NCBI GenBank assembly: GCA_016931855.1
Contig: JAFGDZ010000026.1
Location: 31,472-95,471, forward strand
Direction of reading: 5' to 3'
Source of the DNA: Bacteroidales bacterium
Lineage (GTDB): Bacteria > Bacteroidota > Bacteroidia > Bacteroidales > Tenuifilaceae
DNA: 64,000 nt
Position numbers and translations under genes: made by a program
Part shown: positions 1 to 64,000 of the stretch, piece after piece
How the letters are laid out: every line of letters begins with the position of its first letter
Position numbering within the stretch: the stretch's first letter is position 1
Notes under the pieces: model-generated
Told to the model about the DNA's origin: nothing
What the model saw: only the letters and a program-made list of their open reading frames with translations
Database searches by the model: none

Positions 1-529
1 AATAGCGCACCGCGTTGCCCGACAGCCCATTTATTGAAAGGTTAAAGTTGGAACCCTCGCCCCCGTCCTGCCTAATGCGTATGCCACTGGCCCTATCAAC
101 AAGGGCATTCAAACTATTCAACGTAGCAGCAATGGGCTGAACATTGAGACTGGATGCAGCATACACCTTCTCACGAATCTGCTGAGCACTGGATTTACTA
201 TATACCTGAACCGCTTCAAGAGAAAGAGCATTCTCTTCAAGAGTGAAATCAAGCGTTTCTGAACGCCTAATCACAACCTCTTTCCGTATGGTATTGTAAC
301 CCACAACGGAAACAACCAGCACCTGTTTGCCCACAGCAGACTGAAAAGAATAAGAGCCACTACTATCGGTAAAGGCTCCTTGACTCGAATTCTCTATGGC
401 CACCATTGCCAGCGCAACAGGGTTTCCCTGCTCATCCCTAATCGTGCCCGAAATGGTAACCCGATCCTCAGAAGAGAATGATACAAAGCTCAATGAAATC
501 AGCAAAGAGAGTATAAAGGACAATCGCAT
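1..529 (-). CDS. TonB-dependent receptor, N-terminal part; the gene runs off the window start
   Basis: Reverse-complement translation from ATG (529-527) gives MRLSFILSLLISLSFVSF... with a signal peptide, a carboxypeptidase-regulatory-like segment and a plug-like segment (...GIRIRQDGGEGSNF...). Not in the ORF track because it has no stop in the window. Confidence 0.55.
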   Translation of the reverse strand, partial: MRLSFILSLLISLSFVSFSSEDRVTISGTIRDEQGNPVALAMVAIENSSQGAFTDSSGSYSFQSAVGKQVLVVSVVGYNTIRKEVVIRRSETLDFTLEENALSLEAVQVYSKSSAQQIREKVYAASSLNVQPIAATLNSLNALVDRASGIRIRQDGGEGSNFNLSINGLSGNAVRY

Positions 530-621
530 AATAAAATAAGGATAAGAAGTGAACTCAGGGTTAGGGCAACAGAAAGCCATTCATAGGCATCCCGTTAATC
601 TGAGCAGATGAATTGTACACG

Positions 622-1572
622 TTAGTAGGAGATTGTCTCACTCCTTACTTTTTCAGGAGCCTCATACTCCCGCTTCTTATCCATTATATCCAACCGACGA
701 TTCCGAGCGTTAAACTCTAGTATCTCAATAAAGCGATTCTGAATGACAGGAACCTGACCAAGCCCCTGCAAGGAAACCTCTACTAGAAAACCAGCCTCCT
801 CCAGCTGCGCTTTCCAATCAACGGCAACATCGTTTTTAGCATGCTCGCCTGCAACAAACATAAAGGGCATCAAAACCACCTGCTTTAGCCCTAGTTTCTG
901 CAACTGGGACAATGCCTGCTCATAAAAGGGATAACCCTCAATACAACCCACCACGTAATTCTTATGACCACGGGACTTAAGCATGTGATCGAGCATAGCA
1001 TACTGCGCCGTTGAAACATCGTAGGTACCATGCCCCACCCACAGGTAGGCGGTTTGATCATCGCCATTCCGCGTAAGCGCATCAATAACCTTAACGTAAT
1101 CATTGGCATAGAAAAGGAGCGGTGTACCCACCCGAACCTCCTTGAACTGATGGCGCAGCTCGGCAACGTTACGGTTAAGCGACTCCATCTCAACCCCATC
1201 AATAATAGTGGTAGGTTGTACTAGAATGTGCGTGTAACCATCGGCCTTTAGATGCGAGAGCGCAGCAAGTGGGTTCAACTTTGAGATACCGCGCTGAGCC
1301 AAGCGCTTTATAATAATGCGAGAGGTGTAGGCTTCGCGTACTTCTACGCCCGGAAAGTGCCCCTGAGCCTTAAGGTTAATAGCATCGATGGTTTGGGCTC
1401 GGGTATCGTCGTGCGTTGTACCAAAGTGCACCATCAGAATGGCAACCCGATCCCCTTTTTGTAGATTTTTAAAGATATCAGAAGGTTCAAACACCTCCCC
1501 CTTGGCCATAGCCAAAGAGGCAAGGCATAACAAATAGCATACACTAATGGCTGCCAACAATCTTGTCCACAT
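622..1572 (-). CDS. cbiK: sirohydrochlorin cobaltochelatase CbiK family, periplasmic, with signal peptide
   Basis: CbiK motifs are present: VHFGTTHDD, WVGHGTYD, FVAGEHAKND. Start re-called at internal Met (MWTRLLAAISVCYLL... signal peptide) because the 1573-1725 part of the tracked ORF overlaps a cobalamin riboswitch. Confidence 0.75.
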   Translation of the reverse strand: MWTRLLAAISVCYLLCLASLAMAKGEVFEPSDIFKNLQKGDRVAILMVHFGTTHDDTRAQTIDAINLKAQGHFPGVEVREAYTSRIIIKRLAQRGISKLNPLAALSHLKADGYTHILVQPTTIIDGVEMESLNRNVAELRHQFKEVRVGTPLLFYANDYVKVIDALTRNGDDQTAYLWVGHGTYDVSTAQYAMLDHMLKSRGHKNYVVGCIEGYPFYEQALSQLQKLGLKQVVLMPFMFVAGEHAKNDVAVDWKAQLEEAGFLVEVSLQGLGQVPVIQNRFIEILEFNARNRRLDIMDKKREYEAPEKVRSETISY

Positions 1573-1639
1573 AACTCTAAGAAAAAAGGTTACAAAACAA
1601 TGTTCTTGCCCCCGAGAACACAATTTACCTGTATGACCA

Positions 1640-1800
1640 TGGCAGGTTTCCTGACTCGCTTCGCTCCTAGGAAAGCCTTCCCATCCCATAAAAGAGATAG
1701 TGGCAGAGGGATTACCTAAAAGCACTAAATGAAGCTTACAGTAGCGGGCACTGTTCCGGAATTAAACCGGATTCCCTTTTATGTAGCAAACGAACGTTTA
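1640..1800 (-). ncRNA. cobalamin (B12) riboswitch upstream of cbiK
   Basis: The minus-strand sequence reads ...AAAGGGAATCCGGTTTAATTCCGGAACAGTGCCCGCTACT...CCTCTGCCACTATC. The conserved GGGAA..CCGGT..CCGG..CAG.GCCCGC core and a GCCACT B12 box sit immediately 5' of the cbiK start. Confidence 0.7.
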
Positions 1801-2039
1801 GCCACATCACCATAGCACTGGCAAAACTATATATTTAAATGGAATAAGAAAAGGAGAAAGAGGAACATAAGGAAAAGAGATAACCCCCAGCAACCCATTC
1901 AAAACAAACGATCCACCTCAAAAGTAACCTTAGGGGACAAAGGAGTTCTATTCTCCCTTAAGGCTCAGTATTATAACTCGCAGGCTCAAGCAACCCAGAA
2001 TAAAACCACATTCAGCCTACGATAGAATCAAAGAAAGGA

Positions 2040-3131
2040 CTACTCACCTAGGTGTTCATTCCACGACTCGGCGGTAGATAGGTCTAAATGCCCCATCCAA
2101 ATTGCACGCAGGCTAGCATAATCAGCCAAACCAATCATGTGGCAGTTCTCCTCCTTAACGGTATAACCCAACTTGCGGAGTTTTAGCTTCCAGCTGTACT
2201 CTGCCTCATGATCAGGCTCATATGGATCTACATCGGCTAGGGTACGGTTATCGTCTAAGTCGCCGGCCATATCGTTGTGCGCATGGTCGCCAGCTACCGA
2301 CATCATTGGAGCAAGATGTAGCACTATGCCATTATCGGGTTGTTGCCCTAAGCCATTGACTGGATTGTTTGCCTGAGGGTTCCCCGTAGCCTCCGCAAGT
2401 TCCTTACGAATGTAAGAGAACATCATATCACCATAATCCACCGTGCCAACAAAAATGCGCTTACGACCGCCATCAAGATCTTGCAGGGCCTTCTGAACCT
2501 GAAGGTAACGGTTATTGGCATGAGAGTACTCCTTGTCGGGATTCCCATGCCCCATAAAAATGACAAACTCACCCTTGGCCACCTTATCCTTACAGAACTC
2601 ATTAAAAAGCACCTTGGCTACAGCATCCACATCGCTTTCACCACCAGATAGTTCATCCTCACTCAACAAACAAGCACCCTTTGCTACTCGTACATCAGCG
2701 AAAGGAATCATAAAGTTCTTTTTCACATCGGTATTCATTAGGCTCAAATACTCCTCTCCTGGTATTACATGAAGAGACTGAACGCCAACCGTTTTATACC
2801 CAGCCTTTCCTATTGCGCTTAGCCATAAATCGGGTTGAGCATAGTACTTACCTATACTCGCACCAACACGGGAAACGCAGGTACGAGAAGTAAAAGAGAG
2901 GTACACATCGGCATTGGGATACCTTTTCTGATAATCGCCAACTATGGCATTGTAACTCGACTGAGGAAGTTCATAGGTACTTCCAAAGGTACACAGCAGA
3001 ATGGCCGTATCATGCTTCTTATCAACTTGAACAGGACTCTGTTCATTATTGTCATCATCTTTCGAACACGAAGACAATCCAAAAACAGTAGCGGCTAAAG
3101 CCACTAGGCATAAAAGACTAATCTTTTTCAT
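2040..3131 (-). CDS. CbiK-family (IhtB-like) lipoprotein
   Basis: Lipobox signal MKKISLLCLVALAATVFGLSSC (start re-called to Met7). CbiK-family motifs FMGHGNPD and SVAGDHAHNDMAGD are present. The first-site His is replaced (LLCTFGSTYE). Confidence 0.65.
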   Translation of the reverse strand: MKKISLLCLVALAATVFGLSSCSKDDDNNEQSPVQVDKKHDTAILLCTFGSTYELPQSSYNAIVGDYQKRYPNADVYLSFTSRTCVSRVGASIGKYYAQPDLWLSAIGKAGYKTVGVQSLHVIPGEEYLSLMNTDVKKNFMIPFADVRVAKGACLLSEDELSGGESDVDAVAKVLFNEFCKDKVAKGEFVIFMGHGNPDKEYSHANNRYLQVQKALQDLDGGRKRIFVGTVDYGDMMFSYIRKELAEATGNPQANNPVNGLGQQPDNGIVLHLAPMMSVAGDHAHNDMAGDLDDNRTLADVDPYEPDHEAEYSWKLKLRKLGYTVKEENCHMIGLADYASLRAIWMGHLDLSTAESWNEHLGE

Positions 3132-3176
3132 CGGTTTACATTTTAACATTACTTATTAGGTTGCTATGATTTGTTG

Positions 3177-5291
3177 CTAATTCAAATCTGCATCGTCGGA
3201 CTCAACCTCGGTCATTCCTCTCATTCTAGGTGAACGGGTCGACTTCTTATCCTTAAACTGCAAGTTCAGCGAAACGTAGAGAGTTCTTCCGGGGGTCGAC
3301 GTCCCCCTGTTTCTGCCAAAAGGCGTTCTATCTACATAGTTGAAAATATTATCAACACCCATGCTCATGTCAACATTATACTGAAGGAATTTCAGAAAGG
3401 AATGAGATGTGTTAAGCCGCCAAATGGAGTAGGGGTTCGTGTTCCCATCGGTTATGTAAAAACGCTCCGACTGGTAGCGACCAAACAAGCTAACGGATAA
3501 ACGGTAAACTCCTGCAGAGAGTTCCTTATCCCAAGTCATACGAGCTGTAGCATTATGATACGACGTGCCATTTATGGGCTTGTACTCTTTAAAATAGCCC
3601 TGCTCTGGATCCTGAGCCTTTGCATCGGCAAAGCTATAACCTCCCCCCACCGAGAAACCGCCCTTGAGAGTAAGTGCAAACGTAAAATCGGCACCATAGC
3701 TACGCGCCCTTGCCAGATTGGTGTAACGCATGGTCTCCTCCACCTCCAGCAACTTATCCTCGGGTGAGGTAAGAACAGGCTGCAATGCAATCATGTTCTG
3801 CACCCCATTGTAGTATAGGGTAAGACTCAACTTTAGAACCGAGGAATGAAACTCCGTCCCAATCGAATAGTAGTTCGACAACTGAGGGCGGAGATTCTCA
3901 TTACCATAGTACGCTTTCATTCGGGTCATTATGGTAGCCAGGTAGCAATAGTAAAGTTCCTTCACTGTTGGAGCCTTGAACCCATGCGAATAGGTTGCCC
4001 TCAGATTAAATCGGCCCAAACGGTACACTGCCGACACCTTAGGTGTTGCAATATGCCCAAAGGCCTCGTGATGCACCAAGCGTATACCCGATGTAACATT
4101 GAGCCGCGGCAACACGCTCCACTCATCCTGCGCATAGGCCGATAAAGTGTATGCCGAAGCACGATCGCCCCCAACCAAGCGCATGGGAGAAACCAGTACG
4201 CCCATGCTATACTCCATCCCAGCGCTCACAACATGCTTCTGCCCTATACTGAAAACACCCTTTGCCCGGGTCATAAAACGCCGCTGTGAACTCTGCATAA
4301 CCCTATCGCCAGGGTAAAAAACGATCCGCTCACCATTTGCGTTGAATAAGTCGGTATACTCGCGCTGCGTATAATCGTAGTAATAAGCATACTCCCCAAA
4401 CGAAGCATCCACCAAGAGCCGATTCTCAGCAGAGAAGCGGTAAGTTGCATCCATAGAGTAGTTCTGATCCCGATAGTAAAAATCCTTCAACTGCCACTGA
4501 GGAAATCCCGAGGGACGGTATGTCCAACGATTGTAGTAAGAGGCATCAGCCCTAACCCGAATCCTTTTTGAGAGCGCATACTCAACAGACTGAGCAACCT
4601 TGTAATTCTGCGAACGATTCACGGTACGCGTCACACTGTTATCGTAAAGATTATGCCTGTACCACTCGTCAGAGGTATTCTGCCATCCATCGGTATGCTT
4701 ATAACTAACCGAGGTGCTGGCGCTTACCCTGTCAAAACTTAGCCCCAAGGAGCTACTCTGTAGCACATCGGCATGATAGCCCACCCGTGTGGTGTTTGAA
4801 AAGCTAACCCGATCGCGATTCTTTCGGGTGATGAAGTTCACAACCCCAGCAATGGCATCAGAGCCATAAAGCGAGGAGGAGGCGCCTTTCACTATCTCAA
4901 TCCGCTCAACGCTACCTATATCAATGGCATTCAAATCATTCTGCCCACCCACATCACCATTAATCCGCTTCCCATCAAGAAGAATTAGTATATAGCCGCC
5001 ACCTAAGCCATTAAGCTGCATCCCCGAACCCATATCGTTCTGACTAAAACTAAATGATGCGCTCAGGGAACCCAGGATCTCCTCAACGCTTCGCCCTGAG
5101 AGATTTCGCAGCGCCTTCCCTGAGATCACCTCCGTTTGCACAGGTGCATTCTTCAGGTAATGCGTTGTTCCTGTTCCAGTAACCACCACCTCAGGTAAAT
5201 CCACGTTCCCACGAAGGAGCACAGTATCGGGTTGAGCCCAAGAAAAACTTGCGCAAAGCAGAAGAGGTAAAAGAGAGATAAGTCGTCGCAT
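3177..5291 (-). CDS. TonB-dependent outer-membrane receptor (BtuB-like)
   Basis: Signal peptide; TonB box-like DTVLLRG and plug (VVVTGTG...EEILGSL...NGLGGG...IDGKRIN); a 700-aa beta-barrel rich in aromatic/Gly residues. Preceded by a B12 riboswitch. Confidence 0.85.
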   Translation of the reverse strand: MRRLISLLPLLLCASFSWAQPDTVLLRGNVDLPEVVVTGTGTTHYLKNAPVQTEVISGKALRNLSGRSVEEILGSLSASFSFSQNDMGSGMQLNGLGGGYILILLDGKRINGDVGGQNDLNAIDIGSVERIEIVKGASSSLYGSDAIAGVVNFITRKNRDRVSFSNTTRVGYHADVLQSSSLGLSFDRVSASTSVSYKHTDGWQNTSDEWYRHNLYDNSVTRTVNRSQNYKVAQSVEYALSKRIRVRADASYYNRWTYRPSGFPQWQLKDFYYRDQNYSMDATYRFSAENRLLVDASFGEYAYYYDYTQREYTDLFNANGERIVFYPGDRVMQSSQRRFMTRAKGVFSIGQKHVVSAGMEYSMGVLVSPMRLVGGDRASAYTLSAYAQDEWSVLPRLNVTSGIRLVHHEAFGHIATPKVSAVYRLGRFNLRATYSHGFKAPTVKELYYCYLATIMTRMKAYYGNENLRPQLSNYYSIGTEFHSSVLKLSLTLYYNGVQNMIALQPVLTSPEDKLLEVEETMRYTNLARARSYGADFTFALTLKGGFSVGGGYSFADAKAQDPEQGYFKEYKPINGTSYHNATARMTWDKELSAGVYRLSVSLFGRYQSERFYITDGNTNPYSIWRLNTSHSFLKFLQYNVDMSMGVDNIFNYVDRTPFGRNRGTSTPGRTLYVSLNLQFKDKKSTRSPRMRGMTEVESDDADLN

Positions 5292-5439
5292 ATTGGCTAA
5301 ATAGTTCCGCCATACGAGACCAAAGAAATAATCGGTTTTAACAAAAAGGAATAAGCTGTAAAACTAGATGCCAATACCATTTGGAGCGCCGATACATTTG
5401 CTTTTAGTCCTGAAAGCTGGATGTATTATTACTAAACCA

Positions 5440-5615
5440 TTTGGCAGGTCTTCTGGCTCTCCTCATGCTTAAGGGCCTTCCCATCGGCATTCAACCGAAA
5501 GTGGCCAAAGAATTCCTAAGCACTTTTTATGAGGATTACAGCTGCAGGTACAGCTCCGGATTCAAACCGGATTCCCTCTTAACGCAACAAGTGATACTCG
5601 TTTGCATTACCAAAA
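5440..5615 (-). ncRNA. cobalamin (B12) riboswitch upstream of the TBDR
   Basis: Minus strand reads ...GAGGGAATCCGGTTTGAATCCGGAGCTGTACCTGCAGC...TTGGCCACTTTCGG. Same conserved core and B12 box as the 1640-1800 element. Confidence 0.65.
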
Positions 5616-5737
5616 CGGGGGCAAAGCTACATGTTTTTATAAAAAACAAAAAGAAAAACGGAACTTTAACCAAACAACCCAACAAAAAAGACCCGAATTC
5701 CTCCTGTAATAGAAGGAATCCGGGTCTAATTATATTG

Positions 5738-5811
5738 AGCGGAAAACGGGACTCGAACCCGCGACCCTCAGCTTGGGAAGCTGATGCTCTACCAACTGAG
5801 CTACTTCCGCG
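5738..5811 (-). tRNA. tRNA-Gly (anticodon CCC)
   Basis: Reverse complement is GCGGAAGTAGCTCAGTTGGTAGAGCATCAGCTTCCCAAGCTGAGGGTCGCGGGTTCGAGTCCCGTTTTCCGCT. This folds as a cloverleaf with a TTCCCAA anticodon loop. Confidence 0.8.
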
Positions 5812-5845
5812 ATAAAAAAAAGGCCAACCCTTACGTTGGATTGAC

Positions 5846-5919
<74 letters not shown>

Positions 5920-6157
5920 CTATACCCCCAAAAAGCATGAAACTTTCTCAGAATTGAGAAGCCAAAAGTAGTAAAATTTTGATTTCTCCAACAATCCTTT
6001 CAAGAAAAAAAACTTTTTATCAAATCTTACGTAAGATATGATTGCGATAATGAGATATTTTTTGTTGTTTTGTGCTGCTCATTTTTTAACTCTTTTTAAA
6101 AGACATTTAGAGATTTTTACGTTGAATTTGTACCTTTAAGGCCCAAAATTTTACCAT

Positions 6158-6847
6158 ATGGAAATCAAAAAATCCCCAAAAGCTAATCTTGAGAAGAAGA
6201 AACTAATCTTCGCAGAAATTGGCCTAATTCTTTCTCTTCTGTTCGTATTTGCTGCCTTTGAATGGAAATCGTCTGGCGATGTTGACATTGACACAAACAT
6301 TGTTCAGGACGTAGCAATGGAAGAGGAAATGGTTCCTATTACTCACCAAGAGGAGATTAAAACCCCTCCTGCTCCACCTCAGCCAGTTGTTGTAGCCGAC
6401 ATTATCAACATTGTTGAGGATAATGTTGAGATTGATGACAACATGGACATCTTCGACACCGAGTTCAACGAGAATGCAGCAGTTCAGATTGTAGAGTTCT
6501 CCGATGCTGAAGAAGAGGTTGAAGAGGCTGAGATTTTCTTGGTTGTAGAAGACATGCCTGGCTTTGGCGATGGCGACTCTAACAAATTCCGCGATTACAT
6601 CAACAAGAACCTTCGTTACCCCGATGTTGCTGCAGAGAACGGCATTCAAGGGCGCGTATTCATTCAGTTTGTTGTTGAGGCCGATGGTCGCGTTACTAAT
6701 GTAAAGGTTTTACGTGGTGTTGACCCTGCTCTTGACAAAGAAGCTGTTCGCGTGGTAGAATCGTCACCAAAATGGAAGCCTGGTAAGCAAAGGGGTAAGC
6801 CTGTACGTGTATCGTTCACCTTCCCTATTATCTTTGTTCTACAGTAA
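6158..6847 (+). CDS. tonB: energy transducer TonB family protein
   Basis: N-terminal TM anchor, Pro-rich spacer (PPAPPQPVVV) and C-terminal TonB domain (GIQGRVFIQFVVEADGRVTNVKVLRGV...). Confidence 0.8.
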   Translation: MEIKKSPKANLEKKKLIFAEIGLILSLLFVFAAFEWKSSGDVDIDTNIVQDVAMEEEMVPITHQEEIKTPPAPPQPVVVADIINIVEDNVEIDDNMDIFDTEFNENAAVQIVEFSDAEEEVEEAEIFLVVEDMPGFGDGDSNKFRDYINKNLRYPDVAAENGIQGRVFIQFVVEADGRVTNVKVLRGVDPALDKEAVRVVESSPKWKPGKQRGKPVRVSFTFPIIFVLQ

Positions 6848-6872
6848 GTCCAGCTCTTTACAATAATATAAA

Positions 6873-6899
6873 ACCCTGATTTCGATCAGGGTTTTTTTT
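6873..6899 (+). terminator. intrinsic terminator after tonB
   Basis: Hairpin CCCTGAT-TTCG-ATCAGGG followed by TTTTTTTT. Confidence 0.6.
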
Positions 6900-6918
6900 C
6901 GTATCTAAGAATCAAACT

Positions 6919-8112
6919 ATGGCACAAGAAATATCAACAGTAAAGGTTCAGGAAACAGCAGTACTTGTTGGGGTAATACTCCCCCAACAATTGGAAGCTG
7001 ATGTTTACGAATACATGGACGAACTAGAATTCCTTGCCGATACAGCAGGAGCTAAAGTTGTGCGTAGGTTTATTCAGAAAATGACCGGACTAAACTCCAA
7101 AACATTTATTGGAAGCGGTAAGGTTTTGGAGATAAAAGCTTACGTTGATGAGAACGAGATTGATACAATTATTTTTGACGATGAGCTCTCTGCCACTCAG
7201 CTAAGAAACCTAGAACGCGAATTTGAGAAAAAGGTACTCGACAGAACTAACCTAATCCTCGACATTTTTGCACAACGAGCCCAAACAGCTTACGCAAAAA
7301 CGCAGGTAGAGCTGGCGCAATATCAATATCTACTCCCAAGGCTAACCAGAATGTGGACCCACCTTGAACGCCAACGAGGCGGTATTGGGTTACGTGGCCC
7401 GGGGGAAACGGAGATTGAGACCGACCGCCGTATTATCCGCGACAGAATTACCAAGCTAAAAGAGGAGCTGCGCAAAATTGATAAGCAAATGGCTACCCAA
7501 CGCAAGAATAGGGCCAGCATGATTCGGGTTGCACTTGTTGGGTACACCAACGTGGGCAAATCAACCCTGATGAACCTTATTAGCAAGTCGGAGGTTTTTG
7601 CCGAGAATAAGCTGTTTGCAACGCTGGACACCACCGTGCGCAAGGTTGTAATAGACAATTTGCCCTTCCTGCTATCGGACACCGTAGGTTTTATCCGCAA
7701 ATTGCCTCACCAGCTGGTTGAGTCGTTCAAATCTACCCTCGACGAGGTTCGTGAGGCGGATCTACTGCTTCACATAGTGGACATTTCGCACGCTTCGTTC
7801 GAGGATCAAATACAGGTTGTTAAGGAAACGCTACACGAGATTGGTGCTTCGGATAAACCAACCTTCCTCGTTTTTAACAAGATTGATGCCTACAAATGGG
7901 AGGAGAAGGACGAGGACGACTTATCAGAGAAAACGGAGAAGAACTTTAGCCTTCAGGATTTAGAAAACAGCTGGATGGCAAAGACTAATCACCCATGCAT
8001 CTTTATCTCTGCAAAGGAAAGAACTAACCTAGAGGAGTTTAAAAACAAGGTTTACGATAAGGTTAAGGAGATTCACATTACCCGATATCCATACGATAAC
8101 TTTTTATACTAG
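6919..8112 (+). CDS. hflX: GTPase HflX
   Basis: HflX N-domain followed by a G-domain (GYTNVGKSTLMN, DTVGF, NKID). Confidence 0.9.
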   Translation: MAQEISTVKVQETAVLVGVILPQQLEADVYEYMDELEFLADTAGAKVVRRFIQKMTGLNSKTFIGSGKVLEIKAYVDENEIDTIIFDDELSATQLRNLEREFEKKVLDRTNLILDIFAQRAQTAYAKTQVELAQYQYLLPRLTRMWTHLERQRGGIGLRGPGETEIETDRRIIRDRITKLKEELRKIDKQMATQRKNRASMIRVALVGYTNVGKSTLMNLISKSEVFAENKLFATLDTTVRKVVIDNLPFLLSDTVGFIRKLPHQLVESFKSTLDEVREADLLLHIVDISHASFEDQIQVVKETLHEIGASDKPTFLVFNKIDAYKWEEKDEDDLSEKTEKNFSLQDLENSWMAKTNHPCIFISAKERTNLEEFKNKVYDKVKEIHITRYPYDNFLY

Positions 8113-8119
8113 CATAGCG

Positions 8120-8158
8120 CATAAACAAAGAGAGATGAGCCACACAGGACTCATCTCT
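8120..8158. terminator. bidirectional intrinsic terminator between convergent hflX and asd
   Basis: Perfect 10-bp stem GAGAGATGAG/CTCATCTCTC with a 10-nt loop, flanked by A-rich sequence 5' and T-rich sequence 3'. Confidence 0.6.
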
Positions 8159-8177
8159 CTTTATTTTATAGCAAAAA

Positions 8178-9170
8178 CTATGCTATCCAGCCTTTTTGCA
8201 GTAGTAGTTCGGCAATCTGTACCGCATTTGTAGCAGCACCCTTGCGTAAATTATCGGAAACTACCCATAGGTTTACCCCATTGGCAACGGTCTCATCGCG
8301 CCTAATGCGGCCAACAAAAACATCGTCCTTTCCCTCGGAGTACTTGGGCATAGGGTAAATGTTGCTCTTTGGATCGTCCTGAATGGTAACACCAGGAATG
8401 GCAGCAAGCTGCTTAACCAGCGTTGCAAGCTCATATGGCTTTTGCATCTCAACGTTAACCGACTCCGAGTGACCGCCAACCACAGGAATACGCACCACGG
8501 TTGGAGAAACAAGAATGGACTGGTCGCCAATAATCTTGCGAGTCTCATCAATAAGCTTCTGCTCCTCGGTGGTGTAGCCACTATCCAGAAAGCTTCCTCC
8601 GTGAGGAAAGCAGTTAAGGTCAATTGAGTGAGGGTAAACCATTTCAGGGGTACGTCCAGCCCGCTCATCGTAAAGCTGCTTAACCGCATTTACGCCCGTT
8701 CCGGTTACCGACTGGTAGGTTGACACCACCACGCGCTTAATGCCATACTCTTTATGAATAAGCCCCAGCACAACAACCAGCTGAATGGTGCTGCAATTGG
8801 GGTTTGCAATAACCAAATCGCCCTGTTCCAGTTTACTGCCATTAACTTCGGGAACAATAAGCTTTTTGGTACTATCCATTCGCCAAGCAGAGCTATTATC
8901 AACAACATAAATGCCCTTCGCCATAAAAAGAGGAGCATACTTTTTAGATGTTTCGGCACCTGCAGAGAAAAGTGCAACAGCAGGTTTTCGCTCCATAGCT
9001 TCTTCTACGCTAACAACCTTAACCTGTTTACCCTTAAAGGCAACAGTTTTACCAACCGACTTCAACGAAGCGGCGGGGATCAGTTCAGAAACGGGGAAAT
9101 CCCGTTCCTCAAGTACTCTAAGCATTACAGTTCCTACAAGGCCTGTGGCCCCAATAACGGCAACTTTCAT
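8178..9170 (-). CDS. asd: aspartate-semialdehyde dehydrogenase
   Basis: MKVAVIGATGLVGTVM... NAD-binding N-terminus, catalytic Cys region (NCSTIQLV) and C-terminal dimerisation domain. Start re-called to Met27 of the tracked ORF (ATG at 9170-9168). Confidence 0.9.
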   Translation of the reverse strand: MKVAVIGATGLVGTVMLRVLEERDFPVSELIPAASLKSVGKTVAFKGKQVKVVSVEEAMERKPAVALFSAGAETSKKYAPLFMAKGIYVVDNSSAWRMDSTKKLIVPEVNGSKLEQGDLVIANPNCSTIQLVVVLGLIHKEYGIKRVVVSTYQSVTGTGVNAVKQLYDERAGRTPEMVYPHSIDLNCFPHGGSFLDSGYTTEEQKLIDETRKIIGDQSILVSPTVVRIPVVGGHSESVNVEMQKPYELATLVKQLAAIPGVTIQDDPKSNIYPMPKYSEGKDDVFVGRIRRDETVANGVNLWVVSDNLRKGAATNAVQIAELLLQKGWIA

Positions 9171-9288
9171 TTCACTAACTTTTTTTTGTGCAATGTAAAA
9201 GTATATTTTTTTGTAACAGGTTCTTTTACTCGCATAACGATTAAACATTTTTTATCTTGTAATCCATTTCCCGATTAAACAACTGGCC

Positions 9289-12200
9289 ATGAGAATAATT
9301 TCTGCAACAATCCTTTTACTGATATCGCTACAGTGCTTTGCACAAACCACATACAACTTTGAGCTGGGCAGCATTGCCGAGTGGAGCCAGTTCCCTGCCG
9401 ACAGATGGGACGCATCAACAGATCAACCCATAAGTGGGACCTACTCCCTAAGGCAAATCTTTGATAATGGTGTAGCAAGCGTTGATGCCATTTCAACGCC
9501 ACTTGCAACAGGAAACCTTGCTACAGGAAGGGCTACTTGGCGGTTCAAGCTTAGGCATGGATACGATCCCTCTGGGTCTAACCGCTGGTGGTTCCTACTT
9601 ATGGCCAATGGCGATGCCTCCACCATTACAACAGGAACAGCAATGGGTACAGCTTCGGGCTACGCTGTGGGTGTAAACGTTGTGGGATCAACCGATTTGG
9701 TTGCGCTATACAAAATTGAGGCAGGTACTCCCACTGCAATTGTAACATCAACAGTTAACTGGCAAACCCAAATAGGGAAAGCTACCCCAGGAGCCATTGA
9801 GGTTACCCGAACCGAAACGGGCAGCTTCACGCTAAAAATATCTACCACTGGTGATTTTGGTTCCCTAGTAAACGAAGGAACAGCCTACGACAACACCTTT
9901 ACGCAAGCAACACACATGGGACTGGCTTACCAGTACACAGCCAGCGCCGATAGACAAATATGGCTCGACGATGTGGAGTACACATACCAACCACTAAATG
10001 CTAACGATGCCACAACAACTGTGGAGCTACCTGTTACGCAAGTTACAGCGGGAAGAGTTTCTTCAACAGCTACGCAGCAAAGCATGGCTGTAGAGGTGCT
10101 TAGGTTTACCATTAGCGATAATGGTACAACCGATGGGCTACCAACAAGAGCCAAGCAGGTTGAGTTTATACCAGGGGCTAACAACAGGGTAGATTGGGCT
10201 ACATCGCTTGGCGGAGCAGCACTAAAGAATAGCACAGGGACAGTAGTTTCTACCCATGCAACCATTGAGAGCAATGCCCTAACCATTGCTGTTGACTCAC
10301 TACTCGCCGAAGTTTCCGATGGCACATCGCAAGAGTTCTCCCTTTGGGTATATTTGGCACCCAAGGCCTTTACCGATGGCGACTCACTTGCTTTTACCAT
10401 TGATAAGCAGAATAGTGCTTGGCTTGCTGGCATTAGCGGGTCAAACTTTACCCAGGAGTTTGCCCAGCAGATTGCCTCCCCTATTTTTACGGTTGATGTT
10501 GCGGCAACAAGGCTATGGTATGCGCTTTACCCGCAATCTGTTATTGTAAACCAACCATTCAGCATCAGCATAAACGCCACAGACGAGTACGGGTCGGCTG
10601 ACGCCGATTTTAACCAACCCGTTACCCTGGCACTAGCATCAGGGGATGGAGTACTAAGCTCATCAACAGGGCTCACCAAAAGCGCAGTGGCAGGCACCGC
10701 TCATTGGAACGATATCAAAATAAACACAACAGGGATACTCTCTATAAACGCATCCAGTAGCGGACTAACTCCCGCTATTGGTGAAAGCGTGGCAGCAAAC
10801 AACGACACCACAACAGTAATCCTAATTCCAAGCAACCAGCCAACCACCTCAGCCATTCCCTCTACCACCAACTTTATTGGACAAGCAGTTGAGGTGTTCC
10901 GCTTTAGGGTATTCGACCAAGGAACAGGCGATGGAAAACCAACAATAATACGACAGATTAAGCTGTACCGAGGCGAAGGAGAGAACCTTATTTCCCTATC
11001 AAAAGTTATTGCGGGATTACTAGTTAAGGTTGATGGTTCTATTGCATCGCTGTCCCAACCCGATATAAAAACCGATTACCTAACCATTGCAGCAAGCCCT
11101 TCTGGCTGGGTTGTTCCCGATGGTGGCGTTACAGAGTTCTCCATTCTGGTTTACCTTAAAACAAGCGGCATAACCGATAATCAGAACCTAAGCCTTACTA
11201 TAAAAAACAGCAACCATGGATTTGTGACCGACACACAGGGATCAAGCATTGTAACCACTCTACCCCAAAGCATTTCGTCGGCAGCATTCCCCATAACCGT
11301 TACTGGCACAACACTTAAGTTCACCAAACAACCCACCTGGGTTGGTGTAAACACCCCGTTCACAGTAGAGGTTTCGGCAACAGATAGCAATGGGAATATT
11401 GATACCGATTATTCAGGCACCATTAAACTAGGCATAGCATCGGGTAACGGAGAGCTTGTGGCGGCAAATGGAGAAGAAATTATAGCAACAAATGGCACAG
11501 CTAAGTTCGAGCCGTTAAGCTACAATACCGCGGAGGCATTTACGCTAAAAGCAACCGCAACCAATTTACTAGGAACGCTATCGGGTAGCATTACCTGTGG
11601 CGATAAGGATGGTATGGCAAGTGCACCAGGCAGCCAGATAGATTCCCAAACCGTATCGTCCACATCCAACAGCACCAGCAGCACATTCCCATTAATATCA
11701 TTCAACATCAGCGATGGAGGAACAACAGATGGGCTACCCATCAACATCCAAAAACTTGAGTTTAGAAATTTCCTTTACCCCAACGGGGAAGCACTAAACC
11801 AACTAATTGCAGGTGCTTTTATTGTAGTTGATGGAGAAGAGGTTATGCCATTAGAGGTAAGCATTACCGCCGATAAGCTAACGCTAACCTTTGCCGATGG
11901 GGTAGCAACCATACCCAATGGATACGCCTACGGCATAACGCTATTTGCTTACCTAAAAAACAGCCCAATTCCCGACGGGTCAAGGTTACAACTATACATT
12001 GCCAACCAGAGCCACGGATGGACAACCTACCCATCGGGTTCATCGTTTGCCGATGAGTTTAGCGCTGCCATTTACGGACTACCTGCTACTATTGATGTAG
12101 AGGCAACCGAGCTGCGTTTTCTAAACGTACCCCTTTCGGTTGAAGCAAACCAGCCATTCAGCATCTTTGCTGTTTGTACCGATAGTAATGGAAACCTTGA

Positions 12201-14967
12201 CAAAGCCTTCTCGGGCACTGCCGAAGTAATTATGGCACAAGGCACTGGCGAACTACTGGTTGAGAGCAACGAGGTAACCATTAGTAACGGATTGGCAGAA
12301 TGGGCCGATGCCTCATTCTCTCAAAACGGAACCTACAAAATTGCCGCAAGAGCCGAAGGAGTGACCAGCACCACATCAAACCAAATATTCTGCGGATTCA
12401 GCAACAGCTGCCCAACAAGTGAGCCATTTGAGTCGAACTCCATTAGCACCTACCCTGGAGCAAACGGATGGTTTATTTCAGACTTATCGCCCATATCGGG
12501 TAGCAAATCGCTACAGCATAAGCCAACCACATTAGGAGGTACCAGCTACCTTTCCATGCCTATGGAACCAATAGTAACTGGCGATGCCACTATGGAGTGG
12601 AATGTTACGCTCCGCAATGGCGCATGGGATCCTTCATCGGAGAACACCTTCTGGTACGTACTTGGAGCCAATGGCTCAGACCTTACATCGGCAACGCTAA
12701 ATGGCTATGCGGTAGGTGTTAGAGTGCTATCGGATGGCGACTGGCTATCGGTTTGGAAAATTACACAGGGGAAAGCCGCAGAGGTGATAGTACAATCGGA
12801 GTTTGACTGGAACGAGAGCCAAACGGTTGATATATCAGTAAAAACATCGCCACTTGGCGACTGGTACCTTGGTTACACCCTTTGGGGAAAGGGCGGATAT
12901 TCAAGCACCACAGCCCCCGTTAGGTTTGCCGCTACCGATACGCTACGCTACATGGGCCCTGTTTTCTCTTACTCACAGTCGCGCTCAGGTCAGCTTTGGG
13001 TGGACAATATCAACTTCTGCAAAACCTACTTCCCGCCACAGTTAACAAAGGCAACGCCACTAAGTATGACCTCGGTTAGGGTTAGCCTATCGGCAATTCC
13101 ATCAACAATAAACGGCAGCACGTTTGCCATAAAAACAGCAAGTGGGCAAAGCATTGCGGTTAAAGATGCAACGCTAACAGCTGGCAAACCCGAGGTTTTG
13201 CTATCGACAGATGTGCTTACACAGGAAAACCTAACGCTAACCGCATGCGGACTAACTAACAGCAATGGCGATGCAGTTTGCAGCAGCATAACCTTCCGCA
13301 TTGGCGGCGAGGGCTCTTTTAACCGCGTTGTAATCAACGAGGTTATGAGCGACCCCACACCCGTTGTGGGATTACCAGAGGCAGAGTACATTGAGGTTTA
13401 CAACCCATCGGAAACAGACTCAATAAGCATAACAGGATGGACGCTAACCGTGGGCAACGCCACCGCTAAACTGCCCGACTCATACATTAAGAGTAGGCAG
13501 CACGCCATACTATGCGCTACATCACAGGTGAGTACATTCAGCACTTATGGCAAATCCATAGGCGTAAGCAGCTTTCCATCGTTACCAAACAGCGGGGCAC
13601 TTGTTCAGCTTCGCGACCAAAACGGGATGCTAGTTTCCTATGTCGATTACCTTGCATCGTGGCACAGCGACTCAACCAAGCGGGATGGCGGCTACTCCCT
13701 TGAGCGCATTAACCCGCTTAGCCCCGATGGTGGCGTAGGCAACTGGGCATCGTCAAAGGCAGCAATAGGGGGAACTCCAGGTAGAGAGAACTCCGCAAAG
13801 GGAACCTACACCGATAATGTAGCACCACTTATTAGCTGGCACCGATTACCTAATGAGCAAACCATTCTAGTTGCATTTAATGAAGCCATGGATAGCCTAT
13901 CGGTTTGGAATCCCAACAGCTACTCGTTCCAGAATAATGAGCTGAGCATTGCTGCGGTAAACGTTACAGGGGCGCTATCCAATCAGGTGGAGCTATTGCT
14001 TGATGCTGCACTAGAGGTTGGTAAAAGCTACACTCTTTGCATATCGGAAAGTGTAACCGACCTATCGGGTAACGCCTATAGCAACGGCTGCATTACCATT
14101 GTTAGGCCACATCAACCCGAACTAAGTGATATTATTATCAACGAAGTACTTTTTAACCCATACACAGGCGGAACCGATTTTGTGGAACTGTACAATCGTT
14201 CGGAGAAAATATTGGATTTATCCATGCTATCGTTAGCCAATAGGGATTTGGTTAGCCTTGGCATAAAGGAGGTTTATTCCATCACCACAAACAGCAAGCT
14301 GCTATACCCAGGCGAGTACGCAGTGCTATCGGCTAATAGCAGCGCTGTAACAGCATTCTACAATGCGCAAACCCCATCGGCACTTGTTGCAATGGATAAA
14401 ATACCAGCATTTGCAAGCGATATGGGATATGTGGTTCTCCTAACCTATTACGGCGATTTAATTGACGAGATGTACTACACAGAGAAGATGCACCATCCAC
14501 TTCTGGTAAGTCCCAAGGGCGTTTCGTTGGAACGGGTAAACCCAGAAATAAGCTCAAACGATAGCGGAGCATGGCAATCGGCTTCGCAAGCAGTGGGGTT
14601 TGCCACACCAACCTACGCCAACTCCCAGCAGGTTAATTTGGTTACCCCAACCGATGAGTTCACGCTATCGCCCGAAACCTTCTCGCCCAATGGCGATGGA
14701 ATAGACGATATGCTAACCATAGGCTACTCTCTACCCGAGGCAGGACACGTAGCCAATATCAGAATTTTCACATCGGAAGGGAAAGAGGTAAAGCGGCTAG
14801 CATCGAATCTGTTACTTGGAACGGAGGGACAAATATTCTGGAATGGCCTTAACGAGCAGAACCAAAAAGTAAAACCAGGCATCTACCTGGTTTACATTGA
14901 GCGTTTCGACCTAAAAGGTAACTCAACGCAGTATAAAAAGGTTTGTGTTGTAGCCCAGCGTTTATAA
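9289..14967 (+). CDS. large secreted protein with two lamin-tail domains and a T9SS type-B (CHU_C/SprB-type) C-terminal sorting domain
   Basis: Signal peptide. Two LTD motifs (VVINEVMSDP...EYIEVYNPS...GWTL at about 13330-13480; IIINEVLFNP...DFVELYNRS at about 14130-14260). C-terminus FSPNGDGIDDML...IRIFTSEGKEV...WNGLNE...GIYLVYIE matches the gliding-motility C-terminal domain. An N-terminal ~220-aa domain is duplicated internally (GYAVGVNVVGSTD / GYAVGVRVLSDGD). Confidence 0.8.
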   Translation: MRIISATILLLISLQCFAQTTYNFELGSIAEWSQFPADRWDASTDQPISGTYSLRQIFDNGVASVDAISTPLATGNLATGRATWRFKLRHGYDPSGSNRWWFLLMANGDASTITTGTAMGTASGYAVGVNVVGSTDLVALYKIEAGTPTAIVTSTVNWQTQIGKATPGAIEVTRTETGSFTLKISTTGDFGSLVNEGTAYDNTFTQATHMGLAYQYTASADRQIWLDDVEYTYQPLNANDATTTVELPVTQVTAGRVSSTATQQSMAVEVLRFTISDNGTTDGLPTRAKQVEFIPGANNRVDWATSLGGAALKNSTGTVVSTHATIESNALTIAVDSLLAEVSDGTSQEFSLWVYLAPKAFTDGDSLAFTIDKQNSAWLAGISGSNFTQEFAQQIASPIFTVDVAATRLWYALYPQSVIVNQPFSISINATDEYGSADADFNQPVTLALASGDGVLSSSTGLTKSAVAGTAHWNDIKINTTGILSINASSSGLTPAIGESVAANNDTTTVILIPSNQPTTSAIPSTTNFIGQAVEVFRFRVFDQGTGDGKPTIIRQIKLYRGEGENLISLSKVIAGLLVKVDGSIASLSQPDIKTDYLTIAASPSGWVVPDGGVTEFSILVYLKTSGITDNQNLSLTIKNSNHGFVTDTQGSSIVTTLPQSISSAAFPITVTGTTLKFTKQPTWVGVNTPFTVEVSATDSNGNIDTDYSGTIKLGIASGNGELVAANGEEIIATNGTAKFEPLSYNTAEAFTLKATATNLLGTLSGSITCGDKDGMASAPGSQIDSQTVSSTSNSTSSTFPLISFNISDGGTTDGLPINIQKLEFRNFLYPNGEALNQLIAGAFIVVDGEEVMPLEVSITADKLTLTFADGVATIPNGYAYGITLFAYLKNSPIPDGSRLQLYIANQSHGWTTYPSGSSFADEFSAAIYGLPATIDVEATELRFLNVPLSVEANQPFSIFAVCTDSNGNLDKAFSGTAEVIMAQGTGELLVESNEVTISNGLAEWADASFSQNGTYKIAARAEGVTSTTSNQIFCGFSNSCPTSEPFESNSISTYPGANGWFISDLSPISGSKSLQHKPTTLGGTSYLSMPMEPIVTGDATMEWNVTLRNGAWDPSSENTFWYVLGANGSDLTSATLNGYAVGVRVLSDGDWLSVWKITQGKAAEVIVQSEFDWNESQTVDISVKTSPLGDWYLGYTLWGKGGYSSTTAPVRFAATDTLRYMGPVFSYSQSRSGQLWVDNINFCKTYFPPQLTKATPLSMTSVRVSLSAIPSTINGSTFAIKTASGQSIAVKDATLTAGKPEVLLSTDVLTQENLTLTACGLTNSNGDAVCSSITFRIGGEGSFNRVVINEVMSDPTPVVGLPEAEYIEVYNPSETDSISITGWTLTVGNATAKLPDSYIKSRQHAILCATSQVSTFSTYGKSIGVSSFPSLPNSGALVQLRDQNGMLVSYVDYLASWHSDSTKRDGGYSLERINPLSPDGGVGNWASSKAAIGGTPGRENSAKGTYTDNVAPLISWHRLPNEQTILVAFNEAMDSLSVWNPNSYSFQNNELSIAAVNVTGALSNQVELLLDAALEVGKSYTLCISESVTDLSGNAYSNGCITIVRPHQPELSDIIINEVLFNPYTGGTDFVELYNRSEKILDLSMLSLANRDLVSLGIKEVYSITTNSKLLYPGEYAVLSANSSAVTAFYNAQTPSALVAMDKIPAFASDMGYVVLLTYYGDLIDEMYYTEKMHHPLLVSPKGVSLERVNPEISSNDSGAWQSASQAVGFATPTYANSQQVNLVTPTDEFTLSPETFSPNGDGIDDMLTIGYSLPEAGHVANIRIFTSEGKEVKRLASNLLLGTEGQIFWNGLNEQNQKVKPGIYLVYIERFDLKGNSTQYKKVCVVAQRL

Positions 14968-14986
14968 CGCGGGCTACACGCTCAAC

Positions 14987-15796
14987 CTATAGCTGTTTAA
15001 GCATCTCTTCCATAATGAGGGTCATCTTCTTCTCAGCTTGCTGACCAATTTTCTGAACCTCCTCATGTGTTACCTCCACAATTTTGCCAGGTACACCAAG
15101 GTCGGTAATAATTGATATAGCAAACACAGGAAGCCCCATGTGGCGCGCCACAATTACCTCTGGCACGGTTGACATACCAACGGTATCGCCACCAATAATG
15201 CGGAAGTACTGATACTCCTTGGGTGTTTCAAAGGTTGGGCCAGTGGTACCAACATAACAACCCTCAACGGTTCTAATGTTGTTTGCCTGAGCAACCTTTT
15301 TTGCAAGAGCCATAAGATCCCTGTCGTAGGCCTGACTCATATCGGGGAACCTAGTTCCTAGCTCCTTAATGTTTGGGCCAAGTAGCGGGTTTGGCATTAG
15401 GTTGATATGGTCGTTAATAATCATCAGGTCGCCAATCTCAAAATCGGGATTTACGCCACCACTCGCGTTAGAAACAAAAAGGTTTTTAACCCCTAGGAAC
15501 TTCATTACGCGAACAGGAAAGGTAACCTGTTTCATATCGTAACCCTCGTAGTAGTGGAAACGCCCTTGCATAGCCACCACCTTTTTTCCGCCCAAATCAC
15601 CAAAAATTAACCTACCAGAGTGCCCCTCAACGGTTGACACTGGGAAGTTGGGTATGCTTGAGTACTCTAATACTTCTTGGTTTTTGATATCCTTTACTAG
15701 TCCACCCAGTCCAGTTCCCAGAATAATACCAATTTCTGGACGAGCCTTAACGTTTGACTCAATAAATGCCGTAGTTTCCTTTATTCTTTCCAGCAT
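14987..15796 (-). CDS. punA: purine nucleoside phosphorylase (PNP family 1)
   Basis: IGIILGTGLGGL, VEGHSGRLIFG and TTGPTFETPKE motifs. Confidence 0.9.
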   Translation of the reverse strand: MLERIKETTAFIESNVKARPEIGIILGTGLGGLVKDIKNQEVLEYSSIPNFPVSTVEGHSGRLIFGDLGGKKVVAMQGRFHYYEGYDMKQVTFPVRVMKFLGVKNLFVSNASGGVNPDFEIGDLMIINDHINLMPNPLLGPNIKELGTRFPDMSQAYDRDLMALAKKVAQANNIRTVEGCYVGTTGPTFETPKEYQYFRIIGGDTVGMSTVPEVIVARHMGLPVFAISIITDLGVPGKIVEVTHEEVQKIGQQAEKKMTLIMEEMLKQL

Positions 15797-16823
15797 ACTT
15801 AATTAATTGATTATTAAACACATCCTTTTGATCGCCAAAAAAATTCACCTCAATGGGAACGTAAAATAAAAAGTCGCCCAGAAGCTCCTTGGCCAAATCA
15901 ATCTCTAACAGTCGGGAAGCATCCTTTTCTGTAGTAACAATGATTTTGTTTTTACTTTCCAAACGGGAGAATTTTTCAAAGATACTTCTAATTTTTTTCT
16001 CGTTAAAAAAGAGATGATCGGGGAAGGCTATTTTTTCCACCACGTTACAATTTTCTTCAAGGAAGGTAAAGAATGGCATAGGCGAAGCAATTCCAGCAAA
16101 GGCTATGGCATCAACATCTTTAGCTAAGCTGATATTGGTGCTACCAAACACAGGCGATGGCTTTCCGTACTTTAGAGAGGTAAAGTAAACCGTTTGGTAT
16201 GGTAGTGGAGCAATATCCTTTGTAATAACCCGCATATCAATAGGTTTAATATTTAGCGGGCATTTGGTTACGATAATAATATCGGCACGCCTCATCTCTA
16301 TGCGCCCATCGCGAAGCCGCCCATAGGGCATAAAGTAGTCCTGGGTATAGGGTTTTGCATAATCGGTTAGCAGAATGGAAAGACCAGGCTTAACGCGCCT
16401 ATGCTGAAATGCATCGTCTAGCAGAACGATATCAACATCTGGAATCTCCTTAATAATCATGTTTATTCCGTTAACCCTATCGGTATCAACAGAAACAGTA
16501 ACATCAGGAAACTTCCGTTTTATTTGCAGCGGCTCATCGCCCACCTCAGTAGCCGTAGAGGTAACCTCTGCAAACCTAAACCCCTTGGTTTTACGCTTAT
16601 AGCCCCTGCTAAGCGTTGCCACCTTTTTCGATTGCGACAAGAGCCTAACCAAATACTCTATATGAGGTGTTTTACCTGTTCCCCCAACCGCAAGGTTCCC
16701 TATACAGATAACCGAGCGGTTAAAGCTGGTAGATTTAATGATATTCCAATCAAAAAATTTATTTCTAATCTTTACCACCATTCCGTAAAGGAGAGCAAAG
16801 GGAAACAGAAGGATTTTTGCCAT
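15759..16823 (-). CDS. lpxK: tetraacyldisaccharide 4'-kinase
   Basis: VICIGNLAVGGTGKTP P-loop and LpxK fold. The 3' end overlaps punA by 38 nt. Confidence 0.85.
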   Translation of the reverse strand: MAKILLFPFALLYGMVVKIRNKFFDWNIIKSTSFNRSVICIGNLAVGGTGKTPHIEYLVRLLSQSKKVATLSRGYKRKTKGFRFAEVTSTATEVGDEPLQIKRKFPDVTVSVDTDRVNGINMIIKEIPDVDIVLLDDAFQHRRVKPGLSILLTDYAKPYTQDYFMPYGRLRDGRIEMRRADIIIVTKCPLNIKPIDMRVITKDIAPLPYQTVYFTSLKYGKPSPVFGSTNISLAKDVDAIAFAGIASPMPFFTFLEENCNVVEKIAFPDHLFFNEKKIRSIFEKFSRLESKNKIIVTTEKDASRLLEIDLAKELLGDFLFYVPIEVNFFGDQKDVFNNQLIKYAGKNKGNYGIY

Positions 16824-16982
16824 GTCAACTCATTTTCGAATAATGCACCGCAGTTCAACTTGCGCCCCAAAGTAACGAAAAACAAGCAATAAGCAATAGG
16901 TTGATTTTAGATATTGAGAATTGAGCTCCAGATATGGCATAAACCTAACAGGGACATTCCTACAGATCCAAGTTATATTCGC

Positions 16983-17020
16983 ATAAAAAAAGGAGACCGT
17001 TTTTAGGCGGCCTCCCTTAG
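16983..17020 (-). terminator. intrinsic terminator downstream of sppA
   Basis: On the minus strand GGAGGCCG-CCTAAAAA-CGGTCTCC hairpin followed by TTTTTTT. Confidence 0.5.
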
Positions 17021-17037
17021 TAATACTATAAAACGAA

Positions 17038-18807
17038 CTAGTAAATCTCCAAATCGTAAGGAATACGAGCCTGTACACCTTGGTTTTTAACCATGCTGTT
17101 AATATGCTCGTACTGTTTGTAAATAAAGGTAAACTCTTTGCCAAGCAGCATTACCTTGGCATTACCCGAAAGGTCTTCCATAAATGACTGGAACGGATCC
17201 TTAAGCTTAGGCAAATCTACAACCCTATACTCCTCAACACCTGCTTTTTCGGCAGCAAGAGCTATAGCGCGCTTTAACCCACCAAACTCATCAACAAGTT
17301 TAATATCCATAGCATTTACTCCGCTCCATACACGTCCTTGTCCAATGGCGTCAACATCGTCTTTGGTAATTCCACGCCCTTCTGCAACGTGACCAATAAA
17401 GGTTTGGTAAATATCCTCAACGCCTTGCTGGCTAATGGCGCGCTCCTGTGCAGACAAGGGGCGGTACACCGAACCAAAATCGGAGTACTTGTTGGTTTTA
17501 ACCACGTCAACAGTTAGGCCAATCTTTTTATTCATGCCCTCCTTAACGCTAAAGTACATGCCAAATACGCCAATTGAGCCGGTTATTGTTGTTGGGCTAG
17601 CAAGAATTACATCGCCAGGTGCGGCAATGTAATATCCGCCAGATGCGGCCAAATCGCCCATTGAAATAATTACTGGCTTTGCCTGCTTTGCAAGCACAAC
17701 CTCGCGCCAAATAACCTCAGATGCAAGGGCGCTTCCACCAGGAGAGTTTACGCGGAACACAATCGCTTTAATGGAGCTATCGCGGCGAGCCTCCCTAATT
17801 GCTTTAGAGATACCCTCTGAACCAATAACGCCATCACCGCCTTCGCCCATATTAATCTCGCCCTGTGCATAAACAACGGCAATCTTATTCTTTGCCAGGC
17901 CTTTTTTCTTTACAGGCGATGGAGCCTTAATGTACTTAGCAAGAGTAATGGTTGTTAGGTCTTTTTTAAGGTCGGTATCGGTTAAGTTCTTTAGCTTATC
18001 AATAAGCTGATCTTTATAGATTAGGCTGTCAATTAAACCATACTCAACCGAAGCTTTTGCGTTGGTAATAAGCATCTCATCGGCGTAACGATTCAGCTCA
18101 TCAGCTGCAATCCCTCTACTCTGGGCAATGCCCTTAACCCAATGGTTCCAGATTGAACCCATGTAGGTAAGCGTTTGCTCACGGTTGGCATCGCTCATCT
18201 TATCGAGCATAAATGGCTCTACCGCACTTTTAAACTTACCATGACGGATAATCTGAGGCTCTATACCCAACTTTTCAAGGGCATTTTTGTAGAACATAAT
18301 CTCACTTCTAAGGCCCATCCACTCCATCCCACCTTCTGGGTTCATGTAAATATTATCGGCAACAGAGGCAAGGTAGTATGCTTTTTGGCTATAAATATCG
18401 CTGTAGCTAATAATGAACTTACCCGACTCCTTAAAGTCGATAAGCGCATCGCGAATCTCTTCTAGCGTAGCGGCACCAGCAGGAATAGAGATAGCCTCAA
18501 TATAAATACCCTTAATCTTTGAATCCTCCTTAGCATTCTCTATTGCCTTAAGGATATTATTCAATCCAATCTGCTTTACAGAAGCAAATGGGCCAAGATC
18601 TAAATCGCCAAAAGGATTCTCAGCAGCTCTATCAACAATTGTTTCACTAAAATTGAGGTACAGAATAGAGTTGTCCTTAACATCAACAGGCTTATCGGCC
18701 GATGAAATCATGGCACCAAAGATTCCCATCATAATAAGGAATCCTAAAAAAGAGGCAATAAACACCCCTACTATTGTTGCCAGCAAATACTTAAAAAAAC
18801 TTTTCAT
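17038..18807 (-). CDS. sppA: signal peptide peptidase SppA (67K type)
   Basis: N-terminal TM, two ClpP/crotonase-like S49 domains (catalytic GDLAASGGYY). Confidence 0.9.
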   Translation of the reverse strand: MKSFFKYLLATIVGVFIASFLGFLIMMGIFGAMISSADKPVDVKDNSILYLNFSETIVDRAAENPFGDLDLGPFASVKQIGLNNILKAIENAKEDSKIKGIYIEAISIPAGAATLEEIRDALIDFKESGKFIISYSDIYSQKAYYLASVADNIYMNPEGGMEWMGLRSEIMFYKNALEKLGIEPQIIRHGKFKSAVEPFMLDKMSDANREQTLTYMGSIWNHWVKGIAQSRGIAADELNRYADEMLITNAKASVEYGLIDSLIYKDQLIDKLKNLTDTDLKKDLTTITLAKYIKAPSPVKKKGLAKNKIAVVYAQGEINMGEGGDGVIGSEGISKAIREARRDSSIKAIVFRVNSPGGSALASEVIWREVVLAKQAKPVIISMGDLAASGGYYIAAPGDVILASPTTITGSIGVFGMYFSVKEGMNKKIGLTVDVVKTNKYSDFGSVYRPLSAQERAISQQGVEDIYQTFIGHVAEGRGITKDDVDAIGQGRVWSGVNAMDIKLVDEFGGLKRAIALAAEKAGVEEYRVVDLPKLKDPFQSFMEDLSGNAKVMLLGKEFTFIYKQYEHINSMVKNQGVQARIPYDLEIY

Positions 18808-19081
18808 GCTTATGGGTTTTATAGATTAATAAAAGGTAACTGTGTTCAAAATACAAAAACTACTGTAATTTACTGATAATATAACTACTAAAAACACCTT
18901 AGCCTTACCACCACCCCGTATTAAATTAAGCCAAAGGGCAAATAAGCAGCAAACAGATAGAGCTATACTTTTATGAATAATGGCACAGCCTGAGGTATCG
19001 TATTCTATCATCAGTATGATATTAGTAGAAGATGGAAAGTAATTTTTACATTTGTGGCAAAATATTTTTACAGGAAAGGAA

Positions 19082-19588
19082 ATGGCACAAGCGATACTGC
19101 TAATTGGGGGGAATTTGGGTGATAGGTTAAAGTACCTTGAACTTGCCGAAGAGCTAATATCGGAGCGGATTGGGCCCATTGAGCTAAAGTCGCCAATTTA
19201 CGAGTCGGAGCCATGGGGTTTCAACCACCAGCAAAATTTTCTTAACAGAGCGCTTAGCGTTAGAGCAATGCGTTCGCCCCTAGAGGTGCTAGACGCAATA
19301 GGAGGTATTGAGAATGATTTGGGCAGGGTGAGGCTTGGGAATGGCTACTCGGCCCGCACACAGGATATTGACATCATCTTCTACGATCAGCACGTAATGC
19401 TTACCCCAAGACTTACAATACCACACAAGTTGCTCCACGAACGGCTATTTGTTCTGAAGCCCCTTGCCGATATTATTCCAGATTTCATTCACCCACTATT
19501 TGGGGTAACGGTTAATGAGCTCCTAGCGGTTTGCCCCGATAGGAGTAGCGCATGGCTATATCAGCCGCAGAAGAAAAAAGCGGAGTAG
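19082..19588 (+). CDS. folK: 2-amino-4-hydroxy-6-hydroxymethyldihydropteridine pyrophosphokinase
   Basis: MAQAILLIGGNLGD...YESEPWGF...RTQDIDII...ERLFVLKPL HPPK signature. Start re-called to Met11 of the tracked ORF. Confidence 0.85.
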   Translation: MAQAILLIGGNLGDRLKYLELAEELISERIGPIELKSPIYESEPWGFNHQQNFLNRALSVRAMRSPLEVLDAIGGIENDLGRVRLGNGYSARTQDIDIIFYDQHVMLTPRLTIPHKLLHERLFVLKPLADIIPDFIHPLFGVTVNELLAVCPDRSSAWLYQPQKKKAE

Positions 19589-19589
19589 G

Positions 19590-20240
19590 TTACATTTTGC
19601 TTCCGTAGGCCAAATCGCCAGCATCGCCTAACCCGGGAACAATGTAGGATTTAACGGTTAGCTCATCGTCAACCGCTCCAGCCCAAATGGTAACATTTTT
19701 CTGTGGCATGTTTTTTCGGGTGTACTCAACGCCCTCCCTTGATGCAATAATGGTTACTATGTGCGTATGGCTGGGAGTTCCCCGCTCAAGCATGGCCTTG
19801 TACGCCAACACCATTGATGCGCCTGTTGCCAGCATTGGGTCAACAATAACCAGTACCTTACCCTCCAGCGATGGGCACGACAGGTGCTCAAACTGAATTT
19901 TAAAGGTGCCATCCTTGCTGTACTTGCGATACGCTGAGATAAATGCATTCTCGGCCTTGTCAAAGAAGTTAAGCATTCCCTGATGCAAAGGAAGCCCTGC
20001 GCGTAGGATTACACCAAGCACAAGCTCATCGCTAGGCGTTGACACCTCAGCAACGCCAAGGGGAGTTTGAATTTGCCGCTTCTGATAGCTGAGCTCTTTA
20101 CTGAGTTCATAGGCAAAAACCTCACCTATTCTCTCAAGGTTTCGTCTAAACCTTAAACTATCCTTCTGAACCTGCTCATCGCGTACTTCGGCTATGAACT
20201 GGTTTAAAACAGAGTTCCCTTCACCAAGGATTCTTACCAT
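19590..20240 (-). CDS. upp: uracil phosphoribosyltransferase
   Basis: PRTase motif VLVIVDPMLATGASM and C-terminal YIVPGLGDAGD. Confidence 0.9.
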   Translation of the reverse strand: MVRILGEGNSVLNQFIAEVRDEQVQKDSLRFRRNLERIGEVFAYELSKELSYQKRQIQTPLGVAEVSTPSDELVLGVILRAGLPLHQGMLNFFDKAENAFISAYRKYSKDGTFKIQFEHLSCPSLEGKVLVIVDPMLATGASMVLAYKAMLERGTPSHTHIVTIIASREGVEYTRKNMPQKNVTIWAGAVDDELTVKSYIVPGLGDAGDLAYGSKM

Positions 20241-20344
20241 GACTACTGTGTGTGATTGTTGATGAAATTTGCCCGAAAATTACAAAAAGTAACGCAAAGA
20301 ACAGCAATTGTTTTGCGTACGGTTAGCTGCTAGCACAAAATAGG

Positions 20345-21037
20345 CTATAGAGCGCCATTGTCGGCAAAGCTGTAGCAAACGGAATCGGTAACAATAACAT
20401 GATCTAACAAGCTAATATCGAAAAGCCTGCTGGCATCCTTTAGCTTACTGGTGATTTGGATGTCCTGCTCGCTTGGGCTCTTATTTCCCGACGGATGGTT
20501 GTGGCACACAATTAACGATGAGGCCAAACGCTCTATTGCTGCCTTAAGGATTAGCTTAACATCAAAAATGGTTCCCGTTACACCGCCCTGCGTTATGCGC
20601 TGCTTATCGATAATCTTATTAGCCCTGTTAAGAAAGAGCACCCAGAACTCCTCATGGGGGAGATCAGCAAGTAAGGGCTGAAAAACCTCAATCACATCGG
20701 AGCTGGAGGTAATTTGTTTTCGGTTAAGCGCTTCGGAGCGCTTTCGGCGCCTACCCAGCTCAATGGCGGCCATTATTGTAATGGCCTTAGCCTCGCCAAT
20801 GCCCTTTATGGCGGTAAAATCAGTTAGGGTAAACTTGCCCAGCTCGTTAAGGTTATTGTCGGCCGTTTTAAGGATTCGCTGCCCCAACGACACAGCTGTC
20901 TCGTTGCGTGTTCCCGACCCAATTAGTATAGCAATAAGTTCGGCATCGCTTAGGCTCCCAAGCCCCTTTTGCATCATCTTTTCCCTAGGCCTATCCTCAA
21001 GAGCCCACTGCGTAATCTTAAGGTTTTCGTAATCCAT
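20345..21037 (-). CDS. radC: RadC-like JAB-domain protein (UPF0758)
   Basis: HhH N-terminus and JAMM motif HNHPSG...S..D. Confidence 0.85.
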   Translation of the reverse strand: MDYENLKITQWALEDRPREKMMQKGLGSLSDAELIAILIGSGTRNETAVSLGQRILKTADNNLNELGKFTLTDFTAIKGIGEAKAITIMAAIELGRRRKRSEALNRKQITSSSDVIEVFQPLLADLPHEEFWVLFLNRANKIIDKQRITQGGVTGTIFDVKLILKAAIERLASSLIVCHNHPSGNKSPSEQDIQITSKLKDASRLFDISLLDHVIVTDSVCYSFADNGAL

Positions 21038-21159
21038 TCGAAGTGTTTTTTCTTCAAATTACGAAATCAGACAATATATATCCAGTAAAAACGTGGGGCA
21101 GCACACAACAAAAAAAGGGTTCGCGCAATGCGAACCCTTTAGATTGTATTTTTCAGAGA

Positions 21160-21414
21160 CTATTGCAGACCGTTAACATGCTTGGTAAGCGAGCTCTTAA
21201 GGTTAGCTGCCTTATTCTTGTGAATAACGTTTCTTTTCGCAAGTTTATCAAGCATAGCCGACACCTTAGGAAGCATTTCTGCAGCCTCAGCTTTACTAAC
21301 AGAGTCTCTTAGCACTTTAATTGCATTACGAGTAGTCTTTGCATAGTACCTATTGTGTAGCTTCTTTGTTTCAGACTGCTTGTCTCTTTTGATTGCTGAT
21401 TTGTGGTTTGCCAT
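21160..21414 (-). CDS. rpsT: 30S ribosomal protein S20 (copy 1)
   Basis: [33 protein letters not shown]... Confidence 0.9.
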
Positions 21415-21437
21415 TTTGATTTTTCTCTAAATGATTG

Positions 21438-21509
21438 TAGCCCGTAGGGGAATCGAACCCCTGTTACCAGGATGAAAACCTGACGTCCTAACCCCTAGAC
21501 GAACGGGCC
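21438..21509 (-). tRNA. tRNA-Glu (anticodon TTC), copy 1
   Basis: Reverse complement GGCCCGTTCGTCTAGGGGTTAGGACGTCAGGTTTTCATCCTGGTAACAGGGGTTCGATTCCCCTACGGGCTA. Confidence 0.8.
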
Positions 21510-21688
21510 TTGTTATTTTGCTACTCAACGTTTGTTTTGCTTAGCGGGTGCAAATATAGCTCTTTCTTTATTCCCTCCAAACCTTTTTGCAAACTGTAGC
21601 TAAGTTTTTTCTGTAAAGAACTTTTTTAACGGAATACACACAAAAAAAGGCCCGCATTGCAGACCTTCTCAGTTTTTATAGTTAAAAA

Positions 21689-21943
21689 CTATTGTAGTCC
21701 GTTTACATGCTTGGTAAGAGAACTCTTAAGGTTAGCTGCCTTGTTTTTGTGAATAACGTTCCTCTTCGCAAGTTTATCAAGCATTGCTGCTACCTTAGGA
21801 AGCATCTCAACAGCCTCAGCCTTATTCACAGAGTCTCTTAGTACTTTAATTGCATTACGAGTAGTCTTTGCATAGTACCTATTGTGTAGCTTCTTTGTTT
21901 CAGACTGCTTGTCTCTTTTGATTGCTGACTTGTGGTTTGCCAT
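21689..21943 (-). CDS. rpsT: 30S ribosomal protein S20 (copy 2; 3 aa differences from copy 1)
   Basis: 84-aa product, 81/84 identical to copy 1. Confidence 0.85.
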
Positions 21944-21966
21944 CTCAATTATCTTCTAAATGATTG

Positions 21967-22038
21967 TAGCCCGTAGGGGAATCGAACCCCTGTTACCAGG
22001 ATGAAAACCTGACGTCCTAACCCCTAGACGAACGGGCC
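21967..22038 (-). tRNA. tRNA-Glu (anticodon TTC), copy 2 (identical to copy 1)
   Basis: Identical 72-nt sequence to 21438-21509. Confidence 0.8.
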
Positions 22039-22209
22039 TTATTACTACTAAGCGCAACGTTTGTTTCGTTTAGCGGGTGCAAAGGTAGCTGATTTTTTAT
22101 TTCCTCCAATAAGCCAACATTTTTTTTCGAATTATTTTTCAAAAAATTCGCATTAAGGCCTTCACTAAAAACGCATTTAACTAATTAACAACACATTAAT
22201 AAGTAGAGG

Positions 22210-22782
22210 CTAAATACCACCATCAACCTCCATATCGGCAACATCTGTATCCTTATCGTAAACAGCCTTATAGTAGGTAGATGTCACCTCATTTATACTG
22301 GTATTACACTTCCTAAATCCAAGCTTCTTAAGCGAGGCCATAGCCGCCTTATTGCCCTCATCGGCATCAATAAGCACCCGATGAAAAAGTTTTGTATCGC
22401 CACCCCACGTTAGAACCTCAAGCATTACCTCGGTAGCATAGCCCTTTTGGCGGAATGGCTCCTCAACACTAAAAAAGATCTCCACATCGGCATCGGGGCT
22501 TGGCTTTCCGTTAAAGGAGAACTGACCAACTATTCGCTTGCTACCCCTATCAACCATAAGCCAAAGGGTTCTAAATGCGAAATAGGGGGAGGTGTCGCGC
22601 CACAAGTTGGGCTCACGCTCCATCATCTCCACCACCTCCTCGCGGTAGGCATCGGGAAAGGCCTCGCCAGAGACTATTAACTTATGATCTCTCTCATAGT
22701 CAGGCCTTGAGTTTATAAACTGCTTTAAATCCGCAAATCCTAAAGCGATAATGTCAACACGTTTGCTCCGTAGCTTAATCAT
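22210..22782 (-). CDS. GNAT family N-acetyltransferase
   Basis: Acetyl-CoA binding region RQKGYATEVM...LKKLGF. Confidence 0.7.
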   Translation of the reverse strand: MIKLRSKRVDIIALGFADLKQFINSRPDYERDHKLIVSGEAFPDAYREEVVEMMEREPNLWRDTSPYFAFRTLWLMVDRGSKRIVGQFSFNGKPSPDADVEIFFSVEEPFRQKGYATEVMLEVLTWGGDTKLFHRVLIDADEGNKAAMASLKKLGFRKCNTSINEVTSTYYKAVYDKDTDVADMEVDGGI

Positions 22783-22891
22783 ACTGTATCGGTTTTTAAC
22801 TGCAAGGAAAAAGCAAAACTTGCCCTATTTCCGTTACAAGTTAGCATATCCTATACAAATAAGCCAATGCTTTTCGGTGTTTACAACCAAA

Positions 22892-24250
22892 TTATCCTGC
22901 AATTTCCGCCGCTAGCTGCTTAATATCAACACCAGAGAAGTTCCCCGAGGTCATAATTAGTAGGTTCTTTCCCTCCCACTGCTGCTGCCTAAGGAAACTA
23001 GTTAGCTCCATAGAGTTTGTGAAAACAGCAGGTTGTGGATTACCAAAGCAATTTTGCACCTCAGCGGGACCTACAGGCGGAAGCTTTTTGTGCTCTATAG
23101 TGTGAGGATCGAAAAATACAATGGGAACATCGGCACCTTTAAGTTTGCCGCTGTATAGAGGCAAAAAATCCTTATTTAGGCTACTAAAGGTGTGCAGCTC
23201 GAGGCAGGCCACCAGCTCCCTATTTGGGAAGGCCTGCTTCATGGCCATTACCGTAGCCGCCACTTTGGATGGGCTATGAGCAAAATCGAAGTAAACTCGT
23301 GTTTTACCATTGTCGGCAAGAAGTTGCAACCTACGCGCTGCTCCTTCAAAAGTGGCTATGGCGCTGTAAAAACTGGGGGCAGATATGCCTAAGCGCAAGC
23401 ACACCTCCATTGCTCCGCTTATATTCATTAAGTTATGCTCGCCAAAAACCTTAATGGGCAGCTCACCCTCTGGGGTTACTAATGAGACACCCGAGTGGCT
23501 GTACAATGCGTCATGCGCCTTGTACCCAACCTTTGCAACAGGGCTTTTATGCTCTGCCACAAGTTTATCAAGCTCTGGATCGGACTCACAGAAAACCAAT
23601 GTTCCATTGGATTCAAAGGTGTTAATAAACGTGCTAAACTGCTCAAGGTATATTGGGTAGGTTGGAAATGCGTTTATGTGATCCCATGCAATGCCCGAAA
23701 TTAGCCCAATATGCGGACGATAGAGGTGGAATTTAGGACGACGATCGATGGGCGATGTCAGATACTCATCGCCCTCAAAAACGGCAATACGAGTATCGGA
23801 AGATAAGCTCACCATATTCTCGAATCCTTCCAGCTGCGCTCCAACCATGTAATCGAAGTCGATACCATTGTGCTTAAGCACGTGCATAACCATTGAGGTT
23901 ATGGTTGTTTTTCCGTGGCTACCACCAATTACCACACGAGTTTTATCCTTTGTTTGCTCGTAGAGGTACTCTGGGTAGGAGTAGATTTTTACTCCCAGTT
24001 CCTTTGCCCTAATCAGCTCAGGATTATCGAGCCTTGCGTGCATTCCCAGCACAACTGCATCTAAGTTGGAAGTAATCCTATCGGGATTCCAACCAATAGT
24101 ATCTGGCAAAAGCCCATGCTGTGCTAAACGGCTTAGCGAGGGTTCAAATATCTCATCGTCGGAACCAGTAATCTGATACCCCTTACCCTTAAGCGCAATG
24201 GCAAGGTTATGCATGGCGCTACCGCCTATGGCTATAAAATGGATTCGCAT
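22892..24250 (-). CDS. mpl: UDP-N-acetylmuramate:L-alanyl-gamma-D-glutamyl-meso-diaminopimelate ligase (Mur ligase family)
   Basis: MRIHFIAIGGSAMHNLA..., GSHGKTTITSM P-loop and Mur ligase middle/C domains. Confidence 0.85.
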   Translation of the reverse strand: MRIHFIAIGGSAMHNLAIALKGKGYQITGSDDEIFEPSLSRLAQHGLLPDTIGWNPDRITSNLDAVVLGMHARLDNPELIRAKELGVKIYSYPEYLYEQTKDKTRVVIGGSHGKTTITSMVMHVLKHNGIDFDYMVGAQLEGFENMVSLSSDTRIAVFEGDEYLTSPIDRRPKFHLYRPHIGLISGIAWDHINAFPTYPIYLEQFSTFINTFESNGTLVFCESDPELDKLVAEHKSPVAKVGYKAHDALYSHSGVSLVTPEGELPIKVFGEHNLMNISGAMEVCLRLGISAPSFYSAIATFEGAARRLQLLADNGKTRVYFDFAHSPSKVAATVMAMKQAFPNRELVACLELHTFSSLNKDFLPLYSGKLKGADVPIVFFDPHTIEHKKLPPVGPAEVQNCFGNPQPAVFTNSMELTSFLRQQQWEGKNLLIMTSGNFSGVDIKQLAAEIAG

Positions 24251-24473
24251 TGTTTACAAGGATTAACATTACTGTTGGCTAAACGCAAAGGTATATTGAA
24301 GTTTTGGGAAGGCATTGCCAAACTTTATAAAAAACATTTTATTGCTGATTTGACAAAGAAAAAGGCTGTGTTAACGCTATTTCACACATCAACATAAACA
24401 AGTAGGGCTTTTTTAGGATATATTCACATCTGATTACTAAATTGCAATAAGCATAAACTAACCTAAGAACCCG

Positions 24474-25070
24474 ATGACAATACTAAACTTCACCGCGTGG
24501 TGGGAAGGTCTTTCAACCTTTGCTACCATTTACTGGATAATTGCAATCCCTGCATCGCTGATATTCATTATACAAATTGTGATGACCTTTATTGGTGCCG
24601 ACGTTGACTCCGATGGCATGGACGCCCTAGGCGACGCCGACCTAAGTATTGAGGCCGATGCTGGCATAGGATTCCAGCTAATTAGCTTCAAGAATTTTAT
24701 AGGATTCTTTACCATCTTTGGATGGGTAGGGCTAGCATGCATAGATGCAGAATTGCCCACCTATGCAACCATCATTATCTCCACAATAAGCGGTTTTTTG
24801 ATGATGGTGCTGATGTCTTCCATCTACTACTTTATGGGAAAACTTACCGAATCGGGAAACCTAAAACTACAAAACGCCATTGGCAAAACAGGCACGGTTT
24901 ACCTAAGAATTCCCGCCAAGCGCAATGGCATGGGCAAGGTTCAGGTGCAGTTCCAAGGTTACCAAACCCTTGATGCAATGACCGACGACCAAGAGGATAT
25001 TCCAACAGGAGCGATTGTTGAGGTTACTGGAGTTTACAATGACGACATACTCCTAGTAAAGAAATCGTAG
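24474..25070 (+). CDS. NfeD/YqiJ-like membrane protein (flotillin partner)
   Basis: Multiple TM helices then a C-terminal OB-fold (GKTGTVYLRIPAKRNGMGKVQVQFQG...GAIVEVTGV). Confidence 0.6.
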   Translation: MTILNFTAWWEGLSTFATIYWIIAIPASLIFIIQIVMTFIGADVDSDGMDALGDADLSIEADAGIGFQLISFKNFIGFFTIFGWVGLACIDAELPTYATIIISTISGFLMMVLMSSIYYFMGKLTESGNLKLQNAIGKTGTVYLRIPAKRNGMGKVQVQFQGYQTLDAMTDDQEDIPTGAIVEVTGVYNDDILLVKKS

Positions 25071-25127
25071 CAAATAGATTTTGGGAAAAACAGTGAGAGC
25101 CTTGATAATTCAAGGCTCTCGCTGTTT

Positions 25128-26066
25128 TCAGAACAACCACCTATCTCGGCTATTCCAAAGTCCTTCTATTCTATATGTAACCATAAGCTCATGCGTCCCG
25201 CTGTTTACTCTCGACAGCTTATTCAGGGTAAAGTCGAAGGCATAACCCACAGTTAGGTTCTTGTAAACCAATGCATGGAAGAAGATTCCTGCGGCATCGC
25301 CAACCCGATAGTGAGCACCCATAAAAAATCGCTCCATATAAATGGCTTTCCCTGCAATATCGGCTGACAGAGGGGAGCCACCCATAACACCCATTAGCAT
25401 TGACGGTTGAACAGCCCAGTCGGCATCAAGCCTAAACATGTAGCCCCCCATAAGGTAAACCTGGGGATTGTATGGCTCACTGCTCTCGCGATACTCCTTA
25501 TTCAAGCGGGGTTCTATTAGCCTTGGGATTGAAAATCCCGCGTAGTAAATGGGCGTGTACAGGTAAAAACCAACCCCCATATTGGGGCTAATCCTATTCT
25601 CGTTTCTCTGAAAATTGGGGTCAGATGGGTCGTTAACCTTTAGGTTACCAGTCTCAGCATTATAGCTGCTAATACCCGCCTTTAGGCCCATTGAGAGCCT
25701 AATCCCATCAAGAACGGTAATTTGATACGCATAAGATCCTGTAATGTGAGTATTGCGTAAAGGACCAGCCTTATCGGTCATCACATTAAAGCCTAACCCC
25801 ATGTTCTGCCTAATGTAGGGTGTATGCGCACCAAAGCTGTACGATGCTGGCGCTCCATCTACCCCAACCCACTGGTGGCGGGTAAGCAAGCTTAGGTTTA
25901 ACCCATCTACAGTTCCTGCTATTGCGGGGTTAAACGCAATGGGGTTCTGTAAATAGTAGGTAAACATAGGATCCTGCTGCGCATTTGCTTGAACTGAAAC
26001 AATCAGCCCAAACAGTGCAACACACAATTTAAAGCCTTTAGTTATAATTATCCTTTTCATGACCAA
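25128..26066 (-). CDS. sprF: T9SS membrane protein PorP/SprF family
   Basis: 312 aa with signal peptide and beta-barrel-like composition. Conserved PorP/SprF N-terminus (QQDPMFTYYLQNPIAFNPAIAG). Lies immediately downstream of the SprB-like gene, as in sprB-sprF operons. Confidence 0.8.
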   Translation of the reverse strand: MVMKRIIITKGFKLCVALFGLIVSVQANAQQDPMFTYYLQNPIAFNPAIAGTVDGLNLSLLTRHQWVGVDGAPASYSFGAHTPYIRQNMGLGFNVMTDKAGPLRNTHITGSYAYQITVLDGIRLSMGLKAGISSYNAETGNLKVNDPSDPNFQRNENRISPNMGVGFYLYTPIYYAGFSIPRLIEPRLNKEYRESSEPYNPQVYLMGGYMFRLDADWAVQPSMLMGVMGGSPLSADIAGKAIYMERFFMGAHYRVGDAAGIFFHALVYKNLTVGYAFDFTLNKLSRVNSGTHELMVTYRIEGLWNSRDRWLF

Positions 26067-26073
26067 TCTCCGA

Positions 26074-29000
26074 CTAACGTTTTAAGAACACATTACCAGT
26101 ATATGACTTGGACTTTTCGCCCTTAACCTCTATGATATAGTAATAGGTACCCGTTGGAAGCGTTTTCCCCACAGATAGAGCTATATTTGAACGACCATCC
26201 CAATCGTTGGTATAATCGTCGCTTGAGTAAACAATGTTACCCCAACGATTGTAGATTTTAACCGAAGCCCTTCCGAAGAACTTAAGCCCCTTAATTTCGA
26301 AGTAATCGTTTATGCCATCGCCATCGGGAGAGAACCCTTCGGGGATAAAGAGCGCATCGGGAACCGGCTCCTCAACAGTAATTCGGACCACAGCCTGAGC
26401 ACAATTAGACTCGCCCATGCAAATGGAGTAGGTTAGAGAATCGGAACCAACAAAGTCGATATAAGGCGTGTAGGTTAATACTCCATCGCTACTCATTGTG
26501 GCATAGCCATTTTTTACATCGTTATGGATATAAATTGTACATGATGATTTTTCGATGCCAGTATCATTCATTAGTACATTGACATCAACAGTGGTATTCA
26601 TCATCATGTTAACGGCATCGTCCACAGCCACAATAGTTGGTAGGTTCTCAACAACGTTAACAATTACCCTTGCAATGGAATAGTCGCCATCAAAATCGGT
26701 TATGCGATAGAAGAACACCACACTACCCATATATCCAGACACTGGAGTAAATAGGATGGTGTTATCGTCATTTACTACAATGGCACCTTCGGTATTACTT
26801 GGTGCTGTTTCTACAGTAAGGAATACGGGAGCATCGTTTAATCCTGTATCGTTGGTTAAAGCAACAATATTGATAGGAGTATCAACAAATGTTTCTACCT
26901 CATCATCATTGGCGTCAGGTAGATAGTTAACATCCTTTTTAACGTTAACCACAACAGAAGCCTCATCGGAGTCACCATTAGCATCAACTACCATATAGTT
27001 AAATGTAGCAGCACCAACATAGTCGCCGGATGGAGTAAATACAATCGTATTATCCTCATTTACCGAAACAGTACCCTGTGCCACATGTGGAGCCTGAGAT
27101 ATGCTAACCAATACGGGTTGATCTTCCAAACCATAATCATTCTCCAGCACGGCAATAGTAACTGCAGCACTCTTACTGGTTCCTCGCCTATCATTATTAG
27201 CAACGGGTAGGTGGTTCACCTCGCCCTCAGCCAGCACGGTGATGGTTACCGTGGCGGTGGCGTAGTCGCCCTGCGCATCGGTTACGGTGTAGCCAAAGGT
27301 GGTTACACCAGAGAAGCCAGCAGCTGGGGTGAAGGTTACCGTGTTATCGGCGTTAACCGCTACTGTTCCGCTGGTTGCGTTTGTTGATATGGTTACTACA
27401 ACAGGAACATCCTCTAGGCCTGAATCGTTGGCCAGTACGTCAACCGTTACAGCGGTTTGGTACTCCGTGCCACGGCTATCGGCGTTGGCAACGGGGAGAT
27501 GGTTAACCTCGCCCTCGGCCAGCACGGTGATGGTTACCGTGGCGGTGGCGTGGTCGCCCTGTGCATCGGTTACGGTGTAGCCAAAGGTGGATACGCCTGA
27601 AAAGCCTGCGTCTGGGGTAAAGGTTACCGTGTTATCGGCGTTAACCGCTGCTGTTCCGCTGGTTGGGTTTGTTGATATGGTTACTACCACAGGTGCATCC
27701 TCTAAACCAGCATCATTGGCTAGTACATCAACGGTTACGGCGGCTTGGTACTCCGTGCCACGGCTATCGGCATTGGCAATTGGTAAATGGTTCACCTCGC
27801 CCTCGGCCAGCACGGTGATGGTTACCGTGGCGGTGGCATGGTCGCCCTGCGCATCGGTTACGGTGTAGCCGAAGGTGGCTACGCCCGAGAAGCCAGCTGC
27901 TGGGGTAAAGACTACTGTGTTATCGGCGTTAACCGCTGCTGTTCCGTTGGTTGCGTTTGTGGATATGATTACTACCACAGGTGCATCCTCCAAACCAGTA
28001 TCATTCGCCAAAACATCAACGGTGACTGGTGTTTGGTACTCCGTACCACGGCTGTCGGCGTTGGCAACGGGTAGGTGGTTCACCTCGCCCTCGGCCAGTA
28101 CAGTGATGGTTACCGTGGCGGTGGCATGGTCGCCCTGCGCATCGGTTACGGTGTAGCCAAAGGTGGATACGCCCGAGAAGCCAGCGGCTGGGGTAAAGGT
28201 TACCGTGTTATCGGCGTTAACCGCAGCTGTTCCGCTGGTTGGATTTGTGGATATGGTTACTACCACAGGAGAATCCTCTAAACCAGTATCATTCGCTAAA
28301 ACATCAACGGTTACACCAGTTTGGTAATCCGTCCCGCGGCTATCTGCGTTGGCAATAGGTAGGTGGTTCACCTCGCCCTCGGCCAGCACGGTGATGGTTA
28401 CCGTGGCGGTGGCGTGGTCGCCCTGCGCATCGGTTACGGTGTAGCCAAAGGTGGCTACACCAGAAAAGCCTGCGGCTGAGGTGAAGGTTACCGTGTTATC
28501 GGCATTAACCGCGGTTGTTCCATTAGCTGATGCGGTGGATATGGTTACTACCACAGGAGCGTCTTCCAAACCAGTATCATTAGCTAAAACATCAACGGTT
28601 ACTGCGGTTTGGTACTCCGTGCCACGGCTATCTGCGTTGGCAACAGGTAGGTGGTTCACCTCGCCCTCAGCCAGCACGGTGATGGTTACCGTGGCGGTGG
28701 CATGGTCGCCCTGCGCATCGGTTACGGTGTAGCCAAAGGTGGCCACGCCCGAGAAGCCTGCGGCTGGGGTGAAGGTTACCGTGTTATCGGCGTTAACCGC
28801 AGCAGTTCCGCTGGTTGGGTTTGTTAATATGGTTACTACCACAGGAGCGTCCTCTAAACCAGTATCATTCGCCAAAACGTCAACGGTCACTGGAGTTTGG
28901 TACTCGGTACCGCGGCTATCGGCGTTGGCTACAGGTAAATGGTTCACCTCGCCCTCGGCCAGCACGGTGATGGTTACCGTGGCTTCTGACACATCTCCAT

Positions 29001-32000
29001 TAAAATCTCTAATTCTATACTTAAAGGTAGCAATACCACTAAAATCCTGCGCTGGACTAAACTGCACCAGATTTCCAGCAATAACAATGGCATTACCAAC
29101 TGTAGAGGATGCGTTCTCGCTAATAAACACGGAGATTGGAACATCGTTTAGGCTTGCATCATTCTCCAAAACATCAACCGTTACAGGAGTTTCAAACTCT
29201 GTACCTGCAAAATCATCAACAGCAATTGGAAGTGAGTTCCCGCCATCGCTAACAATAACCGAAACGGTTGCTAGATCAAAATCGCCATCAACATCAGAGA
29301 GCTTATACACAAAGGTCATTGTGCCCACATAGAAGTTTGATGGGGTAAAAGTTATGGTATTATCGTCATTTACAGTAGCCTCACCAAACAGCGGAGGATC
29401 AACAATTGCTATTGCACCAAAACCATCGTCGAGGTTGCTGTCATTGTCTAGCACATCTAACACAGCAGGGATATTTACCTGGGTGCTAAACTCATCATCG
29501 TTGGCAACAGGCACTGTGTTAATACCATCCTTAACGCGAACGGTAACGGTGGCAAAGTCGGAATCGCCATTGGCATCAGTAACCTGATACTGGAATCCAG
29601 ATAACCCAACAAACTCAGCAACAGGAGTAAAGGTTATGGTACTATTGGCATTCACCACAACGGCACCCTGCTCTGCGGCTGGATTCTGCTTTACGGTTAG
29701 GGTTATTGGCGTATCATCGGCACCAGTAACATTGGCCATAATATCAATGGTTACTGGGATGTTTTTGCTTGTAGCAACAGAGAAATCGTTAGCATTTGGC
29801 AGCGCATTTGGCTTATCAACAACGCTAACGGTTACAGTGGCCACATCGTTATCGCCCTGAGCATCGGCAAGCAGATAGGTAAACGTATCGGTTCCCTTAA
29901 ACCAAGGGGATGGAACGTACCTTACGGTTCGGTTTGCATTTACCGTTGCTGTTCCGTACCGCGGACTAGCAAGTACCGTGATGCTTCCAAAGCCATCCTC
30001 AAGACCAGTATCGTTAACCAATACATTAATATCCTTGGCAGTGTTTACGGATGTTTGCTCATTATCATCAACAGCAACAGGGATGTGATTCACAACACCC
30101 TCTGGCAGAACCTCAACAGAAACGGTAGCTGCGCTAAAGTCGCCATTCTTATCGGTTACGGTGTACTGGAAGGTTGCCATGCCAACGTAACCCGATGCGG
30201 GCGTATAGGTAATGCTGTTATCGGCATTTACCGCAGCCGTTCCCGATGTTGGTGCAGCGCTTACCGATACAACCAAAGGGACATCATCAATTCCTGTGTC
30301 GTTTTGCAGAACATCAATAACAATAGGAGTTTGATACTCGGTTGCGCGACTATCATTAACCGCTACAGGAACGCTATTTGGCCTATCAATCACGTTTACG
30401 GTGATGGTGGCAGCATCCCATACGCTGTACTTAGCATCAAGAACTCGATATTGGAAAGTTAGAGTGCCCTTGTACAACGGCGATGGGGTATAAAGAATGG
30501 TATTCTGAGCCGTAACAGCAGCCGTACCAACTACAGGGGCAGTGTGAACGTACAATCCGCCAAACTGGGTAAGGTTGGTTACATGCTCAAGCGCCTTAAT
30601 ATCTACAGGAACGCCCACATAAGTATTCACCTCAAAATCCGAAGCAACAGGGTAAACAATGGTCTCCCCCTCCTCTAGTACGGTAATGCTAACCGTTGCC
30701 GAGGCGCTCTTACCAGCCGCATCGGTTACTGTATAGCCAAAGGTTACGGCACCGCTAAAACCTGTAGCAGGTGTAAAGTGGATTGTGTTATTGGCATTTA
30801 CCGTTGCGGTACAACCTGCAACACTAGGAGCCGAGGCTATGGTAACCACAACTGGGGTGTTGGACAGATTGGTGTCGTTGAATAGCACATCGATATCCGT
30901 TGGGGTCTCGTACAGAACAGATGTAACATCATCAATAGCAACTGGAGTTATATCTAAGTTCTCAACAATATTAACGGTTATAACCCCTGCATCCCAAACG
31001 TTATAGTGAGCATCAAGTACTCTATACTCAAAGGTTTGAGTTCCCTTGTAGAAGTTCGATGGGGTGTAAGTTATAGTATTATCGGCGTTAACCACCGCTG
31101 TACCTAGCGCCGGTTGCGTGTGAATAAACAACCCTCCAAACAGGGTTAGGCTGGTTACATGCTCAAGTGCAGGGATAACAACTGGTGTGTTAACCCGTGT
31201 TGTAACGGTAAAATCGGCAGCTACAGGATAAACAACAGTTTCGCCACTGGCCAGAACAGTTACAGCAACACTAGCCGATGCGCTCTTACCCGCAGCATCA
31301 ACCAATGTGTAACCAAAGTTTACTGCGCCGCTAAATGCAGCAGCAGGCGTAAACCTTATGGTATTATCGGCATTAACGGTAGCGGTGCAACCGGCAACAT
31401 CGGGCTGGGTTGATACGCTCACGGTAATAGGGGTATTATCTAGTCCAGTATCGTTATACAGAACGTTGATATCCTTAGGCGTTTCAAACACCACCGTTGC
31501 ATTATCGTTAACAGCAACAGGAGTAACATCAAGGAACTCAACAATTGATACGCTTACTGTACCCGTATCAAACTGACCATCGGTATCCTCAACTACATAT
31601 ATAAAGGTATCGTTACCCTTTATTCCGTTAGATGGTGTATAGATAACGGTATTGCTTGCGGTTACCACTGCTGCACCAAGAGAAGGTGAGGTCTTAATCC
31701 AGATTCGCTTAAAGCCATCCTCAAGACCTGTAACATAATCAAGTACGGCAATTTCCTTTGAAGTATTTATCCTTGTTGATACCGATATATCTCCAGCAAC
31801 AGGCTGATGGTCGGTTCCAGTAGGCTTAACCACTACGGTTATGGTTGCCACGTTGGAGTTATCGTCGTTATTATCGGTTACCTGATATCCAAACACCTCC
31901 GTTCCTATCCAATCGGCCTTAGGAGTGTAGCGCACAAGCGGCTGATTTGTTACTGGGTCCAGTGTTACTGTGGCAACACCGTTGGCTGGGTCTGTTGAGA

Positions 32001-35000
32001 ACGTAATAGCCTTAACTCCATCCTCTAGCCCACTACAGTAGAAGAGCACATCAATATCAACAGGAATATTCATTTCGGTTGCTGTTGATACGGCATTGGC
32101 CACAGGTAAAGCGTTTGGCCTCTCGGTAACAGTAATGCTAACCGTTGCAAGGCTCTGGTCGCCATCAACATCCTTTAGAAGATATGTAAAGGCATCGGGA
32201 CCAACGTAATCGGTAGCTGGGGTGTAAACAATGTACCCCGAAGCATTAACCAACGCCGTTCCGTGCAATGGATTAGCATTAACCTCAAGGATATTGGCGC
32301 CGTTGCCAAGCACATCGTTTGCAAGTACCATGATGTTCGTAGGGGTATTTTTAAATGCCGTTGCAGCATCGGCATTGGCAACGGGAACAAGGTTGTTCTC
32401 GCGCACAGTCATGGTAACCGTAGCCTCACTACAATCCGACTGTGCATCGCAAACGCGATACTTAAAGGTTGTTACGCCCACAAAATCGGGTGCTGGTGAG
32501 AAGTTAACGGTATTATCGGTATTTGCCTCAGCAAAGCCATTAGCCGATTGCTCTGAGATGGTAACCACAAGGTCTCCATCCCACAAGTTCTGGTCGTTAA
32601 ACAGCACATCAACAACAGCAAGGATATTCTTGGTTGCTCCGCGGCTATCGGCATTGGCAATAGGAGTGTCGTTTATAAAGGTAGTTTCAACAGAAACGGT
32701 TGCCACATCGCAAGCACCATTGGCATCGCAAACGCTATACTCAAAGGACTCCGTTCCATTGAACTCCTTATTTGGAGTGTAGGTTATGGTGTTATCGGCA
32801 TTTACAACCACCGAGCCTTGAACCGGAGCTGTTGCAATGGTTACAGCCAGCGAGCCATAATCCAAACCAAGGTCGTTTGCCAAAACATCAATGGTAACAG
32901 GGGTATCCTCATCGGTTGCCGCCGCATCATCGGTAGCGCGAGGGCTGGAATCGTCCCTATTTGTAACAGGTACATCGGAAAGAACCAGCGCAGCGTAGCC
33001 AACATCAGCAGTGGTAATGCTAAACTGAAGGTTAAAGGCTACATCGCCATCGGGCAGATTATCATCAACACCAGTAACGGTTATCGGCTGCTCTGTGTTC
33101 CAGTTAGCAGGAGTAAACAGCAACTGACTAGCATCAACCACACCCTCTGCTGTGTTTGACGACGATACGTTAATTGTTACATCGGCTGTTGGCATACTGC
33201 TTAACCTTACTGAAACCTGACAGGTTCCACCAGCCTCGGTAGTGCTTAGGTTTGTTATGGGGAAGCGGTTAACACCAGGGCTATCATCATCGGTATTTAC
33301 AACCTCAACAGAAGTGAGGGTAATACCATTGTAATTCTCGTCGGTGCTTACAGTCTCGGCAAAATCGATGTAATAGGTTGATGAGCCATCGGCAACCAAA
33401 TCGTCAACACCAGTAACGGTTACCGTTTGAGGTGTACTCCAGTTAAGCGGAGTAAACTCAATAGAGGCAGGGCTTACCGTTCCCTCCAATTCGTTGGACG
33501 ATGAGATACCAATTACCACATCACCCGTAGGCTCGCTGTTTAGAACAACAGTAAAGGTTGCAGTAGCACCCTCCTCGGAGGTATTGCCCGAAATTGGCGA
33601 CACAGCAATTCCTTTAGCGTCATCGTCAACAACCGTAACGGCAACATCAACTGGGTTATGCGTTTTGTACTTACCATCGGTTGAAACTGCAGTTGATATA
33701 ACTATGGTAACCTCACCATCGCCATCGTCAATGCTATTGGCAACAGGCGACACGGTAAACTCAACTGGTGTTTTCCAGCTATCGGCATCGGGAGTAAAGG
33801 TAACGCTGGCGGGCGTTACTGTTGCACGATTCTCTTTTGACGATGATAGATTAAAGGTAACATCGGTAGTTGGCCTACTATTTAGCCTAACGGTAAAGGG
33901 CTTGCTAACCCCAGACTCATCAAGTGTAATACTAACAGGGCTAACAGTAGAACCAAAGCTGTCGTTATTCTTATTGGTTAGCGACACATCAACAACATCA
34001 AGGTTATTATAGTCGCCATCGAAGCTTTGCGCCTTGCCCGTTATAATGGAGTATGCGACGTCGCCATCGTCAACATCATCATCAACACCAGTAACGGTAA
34101 CGGTTACAGGGCTATTCCACTCCGAAGGTTCAAAGGTTACAGTAGCCTCGTTGGTTGCGGTGTTAACGCTCCCCCGAGTAACGCTGGTTACCAAACCCTC
34201 ACTAATATTACTTGACGATAAGCTAATGGTAACAGGATTTAACGGTTCGCTCCTTAGCGATACCTTAAAGGTTACACTTTCGCCAGCCTCGGTGGTGTAA
34301 AGTCCTGCCGTAGGGATTACCTCAACGCCCACAACATCGTTATCGGCATTAACCACTGCAATAGACTTGTCGGCTAATGCATCGTAAAGAGCATCGGCAA
34401 CCGAAGCTACTGAAACAGCTATTTGATATGCGATATCGCCATCAAACAGATTATCATCAGCTGCAGTAATGGTAACCGTTTGCTCGGTATCCCATGTTGC
34501 AGAGGTAAAGGTAATGGGAAGTGCGGGAACGGTTCCCTCTGTAATATCGGACGAAGTAACGCTTACCGTTACATCGCCAAGTGGTTTAGACGATAGCTTA
34601 ACAGTAAACGATGCATTTACGTTTGGCTCAGCTGTAGATAGGCTTAAAGTCGATAAAATCACACCTGCATTATCATCATCAGTGTTGGTTACGCTAACTT
34701 TTGGCAATGCCAATCCGTCGTAACCATCATCGGAACTCGATACTGATAGCGAGATGGTGTAATTCACATCGCCATCGTCAACAAAATCGTTAGCACCCTT
34801 TACGGTAACGGTTTGCGCTACGTTCCAATTGGCATTATCAAAAATAAGGCTAGCACCCAGAGAAACAGTACCCTCAGCACTATTATCGGATACCGAGGTT
34901 ATGGTAACCGCGTTCACAGGTTCGCTATTAAGCTTAACCGTGAAGGTAGCAGTTCCTCCTGCCTCGGTGGTGTTGCCGCTAATTGCCGACACAGTAACTC

Positions 35001-38000
35001 CAACCGCATCGTTATCGGTGTTGGTAGCGCTAATATTTGCTATTGGTATTGCATTGTAATGCGGGTCGGCACTTGTTGCAGCAAAGCTGATGGAGAAGGT
35101 CTGCGAACCATCAGCAACATCGTCGTTAACACCAGTAAGGGTTACCGTTTGAGCGGCATCCCAATTTGTTGAATTGAATTTTAGAACCGACTTATCTAGA
35201 ACGCCCTCCAAAGCATTGCCCGATGTAATGGCAATGGAAACCTCGGCAGTTGGCTCCGATGTTAGCTTTACGGTAAAGGTGTCGGACGTTTCATCTTCTG
35301 ATGTTTCCAGCCCATCATTTACGTCAATGGTAACCCCAACGGCATCATTATCAGTATTAGTAACCGCCACATCGGTAATCACAAAACCATTGTACTTATC
35401 GTCGGTACTAGATACTGTTACCCCAATGGCATAATCTACATCGCCATCAGCCACAAAATCATTTTCACCAGTAACTGTAACAGTTACAGGAGTATCCCAA
35501 TCGGCTGGAGCAATAGAAATTGTTGCATTTGAGGTTACGCTTCCCTCTGTGGCATCCTTTGAGGTAGAGGTTATTACCACATTGGCCACAGGCTTACTTT
35601 TTAGCTTAACGGTAAAGGTAGCTGCAGTTAAATTCTCGCCAGTATTGCCGCTAATTGCCGAAACGGTTATTCCTGCTGTATTTATATCGATATTGGTTAC
35701 AGATACATCGGCAACATCTAGGTTTGTGTAGTTAGGGTCGTCGCTAATGGAATTGGCAAGAACCACGGTGTAGGTTTGGTCGCCATCATCAACATCATCA
35801 ACAACTCCGTTAACGGTAACCGTTTTGGCCGCCCAGTCGGTTGGTGTAAACGTAACGTTTGACACAGAAAGTGTGCCCTCGGTTAAATCGGACGACGACA
35901 CATTAATGGTAACATCCTTAACAGGCTGTGAGCTTAGCGAGATGGAGAACGTGTTACTTGCGCCCTCAGTAGTTTGCAACGTGGCCGTAGAAACGGTTAT
36001 ACCCGGTGTGTCATTATCAATATTGGTTACACTAATGGGGCTTCCCGTTACGCCATGGTAATCGGTATCGGCACTGGATGCTGTAGCTGTAAGGGTATAG
36101 GTTTTATTGCCATCGGCAACAACATCGTCCTTACCCGTAACAGTAACCACCTGAGCCACCGACCAGTTTGCCGTTGTAAACTCCAAAGAAGTTTTATCTA
36201 GCGAACCCTCAAGCGTGTTAAATCCTGTAATGCTAACCGTTACAGTATTTTTTGGGTTTGATGATAGGCTTACACCAAATGAGTCGGCAGTTCCATCCTC
36301 ACTGGTTGTTAAATTGGTCTTGGTTATAACCAACGCGGCAATATCGTTATCGGTATTGGTTGCATTAACCTGCCTACTGGGCACCGCAAGATAAGCTGCA
36401 TCGCCTGCTGTTACAGAGAAAGTAATTGTATATGGAGTATCGCCATCAATTGAGCTGTCGTTAACACCAGTAATGGTTATGGGCTGGTTAGTGTTCCATG
36501 TTGTGCTGTTAAATACCAGCTCGCTTACGGATACGGTTCCTTCATTTGTGTTGCTAGACACAACGCTAATGCGCACCTCTGCCGTTGGGCTAGATGAGAG
36601 CTTAACCTGAACCACATCGGTTCCACTACCCTCTGTTGTTGTAGCGGTTGTTTTGGAGAGCACAATGCCAGCTGTATCGTCGTCGGTATTGGTTACGGAA
36701 ACCTGAGCCGCTTTGCCAATGTACTTTGCATCGCCCGATGCAACGGAAAGGTTAACCTGATAGATAATATCGCCATCATCAACATTGTCGTTAACTGGTG
36801 TTACCGTAACCGTTTGTGGGCTATTCCAGTTTGTGGGCGTAAACGTTAACGTTCCTGCCGAAATAGTTCCCTCGCCCGTATTGCCAGAGGCTACGGTAAC
36901 AGGAACGTTTATGGTTGGCTTGGTATCAAGAACAACGGTAAACGAAACACCACTTCCTGCCTCACTTGTGGTAATGGCCGTTTTTGATACGCTTATTCCT
37001 GCATTGTCGTTATCGGTATTGGTCACCGAAACGCTGCTTATGGAGATACCATTATAGTTAGCATCAGCACTAGCAGCCGATAGGTTTATGGTGTAGGTAA
37101 CATCGTCGTCATCAACCAGGTCGTCGGCACCATTAACGGTTACCAGCTGCTCAGCATCCCAGTTTGATGGGGTAAACGTGTAAACCAGCGGCGTTACGCT
37201 ACCCTCGGTGCTTACAATGCCCGAAAGGGATATATCAACATTTGATGCTGGCTTCGAGGTAAGAACAAGGGTAAAGGAGTCGTTACCTCCCGCTTCCGAT
37301 GTAGATAGATTTGTTTTTGAAACAACCACCGAAGCAACATCGGCATCGGTATTGGTAACAGTTACATCGGCAGCATCTAGTCCGTTATAGTTAGCATCGC
37401 CACTAACAGCAGCAGCAACAGTAACGGTGTAGGTCTGAGGGCCATCAACCACCCAGTCCCTAACTGGAGTAACACTTATGCTCCTAGGTGTGTTCCAATC
37501 CGTAGCATTAAAAGTAATCGATGTTGGAGAAACTGTTCCCTCTGCAGTATTGCCTGAAAATATGGCAATGGTAACATTTGCCGATGGCTCAGTATCCAAC
37601 ACAATGGTAAACTGCGTGGCTACTCCGCCTTCGGTTGTTGCTATTGATGTAGTAGAAACAGTAATTCCAGGCTGATTAACGGTTATAATTCCTGGGTTAG
37701 TAAGTTCAATCTCACAATTTCCGTTGTTCGCTCGCACTTGGAATGTGTTTGTCCCAATGCTCAAGTTGCTACTAGGCACGTCAAGAACAAGGTCAGTGCC
37801 CCCCACTGCAATACCAGAGGATATAAGGGTTACACCACTATAAAGGCTATAGGTAATACCATCCTGCGGATTAACAACTGTTACTGTAGCGCTCTTACCT
37901 GGGTCAACCGTACTGCCCTGCACTGTGAGCCCGGCATTAGGAGCCGCAACCACGCTAATGGCAAAGCTAGGCGAGGTGTTCTCGCATCCATCCTTTTTAA

Positions 38001-40593
38001 CGTAAAGCGTGTAGCTGCTAGATGCATCGGTTAGCGCTGCGCTCGATTTTGCAAATGCCCTATCGGTAGATATAACCGTACCATTCTTACTCCACTTATA
38101 CGATGCGTTTACCTCTGTAGCAGTAAGGTTAATAGCCTCGCCAACACACACATCTAAATCGCCAGCAAAGGTTGTAAGAGGCGACACCTCCACAGAGAAG
38201 TTGCGAGTTGATGTGCAACCATCCTTTGATACGGTTAGCGACCAATCGCCAACATTAACGCTACCAGCAGCCTGCTGAACGCTTTGTGATGTTGACTTAA
38301 CCGTTGCTCCGTATTTCCATGTGTAGGCTGCGCCAATCTCCTTAGCAATAAGGTAAAGAGGCTCTCCAACACAGACTGTAGTATCACCACTAAACTGAAG
38401 GTCGGGCCCAACATAAACGGTAAACTGCTCAATAACCTGGCTAAAGCCATCGTCAACCATCAGGTAAATAATTGCCCTACCAGAACGATTGGCAACTGGT
38501 GTTACAGCAACAGTTCTATTAGTACCTGTACCTCCAATGGCAATACCAGTATGAGGGACAAAAGTTGGGTCGGCAGAGAAACCAGTAACAACCAAATCTT
38601 CAGGAGCCGATTCCGAGTCACCAACAGTGAATGCTATTGGAGCTGTAGCGCTATTCGTACAAAGCGTTTGGTCGTCAACTTTAGTTATTGTTGGCGGAGT
38701 GTTTATTATTACGTAAACATTCTCCTGATTATTGCTCCACTTAACGCCATCGCTAGTTGCACGCCAAATAAAGCTAGTTTTGCCACTCCAGTTAACATTT
38801 GGAGTAAAAACAAGGTTTGGGAGCTGTGCTCGGGATATTATTTGGTTTACCGTAACTGCGGCACCCGACAGCCTAAGCACTCCGTTTGCTGGCAGTGAAC
38901 GCACCTGAATGCTGTGCAATGCAGCATTCTGAGCATGAAAGAACTTATAATCAAAGTCCTCAACATCAAAAGATAGCGGTGTATTTTTGGGTCCTTCAAC
39001 ATAAATATCGCCCACCCAAGGGGCATTTCCATCCACACACTTGGTTTCGCTATTTTGAATCTTCAGGTTGATTTTGGAGTAGCCTAAATCAATGGCATTA
39101 AACCATGTATTCATGGAATTTAAATTCCCATTATGATTTGAATTCTGTAAACTTGGGTTCCATGACCATATCCTAGGAATCTGACTATCAATAAGTAACT
39201 GCTTCTTTTGTGTTGCATCCATTAGGCCAGAACCAGTTCCGTCGCCCCAAGGATCAATCTGAGTATCGTCCCAGTAAATCGTGGTTTTAAGCTTATTAAA
39301 CGGACGGATAGATGACGTTACAATCCCATCAAGTTGCTCCACGTCGTACATTGGGAAATGAGCAGAACCACGAGCCAAGAAACTTGCCGAAGCCCAATAC
39401 CTTCCATTACTAACCTCGGCACCTACATCCGACTTAAAATCCCAGAGCACATAATTCAACCCCTTTTTCATCTCCCGGTAAATTACCCTATCGCTACCCG
39501 ATGCTGAGTACTGGTTATCGCCATCAAGGTCAATTAGTACTACGGCAAAGCCATCGGTATTCGTCTCAATTTTATAAAAGGTAGCATCTTCGTAAGGGCA
39601 ATCGAGCCTATTTTTCTCCAGCACAACTAGGCTATAGTCTATTGGTTCAAGCAAAGGGCTTCTATTGTAGTTGTAGTCGTAAATTAAAGTATCCTCGGCC
39701 CAAACCTGTACTTTAGGTGGAGCCAAAGTGGTATTAGGCCAAACCGATCTATCGGGATCGTTTAGGAAGACCCTGTAGTCGGACACTCCACTTCCCATCT
39801 CATCGCCCATTAAGCTCTGTGCGCGCTCAATGTAGGTCTTCTCGTCGGTATATGTTTTAACCCCATGACTATTTGCGGTAAACACAAATGAGTATGGGTA
39901 CATCTGAAAGTTTACCTTATTAATAAACTCATCGGATGTAAACACATAAAAATGAGCGTTAACCCTGTACTGGTCAAAGCTGGTTGTGGTAAACGACCAG
40001 CCATAGGACCATAGCCTACCAGCCGACACGTTTGGCTCTCCAGGGTTTGTTACTACGTTCTTTGAGGCATCGGTAACCGTTGCATCAAAAAACTCCAGTG
40101 CAAAACGTTTATCATCGTAATGTTCAAATTCAACATAGTAGTTCCCCGTTAGCCCTGCAGGTATAACAATAGGATTGTACCCACCCGATATTACCGTTCC
40201 ATTTAGAATAGCTCCATTTGGCCCCGTTACCGCTTGTGTGTAGTTATCAATATAACCTACATCTGTAACCTCATCAAGCCACTTGGGGCCATACACTACA
40301 TTCCCTGCTGGGTCTTTAACCTGGAAGCGAACCCAATACGGGTTTGTTTCTGCATCTCCTCCATAGGACTGGGTATTCATCTTTAACCCTAGATGAAGCT
40401 TTTCATCCTTTTTAAGGTAAACATTAATTCTTTCGTTTTCGGCACAACCAAACAGACCAAAGTTATTGCCTACAAATGTGTTAAACTCCAGCCACAACCT
40501 ATCATTAGAGTTTGGCATTAGCTGCTTTGTTCCCTCCTGCGCCAGTAGCTGCAAGGACATTAGCATTGCTAGAACGAGTAAAAGTTTTCTCAT
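26074..40593 (-). CDS. sprB: giant SprB-like cell-surface adhesin (about 4839 aa) with T9SS type-B C-terminal domain
   Basis: Signal peptide MRKLLLVLAMLMSLQLLAQ (start re-called to Met16). Contains about 17 Calx-beta-like repeats (..TFTVKL.S.P...V.I...S....EG.V..) and about 20 cadherin/VCBS-like ~96-aa repeats (P.A..D......T...IDVL.ND.G.D....). C-terminus FSPDGDGINDYFEIKGL...IYNRWGNIVY...WDG...TGTYYYIIEV matches the gliding-motility C-terminal domain. Confidence 0.85.
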   Translation of the reverse strand: MRKLLLVLAMLMSLQLLAQEGTKQLMPNSNDRLWLEFNTFVGNNFGLFGCAENERINVYLKKDEKLHLGLKMNTQSYGGDAETNPYWVRFQVKDPAGNVVYGPKWLDEVTDVGYIDNYTQAVTGPNGAILNGTVISGGYNPIVIPAGLTGNYYVEFEHYDDKRFALEFFDATVTDASKNVVTNPGEPNVSAGRLWSYGWSFTTTSFDQYRVNAHFYVFTSDEFINKVNFQMYPYSFVFTANSHGVKTYTDEKTYIERAQSLMGDEMGSGVSDYRVFLNDPDRSVWPNTTLAPPKVQVWAEDTLIYDYNYNRSPLLEPIDYSLVVLEKNRLDCPYEDATFYKIETNTDGFAVVLIDLDGDNQYSASGSDRVIYREMKKGLNYVLWDFKSDVGAEVSNGRYWASASFLARGSAHFPMYDVEQLDGIVTSSIRPFNKLKTTIYWDDTQIDPWGDGTGSGLMDATQKKQLLIDSQIPRIWSWNPSLQNSNHNGNLNSMNTWFNAIDLGYSKINLKIQNSETKCVDGNAPWVGDIYVEGPKNTPLSFDVEDFDYKFFHAQNAALHSIQVRSLPANGVLRLSGAAVTVNQIISRAQLPNLVFTPNVNWSGKTSFIWRATSDGVKWSNNQENVYVIINTPPTITKVDDQTLCTNSATAPIAFTVGDSESAPEDLVVTGFSADPTFVPHTGIAIGGTGTNRTVAVTPVANRSGRAIIYLMVDDGFSQVIEQFTVYVGPDLQFSGDTTVCVGEPLYLIAKEIGAAYTWKYGATVKSTSQSVQQAAGSVNVGDWSLTVSKDGCTSTRNFSVEVSPLTTFAGDLDVCVGEAINLTATEVNASYKWSKNGTVISTDRAFAKSSAALTDASSSYTLYVKKDGCENTSPSFAISVVAAPNAGLTVQGSTVDPGKSATVTVVNPQDGITYSLYSGVTLISSGIAVGGTDLVLDVPSSNLSIGTNTFQVRANNGNCEIELTNPGIITVNQPGITVSTTSIATTEGGVATQFTIVLDTEPSANVTIAIFSGNTAEGTVSPTSITFNATDWNTPRSISVTPVRDWVVDGPQTYTVTVAAAVSGDANYNGLDAADVTVTNTDADVASVVVSKTNLSTSEAGGNDSFTLVLTSKPASNVDISLSGIVSTEGSVTPLVYTFTPSNWDAEQLVTVNGADDLVDDDDVTYTINLSAASADANYNGISISSVSVTNTDNDNAGISVSKTAITTSEAGSGVSFTVVLDTKPTINVPVTVASGNTGEGTISAGTLTFTPTNWNSPQTVTVTPVNDNVDDGDIIYQVNLSVASGDAKYIGKAAQVSVTNTDDDTAGIVLSKTTATTTEGSGTDVVQVKLSSSPTAEVRISVVSSNTNEGTVSVSELVFNSTTWNTNQPITITGVNDSSIDGDTPYTITFSVTAGDAAYLAVPSRQVNATNTDNDIAALVITKTNLTTSEDGTADSFGVSLSSNPKNTVTVSITGFNTLEGSLDKTSLEFTTANWSVAQVVTVTGKDDVVADGNKTYTLTATASSADTDYHGVTGSPISVTNIDNDTPGITVSTATLQTTEGASNTFSISLSSQPVKDVTINVSSSDLTEGTLSVSNVTFTPTDWAAKTVTVNGVVDDVDDGDQTYTVVLANSISDDPNYTNLDVADVSVTNIDINTAGITVSAISGNTGENLTAATFTVKLKSKPVANVVITSTSKDATEGSVTSNATISIAPADWDTPVTVTVTGENDFVADGDVDYAIGVTVSSTDDKYNGFVITDVAVTNTDNDAVGVTIDVNDGLETSEDETSDTFTVKLTSEPTAEVSIAITSGNALEGVLDKSVLKFNSTNWDAAQTVTLTGVNDDVADGSQTFSISFAATSADPHYNAIPIANISATNTDNDAVGVTVSAISGNTTEAGGTATFTVKLNSEPVNAVTITSVSDNSAEGTVSLGASLIFDNANWNVAQTVTVKGANDFVDDGDVNYTISLSVSSSDDGYDGLALPKVSVTNTDDDNAGVILSTLSLSTAEPNVNASFTVKLSSKPLGDVTVSVTSSDITEGTVPALPITFTSATWDTEQTVTITAADDNLFDGDIAYQIAVSVASVADALYDALADKSIAVVNADNDVVGVEVIPTAGLYTTEAGESVTFKVSLRSEPLNPVTISLSSSNISEGLVTSVTRGSVNTATNEATVTFEPSEWNSPVTVTVTGVDDDVDDGDVAYSIITGKAQSFDGDYNNLDVVDVSLTNKNNDSFGSTVSPVSITLDESGVSKPFTVRLNSRPTTDVTFNLSSSKENRATVTPASVTFTPDADSWKTPVEFTVSPVANSIDDGDGEVTIVISTAVSTDGKYKTHNPVDVAVTVVDDDAKGIAVSPISGNTSEEGATATFTVVLNSEPTGDVVIGISSSNELEGTVSPASIEFTPLNWSTPQTVTVTGVDDLVADGSSTYYIDFAETVSTDENYNGITLTSVEVVNTDDDSPGVNRFPITNLSTTEAGGTCQVSVRLSSMPTADVTINVSSSNTAEGVVDASQLLFTPANWNTEQPITVTGVDDNLPDGDVAFNLQFSITTADVGYAALVLSDVPVTNRDDSSPRATDDAAATDEDTPVTIDVLANDLGLDYGSLAVTIATAPVQGSVVVNADNTITYTPNKEFNGTESFEYSVCDANGACDVATVSVETTFINDTPIANADSRGATKNILAVVDVLFNDQNLWDGDLVVTISEQSANGFAEANTDNTVNFSPAPDFVGVTTFKYRVCDAQSDCSEATVTMTVRENNLVPVANADAATAFKNTPTNIMVLANDVLGNGANILEVNANPLHGTALVNASGYIVYTPATDYVGPDAFTYLLKDVDGDQSLATVSITVTERPNALPVANAVSTATEMNIPVDIDVLFYCSGLEDGVKAITFSTDPANGVATVTLDPVTNQPLVRYTPKADWIGTEVFGYQVTDNNDDNSNVATITVVVKPTGTDHQPVAGDISVSTRINTSKEIAVLDYVTGLEDGFKRIWIKTSPSLGAAVVTASNTVIYTPSNGIKGNDTFIYVVEDTDGQFDTGTVSVSIVEFLDVTPVAVNDNATVVFETPKDINVLYNDTGLDNTPITVSVSTQPDVAGCTATVNADNTIRFTPAAAFSGAVNFGYTLVDAAGKSASASVAVTVLASGETVVYPVAADFTVTTRVNTPVVIPALEHVTSLTLFGGLFIHTQPALGTAVVNADNTITYTPSNFYKGTQTFEYRVLDAHYNVWDAGVITVNIVENLDITPVAIDDVTSVLYETPTDIDVLFNDTNLSNTPVVVTIASAPSVAGCTATVNANNTIHFTPATGFSGAVTFGYTVTDAAGKSASATVSITVLEEGETIVYPVASDFEVNTYVGVPVDIKALEHVTNLTQFGGLYVHTAPVVGTAAVTAQNTILYTPSPLYKGTLTFQYRVLDAKYSVWDAATITVNVIDRPNSVPVAVNDSRATEYQTPIVIDVLQNDTGIDDVPLVVSVSAAPTSGTAAVNADNSITYTPASGYVGMATFQYTVTDKNGDFSAATVSVEVLPEGVVNHIPVAVDDNEQTSVNTAKDINVLVNDTGLEDGFGSITVLASPRYGTATVNANRTVRYVPSPWFKGTDTFTYLLADAQGDNDVATVTVSVVDKPNALPNANDFSVATSKNIPVTIDIMANVTGADDTPITLTVKQNPAAEQGAVVVNANSTITFTPVAEFVGLSGFQYQVTDANGDSDFATVTVRVKDGINTVPVANDDEFSTQVNIPAVLDVLDNDSNLDDGFGAIAIVDPPLFGEATVNDDNTITFTPSNFYVGTMTFVYKLSDVDGDFDLATVSVIVSDGGNSLPIAVDDFAGTEFETPVTVDVLENDASLNDVPISVFISENASSTVGNAIVIAGNLVQFSPAQDFSGIATFKYRIRDFNGDVSEATVTITVLAEGEVNHLPVANADSRGTEYQTPVTVDVLANDTGLEDAPVVVTILTNPTSGTAAVNADNTVTFTPAAGFSGVATFGYTVTDAQGDHATATVTITVLAEGEVNHLPVANADSRGTEYQTAVTVDVLANDTGLEDAPVVVTISTASANGTTAVNADNTVTFTSAAGFSGVATFGYTVTDAQGDHATATVTITVLAEGEVNHLPIANADSRGTDYQTGVTVDVLANDTGLEDSPVVVTISTNPTSGTAAVNADNTVTFTPAAGFSGVSTFGYTVTDAQGDHATATVTITVLAEGEVNHLPVANADSRGTEYQTPVTVDVLANDTGLEDAPVVVIISTNATNGTAAVNADNTVVFTPAAGFSGVATFGYTVTDAQGDHATATVTITVLAEGEVNHLPIANADSRGTEYQAAVTVDVLANDAGLEDAPVVVTISTNPTSGTAAVNADNTVTFTPDAGFSGVSTFGYTVTDAQGDHATATVTITVLAEGEVNHLPVANADSRGTEYQTAVTVDVLANDSGLEDVPVVVTISTNATSGTVAVNADNTVTFTPAAGFSGVTTFGYTVTDAQGDYATATVTITVLAEGEVNHLPVANNDRRGTSKSAAVTIAVLENDYGLEDQPVLVSISQAPHVAQGTVSVNEDNTIVFTPSGDYVGAATFNYMVVDANGDSDEASVVVNVKKDVNYLPDANDDEVETFVDTPINIVALTNDTGLNDAPVFLTVETAPSNTEGAIVVNDDNTILFTPVSGYMGSVVFFYRITDFDGDYSIARVIVNVVENLPTIVAVDDAVNMMMNTTVDVNVLMNDTGIEKSSCTIYIHNDVKNGYATMSSDGVLTYTPYIDFVGSDSLTYSICMGESNCAQAVVRITVEEPVPDALFIPEGFSPDGDGINDYFEIKGLKFFGRASVKIYNRWGNIVYSSDDYTNDWDGRSNIALSVGKTLPTGTYYYIIEVKGEKSKSYTGNVFLKR
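27190..28990. repeat. array of 6-7 near-identical 288-bp (96-aa) tandem repeats inside the sprB-like gene
   Basis: The protein repeat ATVTITVLAEGEVNHLPVANADSRGTEYQT.VTVDVLANDTGLEDAPVVVTIST....GTAAVNADNTVTFTPAAGFSGVATFGYTVTDAQGDHAT recurs. Antisense ORFs in the track fall at 27299, 27587, 27875, 28451 and 28739, spaced 288 bp or a multiple of it. DNA copies are about 90% or more identical. Confidence 0.85.
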
Positions 40594-41116
40594 ATAGTTA
40601 TTGTAAAGAATACGCATAAACACGAATACCACCAGCATTTAAAACACTGGTGGTATTCTTTTATTAAACCAAAATTAAAGACAAGTGAAAAACACAAATT
40701 GCAAAAACCATTACCAACAAGTTCTCTTTACATTATAGAGATAATAAATCCAAAAGGCAATTTGCGAGACTGAACCGCTGCAGAAAGCATCCAACACTAC
40801 TTTTAAAATTTGCAACATCCAAGTTTCCAAACCAATATTACGAAAAAAAGCAACACCAATGATTAGGATTACCAAAAATATTGACGAATATCACCTTTTG
40901 AGCGAAACCCTCGTCTGCTTAATAATTAGAACCAACCAGCAATAAGCATGTGCCAGCACATGCCTAAGCATTAAAAGTCTTTAACACAAAACAAAAGCAA
41001 ATAGGGCAAAGGGTAACGCTTTATAACTATATTTGCTAGAAGTGCAACAGAGTTAACGCCCTAAACACAAAGCATCAGTTAAGTATTAAATATCTAACCT
41101 TTAACCTAGATTAGCC

Positions 41117-42529
41117 ATGAGTCAATTTTTACTACTAGCAATTATTGCTGGTGTTGTTTTCGTCTTCATCCTAATTGTTTCGCTATTCAAGCGATACAAG
41201 CGATGCCCATCAGACCGAGTACTTGTTGTTTACGGAAAAGTAGGCAAGGGAAAGTCTGACGAAGCACGGTCGGCAAAGTGTATTCACGGGGGAGCCGCCT
41301 TTATTTGGCCCGTTATTCAGGATTACGCATTCCTTAATCTAACCCCGCTCTCTATTGAGATTAACCTAACCAATGCGCTTAGCCAGCAGAACATTCGTGT
41401 TGATGTGCCCTCACGCTTTACCGTGGGTATCTCTACAGAGGCAGGCATTATGGACAATGCTGCCGAGCGCCTGCTGGGCCTAAGTCAGGACGACATAAGC
41501 AACCTTGCTAAGGATATAATCTTTGGTCAGCTCCGTTTGGTTGTTGCCACCATGGAGATTGAGGAGATTAACAACAACCGCGACAAGTTTCTTGCCGCAG
41601 TATCGGCAAACGTTGAGGCCGAGCTTAAAAAGATTGGTCTTAAACTGATCAACGTAAACGTTACCGATATCAACGACGAGTCGGGCTACATTGAGGCTCT
41701 AGGTAAAGAGGCTGCAGCTAAGGCTATTAACGATGCCAAAAAGAGCGTTGCCGAGAAGAACCGCGATGGCTCTATTGGTGAGGCTAACGCATTCCGCGAC
41801 CAACGTGTACAGGTATCGCAAGCCGATGCTACTGCCGTTGAGGGGGAGAACCAAGCAAAGATTACCATTGCCAACTCTAATGCAACCCGCCGTGAGAGCG
41901 AGGCCGAAGCAGAACGTAAAGCGGTTGCTGCCGAAAAGGTAAGCGAGGCAAAAGCGCTTGAGGAAGCTTACGCTGCCGAACGTAGCGCAGAGACTGCCCG
42001 TGCCGAACGCGAAATGGCAACCCAAAAAGCAGACATTGTAGTTCCTGCCCAAATTAACAAGGAAAAGATTGAGATTGATGCAGAGGCTATGGCAGAGCAA
42101 ACACGCCGCCATGCCCGCGGTGAATCCGATGCTATTTTCATGAAGATGGAAGCGGAAGCTAAGGGTATATTCGAAATCCTAACCAAACAAGCTGAAGGTT
42201 TTGAGATGCTTAGCAAAGCTGCCGGAAACTCTCGCGATGCTGTTATGATGATGATTGCCGACAAGCTTCCTGAACTTGTTAAAACTCAAGTTGAAGCCGT
42301 TAAGAACCTTAAAATTGATAAGGTTACCGTTTGGGATAACATGTCGGGTGGTAAGGATGGCAAAACCCCAGCAACAGCAAACTTCCTTTCTGGTATGCTT
42401 GGCGCAATACCTCCTTTCGAGGAGCTATTTAAGATGGCCGGAATGGAGCTACCAAACTACCTAAAAGGTAAATCCATTGAGGATGTAAAGGCTGAGCCTA
42501 TTGACAGCAAGGAGAATAAGGAAGAGTAA
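41117..42529 (+). CDS. flotillin / SPFH-domain protein (YqiK-like)
   Basis: N-terminal TM, SPFH/band-7 domain, long Ala/Glu-rich coiled coil (AEAEAERKAVAAEKVSEAKALEEAYAAERSAE). Confidence 0.85.
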   Translation: MSQFLLLAIIAGVVFVFILIVSLFKRYKRCPSDRVLVVYGKVGKGKSDEARSAKCIHGGAAFIWPVIQDYAFLNLTPLSIEINLTNALSQQNIRVDVPSRFTVGISTEAGIMDNAAERLLGLSQDDISNLAKDIIFGQLRLVVATMEIEEINNNRDKFLAAVSANVEAELKKIGLKLINVNVTDINDESGYIEALGKEAAAKAINDAKKSVAEKNRDGSIGEANAFRDQRVQVSQADATAVEGENQAKITIANSNATRRESEAEAERKAVAAEKVSEAKALEEAYAAERSAETARAEREMATQKADIVVPAQINKEKIEIDAEAMAEQTRRHARGESDAIFMKMEAEAKGIFEILTKQAEGFEMLSKAAGNSRDAVMMMIADKLPELVKTQVEAVKNLKIDKVTVWDNMSGGKDGKTPATANFLSGMLGAIPPFEELFKMAGMELPNYLKGKSIEDVKAEPIDSKENKEE

Positions 42530-42547
42530 CCTATAATTTGAACAGAG

Positions 42548-42580
42548 AGCCCCAGTAAAACACTGGGGCTTTTTTATTTT
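42548..42580 (+). terminator. intrinsic terminator after the flotillin gene
   Basis: AGCCCCAGT-AAAACA-CTGGGGCT hairpin followed by TTTTTATTTT. Confidence 0.6.
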
Positions 42581-42791
42581 AACAACGCCATACCACCAAA
42601 ACTATCAAGCACTTACAAGCACAAGCAATAGTTTATCAATAAAAAAAGTAAAAAAAAGGCTACTCGTTTATGGAAAACCTCCACCATAACAATCATAGTT
42701 ACAAAAGAGCACAAAACTGAATCCCAAGCCGGCGGGTAAGTTAAAAGTCTAAAATGTTAAACCGCTCCTAATAGAGCATAATTCCATAGCC

Positions 42792-43472
42792 ATGAAAACG
42801 AAAACCAACAAAACCGACCTTGAGAAGAAAAAATCGTTATTCTTCCAAATTGGAATGATCCTAGCGCTTGGAATAACCCTGTCGGCATTTGAGTATGGAA
42901 CAACGGAGCTGCCTAATATTGACGAGCTGATGAGGACTCCCGACCCCATTGAGATTATAGAGATGATGCCCAACACCAAGATTGAGGAGATAAAACAACC
43001 TCCTGCACCGCCCCAAGTAAATACGGCGGATGTTATAGTAATCCACAAGGATAATGCGCTAATTAACGACAACCCTGATATTTTTGACGAGATTGAAACA
43101 AAAGACCTCCCCTTATTAATAACCCAATACAAAGAGGCTGAGGTTGAAGATGAGGTTGACTATAACGCCATTGAGTTTAAGCCCAAATTTATGGGTGGCA
43201 ATGCAAACGACTTTGCCAAGTATATAGCATCTAAGCTTGTTTACCCACCAGCTGCCGCCGAGAATGGGGTTCAGGGAAGAGTAATACTCCGATTCACTAT
43301 AGACAAAACGGGAAAGATTATAAACATTAAAACGCTAAGAGCCGAGGATCCCCTACTTGAGGCAGAAGCCGTTAGACTGGTAAGCACCGCGCCCGATTGG
43401 CAGCCTGGCTACCTAGGCGGCAAACCCACAAACGTTACCTTTACATTCCCAATAACGTTCCGTCTTCAGTAG
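42792..43472 (+). CDS. tonB: energy transducer TonB family protein (second paralog)
   Basis: Same architecture as 6158-6847 (MKTKTNKTDLEKKKSLFFQIGMILAL..., PPAPPQ, C-terminal TonB domain). Confidence 0.8.
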   Translation: MKTKTNKTDLEKKKSLFFQIGMILALGITLSAFEYGTTELPNIDELMRTPDPIEIIEMMPNTKIEEIKQPPAPPQVNTADVIVIHKDNALINDNPDIFDEIETKDLPLLITQYKEAEVEDEVDYNAIEFKPKFMGGNANDFAKYIASKLVYPPAAAENGVQGRVILRFTIDKTGKIINIKTLRAEDPLLEAEAVRLVSTAPDWQPGYLGGKPTNVTFTFPITFRLQ

Positions 43473-43535
43473 AGTTAGGAAGTAGTTAAAGAGTTAAATG
43501 AGCACAAAACTCTTAGTATCGCAAAAGGCCGGGAA

Positions 43536-43556
43536 ACCGGCCTTTTTATGTTTCAA
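43536..43556. terminator. intrinsic terminator (GGCCGG-GAAA-CCGGCC followed by TTTTT) between convergent tonB and the nitroreductase gene
   Basis: Perfect 6-bp GC stem with a GNRA-like loop and a T-run. Confidence 0.55.
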
Positions 43557-43569
43557 CAAACAAGAATGG

Positions 43570-44187
43570 CTACTCTACAAACCTAATTAGCTCCTCAACG
43601 GGCCGTTTCTCTCGGGGCAGCTGCTGGCGCAACGGTTTACCCACGGCAATAAACGACATCAGATTTAGCGTTGAATCTAGCGCCAGAATTGCCTCTAGCT
43701 CCTTTTTTGCAATAAGCGGAGCGCTCATCCAGCAAGCGCCATACCCCATATCCATTGCAGCAAGAAGAAGATTTTGGGCACAGCCACCTACACTCTGTAT
43801 ATCGGGAGAGTTACGCATTTCATTTATCTCGGCATGTGTAAGGGTAACGCCCTTTTCAAGAATGGTCTCGTACTCCTGCGTTGCGATAACCACAAGAGCA
43901 GGTGCATTCTCAAAAAATGTAGCAAAAAACTCAACCTGCTTCTTTACCACCCGCGACATTCGGGAGCTATTCTCGGGTAAAGCATGAATTTTCTCCCTAA
44001 CAGCATCAGCCATTCTCCGCAACAGCTCTTTGTTAGTTACAACTACAAAGCTCCATGGCTGGTAGTTATTTACACTTGGTGCTAAGCTGGCCAAGCGAAC
44101 CATTTCCTGCAAATCGGACTTAGCAACTGGCTCTGAGGTAAACTGCCTAACACTTGTTCGTGTCTCAATGGCTTTGCGCAATTCCAT
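43570..44187 (-). CDS. nitroreductase family protein
   Basis: RTSVRQFTSEPV...APSVNNYQPWSFVVV FMN-binding nitroreductase fold. Confidence 0.8.
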   Translation of the reverse strand: MELRKAIETRTSVRQFTSEPVAKSDLQEMVRLASLAPSVNNYQPWSFVVVTNKELLRRMADAVREKIHALPENSSRMSRVVKKQVEFFATFFENAPALVVIATQEYETILEKGVTLTHAEINEMRNSPDIQSVGGCAQNLLLAAMDMGYGACWMSAPLIAKKELEAILALDSTLNLMSFIAVGKPLRQQLPREKRPVEELIRFVE

Positions 44188-44334
44188 ATCAATAGTGTTT
44201 TTTGAATACCAAAATAGTATGGGCTACAACAATCTATTCTACGAAAGGTAGTAAAATAAAACGAAACGCATTACTGCAAGAGCCGAACAAATATCAACAG
44301 CAACAAGTACGGCACGCGCCACAAAAGTTGGCAG

Positions 44335-45261
44335 CTACTCCCTCGTTGCTATTACAGTCGCCTCTGGCTTACCCTTCGTTCGCTTGCTCACTAAGTAAAC
44401 ACCTACAAAAACAAGAATTGCGGCAACTATTTTTAGCGTACTCAAACCATCCTGTCCCACTACAACGGCTACTAATGTTGCAATAACAGGTTGCGAGTAG
44501 ATGTATATACTCACAGTGGTAGCTCGCACATATTGCAATCCGTAAGTATTAAATAGGTATGCCAAAAAGGTTGGTCCAATTAGCACAAATGCTATTGCGG
44601 CATATATACTAGGGGGAATTGTATGCCAATTGGTTTGTATCAAGTCGGGAACACCAAAGGGTAGTACGGCAATTAAGCCCACAAGAAAAACATTTTGCAT
44701 CACCACAACGGGCTTATACTTCACCATCAGGGGCTTTACAACCACAAGATACCCAGCATAGGCCAACGCATTACCAAAGGTTAGAAGATTCCCCAAAAAG
44801 TACTCGGAGCTAAAGCTAACGGCACCACGAGACGCAATAATCATTAACGCCCCCGTTGCACCAACAACGATACCCACAACACGCAATGGCGTAATTTTTT
44901 CGCCTATTGCTAGCGATGCAATCAGCATCACAAGCACAGGGTTAAGGGTCATGATTATAGCCGAATCGATTGGCGAGGTATAGCGCAGCCCAGTAAGAAA
45001 CATCAGCTGGTTTATGGCCACACCCAGTAGCCCCGCAGCAATTACACGGGGCCAGTCTTCGCGCAAAATCCTATCCCGCTTCATCCTAAAAAAGTTGAGA
45101 GAAAAGAAGAGCACCAATGCAGCAACTACCCTAAGTAAAGTAAAGCCTGCTGGTTGCAGGTAATTTGGCATAACACCCTTTGCCACAGAGTAATTTAGCC
45201 CAAAAAGGATATTAGCGCCAATTATTGCCAAATGGGCTTTGGCTATATTACTTTTTATCAT
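44335..45261 (-). CDS. EamA/DMT family transporter
   Basis: 10 TM helices in two EamA repeats. Confidence 0.8.
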   Translation of the reverse strand: MIKSNIAKAHLAIIGANILFGLNYSVAKGVMPNYLQPAGFTLLRVVAALVLFFSLNFFRMKRDRILREDWPRVIAAGLLGVAINQLMFLTGLRYTSPIDSAIIMTLNPVLVMLIASLAIGEKITPLRVVGIVVGATGALMIIASRGAVSFSSEYFLGNLLTFGNALAYAGYLVVVKPLMVKYKPVVVMQNVFLVGLIAVLPFGVPDLIQTNWHTIPPSIYAAIAFVLIGPTFLAYLFNTYGLQYVRATTVSIYIYSQPVIATLVAVVVGQDGLSTLKIVAAILVFVGVYLVSKRTKGKPEATVIATRE

Positions 45262-45416
45262 TAAGAATGCAAAAGGTTAGGTTACTACTTAACAACGCAG
45301 AATAAAGACTCCTCCAAAAAGATTAAGCTTAATTAAGCTATAACTTAATACGCTATCCCTTCCAACAAACATTTTATTCATAAATTTGTTCCGATAGCAA
45401 CTGTAACACACATAGA

Positions 45417-46559
45417 ATGGCAGTAAATAGCAACGGAAATCCGCTTAGTAAAATAAAGCCACATCGAATAATCCTTCCCATTGTAATAGGCCTAGCCGTT
45501 GTTGCGTACATGTTTTGGAAAGAGTTTGAGCCCGGTTCGTTTAGCGCCATTGAGTTTGGCAAATGGACTGCTATATGGCTTACTGTTGCCATTATCCTTA
45601 TGCTATTTCGTGACATTGGGTACATTCTCCGCCTAATGATTCTAACCGATGGCGAGTTCACCTTTCGTAAGGCCTTAAGGGTTATTATGCTATGGGAGTT
45701 CACATCGGCCATAACTCCAAGTGCCATTGGGGGAACAAGTGTGGCTATTCTATACATCAACAAGGAGGGATTAAGCGTTGGCCGAAGCTCCGCTGTAGTA
45801 ATGGCCACATCATTCCTTGACGAGCTATACTTTATACTGATGTTCCCTCTGCTGCTGCTAGTAGTGAGGCCAAGCGTACTCTTTAGCACAGGACTTGCCA
45901 GCACGGGAGACTTTTCCTTAGCTAACAACCTTTTGCTAATTGCCGGCATTGGCTTTTCCGTAAAACTGGCTTACGTAATTGTTTTAAGCTATGGGCTATT
46001 TGTTAACCCCCGAGGGTTAAAGTGGCTTTTGCTATGGATTTTCAAGCTACCCATTCTGCGCCGATGGAAACATGGAGCAAATGCTGCGGGGTACGAGATT
46101 ATCACTAACTCAAAATCATTTAAGCAAAAGCCCTTCTCGTTTTGGCTAAAGGCCTTTGGTGCTACGTTTTTTTCCTGGACATCGAGATACTGGGTTGCAA
46201 ACGCACTCCTACTAGCCTTCTTCCCCATTAGCGAACATCTGCTAATATTTGCAAGACAACTAGTTATGTGGATTATGATGCTTGTTAGCCCAACTCCGGG
46301 CGGGAGTGGCTTTGCCGAATATGTGTTTACCAAATTTTTAGGCGAATTTATTCCCGTTGAACCAATGCTGCTTGGCTCTGTTGTAATAGCATTGGCCTTT
46401 TTATGGCGCGTTGTAAGCTACTATCCATACCTTATAATTGGGGCTATTATGTTTCCTAAATGGATTAAGGAGAAGTTTATAGATAGCAACTCCCATAATA
46501 GCACCAAGCAAAAGGAGGAGAACATTGCAATAGCCAAAGAGGAGGAGGTTTACTCTTAA
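45417..46559 (+). CDS. flippase-like (lysylphosphatidylglycerol synthase TM-region-like, UPF0104) membrane protein
   Basis: Polytopic membrane protein whose N-terminal region resembles the MprF/UPF0104 family. Confidence 0.65.
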   Translation: MAVNSNGNPLSKIKPHRIILPIVIGLAVVAYMFWKEFEPGSFSAIEFGKWTAIWLTVAIILMLFRDIGYILRLMILTDGEFTFRKALRVIMLWEFTSAITPSAIGGTSVAILYINKEGLSVGRSSAVVMATSFLDELYFILMFPLLLLVVRPSVLFSTGLASTGDFSLANNLLLIAGIGFSVKLAYVIVLSYGLFVNPRGLKWLLLWIFKLPILRRWKHGANAAGYEIITNSKSFKQKPFSFWLKAFGATFFSWTSRYWVANALLLAFFPISEHLLIFARQLVMWIMMLVSPTPGGSGFAEYVFTKFLGEFIPVEPMLLGSVVIALAFLWRVVSYYPYLIIGAIMFPKWIKEKFIDSNSHNSTKQKEENIAIAKEEEVYS

Positions 46560-46569
46560 ACGTATTGCC

Positions 46570-47286
46570 ATGAATTTATTTGTTATAACAGGAACCAGCA
46601 GGGGCATTGGAAAGGCGCTAGCTCTAGCCGCCCTAGCTAACAGCAACAACCAGGTTATTGGGATATCAAGAACTTGCACCATATCGCACAGCCAATACAC
46701 ACATCAACAGCTAGACCTAAGCGACTCCCAAAAAGTGCTGGAAGTAACATTTCCGGCCATTGAGAATATAGAAAAGGCCGTTCTCATAAATAACTCTGGC
46801 GAGCTTGGCGAGGTAAAGCCTTTTGCAAAGGTAACCGCTGCCTCAGTGGCCAAAACCATTACCATAAATACCATTGCACCAGCCATCCTATCCAACATCT
46901 TTATAAAAACCTATGCCAACGTGGCAAAGGAAGTTGTAATAGCAAACATTAGCTCGGGAGCAGGCAGGCATCCAATAAGGTCTTGGTCGGGTTACTGCGC
47001 ATCAAAAGCAGGCCTTGACATGCTTTCCCTTGTAATTGCCGAGGAGGAGAAGGCATCGCCCAAAAGCAACGTACGAATACACAGCATAGCTCCAGGAATT
47101 GTTGACACTTGCATGCAAGATGGCATTAGAACGCTAAGCACTGCTGATTTTCCGGATCACAAGCGATTTGTAGAATACAAAGAAAAAGGGTCACTAAGTG
47201 ACCCTCACGATGTTGCCATCAAAATTATGTCTATTGTTAACAATCCCAATATTTCTGAAACGATACTTGACGTTAGGAATCTCTAA
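46570..47286 (+). CDS. SDR family oxidoreductase
   Basis: TGTSRGIG Rossmann motif and catalytic Y..xK (YCASK). Confidence 0.8.
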   Translation: MNLFVITGTSRGIGKALALAALANSNNQVIGISRTCTISHSQYTHQQLDLSDSQKVLEVTFPAIENIEKAVLINNSGELGEVKPFAKVTAASVAKTITINTIAPAILSNIFIKTYANVAKEVVIANISSGAGRHPIRSWSGYCASKAGLDMLSLVIAEEEKASPKSNVRIHSIAPGIVDTCMQDGIRTLSTADFPDHKRFVEYKEKGSLSDPHDVAIKIMSIVNNPNISETILDVRNL

Positions 47287-47990
47287 GCAACCTTAATCCG
47301 CTCACAGATAAACTTAAGCATCGACTCAAACATCAACCTACCATCGGTATTGCCAAGTTCATCATCAGCAGCGCGCTCTGGGTGAGGCATCATGCCAAAC
47401 ACGTTCATGCCCCTATTACTAATACCGGCAATGTTCTCCACTGCACCATTGGGGTTAACCTGCTCAGAGATATTTCCATCCTCATCGCTGTAGCGGAACA
47501 TAATTTGACCATTCATGCGCATCTCGGCAAGGGTATCCTTATCGGCATAGTAGCGCCCCTCACCATGTGCAATAGGAATCTTAAACGCCATCTCCCTAGG
47601 CAGATATGCTGTTAGCGGAGTAATCTTAGAATCGGGCACAATGTGAACGTTCTTACAAATAAACTTTTGGCTGTTGTTATGCAGCAGTGCGCCAGGGAGT
47701 AATCCCGCCTCGCAAAGTATTTGAAATCCATTGCACACCCCAAAAACAAATCCTCCGTTATGCGCAAACTCAATAACCTTTTCCATAATTGGAGAGAAAC
47801 GGGCTAATGCACCGGACCGAAGATAGTCGCCATACGAAAAGCCACCAGGAAGCACAACCACATCTACACCCTGTAGGTCAGAATCCTTATGCCAAAGTTC
47901 CACCACCTCTTGCTCCATAATGTTACGCAGAACATAAATCATGTCCTTATCGCAGTTTGACCCTGGGAAAACTACTACACCAAATTTCAT
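47283..47990 (-). CDS. purQ: phosphoribosylformylglycinamidine synthase glutaminase subunit PurQ
   Basis: MKFGVVVFPGSNCD..., catalytic Cys in GVCNGFQIL, HPE triad. Confidence 0.9.
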   Translation of the reverse strand: MKFGVVVFPGSNCDKDMIYVLRNIMEQEVVELWHKDSDLQGVDVVVLPGGFSYGDYLRSGALARFSPIMEKVIEFAHNGGFVFGVCNGFQILCEAGLLPGALLHNNSQKFICKNVHIVPDSKITPLTAYLPREMAFKIPIAHGEGRYYADKDTLAEMRMNGQIMFRYSDEDGNISEQVNPNGAVENIAGISNRGMNVFGMMPHPERAADDELGNTDGRLMFESMLKFICERIKVA

Positions 47991-48194
47991 CTGTATAAGA
48001 TTTTATTAGAGTTTGCCGAAAACAAGTAATAAGCAGCTCTTTGTAAAGCACTGCTAGCAAAAACCTCAAAAAACGGGGGCTGCCAAAAGTATCCTTACTA
48101 AAGACGCATCAAAGATAGATATAAAAAATTACCGCACAAAGGCAAAAACGCATGGTCATTTTGCCAGTTTTCAATACCTTAGCTACAAAAAATA

Positions 48195-49250
48195 ATGAGA
48201 GCACTCAGAAAAATAGCGACTATTCTGGTTGCAGCCATTCTATTCCTAGCAATTTTCATTGCCTATTCTACCCTAACAGAGTTCAAGCCAGAACCCACAA
48301 AAACAGCGTACTCATCTAACTCGCCTGACACTATTTACCTTGAAAAAGAGTTATCACTCACAACCTGGAATGTAGGATACGGTGGGCTGGGCGCTAACAT
48401 GGACTTCTTTTACGACGATGGAAAAAAAACCCGAGACACAAAGGAAAACACCTTAGCAAATCTTGATTCCATCAAAAGCTGGCTCACAAAGCACAAAAGC
48501 ACAAATTTTTTTCTATTGCAAGAGGTGGATTTTGGTTCCCAACGCTCATACAACATAGAGCAGCTAGGCCATATAGCCGACAACCTTGGCAGCCACAATA
48601 AAGTTACAGCCTACAACTATTTAGTTGGATTTGTTCCAGCACCAATATCGTCCCCAATGGGGCATGTATCATCGGGGCTTGCGCTACTCTCACATCCAAA
48701 CCCAAAACTAGCCACTCGAATTAGCTATCCAGGCTCTTACCCCTGGCCCAAGAAGCTGTTTATGCTTCGCAGATGCATGCTTGCCAATCGCTACCCAGTA
48801 AGCAACGGCAAAGAGCTAATTGTAATCAACACCCACAAATCAGCGTTTGACGACGGAAGCCTTAAGCAACAAGAGATGGAAAAGATGAAGGCGTTTATTG
48901 AGGATGAGTTTAGCAAGGGGAACTACATTATTGTAGGTGGCGACTGGAACCAGGCTCCCCCCAGCTTCCCATTAAACACATTTGGCAACAACTACGAAGC
49001 GAATTTCTTTAAGCTCATGAATATCCCTACAGACTTTATGCCTCAGGGTTGGCAATGGGTTTACGACTCCCAAACCCCCACAAACAGGTACCTAAATGAA
49101 CCGTACCAAAAGGGGAATACCTTTACGTCGATACTAGACTTCTTTTTAGTATCGCCAAACATTGAGGTACTCTCCTGCAGCACAGCTAATCTCGACTTTC
49201 GATACTCAGATCACAACCCAGTTTCTGTTAGCGTAAAACTTAAAGAATAA
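48195..49250 (+). CDS. endonuclease/exonuclease/phosphatase (EEP) family protein with signal anchor
   Basis: EEP motifs: LTTWNVGYG, LLQEVD, GGDWN, SDHNPV. Confidence 0.7.
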   Translation: MRALRKIATILVAAILFLAIFIAYSTLTEFKPEPTKTAYSSNSPDTIYLEKELSLTTWNVGYGGLGANMDFFYDDGKKTRDTKENTLANLDSIKSWLTKHKSTNFFLLQEVDFGSQRSYNIEQLGHIADNLGSHNKVTAYNYLVGFVPAPISSPMGHVSSGLALLSHPNPKLATRISYPGSYPWPKKLFMLRRCMLANRYPVSNGKELIVINTHKSAFDDGSLKQQEMEKMKAFIEDEFSKGNYIIVGGDWNQAPPSFPLNTFGNNYEANFFKLMNIPTDFMPQGWQWVYDSQTPTNRYLNEPYQKGNTFTSILDFFLVSPNIEVLSCSTANLDFRYSDHNPVSVSVKLKE

Positions 49251-49338
49251 TATGCTTTTGAAACATTGCTTTAGAACATTCTAAATAAGAGTTTGTTGGT
49301 TTACGAAATAGCTAATTTCGCGGCAAATTTCAAAAACC

Positions 49339-50112
49339 ATGAAAGCAAAGGGACTAATTGGCACAACCCTCCTACTAATGCTTATTTCTGGCGCATTTGC
49401 AGCCAATCCAATAAGCAACATTGTAACCACAGAACCTCCTGACAAACTTCCTGAGGCAACTAAGGATAGTTTGGAGGTTACCCTATCGGCCGACATTCGC
49501 AACCGGCACACTTGGCGCGGTGGGCTCACCTGCGATGCTTGGAACTTCCAGCCTACACTAAACTTTACGTGGCGTAACTTTTTAGTTGGGGCGTGGGGTG
49601 TTTACACCGTTGACAACAAGTATGCTGAGGTTGATTTTTACGCATCGTACACCTACAAAAGCTTTACGCTAAGCGTGCTCGACTACTTTTGCCCAAACGA
49701 AACACTTGCCGTTAACCGTTTTTTCGATTACGACGACAAAACGACCCCTCACCTAATTGACATCAACCTACAGTTTAACGGAACCAAGTCGTTTCCCGTT
49801 AGAATTTTGGCATCAACCATTGTTTATGGCAACGATAAAAAGAGCGACGACCCAACAGAAAACAACTATTCCACATACGTTGAGGCAGGCTACAACTTCG
49901 CATCAAAAAAGGGCTACAGCTATGACTTTGTAGTAGGGACAACCCCTTTCGAAAGCTTTTACTCTAACAAGTTAAACGTTGTGAACATGGGATTTAAGGC
50001 ATCAAAAAAAATCAAGATTACCCCCTCATACAGCCTTCCTGTATTTGGTCAGCTTGTGCTAAATCCTTACAAAGAGAACCTCCATTTTGTGTTTGGCATC
50101 ACCATAGAATAA
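49339..50112 (+). CDS. hypothetical outer-membrane (beta-barrel-like) protein with signal peptide
   Basis: Signal peptide; alternating aromatic/hydrophilic beta-strand pattern; ends in an aromatic-rich C-terminus. No family recognised. Confidence 0.45.
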   Translation: MKAKGLIGTTLLLMLISGAFAANPISNIVTTEPPDKLPEATKDSLEVTLSADIRNRHTWRGGLTCDAWNFQPTLNFTWRNFLVGAWGVYTVDNKYAEVDFYASYTYKSFTLSVLDYFCPNETLAVNRFFDYDDKTTPHLIDINLQFNGTKSFPVRILASTIVYGNDKKSDDPTENNYSTYVEAGYNFASKKGYSYDFVVGTTPFESFYSNKLNVVNMGFKASKKIKITPSYSLPVFGQLVLNPYKENLHFVFGITIE

Positions 50113-50137
50113 CTTACGCTAAGCCCATACCGTTTAA

Positions 50138-50170
50138 AGCCAATCCCCCACGGATTGGCTTTTTCTTTTA
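50138..50170 (+). terminator. intrinsic terminator
   Basis: AAGCCAATCC-CCCAC-GGATTGGCTT hairpin followed by TTTTCTTTT. Confidence 0.55.
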
Positions 50171-50403
50171 TCACAAGAAGAGCGCCACCTATCACTACTA
50201 CAAGCTCAAACATAAACTACTAGTACTTATTTGGCGAACCGCTGTCCCAAAAAGGAGATATGACTTTGCACTTTGCCAAAGTATTTATATTTTTAGCAAG
50301 TTTATTGCTTTGAGCAAAAGAAAGCATAACAATAAAGGTTGGCGCTTCGTAAGAAGCATTATTGGCACCGCATTGATGCCACAAAAAACTTCAGACAACT
50401 GTT

Positions 50404-51243
50404 ATGAACGTTACCGATCAAGACCTACAATATTTTATCTCGGCCCTTAAGAACTACACCAAATATGACTTCAGCGATTACTCAGATAAATCGCTGAAAA
50501 GAAGGGTTGAGAAGGTACTTGCAGACCGTAATTTAGATGTAACAGGGCTTATTACCAGCATTAAGAACTCTCAGGAATTTGCGGAGCTCATAGTAAAAGA
50601 GATTACCGTTAACACCACCGAACTTTTCCGCGATCCGCAAACCTGGCACCTTCTTCGTTCGCGCATTCTACCTCGCTTCAAAAACAACAAGAACATTAAC
50701 ATTTGGCATGCGGGCTGCTCAACAGGGCAAGAGGTGTACTCCATGATGATATTGCTAAATGAAATGGAGCTGTTTGACAAGGCCAAGATATTTGCAACCG
50801 ACCTAAACAGCGACGTTCTTGATGCAGCAAAAAAAGGACAGTACAAGTACCGATTTAACATAGGATACCTTGACAACTTCGACAAGGTTATTAAGCAAAA
50901 CCCCTTGAACTACGAGGAGTTTAATGATGTTCCCTACGACAAGTACTTTGAAATTGACAAAGCAAAGGATACCATCACCATGAAAAAGTTTCTTACGGAA
51001 AAACCCATTTTCCGTAAGCACGACCTAGTAAAAGATGGCAATCTGTTCTTCGCCAAGTTCGACCTCATACTTTGCAGAAACGTTATAATTTACTTCAACT
51101 ATAACCTGCAGAACAACGTATTTGAGCTATTCCACTCTAATCTATACCCCAAAGGGTGCTTGCTTTTAGGGATGCACGAAACAATACTTGGGCCATGGGC
51201 AACAAAATTTGAAAAGATAGGTCAGGCATACGTAAAAAAATAG
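50404..51243 (+). CDS. cheR: CheR-type protein-glutamate O-methyltransferase
   Basis: CheR N-terminal helical domain plus SAM-MTase with canonical IWHAGCSTGQEVYS motif. Confidence 0.85.
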   Translation: MNVTDQDLQYFISALKNYTKYDFSDYSDKSLKRRVEKVLADRNLDVTGLITSIKNSQEFAELIVKEITVNTTELFRDPQTWHLLRSRILPRFKNNKNINIWHAGCSTGQEVYSMMILLNEMELFDKAKIFATDLNSDVLDAAKKGQYKYRFNIGYLDNFDKVIKQNPLNYEEFNDVPYDKYFEIDKAKDTITMKKFLTEKPIFRKHDLVKDGNLFFAKFDLILCRNVIIYFNYNLQNNVFELFHSNLYPKGCLLLGMHETILGPWATKFEKIGQAYVKK

Positions 51244-51249
51244 ATTACC

Positions 51250-53640
51250 ATGAACCAGCTGAAAGGCATGAACTTTTTGAGAAATCTTAAAATGGGGCAA
51301 AGAATTCAACTCTTTGTCTTTCTCACCGTGGTAGCAACCTATACCATAACGGGCATCGTGCTTTCACGCTTTTCGGTAATCAATGCCGAAAACACATCAA
51401 GAAATCAGGTTAGCGTTTACATTAACACCCTGCAAAGCATAGTTGACCTTCAGGAACGCATAACCAAAAACGGTATAGACCAAACAGATATAACAGCCCT
51501 AAAAACGCACTTTTATAAAGCCGCATTTCACAAAACCGATTTCCCTTTCATCCTAAGTAATACCGGACGCTACCTGCTACATATAACAAAGGAGGACCAA
51601 CGTATTCCTAAAGATATCTTTGTTCAAATAGCAAGCAACCCCAACAGGCAAGGGTGGATTACGGTTGAAACAACACAAGGAACCGAAGAAGTTTACTACA
51701 AATACATTAGCGAATACGACATATACCTTGGCATTACCACCCCATACAAAGAAATAGTTAAAGACGTAAAACAGAACCGCTTTTTAATGATTCTTGTGGT
51801 AACTCTTGCCATAGGCCTTTTCTTTATAACAGTATTGCTAATAATAAAGCCAATAACAAAAACGATTCAACAAGTTAACGACACCATTAAGATGATGGCG
51901 CTTGGGCTTGAGGGGCATAAGCTTAACCGAGAGCAAAACGACGAGCTTGGCCAGATTACAGAATCGCTAAACACACTTACCGAAGGGCTAAGCAGAACAT
52001 CTCACTTCGCTAACGAACTTGGGAACAACAACCTAAACGCCGAGTTCCAACCCCTTAGCAACGAAGACATTCTTGGCAACGCCCTTATATCCATGCGCAA
52101 TAGCCTCAAAGCAGCCGAAATAGAAGAGAAACGCCGCAAGCAAGAGGACGAAACCAGAAACTGGATTACCTCTGGACTTGCCATGTTTGGCGATATACTG
52201 CGCCAAAACAACAACAACCTTGCGCTCCTTGCCGATAGCGTTACCCAAAATTTGGTAAACTACCTAAACGCGAATCAAGGCGGACTATTCATTTACAATA
52301 ACGACGATACATCAAACCCACACCTTGAACTTGTATCGGCCTTTGCATACAACAGAAAAAAGTTCTTTGAAAGGACAATTGCCCTTAACGAAGGGTTAGT
52401 TGGCACCTGCGCCGTAGAAAAGAACACCATATACCTAAAAGAGATTCCCGATGGTTATATTACCATAACCTCAGGATTAGGGGAAGCAACACCTACATCG
52501 CTACTAATTGTACCACTAAAACTAGAGGACACAATTTTTGGAGTAGTAGAGATAGCCTCATTTGCCGAGTTCTCTCAACACGAAATTGAATTTGTTGAGA
52601 AAATTGGCGAAAGTATTGCCTCAACCCTTTTCTCCGTAAAGAATGCCATTCGCACCACCCATTTGCTGGAGCAATCGCAGCAGCAACGTGAGGAAATGGC
52701 AGCACAAGAAGAGGAAATGCGCCAAAATATGGAGGAAATGCAAGCCACACAGGAAGAGATGGCTCGCAAAACCATTGAGATGGAAGGAATATCTAAAGCC
52801 ATTGACCAAGCGCTAATATACTGCGAGCTAGACGAGGATGCCAATATTTTCCTTCCTAACGATAACCTAGCCGCAGCAATGGGCTACCCCAAGCATGAAC
52901 TCGATGGAGTTAACCTAAGCGAGATTGTCCATATCAGCAACAAAAAGGAGATTGCCGCAATTCGTAACGAGATTGCCCTTGGCGCTCCATACAAAGGAAC
53001 CCTGCACCTAATTAATCGCGATGGACAGGATCTCTACCTGCACACTAACATAAGCCCAACCTTTGACGAGCTTGGTGGTATTTACAAAATCATTCTAATT
53101 GGTCAGGATATAACCGAAAGCAAGCTACTGGAGATAAAAGCCCAGAAACAAGCAGACGAGATAGAGGCAAACCTTGTAGAAATAAAGGCAGAGCAACAGC
53201 TTGCCCAAATGAAAGAGAACGACATTAAGGGTTTACTCCAAGCACTGGACACAACATGCCTAATTACAGAAATTGAACTTTCTGGGAAAATCACCTATAT
53301 AAACAATAAGAATGTGGAAACACTAGGTGATCCAAAAGATAAAATTGAAGGTAAGTACCACCGCGATTTGGATGGCCTTGCAAAGAAAAGTCCTAAAGAG
53401 TACGAGGCATTCTGGAACAGCCTACTTTCTGGCATTTCGCAGAACAGGGTATTTAGCCTAACCGTAAATGGCATTGAGAAATGGATATCGGAGCACTACA
53501 CCCCTGTAACCGACGATAATGGTAATGTAACCAAGGTAATAAACATTGGCTTCGACATAACCGACAGCAAGGAGAAAGAGAAAGAGATGCAACGCCTTAT
53601 TGCAGAAATAGAACAGCTAAAAAAGAACAACAATAAATAA
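51250..53640 (+). CDS. membrane sensor with TM, HAMP, GAF, MCP-like methylation heptads and PAS domains
   Basis: N-terminal TM and HAMP-like region (about 51800-52050). GAF domain (about 52250-52650). Stretch QQQREEMAAQEEEMRQNMEEMQATQEEMARK (52671-52775) matches the MCP methylation-site consensus EExxA[ST]. Followed by two PAS-like segments. Confidence 0.7.
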   Translation: MNQLKGMNFLRNLKMGQRIQLFVFLTVVATYTITGIVLSRFSVINAENTSRNQVSVYINTLQSIVDLQERITKNGIDQTDITALKTHFYKAAFHKTDFPFILSNTGRYLLHITKEDQRIPKDIFVQIASNPNRQGWITVETTQGTEEVYYKYISEYDIYLGITTPYKEIVKDVKQNRFLMILVVTLAIGLFFITVLLIIKPITKTIQQVNDTIKMMALGLEGHKLNREQNDELGQITESLNTLTEGLSRTSHFANELGNNNLNAEFQPLSNEDILGNALISMRNSLKAAEIEEKRRKQEDETRNWITSGLAMFGDILRQNNNNLALLADSVTQNLVNYLNANQGGLFIYNNDDTSNPHLELVSAFAYNRKKFFERTIALNEGLVGTCAVEKNTIYLKEIPDGYITITSGLGEATPTSLLIVPLKLEDTIFGVVEIASFAEFSQHEIEFVEKIGESIASTLFSVKNAIRTTHLLEQSQQQREEMAAQEEEMRQNMEEMQATQEEMARKTIEMEGISKAIDQALIYCELDEDANIFLPNDNLAAAMGYPKHELDGVNLSEIVHISNKKEIAAIRNEIALGAPYKGTLHLINRDGQDLYLHTNISPTFDELGGIYKIILIGQDITESKLLEIKAQKQADEIEANLVEIKAEQQLAQMKENDIKGLLQALDTTCLITEIELSGKITYINNKNVETLGDPKDKIEGKYHRDLDGLAKKSPKEYEAFWNSLLSGISQNRVFSLTVNGIEKWISEHYTPVTDDNGNVTKVINIGFDITDSKEKEKEMQRLIAEIEQLKKNNNK

Positions 53641-53656
53641 TCTATCAATACAAGCA

Positions 53657-54487
53657 ATGATAAGATTTGAGATAGGCATAGTTGATACAAGGAACGTACT
53701 TAAGGCAATTCTTGATGCCTATGGGTACGATTTTAAAGATTATGCCCTTACCTCTTTAAAAAGAAGAATAGAACTCTTTGTTGCCAACGAGGGGCTAAGG
53801 GATATTGATACCCTAATTAGCCGTTTGCAGCAAGGGAAAGACTATTTTGAGCGCTTTCTACAATCCATAACCCCTGAAACTACCGAAATGTTTAGGGATC
53901 CATCGCTGTGGAGAAATCTCAGAGATCATATTCTTCCTGATATTACCAAAGGAACAACGCGCCCCAAAATATGGTTAGCAGGATTCGATTCTGGTGAACA
54001 GCTTTACTCCCTAGCAATTATCCTAAAGGAGATGAACTTGCTTACTGAAGTTCAGCTATACGCCTCGTACATTAGCGACTTTACACTGGAGAAAATAAAG
54101 AATGGAACCGCTGATATTAAGCAACTTGAGGTAAATGAGGCAAACTACTCTAGGCTTGAGGGCAAGGGCTCGTTTTCCGATTATTACAAAACGGCGAACG
54201 GAACGGTAACCCTTGACAACCAGCTAATTCAAGGCGTAAACTTTGTTAAGCAAACCCCAGCCTTTGATCAAGGGCCAGGTGGCGTAAAAATGGTTCTTTT
54301 TCGCAATCAAACCATTTACTTTAACCAGCTGCTAACCGACCGATCCGTTAACGCCATGTACAACGCCTTAGTACCAGGCGGTTACCTTGTTCTAGGAATT
54401 AAGGAATCTTTGGAAAATACAAACTCAAACAATAAATTTACCGTTGTTAACGAGTCTGAACAGATTTATAAGAAAAAAACACTATAG
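53657..54487 (+). CDS. CheR-like methyltransferase paralog with degenerate SAM-binding motif
   Basis: Alignable to CheR (FRDP..W..L) but the GCSTGEE motif is replaced by IWLAGFDSGEQLYS. Confidence 0.7.
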   Translation: MIRFEIGIVDTRNVLKAILDAYGYDFKDYALTSLKRRIELFVANEGLRDIDTLISRLQQGKDYFERFLQSITPETTEMFRDPSLWRNLRDHILPDITKGTTRPKIWLAGFDSGEQLYSLAIILKEMNLLTEVQLYASYISDFTLEKIKNGTADIKQLEVNEANYSRLEGKGSFSDYYKTANGTVTLDNQLIQGVNFVKQTPAFDQGPGGVKMVLFRNQTIYFNQLLTDRSVNAMYNALVPGGYLVLGIKESLENTNSNNKFTVVNESEQIYKKKTL

Positions 54488-54493
54488 CACTAG

Positions 54494-55051
54494 ATGTATA
54501 AAGCAGTAATCATAGGAGGTTCAGCAGGCAGTTTTCAGGTAATAACCCGAATCCTTCACTCGTTACCCCCAACGTTTCCCCTTCCCGTACTTTTAAGCCT
54601 ACATAGGCTAAAGCACGTACGAAGCGGCTTTGTTGAAGCGCTTTCTATAAAATCGGGCATTCCAGTTGTTGAACCATTTGATAAAGATCAGATAAAACCG
54701 GGCCGAGCATACCTTGCCCCTGCCAACTACCATATGTTTATTGAGCTTGGCAACAAAATAGCCCTATCAACAGAGGAGCCAGTAAACCACTCTAGGCCAA
54801 GTATCGATTTATCATTTGTAACAGCCGCACAGGTTTACAGAGACAAACTTGTTGGCATTATACTCTCCGGAGCAAACCGCGATGGAGCCTACGGCCTAAA
54901 AAAGGTAAAAGACTTGGGCGGATTAACCATTGTACAAGATCCGCTAGAATGCCAAGTAAAAACAATGACAGAGGCCTCAATGAAACTTACTAAGGTAGAT
55001 CACGTTTACTCTACCAACGAGATCATAAAATTCCTGCAAAGCATAAAATAA
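54494..55051 (+). CDS. cheB: CheB-type methylesterase domain protein without receiver domain
   Basis: 185 aa with catalytic GGSAGS (Ser), NHSRPSID (His) and GANRDGA (Asp). No REC domain. Confidence 0.85.
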   Translation: MYKAVIIGGSAGSFQVITRILHSLPPTFPLPVLLSLHRLKHVRSGFVEALSIKSGIPVVEPFDKDQIKPGRAYLAPANYHMFIELGNKIALSTEEPVNHSRPSIDLSFVTAAQVYRDKLVGIILSGANRDGAYGLKKVKDLGGLTIVQDPLECQVKTMTEASMKLTKVDHVYSTNEIIKFLQSIK

Positions 55052-55057
55052 CATACC

Positions 55058-55849
55058 ATGAAGCAACTTAAAGCCCATTCAAGGTTAATCCCCTCGTTAC
55101 TACTTGCGCTGCTAATGGTAGGCATTCTGCTAATTTTCCTAGTCTATCACAACGCCCTTGTTGGCGCTAACGCTAAGGCTAACGAAACGGGTGCTATTCT
55201 ATTTATCCTTTTAAGTGCAGCCATTGCTGTTGCCCTATTCCTACAAACAACACAAGCCATAAGCAAGAACCAAGGGCTTTCCGAAGAGGTTGCTTCCCTT
55301 AAACGTACAATTAAAGCTTCGCAGCAAAAAAAGGAGGTTATTGAAACCACTACCGAAATTACCATTGATGCTAACGCTGAGGCTGACAAGCTAATTCCCA
55401 ACCCCCACTCCGACGATCAGATCTCTTTCCTTGAGAAGCTACTCTCAAACATTGCCAAGCAACACGATATTGTTCAAGGCCTTGTTTACCTAAAAGACCA
55501 CGAATCGGGCATATTCAGCTTTACCGCAGGCTATGCATTCTACACCGAAACAGCACCCCCAACCTACACCGAGGGAGAAACGCTATCGGGGCAAGTTGCA
55601 AAAAACAAAACGCTACTAAACATATCCGATATCCCAACCGATTACATCACAATACTTTCAGGACTAGGAAAGGGGTCGCCAAAGCATTTACTAATTATTC
55701 CTATATTAGGGAACGATGATCAGACCATTGGAATCATCGAATTAGCATCATTCTCTCGTATCAACACAACAAACGAAGAGGTTTTTGCTTTACTAGGGAA
55801 AAAACTAGGCGCTCTTATTTCCAATACCAATAAACTCATTGAGGAATAG
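55058..55849 (+). CDS. membrane-anchored GAF-domain protein
   Basis: Two TM helices, a coiled coil, then a GAF domain paralogous to those in the flanking sensors (DYITILSGLGKGSPKHLLIIPIL...IGIIELASF). Confidence 0.6.
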   Translation: MKQLKAHSRLIPSLLLALLMVGILLIFLVYHNALVGANAKANETGAILFILLSAAIAVALFLQTTQAISKNQGLSEEVASLKRTIKASQQKKEVIETTTEITIDANAEADKLIPNPHSDDQISFLEKLLSNIAKQHDIVQGLVYLKDHESGIFSFTAGYAFYTETAPPTYTEGETLSGQVAKNKTLLNISDIPTDYITILSGLGKGSPKHLLIIPILGNDDQTIGIIELASFSRINTTNEEVFALLGKKLGALISNTNKLIEE

Positions 55850-55850
55850 T

Positions 55851-58463
55851 ATGACATTAATTAGCAGCACGGCAGTAACCAGTGGCAATAACTTAGCAAA
55901 GCAGCGAGCCATTATTGCAGCAGCAATTGGCCTGCTGTTTCCTATTGCTGCATGGATGATTGATTTTGCCTTAAAAGACATTGCCTTTAGCCTATCAGGA
56001 ATAGCCCAATTACACGCAGTAAACCCTACCCATTGGTTTATTGACCTACTCCCCGTAGTGTTCGCGTTCCTAGCATGGAGCCAAACGCAAAGGCATCAGG
56101 CTAAAGTGGAATTCCTTGAAGAGCAGCTAAATCAACGCGACGAGGACATAAACAAGAACGCCCTGTTTGCCAAAAAAATAGGTAACGGAGAGTACACCGC
56201 GCCCTTTGAAGTAAGCGACGAGGAGGATATACTAGGCAAGTCGCTACTAATGATGCGCGACAACCTAATTGAGAACAACAGAAAAGAGGCCGAACAAAAC
56301 TGGATAGCAAAGGGGAAAGACGAGATTTCCTACATACTCCGGCTACACAACTCCATTGACGAGCTCTCCTACGACGTACTAGTAAAGCTAATAAAGTACA
56401 TAAACTCCATACAAGGAGCTATTTACATTTTTGATGAGGATAAAGACAAGCTAATAAACCTTGCCACATACGCCTACAATCGTAAAAAGTATGTTTCCCA
56501 AGAATTTAAAGTGGGACAAGGGCTAATTGGGCAATGCGCATACGAACAAGACTTTATTTACCGCACCGAAATACCCGACGATTACGTAACCATAACCTCG
56601 GGCATCCTTGGCGACAAAAAGCCCAAGAGCTTACTTCTAGTACCCCTTACCACCGACGAAAAGCTACAGGGCGTACTTGAGTTTGCGTCTGTTGCCCCAG
56701 AGATACCTGAGCTAACCATCCGCTTTATACGCGAAGTGGGCGAGATTATTGCCCGCACCGTATTTAACCTTAAGATAAACCACAAAACAGAGCGGTTACT
56801 ACAGGAAGCACAGCAGATGACCGAAGAGCTTCGAGAGAATGAGGAGGAGCTGCGGCAAAATGCCGAGGAGATGCGTGCAACCCACGAAGAGCTAGAAAAA
56901 TCTAACGCTCAGCTGGAATCAAAAATCCAAGAAGTTGAGAACGCCCAAAAAAGGCTTCACTCACTTCTCGAGAATGCATCGGAGATAATCTCCATATACA
57001 ACAAAGAGCTTAAGCTAACCTTTATAAGCCCCTCTGTAACCAAAATCCTAGGCTACACCCCACTTGAGATGATGAGTGGAAAGGATATGGATCGTCTAAC
57101 CCGTAAAGGGGAGCAAGAGGTTAAAAGCATGTTTGAGCAGCTACTCGAAACCCCACGAGTACCTATCTCCATCCAGTACACCTTTATGAAAAAGGATGGC
57201 GAGAAAATTTTCCTTGAGGTTACAGGCAGAAACCTACTTGACGACCCAGCAATTAACGGCATTATCCTTAATTCACAAGACATTACGGAGCGCAAGCGAG
57301 CCGAGAAGGAAGAGCGTATGCGTAGTAAAATGCAAGCCCTATCGGAGAACTCTCCCGACATGATTATGCGCTTAAACACCGCAGGGCAGTTCTTCTACGC
57401 CAACCCCATGGTTGAAATCTACCTTGGAATCCCAGCAAAAGACCTGATTAACCAAACCCTGAACACCATAAATATTCAGGATACGCTTTCCAACTTCTTT
57501 AAAGATGCCATTAAGAACATCAAAATAAGCAAAGAGAAGTTTGAAGGCGAACTCGCCTTTGACTCGCAAATGGGAGAAACCATAATGCACATCAAGGCAA
57601 TCCCAGAATTCAACGAGAACGAGCTAGAAACCATCCTATTTGTTAGCCACGACATTACAGAGGCCAAGCGAATAGAGATGGAAATTCAGGATAAGAATCG
57701 TAAAATTACCGAGAGCATTAACTATGCGCAGCGTATCCAAACCTCAATTCTGCCAAACAATAGGGTAATTAGGCAATACCTGCCAAAATCGTTTATACTA
57801 TACAAACCACGCGATGTGGTAAGCGGCGACTTCCCTTGGTTTTTCCTTAAGGAGGATAATATCTATATTGCAGCAGTAGATTGTACTGGACACGGCGTGC
57901 CAGGTGCGCTACTATCGTTCATTGGCTACTTTATTCTGAACAACGTTGTTGACCATGATGTTAGCTACACCGCAGGACAAATACTTGACAACCTACACTA
58001 CGGCGTTCGTAAAACGTTAAAACAGGACAGACCCGATGCCGATGCAAGGGATGGTATGGATATTGCGCTCTGCAAAATCGACCTAAAGAAAAATGAGCTA
58101 CAATTTGCAGGCGCACATAGGCCATTGTATCTACTCCGAAAAGGAGAGCTCATTGAGTATAAGGGCGACAGAAAGGCCATTGGCGGAATACCTCACCCCA
58201 AAAAGGGTGAAGTTGACTTTGCTAACCATGTGCTAGAAATTATGCCAGGCGATAAAATCTTTTTCTTCTCCGACGGGCTACCCGACCAAGTTGGCGGCAA
58301 CGATAAGAAAAAGTACAGCCCAGGCCGCATAAGGGAGCTAATTATGGCAAACCAGCAATACTCTATGCCACAGTACTCAGACCTGTTCTCTGGTGACTTT
58401 GAAGACTATAAAGGCAACAACAAACAAGTTGACGACGTACTGCTAATTGGGATTGAATTCTAA
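55851..58463 (+). CDS. membrane sensor with HAMP-like region, GAF, MCP-like methylation heptads, two PAS domains and a C-terminal PP2C/SpoIIE Ser/Thr phosphatase
   Basis: Start set at ATG 55851, directly after the upstream stop. GAF (DYVTITSGILGDKKPKSLLLVPL). Methylation-like EELRENEEELRQNAEEMRATHEELEK (about 56801-56900). PP2C motifs SGDFPWF, AAVDCTGHGVPGA, DGMDIALC, FFFSDGLPDQ. Confidence 0.75.
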   Translation: MTLISSTAVTSGNNLAKQRAIIAAAIGLLFPIAAWMIDFALKDIAFSLSGIAQLHAVNPTHWFIDLLPVVFAFLAWSQTQRHQAKVEFLEEQLNQRDEDINKNALFAKKIGNGEYTAPFEVSDEEDILGKSLLMMRDNLIENNRKEAEQNWIAKGKDEISYILRLHNSIDELSYDVLVKLIKYINSIQGAIYIFDEDKDKLINLATYAYNRKKYVSQEFKVGQGLIGQCAYEQDFIYRTEIPDDYVTITSGILGDKKPKSLLLVPLTTDEKLQGVLEFASVAPEIPELTIRFIREVGEIIARTVFNLKINHKTERLLQEAQQMTEELRENEEELRQNAEEMRATHEELEKSNAQLESKIQEVENAQKRLHSLLENASEIISIYNKELKLTFISPSVTKILGYTPLEMMSGKDMDRLTRKGEQEVKSMFEQLLETPRVPISIQYTFMKKDGEKIFLEVTGRNLLDDPAINGIILNSQDITERKRAEKEERMRSKMQALSENSPDMIMRLNTAGQFFYANPMVEIYLGIPAKDLINQTLNTINIQDTLSNFFKDAIKNIKISKEKFEGELAFDSQMGETIMHIKAIPEFNENELETILFVSHDITEAKRIEMEIQDKNRKITESINYAQRIQTSILPNNRVIRQYLPKSFILYKPRDVVSGDFPWFFLKEDNIYIAAVDCTGHGVPGALLSFIGYFILNNVVDHDVSYTAGQILDNLHYGVRKTLKQDRPDADARDGMDIALCKIDLKKNELQFAGAHRPLYLLRKGELIEYKGDRKAIGGIPHPKKGEVDFANHVLEIMPGDKIFFFSDGLPDQVGGNDKKKYSPGRIRELIMANQQYSMPQYSDLFSGDFEDYKGNNKQVDDVLLIGIEF

Positions 58464-58502
58464 AATTGATTATTACTTGCAAATTATATAATTTTACGGG
58501 CT

Positions 58503-59078
58503 ATGGATAAGAAAAATGTCAGAGGATTTCTTGAGTTCGTTTACGACTTTTACAAGTCGATGAAAGCTCATGAAATAACCCTTGTTTACGAGGGAGAAAT
58601 CACGCACCAAATCACCAAGGCCTTTACTTCACTCACCGAGTCGAATATGGCCAAAGAGGAGGAATCCAACTCTGTACAAAAAAAGGTATTCCATGTAATG
58701 GTAGAGTGCCTCCAAAATATCAGCAAGCATGCTGATAGCTTTGGGTCAGACGACTTCCTTTTTGCTGGACGCGGCATATTTATGGTAAGCAAAGGCGAGG
58801 ATGATTACCACGTTACCACTGGTAACGTAATTGAGAACTCTAAAATTGATGAGCTATCGAGGATTCTCGACAACATTAACCAGCTGGATAAGGAAGGGCT
58901 AAAACAGCTCTACAAAACCCAGATGCGCGAAGGAAGGCTCTCCGAAAAAGGCGGGGCTGGACTTGGCTTTATCGACATCGCACGCAAAACTGGAAGAAAG
59001 CTGGAGTACCACTTCCTTCCTATTGATGAAGAAACACATTTCTTTATTTTAACATCAACCATTTCTAGAAACGGATAA
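58503..59078 (+). CDS. GHKL-ATPase anti-sigma-factor-like Ser/Thr kinase (SiaB/RsbW-like)
   Basis: N-box ECLQNISKH (ExxxNxxxH) and G2 box GGAGLGF in a 191-aa protein immediately downstream of the PP2C sensor. Confidence 0.55.
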   Translation: MDKKNVRGFLEFVYDFYKSMKAHEITLVYEGEITHQITKAFTSLTESNMAKEEESNSVQKKVFHVMVECLQNISKHADSFGSDDFLFAGRGIFMVSKGEDDYHVTTGNVIENSKIDELSRILDNINQLDKEGLKQLYKTQMREGRLSEKGGAGLGFIDIARKTGRKLEYHFLPIDEETHFFILTSTISRNG

Positions 59079-59091
59079 AACACATCTCGAT

Positions 59092-59475
59092 ATGGAAACC
59101 ATAAAAATAATGGGAACCGACGACACCCCAACGGTTATTCTTGACGCTGAAAATGACATTTTTGAAATCTCAGGCCGCTCGCTCCCCGAGGATGTTACAG
59201 CCTTTTACGATCCGATTCTAAATTGGCTCGATGAGTACGCTAGCAGTCCCAATACCAAAACCGCATTTAACTTTAAACTCGTTTACTTTAACACTGCGAG
59301 CTCAAAGCTGCTGCTTGATATTCTTATGAAGCTGGAGCAAATGCACGAGGACGGGAAAGATGTTGTTGTTAAGTGGTTCTATCCTGAGGACGACGAGGAT
59401 ATGCAAGAGGCGGGCGAAGAGTATGCCGACATAGTTGACGTGCCCTTTGAGCAAATTGGATATACCCTTAACTAA
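59092..59475 (+). CDS. DUF1987-like (SiaC-like) small protein, candidate phospho-substrate / partner-switch component
   Basis: 127 aa. Length, the acidic C-terminus and the pattern TPTVILDAENDIFEISGRSLPEDVTAFYDPILNWL match my memory of the DUF1987 family fold. Confidence 0.5.
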   Translation: METIKIMGTDDTPTVILDAENDIFEISGRSLPEDVTAFYDPILNWLDEYASSPNTKTAFNFKLVYFNTASSKLLLDILMKLEQMHEDGKDVVVKWFYPEDDEDMQEAGEEYADIVDVPFEQIGYTLN

Positions 59476-59516
59476 ACCATTTGTACCCTTTAGGTAACCA
59501 CAACCCTGCATAGAAA

Positions 59517-62500
59517 ATGAGTGAAGAGATTCTGAAAGCGTTAATGCAGCTTTTTGCTATTATCGCTAAGCAAGACGAAGGTGTTGAATCAAATGAGCGC
59601 GACTACGTTGTTAACTTCCTCACTCAACAGCTAAACGATGAGGCCGTTAAGGAATACATCACCCTTTTTGATGAACATGCAGGGCTAAACGAGAAGGAAG
59701 AGGAGGAAGAGAGAGACGGCAAACCCAAAAAGCGCAAGCTGACCTCGGTAAAGGACTCGGTAAGGATACTTGGTATTTGCAAGAAGATTAACAAGACCCT
59801 TACCCAGAAGCAAAAGGTTGTTGTTCTAGTTCGCCTTTTTGAACTGGTTAATGCCGATCGGAAATTTACCGATCAGCGCATGGCCATTATCAACACGGTA
59901 GCAGAGGTTTTTAAGCTCTCCAAAGAGGAGTTTACCGATATTGAAACCTTTGTAATTAACAACGACCCCCAAACCCTGGACTATGCAAGCATTCTCGCCA
60001 TCCATGACAAGCCCGAAAAAGGAGAGAACTGTAAGCATATCCCAACCGAAGCGCTTGATGGTTATATCTACATACTCCAAATAAAGAGCGAAGATTTATA
60101 CTTCCTCCGTTACGTTGGGAATGAAGATGTTTTCCTAAATGGACTGCCCATAAACAACAAAAGAATTTACCTGTTTGCCAACGGCAGTTCCATTAAGCTG
60201 CCTAAGGGCAAACCCATTTACTATACCGACGTAGTTGCTCACTACCTTGCCGACACCAACGCTACCAGAATATCGTACCAAGTAGAAAACCTTGGCTTCA
60301 CATTTAAAACTGGGGGAATTGGGCTAAGAGACATTTCCTTTTCCGAAGGGCACGGCAAGCTTATTGGCATTATGGGTGCCAGTGGAGCCGGAAAAACCAC
60401 ATTGCTAAACGTTCTGGCAGGCATAGAAAGCCCCACAAGCGGCAAAGTGCTGATAAATGGTATAGACCTCCATTCCGAAAAAGATCAACTGGAAGGGGTT
60501 ATTGGGGTTATTCCTCAAGACGACCTTCTTATTGAGGAGCTTACCGTTTTTGAGAACCTTTACTATAACGCAAAACTTTGCTTTAAGGATAAATCGGAAG
60601 AGGAGCTAACCCAACTTGTACATAAAACGCTGAGCAACCTTGGACTTTTTGAGCGCAAAGACCTTAAGGTTGGTTCGCCCCTAAACAAAATGATATCGGG
60701 CGGGCAGCGCAAAAGGCTAAACATCGCCCTTGAGCTTATAAGGGAACCATCCATCCTGTTTGTAGACGAGCCAACATCGGGGCTTTCATCAAGAGACTCC
60801 GAGAATGTGATGGATCTACTACGCGAGCTTACCCAAAAAGGCAAGCTCATTTACGTTGTTATTCACCAGCCATCATCGGACATATACAAGATGTTCGATA
60901 ACATGATGATCCTAGATACTGGTGGCTACATGATTTACTACGGCAACCCAGTTGAAGCGGTTATGTACTTTAAGCGCCTCGACATGCAGATTAACAGCGA
61001 TGTTGGAGAGTGCCCCACCTGTGGTAACGTTAACCCAGAGCTCATATTCAACATCATTGAAGCAAAGGTTGTTGATGAGTTTGGCCAGTACACCCCCATA
61101 AGAAAAGTATCTCCACCTAAATGGGGCGAGTACTTTACGGAGAACATCAAAATTAAGAAAGTTGAAACCGAAGAGGTTAAGCCACCAAAATCGCTTAACA
61201 TCCCATCAAGGCTTAGCCAATTCCTTATTTATACTACCCGCGATTTTCTCTCCAAAATAAGCAATAGCCAGTACATTGCGCTAAACTTACTGGAAACGCC
61301 TGTATTGGCATTCATCCTAGCATATGTAATTAGGTATATTGCCGACCCAAACTCCAGCATTTACATATTTAGGGAAAACGAGAATATCCCCATTTACATA
61401 TTCATGTCGCTAATTGTAGCCCTATTCATAGGATTAACCGTTAGCGCCGAAGAAATTTTTAGGGACAGAAAAATTCTTAAGCGAGAATCGTTCTTAAACC
61501 TGAGCCGGACTAGCTATCTATTCTCCAAAATATCAATTCTACTAAGCCTTTCGGCTATCCAATCCATATCGTTTGTACTAATTGCCAACTCCATTCTGGC
61601 AATAAACGGAATGTACTTTGAGTACTGGCTAGTGCTATTCTCCACAGCCATATTCGCCAATATGCTTGGGCTTAATATCTCGGCAACATTCAACTCTGCC
61701 GTAACCATATACATCGTAATCCCCCTTATAATGATCCCCATGATGGTTCTTTCTGGAGCCATGTTCAGCTTTGACAAGCTAAACCGAAGCGTTGGCAGCA
61801 TAAGTAAAGTACCTCTTATTGCTGAGTTTATGGTAACCAAATGGGGATACGAGGCACTTATTGTGCATCAGTTTAAGGATAATGCCTTTCAGAAAAACTT
61901 CTACGATATAGAGAAAGTTGAACGCAACGCCAACTACAAAACAGTTTACTATATACCTGAGCTAACCAAAAGAGCAGAACAGAGCATTTCGTTACTCGAC
62001 AAGAAGGACGACCCAAAGGCAATGGCCCAGCTAACCGACAACCTAGCCGTGCTCCGTAAAGCGATGTTTACCGAAACCAACTACATGGCACCAGCCATAC
62101 CCTATAACTACCTAAATAACCTAACCGTTAACGACTTTAACGAAGAGGCGGGATTTGCCACGCTTGACTACCTTAACGAACTTAACAAGCACTACAACGC
62201 AATATTTGGAACGGCAAACCAGAGAAAAGACCGAATTATTAACCACCTTGTTAGCACAAATGCCGAGCTCTACGAGGCAAAGAAAAGAGCGTACCACAAT
62301 GAATCCGTAGCCGATTTGGTGCTAAAAACCTTTGAGAAGAACAAAATTCTCCAGTATAAGGACGAGCTAGTTCAACAATACGATCCAATATACAGAGATC
62401 CAATACCGAATCACGCACTAGATTTTAGATCGCACTTCCTAGCTCCCAGAAAGCATTTTATGGGTAACTACTACGACACATTCTGGTTCAACGTACTGAT

Positions 62501-62606
62501 TATTTGGATTATGACCATAATCCTATATATTACACTATACTTTGAGATGCTTAAACGTTTGTTAGATCTATTTGCCAAAATTAAACTACCTACAGCATCA
62601 AAATAA
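59517..62606 (+). CDS. fused TerB-like / FHA-like / ABC ATPase / ABC-2 permease (ABCG-type half transporter)
   Basis: Two TerB-like helical repeats at the N-terminus. FHA-like segment (YFLRYVGNEDVFLNGLPINNKRIYLFANGSSIKL). Walker A GASGAGKTT, signature SGGQRKR, Walker B ILFVDEPTSGL. Six TM helices at the C-terminus. Confidence 0.8.
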   Translation: MSEEILKALMQLFAIIAKQDEGVESNERDYVVNFLTQQLNDEAVKEYITLFDEHAGLNEKEEEEERDGKPKKRKLTSVKDSVRILGICKKINKTLTQKQKVVVLVRLFELVNADRKFTDQRMAIINTVAEVFKLSKEEFTDIETFVINNDPQTLDYASILAIHDKPEKGENCKHIPTEALDGYIYILQIKSEDLYFLRYVGNEDVFLNGLPINNKRIYLFANGSSIKLPKGKPIYYTDVVAHYLADTNATRISYQVENLGFTFKTGGIGLRDISFSEGHGKLIGIMGASGAGKTTLLNVLAGIESPTSGKVLINGIDLHSEKDQLEGVIGVIPQDDLLIEELTVFENLYYNAKLCFKDKSEEELTQLVHKTLSNLGLFERKDLKVGSPLNKMISGGQRKRLNIALELIREPSILFVDEPTSGLSSRDSENVMDLLRELTQKGKLIYVVIHQPSSDIYKMFDNMMILDTGGYMIYYGNPVEAVMYFKRLDMQINSDVGECPTCGNVNPELIFNIIEAKVVDEFGQYTPIRKVSPPKWGEYFTENIKIKKVETEEVKPPKSLNIPSRLSQFLIYTTRDFLSKISNSQYIALNLLETPVLAFILAYVIRYIADPNSSIYIFRENENIPIYIFMSLIVALFIGLTVSAEEIFRDRKILKRESFLNLSRTSYLFSKISILLSLSAIQSISFVLIANSILAINGMYFEYWLVLFSTAIFANMLGLNISATFNSAVTIYIVIPLIMIPMMVLSGAMFSFDKLNRSVGSISKVPLIAEFMVTKWGYEALIVHQFKDNAFQKNFYDIEKVERNANYKTVYYIPELTKRAEQSISLLDKKDDPKAMAQLTDNLAVLRKAMFTETNYMAPAIPYNYLNNLTVNDFNEEAGFATLDYLNELNKHYNAIFGTANQRKDRIINHLVSTNAELYEAKKRAYHNESVADLVLKTFEKNKILQYKDELVQQYDPIYRDPIPNHALDFRSHFLAPRKHFMGNYYDTFWFNVLIIWIMTIILYITLYFEMLKRLLDLFAKIKLPTASK

Positions 62607-62667
62607 ATATTTTTCCTATCTTTACTTGGTAAGGATTAAGTAAAACCTATAAATACCTGGCTGCGTT

Positions 62668-63576
62668 ATGAGCAGAAATATTGCCATTACCCTAGCGTTT
62701 CTATTGCTATTTACATCATGTCGGTTTTTTGAGTCTGACAAAACAAGCGATGAGTTTGATATACCAGACTCACTCCTAATAGACGAGCAACCCCTTGCCG
62801 TTTCGGCAGATATTGTTGACGATATGGTTCAAAACATATCCTCAACAGTGGAAACTGCGGCTATTATAAAAAGTCTTAAAATCCCTTTCAAAAAGGATTA
62901 CCTAGCAGAGACTAGATACTCCGACCAGTTTAACACCAACTTTAGGAAGGCATTAGGCTTAGGCATCTATGGAGCCGACCTAGGCTACCTAAACATGTAC
63001 GAAAAAACATCAATGGTTGTGGACTACATCTCAACCATTAAATCGTTAGCCGATGGCATACAGGTGGGGCAATTCTTTGACTTTTCCACGCTAAAAAGAC
63101 TTGCAACCAACAACGAGAACCTAGATTCGTTAGTTTTTATTTCTCAACAAAGCTTTAATCGTATAGACACATACCTCAGAGAAACAAACAGATCCAGTCT
63201 TAGCGTAGTAATTGTTACAGGAGTTTGGATAGAAGGATTGTATCTTTCGACAAGAGTGGCACAAGATGTGTATAATGAAAAGATAAATGAAACAATTGGG
63301 GAGCAAAAGGTAATTATTTCAACCCTGTTGTTACTACTGAACAACTACAAGGCCGATCCGAACATTAAAGCGCTTGTTGCCGATTTGGAGGAGATTAAAG
63401 TTCTTTACGATCAAGTTAGAATTACCATTGAGGTTGGAGAAACGGTTCCTATCGAGAAAGATGGTGTACTAACGTACCAACAAAACGATGTACAAACGAT
63501 TCACATGTCGGACGAGCTCTTAAAGCAAATTGTAGAAAAGGTTCAGAGCGTGAGAAATCGAATTATTAAAGGCTAA
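62668..63576 (+). CDS. hypothetical lipoprotein
   Basis: Lipobox LLLFTSC. No recognised family. Confidence 0.45.
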   Translation: MSRNIAITLAFLLLFTSCRFFESDKTSDEFDIPDSLLIDEQPLAVSADIVDDMVQNISSTVETAAIIKSLKIPFKKDYLAETRYSDQFNTNFRKALGLGIYGADLGYLNMYEKTSMVVDYISTIKSLADGIQVGQFFDFSTLKRLATNNENLDSLVFISQQSFNRIDTYLRETNRSSLSVVIVTGVWIEGLYLSTRVAQDVYNEKINETIGEQKVIISTLLLLLNNYKADPNIKALVADLEEIKVLYDQVRITIEVGETVPIEKDGVLTYQQNDVQTIHMSDELLKQIVEKVQSVRNRIIKG

Positions 63577-63596
63577 CTAGAGAAATTATTGCGGTT

Positions 63597-64000
63597 ATGA
63601 GAAATACTATTCTAATACTTCTAACATCCTTTTTCCTAGTAAATTTTACAGGAAAAGCGTTTGCTCAAACCGAAGACGAGCTTATTGAAATCTGTGGAAT
63701 GGTTGCCAAAGAGGCCACCTACCTCAAAGACTTTAAAATTAGGTTAGACGCAGGAGACCCGCCTCCAACTCAACGTTTTTCAGTTATTCTAAAGAAAGAC
63801 ATTAAGTACCGCTTTTCGGTTTGTAACTCTAAGGACTTTGAAGGAAAGGTTGTGCTGCAGCTATTCGACAACAACCGCTTGCTAGCCACCACTCATGTTA
63901 TTGCTACAGGCAAGGACTACCCTTCAATAGATTTTAACTGCCAAAAAACGGGAGCCTATCACCTATTCTTCCAGTTTAAAGATGGGAAGGCAGGTTTAGC
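63597..64000 (+). CDS. hypothetical secreted protein (partial; the 3' end runs off the window)
   Basis: ATG at 63597 and signal peptide MRNTILILLTSFFLVNFTGKAFAQ. The ORF continues to the window end. Confidence 0.4.
   Translation, partial: MRNTILILLTSFFLVNFTGKAFAQTEDELIEICGMVAKEATYLKDFKIRLDAGDPPPTQRFSVILKKDIKYRFSVCNSKDFEGKVVLQLFDNNRLLATTHVIATGKDYPSIDFNCQKTGAYHLFFQFKDGKAGL

Follow-up and report, generated by a model that had tools for sequence, protein, structure and literature searches.

Two adjacent riboswitch-preceded units of a Bacteroidales bacterium pair TonB-dependent receptors with exported CbiK-type chelatases and may form a front end of cobamide synthesis

The ihtABCDE genes of Porphyromonas gingivalis combine a B12 riboswitch, a TonB-dependent receptor and an outer-membrane lipoprotein with the CbiK fold (PMC3764172, PMC12094164). 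The lipoprotein, FetB/IhtB, metallates a porphyrin analogue with Co(II) and Mn(II) and displays neither Fe(II) chelatase activity nor dechelatase activity with hemin (PMC13065792). As Roper (2000) is quoted in PMC6461909, P. gingivalis has the genes leading from precorrin-2 to B12 and none for precorrin-2 synthesis; HemA, L, B and C are missing from most Bacteroidota (PMC13096392). In Bacteroides, the riboswitch-controlled transporter BtuB is accompanied by the acidic-signal surface lipoprotein BtuG, a beta-propeller, and sometimes by BtuH (PMC6143338, PMC10404256). In the Bacteroidetes hmuYRSTUV and BtuS (CobN-like) operons, TonB-dependent receptors have exported members of chelatase families as neighbors, and the BtuS proteins of B. 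fragilis are required for heme-iron use (PMC6460266). In Desulfovibrio, one B12 element lies upstream of cbiK-cbiL and btuCDF (PMC545781). B. thetaiotaomicron XusABC (PDB 9GBC, 9HQE), an iron-regulated stand-alone xenosiderophore system, consists of a receptor, a DUF4374 surface lipoprotein and a PepSY_TM inner-membrane protein; a metal chelate is imported and the metal is freed by reduction. Salmonella enterica CbiK (1QGO) is a cytoplasmic sirohydrochlorin cobaltochelatase. Desulfovibrio vulgaris reportedly has a periplasmic CbiK, CbiKP (2XVX), in addition to a cytoplasmic CbiK for biosynthesis, so that export alone is no proof of a biosynthetic role.

The window, i.e. the entire 64,000-nucleotide stretch of Bacteroidales DNA that was analyzed, contains related genes in two neighboring units, A and B (Table 1). 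The original prediction had placed riboswitches at 1640-1800 and 5440-5615; both intervals lie inside matches to Rfam RF00174 that span model positions 1-189 of 189 and score well over the gathering score of 31.5 bits, and the predicted gene coordinates coincide exactly with open reading frames. The riboswitches are of the adenosylcobalamin type, each presumably shutting off its own unit at high B12. The motif TAnnTTTG, which we take to be the Bacteroidetes -7 promoter element (a consensus from Bacteroides promoters), opens each aptamer, as TAGCTTTG in unit A and TAGTTTTG in unit B, and is also found at the 5' end of homologous riboswitches. The units therefore seem to be separately promoted and appear as two adjacent transcription units, each with a candidate promoter and a riboswitch. 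The upstream boundary of unit A is a strong terminator-like hairpin after tRNA-Gly. Between aptamer B and cbiK an attenuator is weakly predicted, with the stem GUGUUCU...AGAACAU and then UUGUUUUGUAACCUUUUUU; for both expression platforms, shuffled sequence folds at least as well.

Table 1. Features of units A and B and of their upstream flank in the window
Feature	Position	Strand	Remarks
tRNA-Ala	5855-5929		Upstream of unit A
tRNA-Gly	5737-5810		Upstream of unit A
Intrinsic-terminator-like hairpin	5689-5727	-	17-bp stem, then T tract
Candidate -7 promoter element, unit A, TAGCTTTG	5622-5629	-	Read from sequence
Cobalamin riboswitch A aptamer	5426-5629	-	RF00174, 83.1 bits, E=5.6e-19
TBDR-A, IhtA-like TonB-dependent receptor, 704 aa	3177-5291	-	Plug + TonB_dep_Rec_b-barrel
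A2, CbiK-fold lipoprotein, 363 aa	2040-3131	-	PF06180 CbiK, E=1.6e-38
Candidate -7 promoter element, unit B, TAGTTTTG	1822-1829	-	Read from sequence
Cobalamin riboswitch B aptamer	1624-1829	-	RF00174, 91.9 bits, E=1.7e-21
Possible expression-platform hairpin/attenuator, U-rich tail	1581-1621	-	Between aptamer B and cbiK
B1, CbiK cobaltochelatase homolog with Sec signal peptide, 316 aa	622-1572	-	PF06180, E=1.6e-72
TBDR-B N-terminus, XusA-like TonB-dependent receptor, 176 aa	1-529	-	CarboxypepD_reg + plug start

The export signals of A2 and B1 were read from the sequence and then compared across homologs. The N-terminus of A2, MKKISLLCLVALAATVFGLSS/CSKDDD, contains the lipobox LSSC with SKDDD behind it. 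Among 120 A2 homologs, 109 have a lipobox whose Cys is at about position 22 and precedes an acidic run. With its lipobox and surface-export motif, A2 is predicted to be a surface-exposed lipoprotein. By sequence it is a homolog of FetB/IhtB, its closest relative among solved structures (9B86, E=2e-33, 33% identity, Foldseek TM 0.86). H195, D232 and H283 are invariant across the A2 family. The catalytic histidines are kept, whereas A2 has Asp in place of the Glu175 equivalent and is about 70 residues longer, with two insertions specific to its family and a C-terminal extension that is conserved. Unlike in the iht system, no ABC transporter follows A2 in the window, a BtuFCD-like importer being encoded instead in the neighboring unit B operon. 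The arrangement of riboswitch, transporter and acidic-signal lipoprotein resembles BtuB-BtuG, but A2 has the fold of a class II chelatase and TBDR-A resembles BtuB only at the level of the plug. A B12 riboswitch upstream of ihtA has been published (PMC3764172).

The N-terminus of B1, MWTRLLAAISVCYLLCLASLAMA/KGE, is read as a Sec signal peptide. A classical signal peptide precedes the domain in 104/120 B1 homologs and, in a genome set comprising 88 Bacteroidales loci, in 86/89 B1-type CbiKs. The best PDB match of B1 is Salmonella CbiK (E=1e-37, 36% identity), from which it differs by some 40 additional N-terminal residues, the signal peptide among them; a model of B1 superimposes on 1QGO with a TM of 0.90 and an rmsd of 1.8 A, and H181, E212 and H244, the equivalents of His145, Glu175 and His207, are invariant in the homologs. 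Both the CbiK fold and all residues of the catalytic triad are retained, with a mean column identity of 68%, and B1 scores 190 bits against the NCBIfam CbiK equivalog, whose cutoff is 400. CbiKP, which likewise has a signal peptide, is more distant (E=2e-26, TM 0.89).

Because the left edge of the window cuts TBDR-B, the operon beyond it was read from an identical public contig (L091). Unit B is a 13-gene operon that starts with the exported CbiK, followed by the XusA-like receptor, a XusB-like DUF4374 surface lipoprotein, a PepSY_TM protein resembling the reductase XusC, CbiH-CbiC, CbiE-CbiT, CbiG-CbiF, CbiL, the BtuFCD-like ABC importer and CbiJ-CbiD. All enzymes from cobalt-sirohydrochlorin to cobyrinate are encoded (CbiL, H, F, G, D, J, E, T, C). 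B1 is the only chelatase of the operon, in which neither a second chelatase nor CobA, SirC, Hem or CbiMNQO genes were found. The full-length TBDR-B (785 aa) matches B. thetaiotaomicron XusA (9GBC) with E=4e-103; the relationship of the DUF4374 protein to XusB is no more than remote (E=2.5e-7). By homology to XusABC, the receptor, the DUF4374 protein and the PepSY_TM protein constitute a predicted siderophore-type metal-chelate import triad, but one that, in contrast to XusABC, lies under a cobalamin riboswitch in a cbi operon behind an exported chelatase. Compared with Desulfovibrio, the operon adds TonB-dependent receptors, DUF4374, PepSY_TM and the ring pathway in full. Some Bacteroides BtuS operons share with it B12-riboswitch control, a B1-type CbiK and DUF4374 (PMC6460266); they differ in that the window contains no CobN-like gene and its chelatases are of class II (CbiK), not class I.

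The pairing of both CbiK paralogs with TonB-dependent receptors, which had been predicted together with their export, is kept across Bacteroidales. The order riboswitch-receptor-CbiK recurs in 6 of 6 other loci scanned with Rfam, and our own covariance model detected a riboswitch upstream in about 67 of 86 B1-type and in all 9 informative A2-type loci. In about 45 other loci a member of the TBDR-A family (30-56% identity) lies directly 5' of a CbiK-family gene. The usual layout, IhtA-like receptor, CbiK, second receptor and PepSY_TM, places two different receptors on either side of one exported chelatase, as fits an enzyme with two substrates. In most relatives the second place is taken by a different receptor family, without DUF4374, and in one locus (L029) units A and B are fused behind a single riboswitch. 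In 54 of 88 loci, B1 has early corrin-ring genes in tight linkage. Unlike in D. vulgaris, no second chelatase accompanies it: profile searches of the neighborhoods of 90 loci revealed no other CbiK- or CbiX-like ORF.

The original prediction suggested that the chelatase-family proteins act outside the cytoplasm in corrinoid or tetrapyrrole capture or remodeling, as IhtB does for heme, rather than in cytoplasmic cobalt insertion. With riboswitches, exported paralogs and conserved receptor pairing, a tetrapyrrole or metal role outside the cytoplasm is reasonable. The heme part is outdated, since FetB/IhtB is a Co/Mn chelatase that lacks dechelatase activity on hemin (PMC13065792); as to architecture, unit A is closer to P. 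gingivalis ihtAB than an analogy, being the same. B1 sits in a corrin-ring operon, beyond the reach of the original prediction, and is more similar to the biosynthetic enzyme of Salmonella than to CbiKP. It may well perform the cobalt insertion of the pathway, in the periplasm.

The best reading of the locus is that machinery repressed by B12 and situated outside the cytoplasm supplies cobalt, and possibly also the ring, to the corrin pathway. We give roughly even chances to a specific form of it, in which the two units are a front end of cobamide synthesis that is induced by B12 starvation and inserts cobalt outside the cytoplasm. The outer-membrane systems would import what the chelatase needs, a cobalt chelate and probably also a sirohydrochlorin-type ring. 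The PepSY_TM protein would reduce and free cobalt from the chelate, the exported CbiK paralogs would insert it, and the ABC importer would hand the cobalt-tetrapyrrole to the cytoplasmic enzymes that form cobyrinate. We infer the substrates, the periplasmic or surface site of chelation and the scavenging of a ring. The place of unit B at the head of the corrin-ring operon hints that cobalt may enter scavenged ring precursors before their import.

A doubtful alternative is that only cobalt is acquired. The Xus-like triad and the IhtA-like receptor would import cobalt on a foreign chelator, PepSY_TM would reduce Co(III) and release Co(II), and the ABC importer would take up Co(II) in the manner of CbtJKL, a BtuFCD-like cobalt importer (PMC7689651). 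The ring would be made de novo, and the exported CbiK paralogs would serve only as cobalt-binding chaperones at the surface and in the periplasm. This accords with the XusABC homology of the triad, with the His-rich mature N-terminus of many B1-family proteins, with the replacement of the receptor modules by CbiMNQO where CbiK lacks a signal peptide, with the usual presence of B12-riboswitch-controlled cobalt transporters in cbi operons and with the prediction that some riboswitch-controlled TonB receptors are cobalt-specific (PMC7689651). However, it demands cytoplasmic insertion by a chelatase encoded elsewhere, and none was found in the 90 loci; the retained triad and fold of B1 seemingly exceed the needs of a metal carrier, FetB catalyzes metal insertion (PMC13065792) and the absence of HemA, L, B and C from most Bacteroidota (PMC13096392) argues against a ring made de novo. 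It is improbable that the units instead salvage finished or late corrinoids (cobamides, cobinamide, cobyrinate-type) through BtuB-like receptors, with the exported CbiK-fold proteins binding corrinoids in the role of BtuG/BtuH. A riboswitch-controlled receptor with a surface lipoprotein is indeed the standard Bacteroides uptake layout (PMC6143338, PMC10404256), IhtA has been termed a BtuB homolog (PMC3764172), the operon includes a BtuC-like permease, the CbiK fold binds a cobalt-tetrapyrrole product and some species and loci that lack cbi genes have exported CbiKs as well. Yet TBDR-A matches E. coli BtuB over the plug domain only (E about 3e-13), with no full-length match and scores far under the NCBIfam BtuB cutoffs, TBDR-B is clearly XusA-like, and salvage leaves unexplained both the linkage of B1 to early corrin genes and its conserved catalytic residues.

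That units A and B serve heme-iron uptake in the classical IhtAB manner, a surface CbiK-like protein stripping iron that the receptor imports, is decidedly unlikely. The riboswitch would then be incidental or cross-regulatory, whereas here B12-riboswitch control is combined with a position within a cbi operon. As Dashper (2000) is cited in PMC12094164, IhtB binds hemin and was modeled as a reverse ferrochelatase, but FetB was inactive both as a dechelatase of hemin and as an Fe(II) chelatase (PMC13065792), and starvation for iron or heme elicits no response in iht transcription (PMC12094164). In NCBIfam, TBDR-A comes nearest to the heme/hemoglobin receptor subfamily, with 147 bits where the cutoff is 317. 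The related BtuS operons, also under B12 control, are important for the heme-iron use of B. fragilis, but disruption of cbiK there left heme-iron use unaffected (PMC6460266, reported as unpublished data). Hardly credible is the notion that B1 is an ordinary cytoplasmic CbiK with a mis-assigned start codon, its signal peptide being an untranslated leader. An in-frame GTG, at the Val of GEVFEPS, does follow a purine-rich stretch 26 codons downstream of the ATG; Bacteroidetes, however, are generally not dependent on Shine-Dalgarno sequences. Moreover, the homologs counted above, from many genera, preserve the hydrophobic segment at the N-terminus as coding sequence, along with a basic n-region and a cleavage site of the form A-x-A or A/HGG.

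The three B1-type CbiKs without a signal peptide all belong to Porphyromonas (L039, L044, L089), and their loci contain no receptor, PepSY or riboswitch. L089 carries CbiM, CbiN and a CbiQ-CbiO-SirC-like fusion, the layout of the canonical cytoplasmic route, and L044 is from P. canoris, which unlike most Bacteroidota is reported to have a complete heme pathway (PMC13096392). These loci, three in number, suggest that loss of the signal peptide is linked to de novo ring synthesis. Exported B1-type CbiKs without cbi genes within 10 kb, a counterpoint to the proposed front end, occur in some Parabacteroides and in Bacteroides CobN/BtuS operons, where L080, L086, L087 and L090 combine a B1-type CbiK with a DUF4374 protein.

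Unit B, which runs past the window edge within its receptor gene, was followed on an identical 21-kb contig of the Bacteroidales MAG GCA_016937275.1 (locus L091 of our genome survey). There it forms a 13-gene operon, and unrelated genes on the opposite strand come after cbiJ-cbiD. Comparison of the L091 proteins with NCBIfam models identified CbiL, CbiH, CbiF, CbiG, CbiD, CbiJ, CbiE, CbiT and CbiC, and the operon covers all enzymes required from cobalt-sirohydrochlorin to cobyrinate. CbiH, CbiE, CbiT, CbiF and CbiD exceed the NCBIfam cutoffs, and CbiL scores 160.2 against a cutoff of 163.25. Neither CobA, SirC, Hem genes nor CbiMNQO were found in the operon, the sole chelatase of which is the exported CbiK. 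An assignment of the 245-aa methylase to CobA was rejected, as the protein scores 160 bits with the NCBIfam CbiL model versus at most 36 bits with models of uroporphyrinogen methyltransferase. Separate control of the cbi genes by a third, hidden riboswitch was also discarded, since Rfam gives just two riboswitches on the 21-kb contig. Unit B, in which a corrin-ring operon begins with an exported CbiK followed by a Xus-like triad, is a variant of which we could not find a description and which is widespread in Bacteroidales.

The two elements proposed as cobalamin riboswitches in the original prediction are scored by the Rfam covariance model RF00174 well above its gathering score of 31.5, and the four open reading frames assigned to the units were found in place. 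Both aptamers span model positions 1-189 of 189 and each contains the B12 box, GCCACU. The expression platforms of A and B fold no better than shuffled sequence; a hairpin with a U tract lies 3' of aptamer B. By homology, both units are predicted to be under B12-riboswitch control. Each aptamer starts with TAnnTTTG, which we take to be the Bacteroidetes -7 promoter element and which occupies the equivalent position in homologous riboswitches; because this motif opens each aptamer, units A and B look independently promoted. The opposite strand encodes, some 530 nt away from the unit A promoter (window 6158-6847, plus), a TonB_C-domain protein of 229 aa that might energise the adjacent receptors.

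Features of units A and B and of the region upstream of unit A (cutoff of PF06180, Pfam CbiK, 26.2 bits)
Feature	Position	Strand	Description
Cobalamin riboswitch A	5426-5629	minus	RF00174, 83.1 bits, E=5.6e-19, full-length aptamer
TBDR-A, receptor of unit A	3177-5291	minus	Plug and beta-barrel domains
A2, CbiK-fold lipoprotein of unit A	2040-3131	minus	PF06180 CbiK domain, 133 bits
Cobalamin riboswitch B	1624-1829	minus	RF00174, 91.9 bits, E=1.7e-21, full-length aptamer
B1, exported CbiK of unit B	622-1572	minus	PF06180 CbiK domain, 244 bits
TBDR-B, receptor of unit B, N-terminus	1-529	minus	First 176 codons, CarboxypepD_reg domain; cut by window edge
tRNA-Ala and tRNA-Gly			Upstream of unit A
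Terminator hairpin, 17 bp			3' of tRNA-Gly, upstream of unit A
Unit B order, first half			Riboswitch B, cbiK (signal peptide), TBDR-B, DUF4374 lipoprotein, PepSY_TM, cbiH-cbiC
Unit B order, second half			cbiE-cbiT, cbiG-cbiF, cbiL, Peripla_BP_2, FecCD (BtuC-like), ABC ATPase, cbiJ-cbiD

The signal peptide claimed for B1 was borne out by its N-terminus, in which a basic residue ahead of a hydrophobic core of 19 residues and a probable cleavage site, LAMA/KG, can be read. By manual reading and a regular expression, a classical signal peptide, mostly cut at A/HGG, is predicted in 104 of the 120 best B1 homologs and a signal peptide in 86 of the 89 B1-type proteins of the genome survey. Its retention as coding sequence in the latter led us to reject the possibility, in itself very remote, that the start of B1 was mis-called. 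The closest solved structure is that of the biosynthetic CbiK of Salmonella (PDB 1QGO; E=1e-37, 36% identity), on which the B1 model superimposes with a TM score of 0.90 and an rmsd of 1.8 A. B1 residues H181, E212 and H244 correspond to His145, Glu175 and His207 of Salmonella CbiK and are invariant in 26 diverse family members, across which mean column identity is 68%; the predicted chelatase site of B1 is intact. In most B1-family proteins (homologs P0132-P0240) the mature N-terminus is His-rich (HGGxNYEHSDFF) and could constitute an extra metal-binding motif; the window's B1 reads KGEVFEPSDIF there (1441-1503), without histidines.

A2 had been proposed to be a lipoprotein, in agreement with its N-terminus, MKKISLLCLVALAATVFGLSS/CSKDDD, where a putative lipobox precedes the acidic surface-export signal of Bacteroidetes lipoproteins. 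Manual reading and a regular expression recovered this arrangement in 109 of the 120 best homologs. The closest solved structure is FetB/IhtB of P. gingivalis (PDB 9B86, E=2e-33), followed by the periplasmic CbiK of D. vulgaris. Superposition of the A2 AlphaFold model (pLDDT 88.6) on 9B86 yielded a TM score of 0.86; two family-specific insertions set A2 apart from FetB, as does a C-terminal extension that contains invariant residues. Both catalytic histidines of A2 (H195, H283) are invariant, as is D232, an Asp that occupies the position of the CbiK Glu. With the equivalog model of sirohydrochlorin cobaltochelatase, NF047852, A2 scores 79.1 and B1 189.8 bits, both below the curated cutoff of 400, so that neither should be called the canonical cytoplasmic enzyme on that basis.

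Unit A shows the IhtAB core order of B12 riboswitch, TonB-dependent receptor and CbiK-fold outer-membrane lipoprotein and is a further member of the kind published for P. gingivalis, where a B12 riboswitch 5' of ihtA is known and IhtB has been described as a CbiK-like chelatase of the outer membrane (PMC3764172, PMC12094164). In P. gingivalis ihtABCDE the ABC genes ihtCDE directly follow the lipoprotein gene, whereas A2 is followed by riboswitch B and cbiK; a Peripla_BP_2/FecCD/ATPase set lies about 11 kb beyond A2, within the unit B operon.

The surveyed loci contain three receptor families. Members of the IhtA-like family, including TBDR-A, always have a CbiK-family gene directly downstream; in the XusA-like family, including TBDR-B, a DUF4374 gene comes next in every locus except L029, where units A and B are joined in one operon with one riboswitch; the third family usually adjoins PepSY_TM. 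An identification of TBDR-A as BtuB was unsupported, its scores with the NCBIfam BtuB models being 110 bits for TIGR01779 (cutoff 600) and 90 bits for NF007926 (cutoff 836) and the match to BtuB in the PDB being confined to the plug. Full-length TBDR-B, as read in L091, is a homolog of B. thetaiotaomicron XusA (PDB 9GBC, E=4e-103). Similarity of the DUF4374 protein to B. fragilis XusB is weak (E=2.5e-7), and precomputed Pfam matches to XusB and PepSY_TM were found. XusA-like receptor, DUF4374 lipoprotein and PepSY_TM are consecutive at L091 2065-7192, which is the XusABC-type gene order. Ferric xenosiderophores are the cargo of XusABC, whose PepSY protein, XusC, presumably reduces the metal and sets it free (PMC13142918). 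XusABC is iron-responsive with a ferric-siderophore substrate, whereas the only visible regulator of the unit B triad is the cobalamin riboswitch.

When each GTDB species was represented by one genome, a scan revealed a B1-type CbiK in 212 species. Almost all of the 80 best loci bear a Bacteroidales label (Dysgonomonas, Parabacteroides, Bacteroides, Phocaeicola, Prevotella, Porphyromonas, Butyricimonas and others), with the few other labels stemming from metagenome bins. In all loci ORFs were called and clustered and the clusters annotated with Pfam, and our own covariance model, built from eight riboswitches, found 75 further riboswitches. A same-strand riboswitch is present in the operon leader of about 67 of 86 B1-type genes (64 counted, plus three missed through ORF calls over-extended into the aptamer), and Rfam independently confirmed the riboswitch in all six loci tested. 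Of 88 loci, 54 also encode cbiHC; co-directional with B1 are a receptor (56/86 loci) and PepSY_TM (40/86). All nine informative A2-type genes follow a riboswitch and an IhtA-like receptor. In the commonest layout, a divergent cbiA is followed by riboswitch, IhtA-like receptor, exported CbiK, second receptor, PepSY_TM and cbi genes, such that one exported chelatase is flanked by two different importers. Where CbiK is exported, BLAST detected neither CbiM nor SirC homologs in the locus. One of the surveyed loci contains a second cobalamin riboswitch (L010:11373-11559, 100.8 bits) directly 5' of genes for ThrE and ThrE_2 family membrane proteins (11709-13060), which suggests a B12-regulated transporter.

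Only three B1-type CbiKs are devoid of a signal peptide, all from Porphyromonas (L039, L044, L089), and their loci are also devoid of receptor, PepSY_TM and riboswitch. L089, from a Porphyromonas MAG, instead carries CbiM, CbiN and, as a single 704-aa ORF (L089:3943-6057) beside these genes and the signal-less CbiK, a fusion of CbiQ, CbiO and NAD_binding_7, a SirC-like precorrin-2 dehydrogenase; this is a canonical set for cytoplasmic cobalt import and precorrin-2 oxidation. L044 belongs to P. canoris, for which a complete heme pathway has been reported, with most Bacteroidota examined lacking HemA, L, B and C (PMC13096392). The pattern in this small sample of three loci is as expected if exported chelatase and receptors replace the cytoplasmic supply of cobalt-sirohydrochlorin.

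The exported CbiKs are linked to two kinds of outer-membrane importer, to PepSY_TM, to a BtuFCD-like importer and to the full ring pathway. In a general reading, to which we assign about even chances, units A and B form a B12-repressed, extracytoplasmic front end of cobamide synthesis: the importer modules would supply the two substrates of the chelatase outside the cytoplasm, where cobalt would be inserted, and the product would then be imported. A more specific and rather tentative version holds that heme-auxotrophic Bacteroidales scavenge a sirohydrochlorin-type ring and have moved the cobalt-insertion step out of the cytoplasm. The ring, made by neighbours, would be taken up through the IhtA-like receptor, cobalt would arrive through the Xus-like or the PepSY_TM system, the exported CbiK paralogs would metallate the ring at the surface or in the periplasm, and the BtuFCD-like transporter would admit cobalt-sirohydrochlorin for conversion to cobyrinate. 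P. gingivalis fits the ring question in the account of Roper (2000) as cited in PMC6461909, where the genes from precorrin-2 to B12 are described as present and those making precorrin-2 as absent; salvage of tetrapyrrole precursors has been demonstrated for 5-aminolevulinate only (PMC6461909). A literature search, with subscription journals mostly outside its reach, found nothing that ties the exported CbiKs of Bacteroidales cbi operons to precursor salvage, and for IhtB or exported CbiK in connection with B12 synthesis or riboswitches it gave heme-centred papers only.

Uptake of cobalt alone, with a cytoplasmic chelatase encoded elsewhere, is unlikely; a family-profile search of the surveyed neighbourhoods gave no other CbiK/CbiX-like ORF in any locus. 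Somewhat less probable still is salvage of late corrinoids by CbiK-fold binding proteins. A weakness of the best explanation is that exported CbiKs are also encoded in heme-related BtuS operons and in loci devoid of cbi genes. In Desulfovibrio a single B12 element precedes cbiK-cbiL and btuCDF (PMC545781). In B. intestinalis, B. cellulosilyticus and B. oleiciplenus (L080, L086, L087, L090), B12-riboswitch-led operons have the order XusA-like receptor, DUF4374, exported CbiK, CobN-like protein (BtuS/HmuS), three small ORFs and IhtA-like receptor; since cbi genes are absent within 10 kb, exported CbiKs occur in hmu-like contexts too. Uptake of heme iron is improbable. Disruption of B. fragilis cbiK, which adjoins the CobN-like btuS1, left heme-iron use unaffected (PMC6460266), and FetB, which metallates a porphyrin analogue with Co(II) and Mn(II), showed no chelatase activity with Fe(II) or Ni(II) in a 2026 paper silent on cobalamin and on the riboswitch (PMC13065792). 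The original interpretation, of secreted chelatase-family proteins acting beside receptors as IhtB does for heme, holds for riboswitches, export and receptor pairing; its heme model for IhtB does not, as FetB is devoid of hemin dechelatase activity (PMC13065792).

The architecture will not surprise a specialist in B12 genomics. The comparative pattern makes the old question of where Bacteroidales with a partial pathway obtain ring and cobalt directly testable by feeding experiments and chelatase assays. Most Bacteroidota need B12 but are scored as non-producers or partial producers. If scavenged ring and cobalt do enter by way of exported CbiK and receptors, conditional producers that rely on a so far unrecognised shared precursor would number in the dozens among gut and environmental Bacteroidales, and models of cobamide cross-feeding would change. 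The specific version, if true, would explain the 25-year-old puzzle of a precorrin-2-to-B12 pathway without precorrin-2 synthesis in P. gingivalis and relatives and would establish a new class of B12 precursors shared by cross-feeding; Iht of P. gingivalis, long seen as a heme-iron uptake system, would be reread as part of the B12 supply. Should the systems import cobalt instead, TonB-dependent cobalt uptake would have its first well-supported examples; a 2021 review lists no confirmed TonB-dependent cobalt receptor (PMC7689651).

Elsewhere in the window, two proteins with CHU_C domains look like giant secreted adhesins: a 4854-aa protein with Big_9 and cadherin-like repeats and a CHU_C type IX secretion signal (26074-40638, minus) and an 1892-aa LTD/Big_5/CHU_C protein (9289-14967, plus). 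Two tRNA-Glu(ttc) genes with identical Rfam scores lie about 450 nt apart (21437-21509 and 21966-22038, minus). A PAS/GAF sensor cluster (51250-58463, plus), with a GAF-PAS-SpoIIE (PP2C phosphatase) protein among its members, is reminiscent of a partner-switching regulatory module, and at 59517-62606 (plus) an N-terminal TerB domain, an ABC ATPase and an ABC-2 membrane domain are fused in one 1029-aa protein.

What the first reader, a model, noticed from the sequence alone, without database searches (positions are those of the whole stretch)
24474..42529. sprF and SprB-like adhesin block sits between normally adjacent NfeD/YqiJ-like and flotillin genes
NfeD/YqiJ-like (24474-25070, +) and flotillin/YqiK-like (41117-42529, +) genes are usually neighbours. 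Here they are separated by 16 kb that consists of the minus-strand sprB-like and sprF pair. This suggests the adhesin cassette was inserted, or is exchangeable, at this locus.
Basis: inference. Interest (0 to 1): 0.6.

Follow-up and report, generated by a model that had tools for sequence, protein, structure and literature searches.

The report
Adhesin gene pair splits flotillin operon
In one uncultured Bacteroidales lineage, an old, stably inherited 16-kb insertion carrying a giant surface-adhesin gene and its secretion partner separates two membrane-protein genes that are direct neighbours in every other relative examined; this is a real but fairly ordinary genome rearrangement.

Summary
A 198-aa NfeD-type membrane protein gene (24474-25070, +) and a flotillin gene (41117-42529, +) lie 16,046 bp apart. 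The only genes between them, both on the minus strand, are a PorP/SprF-family gene and a 4,839-aa type IX secretion (T9SS) type-B-CTD adhesin gene.

In 83 of 83 related loci outside this lineage, including Bacillota, the two genes are adjacent on one strand, with a gap of 2-367 bp (median 34).

The split arrangement is not an assembly artefact. It is colinear across both junctions in at least four independent metagenome assemblies (79-93% nucleotide identity). It is therefore an old insertion, fixed in a roughly genus-level clade and inherited vertically. It is not a strain-variable cassette.

No integrase, flanking repeats or overall composition shift marks the insert. Orthologous modules in sister lineages sit elsewhere, mostly next to aroA.

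Both split genes remain under strong purifying selection. A conserved bidirectional terminator and a conserved promoter-like block now make them separate transcription units.

Two labels need correcting. The small protein shows no detectable similarity to E. coli YqiJ. The "SprF" lacks the C-terminal Cys-x-Cys motif of true gliding SprF.

The adhesin gene is a recombination mosaic with a hypervariable tip. Interest is low to moderate.

The parts
24251..24473 (+). Upstream region of the nfeD-like gene. It is also a second synteny breakpoint relative to the unsplit relatives.
   Evidence: 94% identical to L082, including a roughly 80-nt invariant block. L001-L005 have different upstream genes (LMW phosphatase, PALP enzyme), whereas the window has Mur ligase and GNAT.
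24474..25070 (+). NfeD2/YuaF-type small membrane protein (198 aa): three hydrophobic N-terminal stretches followed by a soluble, beta-rich C-terminal domain of about 70 aa.
   Evidence: Weak PF01957 hit (E 1.4e-3, below cutoff). Hydropathy profile. A homologue lies directly upstream of flotillin in 83 of 83 loci. dN/dS is 0.06-0.11 within the split clade.
25087..25128 (.). Bidirectional intrinsic-terminator hairpin between the convergent nfeD and sprF stop codons.
   Evidence: 19-nt arms with a 4-nt loop, flanked by an A-run and a T-run. Predicted free energy is -34.4 kcal/mol, z -7.4. The stem is retained in L081 and L082, with changes on both arms in L082.
25128..26060 (-). PorP/SprF-family outer-membrane carrier gene (310 aa from ATG 26060), starting 13 bp downstream of sprB.
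   Evidence: PF11751 E 1.5e-71 and TIGR03519 254.8 bits. There is no Cys-x-Cys in the C-terminal tail, and 0 of 120 closest homologues have one.
26074..40593 (-). Giant T9SS adhesin gene (about 4,839 aa from the MRK start). The mechanical ORF extends to 40638.
   Evidence: 23 Big_9/tandem-95 repeats, plus Cadherin_4/5 and CshA repeats. Repeat map. The start is supported by homologue N-termini.
26077..26346 (-). Type-B C-terminal sorting domain (CHU_C / TIGR04131).
   Evidence: PF13585 E 8.3e-26; TIGR04131 56.9 bits against a cutoff of 35; residues 4765-4854 of the long ORF.
27200..28983 (-). 6.2 tandem copies of a 288-bp unit (96 aa); a high-GC block inside sprB.
   Evidence: TRF score 2693 with 88% matches. 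Amino-acid copies are 84-96% identical. GC is 0.555 against a gene background of 0.448 +/- 0.024.
38644..40593 (-). Non-repetitive N-terminal head domain of the adhesin (about 650 aa). The first 200 aa (39994-40593) are hypervariable.
   Evidence: No internal repeats and no Pfam domain. Homologues at 45-62% identity occur in other Bacteroidales. Residues 1-200 are only 60-66% identical to clade relatives, about the same as to out-of-clade homologues (56-57%).
40594..40658 (-). Invariant 5' leader of sprB with a 16-bp stem-loop (40624-40658).
   Evidence: 100% identical in the window, L097 and L101, although the surrounding DNA is 67-77% identical. Centroid free energy -23 kcal/mol, z -4.7. Weak, sub-threshold FopS-like Rfam hit.
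40659..41116 (.). AT-rich divergent control region between sprB and flotillin, with conserved blocks. These include Bacteroidetes -7-type TAnnTTTG motifs at 41028-41035 (+, towards flot) and 40873-40880 (-, towards sprB). A remnant of the ancestral nfeD-flot spacer lies at 41095-41107.
   Evidence: Alignment of three lineages. Motif scan. TAACCTTTAACCT matches the L004 spacer sequence immediately upstream of its flot ATG.
41117..42529 (+). Flotillin (SPFH2-type) gene.
   Evidence: PF01145 E 5.9e-28. Similarity to FloT (NF058507, 172 bits, below the equivalog cutoff). 25% identity to E. coli YqiK, E 2e-18. dN/dS 0.02.

Best explanation
In the common ancestor of a roughly genus-level clade of uncultured Bacteroidales, related to Tenuifilaceae, a self-contained two-gene T9SS adhesin module was relocated into the 35-70-bp spacer of the otherwise universally contiguous nfeD2-flotillin operon. 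The module consists of a giant type-B-CTD repeat adhesin and its cognate PorP/SprF-family carrier, together with its own upstream control region and a terminator. It has been inherited vertically since then.

How the module most likely works (inferred from family knowledge):
- The adhesin is exported by Sec, using the signal peptide MRKLLLVLAMLMSLQLLA|QEG.
- It crosses the outer membrane through the T9SS by means of its type-B CTD.
- It is held on the cell surface by the co-transcribed PorP/SprF-like beta-barrel.
- That carrier lacks the Cys-x-Cys tail that links true SprF to the GldK gliding track, so the adhesin is more likely a static surface adhesin than a gliding-motility adhesin.

Consequences for the host operon:
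- nfeD transcription now ends at a conserved bidirectional hairpin.
- Flotillin is probably read from a new conserved promoter-like block about 85 nt upstream of its ATG (inferred).
- Both genes remain functional (shown by purifying selection).

After insertion, homologous recombination among related lineages made sprB a mosaic. It has an ancient, divergent tip and promoter allele next to a recently homogenised repeat body.
For: Adjacency is ancestral. All 83 loci have the two genes on the same strand with a gap of 2-367 bp, none has a SprF hit, and Bacillota are included. The literature reports that SPFH2 flotillins form operons with weakly conserved NfeD2 proteins (PMC2636767).

The split is real and shared:
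- L081 and L082 show nfeD followed by sprF and sprB, with upstream synteny preserved.
- L097-L099 and L101 show sprB divergent from flot, followed by TonB, a nitroreductase and EamA.
- Single colinear blastn alignments cross both junctions.

Inheritance is vertical. SprF is 87-93% and SprB about 88-98% identical, similar to the flanking genes.

The breakpoint is localised. TAACCTTTAACCT is retained just upstream of the flot ATG, as in L004.

Both genes remain functional. dN/dS is 0.06-0.11 for nfeD and 0.02 for flot, the same as in unsplit relatives.

The two transcription units have their own signals. The terminator is conserved, with changes on both arms in L082 that keep the stem. The block CTATATTTGCT is invariant.

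The module has moved during evolution. SprF orthologues at 66-76% identity lie in the order sprB-sprF-aroA-Pro_dh-DprA-TatD in three lineages and next to AFOR in a fourth. Head-domain homologues lie in three further contexts.

The secretion and anchoring model rests on published work. Type-B CTD cargo binds its cognate PorP-like protein (PMC9143113), and the Cys-x-Cys requirement comes from PMC12635249. The motif is absent from the window protein and from 0 of 120 homologues.

sprB is a mosaic. dS is 0.09-0.13 in the body, about 0.5 in flot and TonB, and saturated in the head.
Against: - No mechanism of insertion can be read from the sequence. There is no integrase or transposase, and no target-site duplication. 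The one 9-bp shared word is at chance level and is not conserved.
- Synteny is also broken immediately upstream of nfeD relative to L001-L005. The history may therefore involve more than one event, or a larger rearrangement, rather than a clean cassette insertion.
- Whether the aroA-adjacent site is empty in this genome is unknown, so relocation cannot be told apart from duplication or horizontal acquisition.
- The promoter and terminator assignments are motif and structure predictions only.
- The NfeD identity of the 198-aa protein rests on synteny and architecture, not on significant sequence or fold matches.
Confidence: 0.72

Rival explanations
1. The nfeD-flot spacer is a hotspot where alternative adhesin cassettes are swapped between strains.
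For: The 5' 1.6 kb of sprB and the adjoining intergenic DNA are far more divergent between clade members (67-79% nucleotide identity; residues 1-200 are 60-66% identical) than the flanks. The repeat body, by contrast, is 94-98% identical. Recombination therefore does act at this locus. The module also occupies different sites in different genera.
Against: All five independent assemblies that carry the split have the same orthologous sprF and sprB, colinear through both junctions. None of the 83 unsplit loci has any gene in the spacer; the largest gap is 367 bp. There are no recombinase genes, flanking repeats or tRNA at the junctions. GC and GC3 of sprF and most of sprB are within or near the background range.
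Confidence: 0.1
2. The arrangement arose by a larger, multi-step chromosomal rearrangement, such as nested inversions or movement of nfeD together with its upstream block, rather than by insertion of a discrete two-gene cassette.
For: There are synteny breaks on both sides of nfeD relative to L001-L005. Downstream of flot, gene order is shared (TonB, nitroreductase, LPG synthase, GATase, CheR and others). Upstream of nfeD it is not.
Against: The upstream region also varies among the unsplit relatives themselves, so that break may be independent. Exactly one functional unit, sprB-sprF with its own leader and terminator, lies between two genes that keep their original relative order and orientation. 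Two inversions sharing end points are formally equivalent to a transposition.
Confidence: 0.15
3. The juxtaposition is an assembly chimera caused by the repetitive giant gene.
For: Giant repeat genes often break or mis-join metagenome assemblies. Most homologues in the database are partial proteins lying at contig ends.
Against: Both junctions lie in unique sequence. They are reproduced in independent assemblies from JGI, NCBI, ENA and Logan at 79-93% identity.
Confidence: 0.01
4. The 198-aa protein is not a flotillin partner, so no functional pair has been split.
For: The Pfam NfeD hit is below the curated cutoff. There is no profile similarity to E. coli YqiJ or YbbJ and no match to any PDB NfeD structure. 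Structure models were too poor to test the fold.
Against: The gene sits immediately upstream of flotillin, on the same strand, in 83 of 83 loci across Bacteroidota and Bacillota. Its architecture, three hydrophobic stretches followed by an all-beta C-terminal domain, matches the published NfeD2 description, which also stresses very low sequence similarity.
Confidence: 0.07

Closest known systems
Flavobacterium johnsoniae sprB-sprF (part of the sprCDBF operon)
   Same: A giant, highly repetitive cell-surface protein with a T9SS type-B CTD, followed on the same strand by its cognate PorP/SprF-family outer-membrane protein. No porE-like gene is adjacent (PMC9143113).
   Different: No sprC or sprD lies upstream; the neighbour is a divergent flotillin gene. 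The carrier lacks the C-tail Cys-x-Cys that bonds SprF to GldK and is needed for gliding. The repeats are of the Big_9/tandem-95/cadherin-like type. The 650-aa head domain has no Pfam family. Orthology to SprB itself was not tested.
Porphyromonas gingivalis PorP-PG1035 (a type-B CTD cargo anchored by a PorP-like protein)
   Same: The inferred mode of surface anchorage is the same: a type-B CTD protein bound to a PorP-family 14-strand barrel (PMC9143113).
   Different: No PorE-like peptidoglycan anchor is encoded next to this pair, and the cargo is about 4,800 aa rather than small.
nfeD2-flotillin operons (Bacillus subtilis yuaF-floT; E. coli yqiJ-yqiK)
   Same: In all relatives, a small membrane protein with a C-terminal beta domain is encoded directly upstream of an SPFH2 flotillin. 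The flotillin is homologous to YqiK (E 2e-18). The operon principle is described in PMC2636767.
   Different: Here the pair is separated by 16 kb and by a terminator. The small protein has no detectable sequence similarity to YqiJ (DUF1449) or YbbJ. Similarity to YuaF could not be tested directly.
Bacteroides FopS/GibS small RNAs (RF04319, RF04182)
   Same: The sprB leader at 40616-40695 (-) aligns over the full FopS model. It shares the first 10 nt of the seed (GUGUUUUUCA) and has a single-stranded 5' part followed by a hairpin (PMC11697453).
   Different: The score of 28.7 bits is well below the gathering score of 56, and the window-wide E-value is 3.2. The seed-like part is not conserved in L097 or L101, whereas the hairpin is invariant. 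There is no clear U-tract. This is a lead, not a membership.

Membership tests
T9SS type-B CTD cargo protein | C-terminal type-B sorting domain (TIGR04131 / PF13585) scoring above the curated cutoff. | tested here: met
   TIGR04131 56.9 bits (cutoff 35); PF13585 90.4 bits (cutoff 27); residues 4765-4854.
T9SS type-B CTD cargo protein | N-terminal Sec signal peptide. | tested here: met
   MRKLLLVLAMLMSLQLLA followed by QEGTKQ. The mature N-terminus is conserved in homologues L087-L090. This was judged by inspection, without a dedicated signal-peptide predictor.
T9SS type-B CTD cargo protein | A cognate porP/sprF-like gene adjacent and co-oriented. | tested here: met
   sprF starts 13 bp after the sprB stop on the same strand. 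The same pairing is seen in L091-L096, L103 and L106-L108.
PorP/SprF family (PF11751, TIGR03519) | Full-length match above the curated cutoff. | tested here: met
   PF11751 241.5 bits (cutoff 22.3), covering profile positions 2-273 of 273; TIGR03519 254.8 bits (cutoff 90.55).
SprF sensu stricto (gliding-adhesin carrier disulfide-linked to GldK) | Invariant Cys-x-Cys motif in the periplasmic C-terminal tail (PMC12635249). | tested here: not met
   The only Cys in the protein lies in the signal peptide, and the tail ends ...EGLWNSRDRWLF. None of the 120 closest homologues has CxC in its last 30 residues.
SprB orthologue (F. johnsoniae gliding adhesin) | sprC and sprD upstream in the same operon, and sequence orthology to SprB. 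| tested here: not met
   The gene upstream of sprB is a divergently transcribed flotillin, with no sprC or sprD. Direct comparison with the SprB sequence was not possible with the sequences at hand.
NfeD (PF01957) / NfeD2 (YuaF-type) | Pfam NfeD C-terminal domain at or above the gathering score. | tested here: not met
   19.2 bits against a cutoff of 29.1. Only 3 of 24 family members hit at E < 0.01.
NfeD (PF01957) / NfeD2 (YuaF-type) | Three N-terminal hydrophobic stretches followed by a soluble all-beta (OB-fold) C-terminal domain. | tested here: inconclusive
   Hydropathy gives segments at 12-46 and 94-119, and a weaker one at about 64-90 is visible in the sequence. The AF2 models show five strands but have pLDDT 46-47. 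Foldseek gave no hit with E < 1; several OB-fold proteins were among the non-significant top hits.
NfeD (PF01957) / NfeD2 (YuaF-type) | Encoded directly upstream of, and co-oriented with, an SPFH or flotillin gene. | tested here: met
   True in 83 of 83 related loci. In the window's own clade the two genes are separated by the insertion.
YqiJ (DUF1449) | Detectable homology to E. coli YqiJ. | tested here: not met
   hhalign of the 24-sequence profile against YqiJ gives probability 0.5% and E 0.13 over 25 columns.
Flotillin / SPFH2 | N-terminal membrane anchor, Band_7 domain and a long Ala/Glu-rich coiled-coil region; homology to YqiK and FloT. | tested here: met
   PF01145 98.5 bits. Similarity to YqiK, E 2e-18. 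The FloT equivalog model scores 172 bits against a cutoff of 700, so this is a family member but not a FloT equivalog. The sequence itself is shown.
Mobile genetic element / genomic island | Integrase or transposase gene, flanking direct or inverted repeats, tRNA at a junction, and a composition shift. | tested here: not met
   Only two genes lie in the insert. No significant shared repeat links the junctions. The nearest tRNAs are 2.4 kb away, with the GNAT and Mur ligase genes lying between them and nfeD. sprF has GC 0.461 and GC3 0.486 against background values of 0.448 and 0.473.

The most novel reading that the evidence does not exclude
The right-hand end of the insert behaves as a separately exchangeable allele. 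This end comprises the adhesin tip (first 200-500 residues) and the sprB/flot divergent control region. It is bounded by a 65-nt leader hairpin that is 100% invariant and may be a FopS-like regulatory RNA. On this reading, lineages swap adhesin binding specificity by recombination while keeping one fixed post-transcriptional control element. The shared 480-bp divergent region could also couple flotillin and adhesin expression.
Probability: 0.12. Interest if true: 0.5.

Novelty: new member of a known kind. Interest (0 to 1): 0.25.

Why it matters
The case gives a clean natural experiment. The nfeD-flotillin pair is one of the most rigidly conserved two-gene operons, yet both genes stay under equally strong purifying selection after being separated by 16 kb and a terminator. 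Co-transcription is therefore not essential for the partnership.

It also documents a subfamily of PorP/SprF carriers without the Cys-x-Cys track-attachment motif, paired with multi-thousand-residue adhesins. This is relevant for telling gliding adhesins from static ones in uncultured Bacteroidales.

Finally, it shows intragenic mosaicism in a giant adhesin gene: a hypervariable tip next to a homogenised repeat body.

None of this changes current concepts. It is a lineage-specific rearrangement built from known parts.

Tried and rejected
- Exact-sequence look-up of the window's flotillin found nothing, so the source genome is not in the collection.
- A target-site duplication or inverted repeats linking the two junctions were sought. 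Only a 9-mer at chance level was found, and it is not conserved in relatives.
- The NfeD fold test failed. Single-sequence models of the whole protein and of the C-terminal domain had pLDDT 46-47, and Foldseek gave only E > 1.
- A profile search of PDB sequences found no NfeD or YuaF structure. hhalign against E. coli YqiJ and YbbJ was negative.
- The Rfam hit to FopS/GibS at the sprB leader is sub-threshold and not significant window-wide, so it is kept only as a lead.
- Non-coding similarity between the window's sprB upstream region and that of head-domain homologues L087-L090 was not evident by eye, and the leader hairpin pattern occurs only in clade members.
- The sigma-70 promoter scanner was not used, because Bacteroidota promoters differ. 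TAnnTTTG motifs were searched instead.


Full report
**1. What is in the window**

- A 198-aa ORF lies at 24474-25070 (+).
- A PorP/SprF-family gene lies at 25128-26066 (-) (PF11751 E 1.5e-71; TIGR03519 254.8 bits).
- A 4,854-aa ORF lies at 26074-40638 (-). It has 23 Big_9/tandem-95 repeats, cadherin-like and CshA repeats, and a T9SS type-B sorting domain (TIGR04131 56.9 bits, cutoff 35).
- A Band_7/flotillin gene lies at 41117-42529 (+) (PF01145 E 5.9e-28). It is 25% identical to E. coli YqiK (E 2e-18).

Homologue N-termini show the likely true starts. For sprF this is ATG 26060. For sprB it is ATG 40593, which gives MRKLLLVLAMLMSLQLLA|QEGTKQ.

Flanking genes are ordinary chromosomal ones. 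Upstream are asd, hflX, lpxK, sppA, upp, radC, two tRNA-Glu genes, a GNAT gene and a Mur ligase gene. Downstream are TonB, a nitroreductase, EamA and others.

**2. Are the two genes normally neighbours?**

Yes, strongly. A scan of 185,579 species-representative genomes with the flotillin gave 582 confirmed relatives, of which I examined the best 80. Three further metagenome loci were added.
- In all 83 loci a homologue of the 198-aa protein lies immediately upstream of flotillin on the same strand.
- The gap is 2-367 bp, median 34, and no locus has a SprF hit.
- The set includes Marinilabiliales, Flavobacteriales, Cytophagales and several Bacillota.
- The gap in the window is 16,046 bp.

This agrees with published work. 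SPFH2 flotillins form operons with weakly conserved NfeD2 proteins such as YuaF and YqiJ (PMC2636767).

**3. Is the split real, and how widespread is it?**

The split is real and is shared by a clade.
- Two metagenome contigs reproduce the left junction. L081 is 93% identical in nucleotides. L082 (JABNAD010000135.1) is 85-93% identical and has the same upstream genes.
- Using the more variable TonB gene as a handle, I recovered the right junction. It is present in an 83-kb ENA contig and in Logan assemblies (L097-L099, 85-87% identity), and in a more distant one (L101, 79%).
- In these right-junction loci a giant cadherin/Big_9 gene is transcribed divergently from flot across a spacer of about 470-490 bp, followed by the same downstream genes. 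The gene is 4,672 aa in L097.
- Single blastn alignments run straight through both junctions.

The arrangement is therefore not a chimera. It is shared by at least four or five lineages separated by dS of about 0.5-1.

The closest unsplit relatives are L001-L005, with flotillin 89-91% and TonB 43-47% identical. They share the downstream gene order with the window but not the upstream one. The upstream side also varies among those relatives themselves.

**4. Anatomy of the junctions**

Left junction. Between the convergent nfeD and sprF stop codons lies a 19-bp-stem hairpin (25087-25128). It is flanked by an A-run and a T-run, with a predicted free energy of -34.4 kcal/mol and z -7.4. The stem is kept in L081 and L082, and in L082 both arms have changed. 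This is the signature of a bidirectional intrinsic terminator.

Right junction. sprB and flot are separated by an AT-rich divergent region with several conserved features.
- Conserved blocks include an invariant CTATATTTGCT. It contains the Bacteroidetes -7 consensus TAnnTTTG at 41028-41035, 82 nt upstream of the flot ATG.
- A similar motif faces sprB at 40873-40880. It is conserved in two of the three lineages.
- The 13 nt TAACCTTTAACCT, about 10-22 nt upstream of the flot ATG (41095-41107), matches the native nfeD-flot spacer of L004. This places the right breakpoint inside the original short spacer.

Mobile-element hallmarks are absent.
- There is no integrase or transposase gene.
- No significant direct or inverted repeat links the junctions. 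One shared 9-mer is about what chance gives and is not conserved.
- No tRNA lies at either junction.

Composition is unremarkable. sprF has GC 0.461 and GC3 0.486, within the background of 0.448 +/- 0.024 and 0.473 +/- 0.038. Most of sprB is close to background. Only the 288-bp x 6.2 tandem block at 27200-28983 is anomalous, with GC 0.555.

**5. Where does the module live elsewhere?**

SprF homologues at 66-76% identity are in the range expected for orthologues in sister genera, given the other shared genes.
- In three separate lineages they lie in the order sprB-sprF-aroA-Pro_dh-DprA-TatD-asparaginase.
- In a fourth they lie next to AFOR, radical-SAM and Memo genes.

Homologues of the unique 650-aa head domain, at 45-62% identity and all partial at contig ends, sit after an efflux operon, after thrS-infC-rpmI-rplT-dapB-lepB, or near a GH31 gene. 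None is near a flotillin gene.

The module therefore changes place over evolutionary time. Its position in the window is the derived one. The aroA-adjacent site is the best candidate for the older position (inference).

**6. Consequences for the split genes**

Within the split clade, nfeD has dN/dS of 0.06-0.11 and flot 0.02. These values are indistinguishable from unsplit relatives (0.05-0.07 and 0.02). The region upstream of nfeD is 94% conserved between the window and L082.

Both genes are evidently still in use, and co-transcription is dispensable. Independent transcription from the conserved promoter-like block is inferred, not shown.

**7. What the labels can and cannot bear**

The 198-aa protein.
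- It has the NfeD2-type layout: hydrophobic segments at 12-46, about 64-90 and 94-119, then a C-terminal domain of about 70 aa that models as five strands.
- Sequence evidence is weak. PF01957 scores 19.2 bits against a cutoff of 29.1, and only 3 of 24 family members hit it.
- A profile search found no NfeD structure in the PDB.
- hhalign found nothing against E. coli YqiJ (DUF1449) or YbbJ.
- The structure models were too poor (pLDDT 46-47) for a fold test.
- I therefore call it NfeD2-type on the basis of synteny and architecture. The 'YqiJ-like' label is not supported by sequence.

The 'sprF'.
- It is a solid PorP/SprF-family member.
- True SprF carries an invariant C-tail Cys-x-Cys that forms the disulfide link to GldK and is required for gliding (PMC12635249).
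- The window protein has no cysteine outside its signal peptide, and none of its 120 closest homologues has the motif.
- With no sprC or sprD and no porE-like neighbour, the pair is best described as a type-B-CTD adhesin with its cognate PorP-like carrier (mechanism from PMC9143113). It is probably a static adhesin rather than a gliding one (inference).

**8. Is anything exchangeable?**

The module as a whole is not, but sprB is a mosaic. The comparison below is between the window and L097.
- Synonymous divergence (dS) is 0.09-0.13 for residues 1000-2600 and 0.26-0.33 for residues 500-1000.
- It is saturated for residues 1-500.
- Residues 1-200 are only 60-66% identical in amino acids. That is no closer than to out-of-clade homologues, which are 56-57% identical.
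- The flanking genes have dS of about 0.5-1.1.

This pattern fits recent recombinational homogenisation of the repeat body, together with an old, divergent tip and promoter allele.

Embedded in the divergent tract is a 65-nt stretch (40594-40658) that is identical in all three lineages. It folds into a 16-bp stem-loop with z -4.7. It gives a full-length but sub-threshold match to the Bacteroides FopS sRNA model: 28.7 bits against a gathering score of 56, with E 0.011 locally and 3.2 window-wide (PMC11697453). I record this as an unexplained conserved leader element.

**9. Verdict**

'Inserted' is supported as an ancient event fixed in one clade. 'Exchangeable cassette' is not supported, except as recombination within the gene.

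All the parts belong to known kinds: a type-B CTD adhesin with a PorP-like carrier, and an NfeD2-flotillin pair. The event is a lineage-specific rearrangement with no identifiable mobile machinery. It is a tidy example showing that the nfeD-flotillin partnership survives loss of operon linkage, but it is not a surprising discovery. Interest is about 0.25.

Noticed in passing
window 40594-40695 (- strand): The sprB 5' leader contains a 65-nt stretch that is 100% identical in three lineages whose surrounding DNA is only 67-77% identical. It includes a 16-bp stem-loop. The stretch gives a full-length but sub-threshold Rfam match to the Bacteroides FopS sRNA (28.7 bits against a gathering score of 56) and shares the first 10 nt of the FopS seed.
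   Followed up: partly
window 38644-40593 (sprB head) compared with 33000-38500 (sprB body); L097 and L101: The adhesin gene is a recombination mosaic. The repeat body has dS of about 0.1 against a relative whose flanking genes have dS of 0.5-1.1. The first 200 residues are only 60-66% identical, as divergent as homologues from other genera.
   Followed up: yes
window 27200-28983: Six near-identical 288-bp (96-aa) tandem repeats inside sprB have GC 0.555 against a gene background of 0.448. The copy number appears to differ by about one unit from L082, and the total protein length differs between lineages (4,854 aa against 4,672 aa).
   Followed up: partly
window 25128-26060 and proteins P0053-P0172: A whole subfamily of PorP/SprF proteins (120 of 120 closest homologues) lacks the C-tail Cys-x-Cys of gliding SprF. 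Most of those listed instead end in a conserved ...WN....W[RK]F motif. Each one whose genomic context was examined is paired with a multi-thousand-residue Big_9/cadherin adhesin.
   Followed up: partly
window 1624-1829 (-) and 5426-5629 (-): Two cobalamin riboswitches (91.9 and 83.1 bits) lie upstream of CbiK-like chelatase genes and a TonB-dependent receptor.
   Followed up: no
window 21437-21509 and 21966-22038 (-): Two tRNA-Glu(UUC) genes with identical Rfam scores lie about 530 bp apart, in a 1.2-kb low-GC stretch without long ORFs. This suggests a tandem duplication.
   Followed up: no
window 9289-14967 (+): A second large probable T9SS substrate (1,892 aa) has lamin-tail and Big_5 domains and a weak CHU_C hit just below the cutoff. 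It has no adjacent PorP/SprF gene.
   Followed up: no
L005 7775-7915 (nfeD-flot spacer of an unsplit relative): The 141-bp spacer is made of short tandem motifs (CGGAAG/ACCGAAG and AATAACT repeats), unlike the 35-40-bp spacers of its relatives.
   Followed up: no

Follow-up and report, generated by a model that had tools for sequence, protein, structure and literature searches.

A conserved Bacteroidota gene cluster combining CheR/CheB-type enzymes with a SiaABC-like partner switch and an ABC exporter

Gene content and boundaries of the cluster

We analyzed a window of 64,000 nucleotides from a Bacteroidales bacterium (GCA_016931855.1 JAFGDZ010000026.1:31472-95471), in which nine open reading frames, here named g1 to g9, occupy positions 50404-62606. 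All nine are located on the + strand and are separated by intergenic gaps of 1-41 bp, which confirms the closely packed, same-strand arrangement reported in an earlier note on this DNA. Pfam domain matches for g1-g9 also confirmed the overall gene content given there. The features of the region are the following.

50136-50162, + strand: terminator-like hairpin, an 11-pair stem followed by a T run, which ends the upstream gene
50404-51243, + strand: g1, CheR-type glutamate O-methyltransferase, predicted to be active (Pfam CheR 4.6e-39, plus CheR_N)
51250-53640, + strand: g2, accessory receptor without an output domain (Pfam HAMP (weak), GAF, PAS, PAS)
52663-52770, + strand: glutamate-rich heptad helix of g2, aa 472-507 (36 residues), candidate methyl-accepting segment
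53657-54487, + strand: g3, degenerate CheR paralogue (Pfam CheR 7e-21)
54494-55051, + strand: g4, CheB methylesterase/deamidase catalytic domain (Pfam CheB_methylest 1.6e-47, aa 5-180 of 185)
55058-55849, + strand: g5, small membrane-anchored GAF protein with two TM helices (Pfam GAF_2 3e-8)
55851-58463, + strand: g6, hub receptor with a SiaA-like PP2C phosphatase (Pfam GAF, PAS, PAS, SpoIIE 1.7e-16)
56790-56906, + strand: glutamate-rich heptad helix of g6, aa 318-356, ...EELRENEEELRQNAEEMRATHEELEKSN, candidate methyl-accepting segment
58503-59078, + strand: g7, SiaB-family Ser/Thr protein kinase (Pfam DUF6272 4e-45)
59092-59475, + strand: g8, SiaC-family (DUF1987) phosphoprotein (Pfam SiaC 3.6e-43)
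59517-62606, + strand: g9, ABCG-type exporter with an N-terminal regulatory module (Pfam TerB, ABC_tran 5.7e-33, ABC2_membrane 1.5e-20)
59517-59957, + strand: TerB-like helical domain of g9
59979-60221, + strand: FHA-fold domain of g9
62668-63576, + strand: d1, conserved lipoprotein with a signal peptide and lipobox Cys18 (helical bundle, small sheet)
63597-64000, + strand: d2, conserved small secreted protein with a signal peptide, its gene cut by the window end

The 5' boundary of the unit is formed by a non-coding leader of 240 bp that follows the terminator-like hairpin. At the other side, the unit had been taken to end at 62606, but the exporter gene is followed by two further conserved genes, those of the lipoprotein d1 and the secreted protein d2. 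In tblastn searches, d2 was found directly after d1 in 55 related loci, and its Fulvivirga homologue is 143 aa long and 29% identical; d2 has no Pfam match.

Conservation of the cluster

The neighbourhood comparison that the earlier note had proposed revealed a strongly conserved unit. The same nine core genes are present on one strand in 36 of the 37 related Bacteroidales loci with full 10 kb flanks, and therefore their arrangement is not due to chance. The cluster also has the same gene order in Fulvivirga maritima, a cultured glider of the order Cytophagales, where the degenerate CheR g3 is missing. The sensor g2, previously regarded as an integral part, turned out to be accessory and optional: it is present in only about half of the related loci, and where it is missing, g1 and g3 are 3-30 bp apart. 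Variant loci contain an extra CheD (chemoreceptor glutamine deamidase) or REC-CheB.

Pfam searches of all window ORFs of at least 130 aa did not detect CheA, CheW, CheY, Hpt or MCPsignal domains, and six-frame tblastn of the 64 kb window gave no match to queries of CheW, REC, Hpt, MCP or CheY. The claim that CheA, CheW and CheY are missing from the window is thus borne out. Nor does the cluster contain CheA or CheW in Fulvivirga or at any of 80 genome loci. Similarly, no GGDEF domain was found by Pfam in the cluster or the window.

CheR, CheB and GAF proteins

The SAM loop WHAGCS[TS]GQE of g1 and its residues D133, R76 and Y230 are invariant among 67 orthologues, and the GGSAGS motif, H37 and D130 of g4 are invariant among 80 sequences. 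Judged from the sequence, the active sites of the g1 CheR and the g4 CheB are intact, and the presence of a CheR and a CheB with conserved catalytic residues, as previously claimed, is upheld. The prediction that this CheB is receiver-less also holds, as g4 matches CheB_methylest only and has no receiver domain. The second CheR-like protein, g3, was correctly described as degenerate: only 7% of its alignment columns are invariant, versus 35% for g1, and the SAM-loop Gly and the acidic ribose-binding residue, both invariant in g1, are not conserved. It is probably non-catalytic.

The GAF protein expected after CheB was indeed found (g5). Its GAF domain belongs to the receptor subfamily and its position in the cluster is conserved, but only 5% of its columns are invariant; an SGLG motif is common to the orthologues.

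A SiaABC-like partner switch

The g6 protein consists of two TM helices, a GAF domain, a glutamate-rich helix, two PAS domains and a PP2C domain. Its start codon is most likely the ATG at 55851, because the orthologues are 870 aa long. Besides the SpoIIE match, its phosphatase region (396-655) matches the NCBIfam SiaA model at 4e-51, which is below the equivalog cut-off, and none of the PP2C metal-binding Asp motifs varies among 70 orthologues. These results support the PP2C assignment.

The g7 protein had been described as a GHKL anti-sigma-like, SiaB-like kinase. Of this description, the SiaB part stands: g7 scores 179.8 bits against NCBIfam NF038262, "SiaB family protein kinase" (cut-off 85), and matches Pseudomonas aeruginosa SiaB (PDB 6KKO_A) at 1.3e-14 over aa 21-181, with E68 and N72 (E-x-x-x-N) and GGAGLG (GxGxG) invariant. 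The GHKL-type domain HATPase_c_2 gave no match and was rejected in favor of DUF6272 and the NCBIfam SiaB family.

For g8, the DUF1987 (SiaC-like) assignment is supported by a Pfam SiaC score of 146.5 bits (cut-off 24.5), although its score against the NCBIfam SiaC model (91) is below the equivalog cut-off of 150. The protein matches PDB 6KKO_C / 6K4F at 9e-16 in a gap-free alignment that places its T68 on T68 of P. aeruginosa SiaC, which in that protein lies within the peptide LLYLNTSSIK (PMC7647112). The codon of this acceptor Thr68 is at 59293-59295, and T68 is kept in 66 of 67 orthologues. Hence, the proposed SiaABC-like triad has conserved catalytic motifs in g6 and g7 and a conserved acceptor in g8.

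Receptors with a glutamate-rich helix

The order of elements in g2 is a TM helix, an outside domain of ~135 aa, a second TM helix, HAMP, GAF, a glutamate-rich helix and two PAS domains. The earlier note had assigned a "methylation" segment to both sensors. A glutamate-rich heptad helix is present in g2 and g6, but neither protein matches the Pfam MCPsignal domain (PF00015). In g6, this helix is near-invariant among the 70 orthologues while its flanks diverge. It holds four EE pairs with a 7-residue spacing; E/Q exchanges occur at aa 329, 337, 353 and 360, and at several acidic positions of the helix such exchanges predominate among the substitutions. The classical (Terwilliger/Nowlin-type) consensus for MCP methylation sites is Glu-Glu-x-x-Ala-Ser/Thr. 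Two of the four EE pairs fit it (EEMxAT), and the full fit is seen at alternate pairs only.

The motif EE[LM][RQK]A[TS] is present in 31/34 g2-type and 59/74 g6-type proteins, and none of the 1751 ORFs of other types at these loci has it. None of 76 g5 proteins has the motif, and they are without the glutamate-rich helix. On these motif counts, a plausible methyl-accepting segment is confined within these loci to the g2 and g6 families.

A second set of loci was picked solely by the DNA pattern of the glutamate-helix motif. CheB is encoded upstream of all 15 PP2C-type receptors in this set that have at least 1.2 kb of upstream sequence. SiaB and SiaC are encoded downstream in all 14 PP2C-receptor loci with more than 2 kb of downstream sequence, and in two of the four with 1.4-1.6 kb.

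The ABC exporter and its N-terminal module

In g9, the TerB-like and FHA-fold domains are followed by a nucleotide-binding domain and an ABC-2 membrane domain; the C-terminus is extended and contains one more TM helix. The nucleotide-binding domain thus precedes the membrane domain in a single chain, as in ABCG (ABC-2) exporters; the match to TIGR00955 (6.4e-76) is below the cut-off of that model. It had been suggested that a phosphothreonine-reading FHA domain is present in this protein. The domain does have the FHA beta-sandwich fold, but a sequence-level signature (Gly-Arg, Ser-x-x-His, Asn-Gly) was not detectable: there is no Pfam FHA match at E<=1, and hhalign against the FHA domain of GarA gave a probability of 0.2%. 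No Arg is invariant; conservation is seen at S191 and N208-G209 and, as basic residues, at R/K188, K/R198 and K/R227. For these reasons, the phosphothreonine-reading function of g9 is unproven.

The proposal that the exporter is the output of the system is consistent with gene order in most genomes. In 70 of 73 loci, the gene after SiaC, 13-41 bp away in the window, codes for an ABC exporter. In the other three it encodes a hybrid histidine kinase, and the exporter would thus not be the sole output.

Discussion

We consider, with a probability of roughly 55%, that this cluster encodes a chemosensory-like pathway without CheA in view, in which a Ser/Thr partner switch replaces the CheA-CheY phosphorelay and CheR and CheB adapt the receptors. 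The receptors form a large family with the general structure [outside sensor domain]-TM-(HAMP)-GAF-glutamate-rich helix-(PAS)n. An output domain is missing from most of them, g2 included; one receptor per system, g6, which is encoded together with the enzymes, ends in the PP2C phosphatase. Homology and conserved residues suggest that the SiaB-family kinase g7 phosphorylates Thr68 of g8 and that the PP2C domain of g6 dephosphorylates it. Gene order suggests that the phosphorylation state of SiaC sets the binding and regulation of the neighbouring effector, which would usually be the TerB-FHA-like N-terminal module of g9 and, in a minority of genomes, a hybrid histidine kinase. By the same type of evidence, g9 probably works together with the lipoprotein d1 and the secreted protein d2. 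Adaptation would be brought about by the g1 CheR, which may methylate glutamates of the heptad-spaced EE pairs in the helix linking GAF and PAS, and by the receiver-less CheB g4, which may demethylate or deamidate these sites; in some genomes CheD would deamidate them as well. These modifications would reset receptor output, providing adaptation or gain control, with feedback acting through conformation-dependent access to the sites instead of CheB phosphorylation. The degenerate CheR g3 would probably be a non-catalytic partner that binds receptors.

We found no description of such a system in the literature searched, in line with the view that a coupling of CheR/CheB to a SiaABC-like switch is undescribed. 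A conserved operon of this type in non-flagellated Bacteroidota suggests that a signalling pathway with a large family of receptors of its own has so far gone undescribed.

The closest known relative of the switch is SiaABCD of P. aeruginosa, which is composed of the PP2C protein SiaA, the kinase SiaB, the DUF1987 protein SiaC and the diguanylate cyclase SiaD. The mechanism of SiaA, SiaB and SiaC and the role of T68 have been described (PMC7647112). Both systems encode a PP2C receptor, SiaB and SiaC in the same order, with Thr68 of SiaC and the catalytic motifs conserved (PMC7647112) and an effector gene directly after SiaC. Unlike SiaABCD, the cluster lacks a diguanylate cyclase, and its effector is a TerB-FHA-like ABCG exporter, replaced by a hybrid kinase in rare cases; CheR, degenerate CheR, CheB and GAF protein genes are added upstream; the sensor part of g6 is composed of GAF, the glutamate-rich helix and PAS-PAS, instead of the periplasmic/HAMP part of SiaA; and the scores of g6 and g8 do not reach the equivalog cut-offs that NCBIfam sets for SiaA and SiaC.

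With the chemotaxis adaptation module (CheR/CheB, CheD in some species, and MCP helices), the cluster shares intact CheR and CheB active sites, candidate sites formed by EE/QE pairs on a heptad-spaced helix with a partial EExxA[ST] fit, MCP-type outside sensor domains, and receptor genes scattered away from the enzyme genes. It differs by the lack of an MCP signalling domain and, in view, of CheA, CheW and CheY, by a CheB without receiver, by a candidate substrate that is a single GAF-PAS helix and not a four-helix bundle, and by a Ser/Thr phosphatase as output. Alternative-output chemosensory systems, such as Wsp of Pseudomonas (class ACF), resemble it in using chemotaxis-type methylation enzymes for a non-motility output. 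The Wsp and class ACF systems retain MCP, CheW and CheA and signal via His-Asp phosphotransfer, whereas these three proteins were not found in the cluster or the 64 kb window.

An alternative that we regard as rather doubtful accepts the SiaABC-like switch but assigns CheR and CheB different substrates, either conventional MCPs encoded elsewhere in the genome or a non-receptor protein, and takes the helix for a structural coiled-coil linker before PAS. Poly-PAS members of the receptor family have a glutamate-rich helix before every PAS domain, in up to seven copies, and for this reason the helix may be purely structural. Moreover, CheR and CheB do not adjoin most motif-bearing receptors, and one of ten other motif-bearing proteins scanned is a true MCP, encoded in a CheW-CheY operon (L146, a locus without the GAF module), in which this helix lies outside the MCP signalling domain. 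The occurrence of the helix in a genuine MCP also counts in favor of the main reading. Against this, the conservation of the helix is far above the needs of a linker and its substitutions are E/Q; CheB is encoded directly upstream of the PP2C receptor in 15/15 motif-selected loci, and in two orders; variant clusters contain CheD; and the 64 kb window lacks MCP, CheW and CheA. CheA-based chemotaxis is generally reported to be missing from Bacteroidota, which also speaks against this alternative.

It is unlikely that SiaC has its target elsewhere, in an unlinked effector such as a diguanylate cyclase or kinase, and that the exporter is merely co-transcribed or signals in reverse (from exporter or its substrate to the sensors). 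Such an arrangement would agree with the characterized SiaC, which binds the stalk of its effector diguanylate cyclase when unphosphorylated (PMC8457831), with the apparent lack of canonical phosphothreonine-binding residues in the FHA-like domain of g9, with a TerB-ABC exporter encoded without the cluster in one locus (L082), and with the three loci in which a hybrid kinase takes the place of the exporter. It fits poorly with an ABC gene directly after SiaC in 70/73 loci, with the absence of a GGDEF protein from the cluster, and with the dedicated cytoplasmic N-terminal module of g9, which ordinary ABCG exporters lack. In addition, the structural study of SiaC suggested that DUF1987 proteins in general probably control the proteins adjacent to them (PMC8457831).

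For the exporter, a partial parallel is Rv1747 of Mycobacterium tuberculosis, an FHA-FHA-ABCG exporter under the control of the Ser/Thr kinase PknF (PMC3138270). Both Rv1747 and g9 are ABC-2/ABCG-type exporters with an N-terminal cytoplasmic FHA-fold module and a Ser/Thr kinase gene nearby. Rv1747 has two canonical phosphothreonine-binding FHA domains, whereas g9 has one divergent FHA fold without Pfam match, plus TerB; and the kinase here is of the partner-switch SiaB type, not a Hanks kinase, with SiaC and not the transporter as its known substrate class.

A broader version of the CheA-less pathway is possible, and we put it forward tentatively. The Bacteroidota, which glide and have no flagella, may have built a full analogue of chemotaxis signalling from other parts, with thousands of methyl-accepting GAF-helix-PAS receptors that have no MCP signalling domain, are adapted by CheR, CheB and CheD, and act through a receptor-fused PP2C and SiaB/SiaC, in place of CheA and CheY, on an envelope export machine. 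If so, this machine (ABCG exporter, lipoprotein and secreted protein) could steer surface behaviour, for example gliding, adhesion or matrix release.

The family of g2/g6-like receptors comprises 2957 clusters at E<=1e-30, and its sensor domains are of MCP type (dCache, sCache, 4HB_MCP, PilJ and CHASE3). In a sample of 55 members, 16 have a PP2C domain, and the 25 commonest of the 38 domain families found include no catalytic output other than PP2C and no MCPsignal. All four output-less receptors that are flanked by 3 kb or more of sequence on each side lack adjoining CheR/CheB genes. The place of g2 and g6 in a very large MCP-like family, with genes scattered through genomes, had escaped the earlier note. 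Ordinary MCP genes are likewise often located away from CheR/CheB genes.

Organization and gene content of the cluster

The region 50404-62606 contains nine ORFs, all on the + strand and separated by gaps of 1-41 bp, which confirms the nine packed same-strand genes described in the earlier note. We assigned gene identities by Pfam, NCBIfam and PDB sequence searches. The cluster and its borders have the following features.

50136-50162: terminator-like hairpin, followed by a 240 bp leader before g1
g1 (+): CheR (Pfam 4.6e-39)
g2 (+): membrane receptor of 796 aa with TM, outside domain of ~135 aa, TM, HAMP, GAF, PAS and PAS; no output domain
g3 (+): CheR, weaker match (Pfam 7e-21)
g4 (+): CheB catalytic domain of 185 aa, receiver-less (Pfam 1.6e-47)
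g5 (+): 263 aa protein with two TM helices and GAF
g6 (+): receptor with two TM helices, GAF, PAS, PAS and PP2C; phosphatase part SiaA-like (4e-51)
g7 (+): Pfam DUF6272; NCBIfam "SiaB family protein kinase" (179.8 bits, cut-off 85)
g8 (+): SiaC/DUF1987 (Pfam 3.6e-43; 6K4F 9e-16)
g9 (+): 1029 aa exporter of the ABCG type with TerB, ABC ATPase and ABC-2 membrane domain
62668-63576: d1, lipoprotein, the tenth gene
63597 to window end: d2, small secreted protein, the eleventh gene; no Pfam match

The g7 product also matches Pseudomonas aeruginosa SiaB (6KKO_A) at 1.3e-14. Since the g6 orthologues are 870 aa long, translation of g6 probably starts at the ATG at 55851. The hairpin at 50136-50162 was the only scan candidate located in an intergenic region, and neither sigma-70 promoters (25, versus 24.7 in shuffled sequence) nor terminators (15 versus 14.9) are enriched inside the cluster. 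Just 5' of the cluster, 49339-50112 (+) encodes a secreted protein of 257 aa without a Pfam match, ending at a strong hairpin; similarity to it is found 5' of g1 in about 14 of 80 related loci, mostly at 29-51% identity and at 94% in one of them (L001).

The earlier note had also stated that CheA, CheW and CheY are absent from the window. This was borne out: no ORF of at least 130 aa in the 64 kb matched CheW, Hpt, HATPase_c, Response_reg or MCPsignal, and a six-frame tblastn of the window with CheW, REC, Hpt, MCP and CheY queries had no matches other than the CheB catalytic domain and similarities to PAS.

Conservation and variants of the cluster

A scan of a genome collection using g4 as query yielded 80 loci, all from Bacteroidales MAGs (Tenuifilaceae, Salinivirgaceae and relatives; 68-99% identity), with Bacteroidales UBA5206 as the nearest relative. 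Genes g1, g3, g4-g9 and d1 are located on one strand in 36 of the 37 loci having full 10 kb flanks, and d2 directly follows d1 in 55 loci. Because d1 and d2 are kept after g9, the unit is larger than the interval 50404-62606 proposed previously: the nine genes are present, but the unit extends 3' to include d1 and d2. In about half of the loci g2 is missing and g1 and g3 are spaced by 3-30 bp, and we therefore rejected g2 as a core component.

The conserved neighbourhood, a check put forward in the earlier note, is also found in Fulvivirga maritima (Cytophagales; CP089980), where the order is receptor, CheR, CheB, GAF protein, HAMP-GAF-PAS-PP2C receptor, DUF6272, SiaC, TerB-ABC and homologues of d1 and d2; a single CheR is present, and TerB-ABC is split over two genes. 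This bacterium has been cultured, and is gliding and non-flagellated (PMC10113389). The cultured Tenuifilum thalassicum has the PP2C receptor, by which Tenuifilaceae CYCD was likewise found, and the cluster is also carried by CAXXXS010000001, a MAG contig of 5.1 Mb.

The exporter is the next gene after SiaC in 70 of 73 loci. At three related loci (L053, L062 and L108) a hybrid histidine kinase (PAS-HisKA-HATPase-REC) replaces it after SiaC, with no CheR in view at any of the three; L053 begins with CheD, a chemoreceptor deamidase. Loci L083 and L084 additionally encode a REC-CheB, another CheR, kinases and a second DUF6272, and L084 also contains CheD. From these variants, feedback from a histidine kinase onto CheB seems possible in some lineages. 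The two DUF6272 (SiaB-like) genes are in tandem at both loci, with several two-component genes around the core, in assemblies containing frameshifts. Parts of the system also occur separately: L079 has CheR, CheR2 and CheB only, and in L082 the TerB-ABC exporter is present but the cluster is not.

Conserved residues of the enzymes and the switch proteins

We analyzed orthologue alignments of 67-80 sequences per gene. In g1, the SAM loop WHAGCS[TS]GQE, the acidic ribose ligand D133, R76 and Y230 are kept in every aligned sequence, as are GGSAGS, H37 and D130 in g4. All PP2C aspartate motifs are kept in g6, and E68, N72 and GGAGLG in g7. Thr68 of g8 is present in 66 of 67 sequences and aligns gap-free to T68 of P. 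aeruginosa SiaC, the residue phosphorylated by SiaB and dephosphorylated by SiaA (PMC7647112). Homology to this characterised system, together with the conserved residues, makes it well supported that g6, g7 and g8 would constitute a SiaA/SiaB/SiaC-type switch on Thr68.

The description of g3 as a degenerate CheR proved correct. Invariant columns make up only 7% of its alignment, versus 35% in g1; 20 of 77 sequences have the SAM-loop glycine, and the acidic ligand is swapped for Ser, Cys or Val. For these reasons, g3 is probably not a methyltransferase.

A glutamate-rich helix as candidate methylation site

In both receptors, GAF and the first PAS are joined by a glutamate-rich helix.

g2, aa 472-507: glutamate-rich helix of 36 residues
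g6, aa 318-356: glutamate-rich helix, ERLLQEAQQMTEELRENEEELRQNAEEMRATHEELEKSN

The helix is near-invariant among 70 g6 orthologues, with EE pairs at aa 335/336, 343/344 and 350/351 (spaced 7-8 residues) and E/Q exchange at aa 329, 337, 353 and 360. The motif EE[LM][RQK]A[TS] is found in 31 of 34 g2-type and 59 of 74 g6-type proteins and in both Fulvivirga receptors; the other cluster proteins lack it, as do all 1751 remaining ORFs of the loci that encode them. As a lead, we take EEMRAT/EEMQAT to match the classical enteric MCP methylation consensus, Glu-Glu-x-x-Ala-Ser/Thr. The possibility that the segment is an MCP signalling domain was ruled out, as it has no PF00015 match. Instead of a methylation site, the helix may be a structural linker; we infer methylation by g1, its reversal by g4, and the resulting tuning of PP2C from the conserved adjacency of the genes and the specificity of the motif.

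The receptor family beyond the cluster

When full-length g6 was used as query, the best 120 matches were all close orthologues (at least 68% identity). Since this search is too narrow for distant architectures, we used a DNA-pattern scan and a search of 50%-cluster representatives. In the former, a CheB-independent test, metagenome contigs were scanned for DNA encoding Q-N-x-E-E-M-x-A-T-x-E-E, and 80 loci were read. The motif is located just 3' of the same GAF subfamily in 75 of them. A PP2C-type receptor is present in 20 loci; CheB lies upstream of it in all 15 loci having at least 1.2 kb of upstream sequence, and the other five, without CheB, have less than 400 bp. SiaB and SiaC are located downstream in 14/14 loci having more than 2 kb of downstream sequence and in 2/4 having 1.4-1.6 kb.

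The remaining 60 loci encode receptors without any output domain, in which dCache, sCache or Reg_prop/Y_Y_Y outside domains are followed by GAF, the helix and 0-4 PAS domains. Most of these do not adjoin CheR/CheB, which are absent in all four cases having at least 3 kb on both sides; ordinary MCP genes are likewise usually distant from cheR and cheB. One pattern match (locus L146, 330-4033, - strand) is a true MCP (PAS-PAS-HAMP-MCPsignal) whose operon also encodes CheW and a CheY-like receiver. It has the same glutamate-rich helix, N-terminal to its PAS domains, and may connect the new receptor family with classical chemoreceptors in evolution.

Used as query against 1.84 billion cluster representatives, the GAF-plus-helix module of g6 matched 2957 clusters at E<=1e-30; relaxing the threshold to E<=1e-10 raised the number to 7581. 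Among 55 sampled members, GAF was found in 55, PAS in 47, HAMP in 18 and SpoIIE in 16, and the MCP-typical sensor domains dCache_1, sCache_3, 4HB_MCP, PilJ and CHASE3 occur; the 25 most frequent of 38 families in this sample include no histidine-kinase, GGDEF or MCP signalling domain. In a profile built from 298 helix instances, four EE pairs recur with heptad spacing; Glu exceeds 90% at the two central pairs, and Gln is the main alternative at positions -10, -5, +13 and +20. In multi-PAS members the helix is repeated ahead of each PAS, up to seven times. Three output-less representatives of 2000-2400 aa (P0370, P0374 and P0437) have up to seven tandem helix-plus-PAS units with a period of ~170 aa, which is an unusual, poly-module receptor architecture.

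The FHA-like domain of the exporter

The earlier note had proposed that a phosphothreonine-reading FHA domain is present on the exporter. An FHA-like fold stands, but neither an FHA sequence match nor an invariant Arg was found. Pfam FHA did not match g9 aa 147-268 even at E<=1, none of 120 g9 homologues has a precomputed FHA annotation, and aligning the g9 family profile to the GarA FHA domain by hhalign yielded a probability of 0.2%. Because the Pfam and GarA comparisons were both negative, the domain, as modelled, is FHA-like by fold only. The homologue alignment lacks an invariant Arg and has conserved polar positions at S191, N208-G209, R/K188, K/R198 and K/R227. This domain may read phospho-SiaC, as proposed previously, or unphosphorylated SiaC may bind g9 instead, by analogy with SiaD, to which SiaC binds in its unphosphorylated form (PMC8457831).

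Proposed mechanism and comparison with known systems

In the mechanism we propose, the glutamate-rich helix of g6, of g2 and of scattered family members would be methylated by g1 and demethylated by g4, and the methylation state would tune the PP2C of g6. As CheB is receiver-less, any feedback would need conformation-dependent access to the sites. SiaC would control the exporter via its TerB-FHA-like module, and the exporter would act together with d1 and d2; we infer both of these steps from gene order only.

The cluster resembles SiaABC in that its switch proteins belong to the SiaB, SiaC and PP2C families by the respective family tests, but it is not a SiaABCD system, because a diguanylate cyclase is missing. 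It shares its adaptation enzymes with the Che system, whose defining features, CheA, CheW and the MCP domain, are not in view. To our knowledge, every described CheR/CheB adaptation runs through an MCP-CheW-CheA core. The architecture of g9 is similar to that of Rv1747 (PMC3138270), from which it differs by its divergent FHA fold, an extra TerB domain and a different kinase class. The literature searched contained no paper linking CheR/CheB with SiaC, DUF1987, DUF6272, SpoIIE or PP2C, in line with the previous view that the coupling is undescribed. We regard the system as a new combination of known kinds with a candidate new class of methyl-accepting receptor.

If the mechanism is correct, methylation-based adaptation has moved onto a Ser/Thr partner switch, glutamate methylation extends to a non-MCP receptor class of ~3000 sequence clusters, and SiaC-family proteins gain a second effector class, an ABC exporter. 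It would also provide a first handle on memory-bearing environmental signal processing in gliding, non-flagellated Bacteroidota. The prediction is directly testable in the cultured hosts F. maritima and, for the PP2C receptor, T. thalassicum.

Other genes in the window

Three further regions of the window were annotated.

26074-40638 (-): protein of 4854 aa with >20 Big_9/cadherin-like repeats and a CHU_C type IX secretion signal; directly downstream, at 25128-26066 (-), a PorP/SprF gene
9289-14967 (+): T9SS cargo protein of 1892 aa with Lamin-tail domain, Big_5 and CHU_C
622-5291 (-): two CbiK-type cobalt chelatase paralogues adjoining a TonB-dependent receptor

The first entry is a predicted giant adhesin secreted by the T9SS, together with a PorP-like partner of its own, as is typical of gliding Bacteroidota. 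A protein with the same architecture as the 1892 aa cargo is encoded at 2497-8148 of L079, immediately 5' of the stand-alone CheR-CheR2-CheB trio. The region 622-5291 probably serves the uptake of corrinoids or metal and is unconnected with the cluster.
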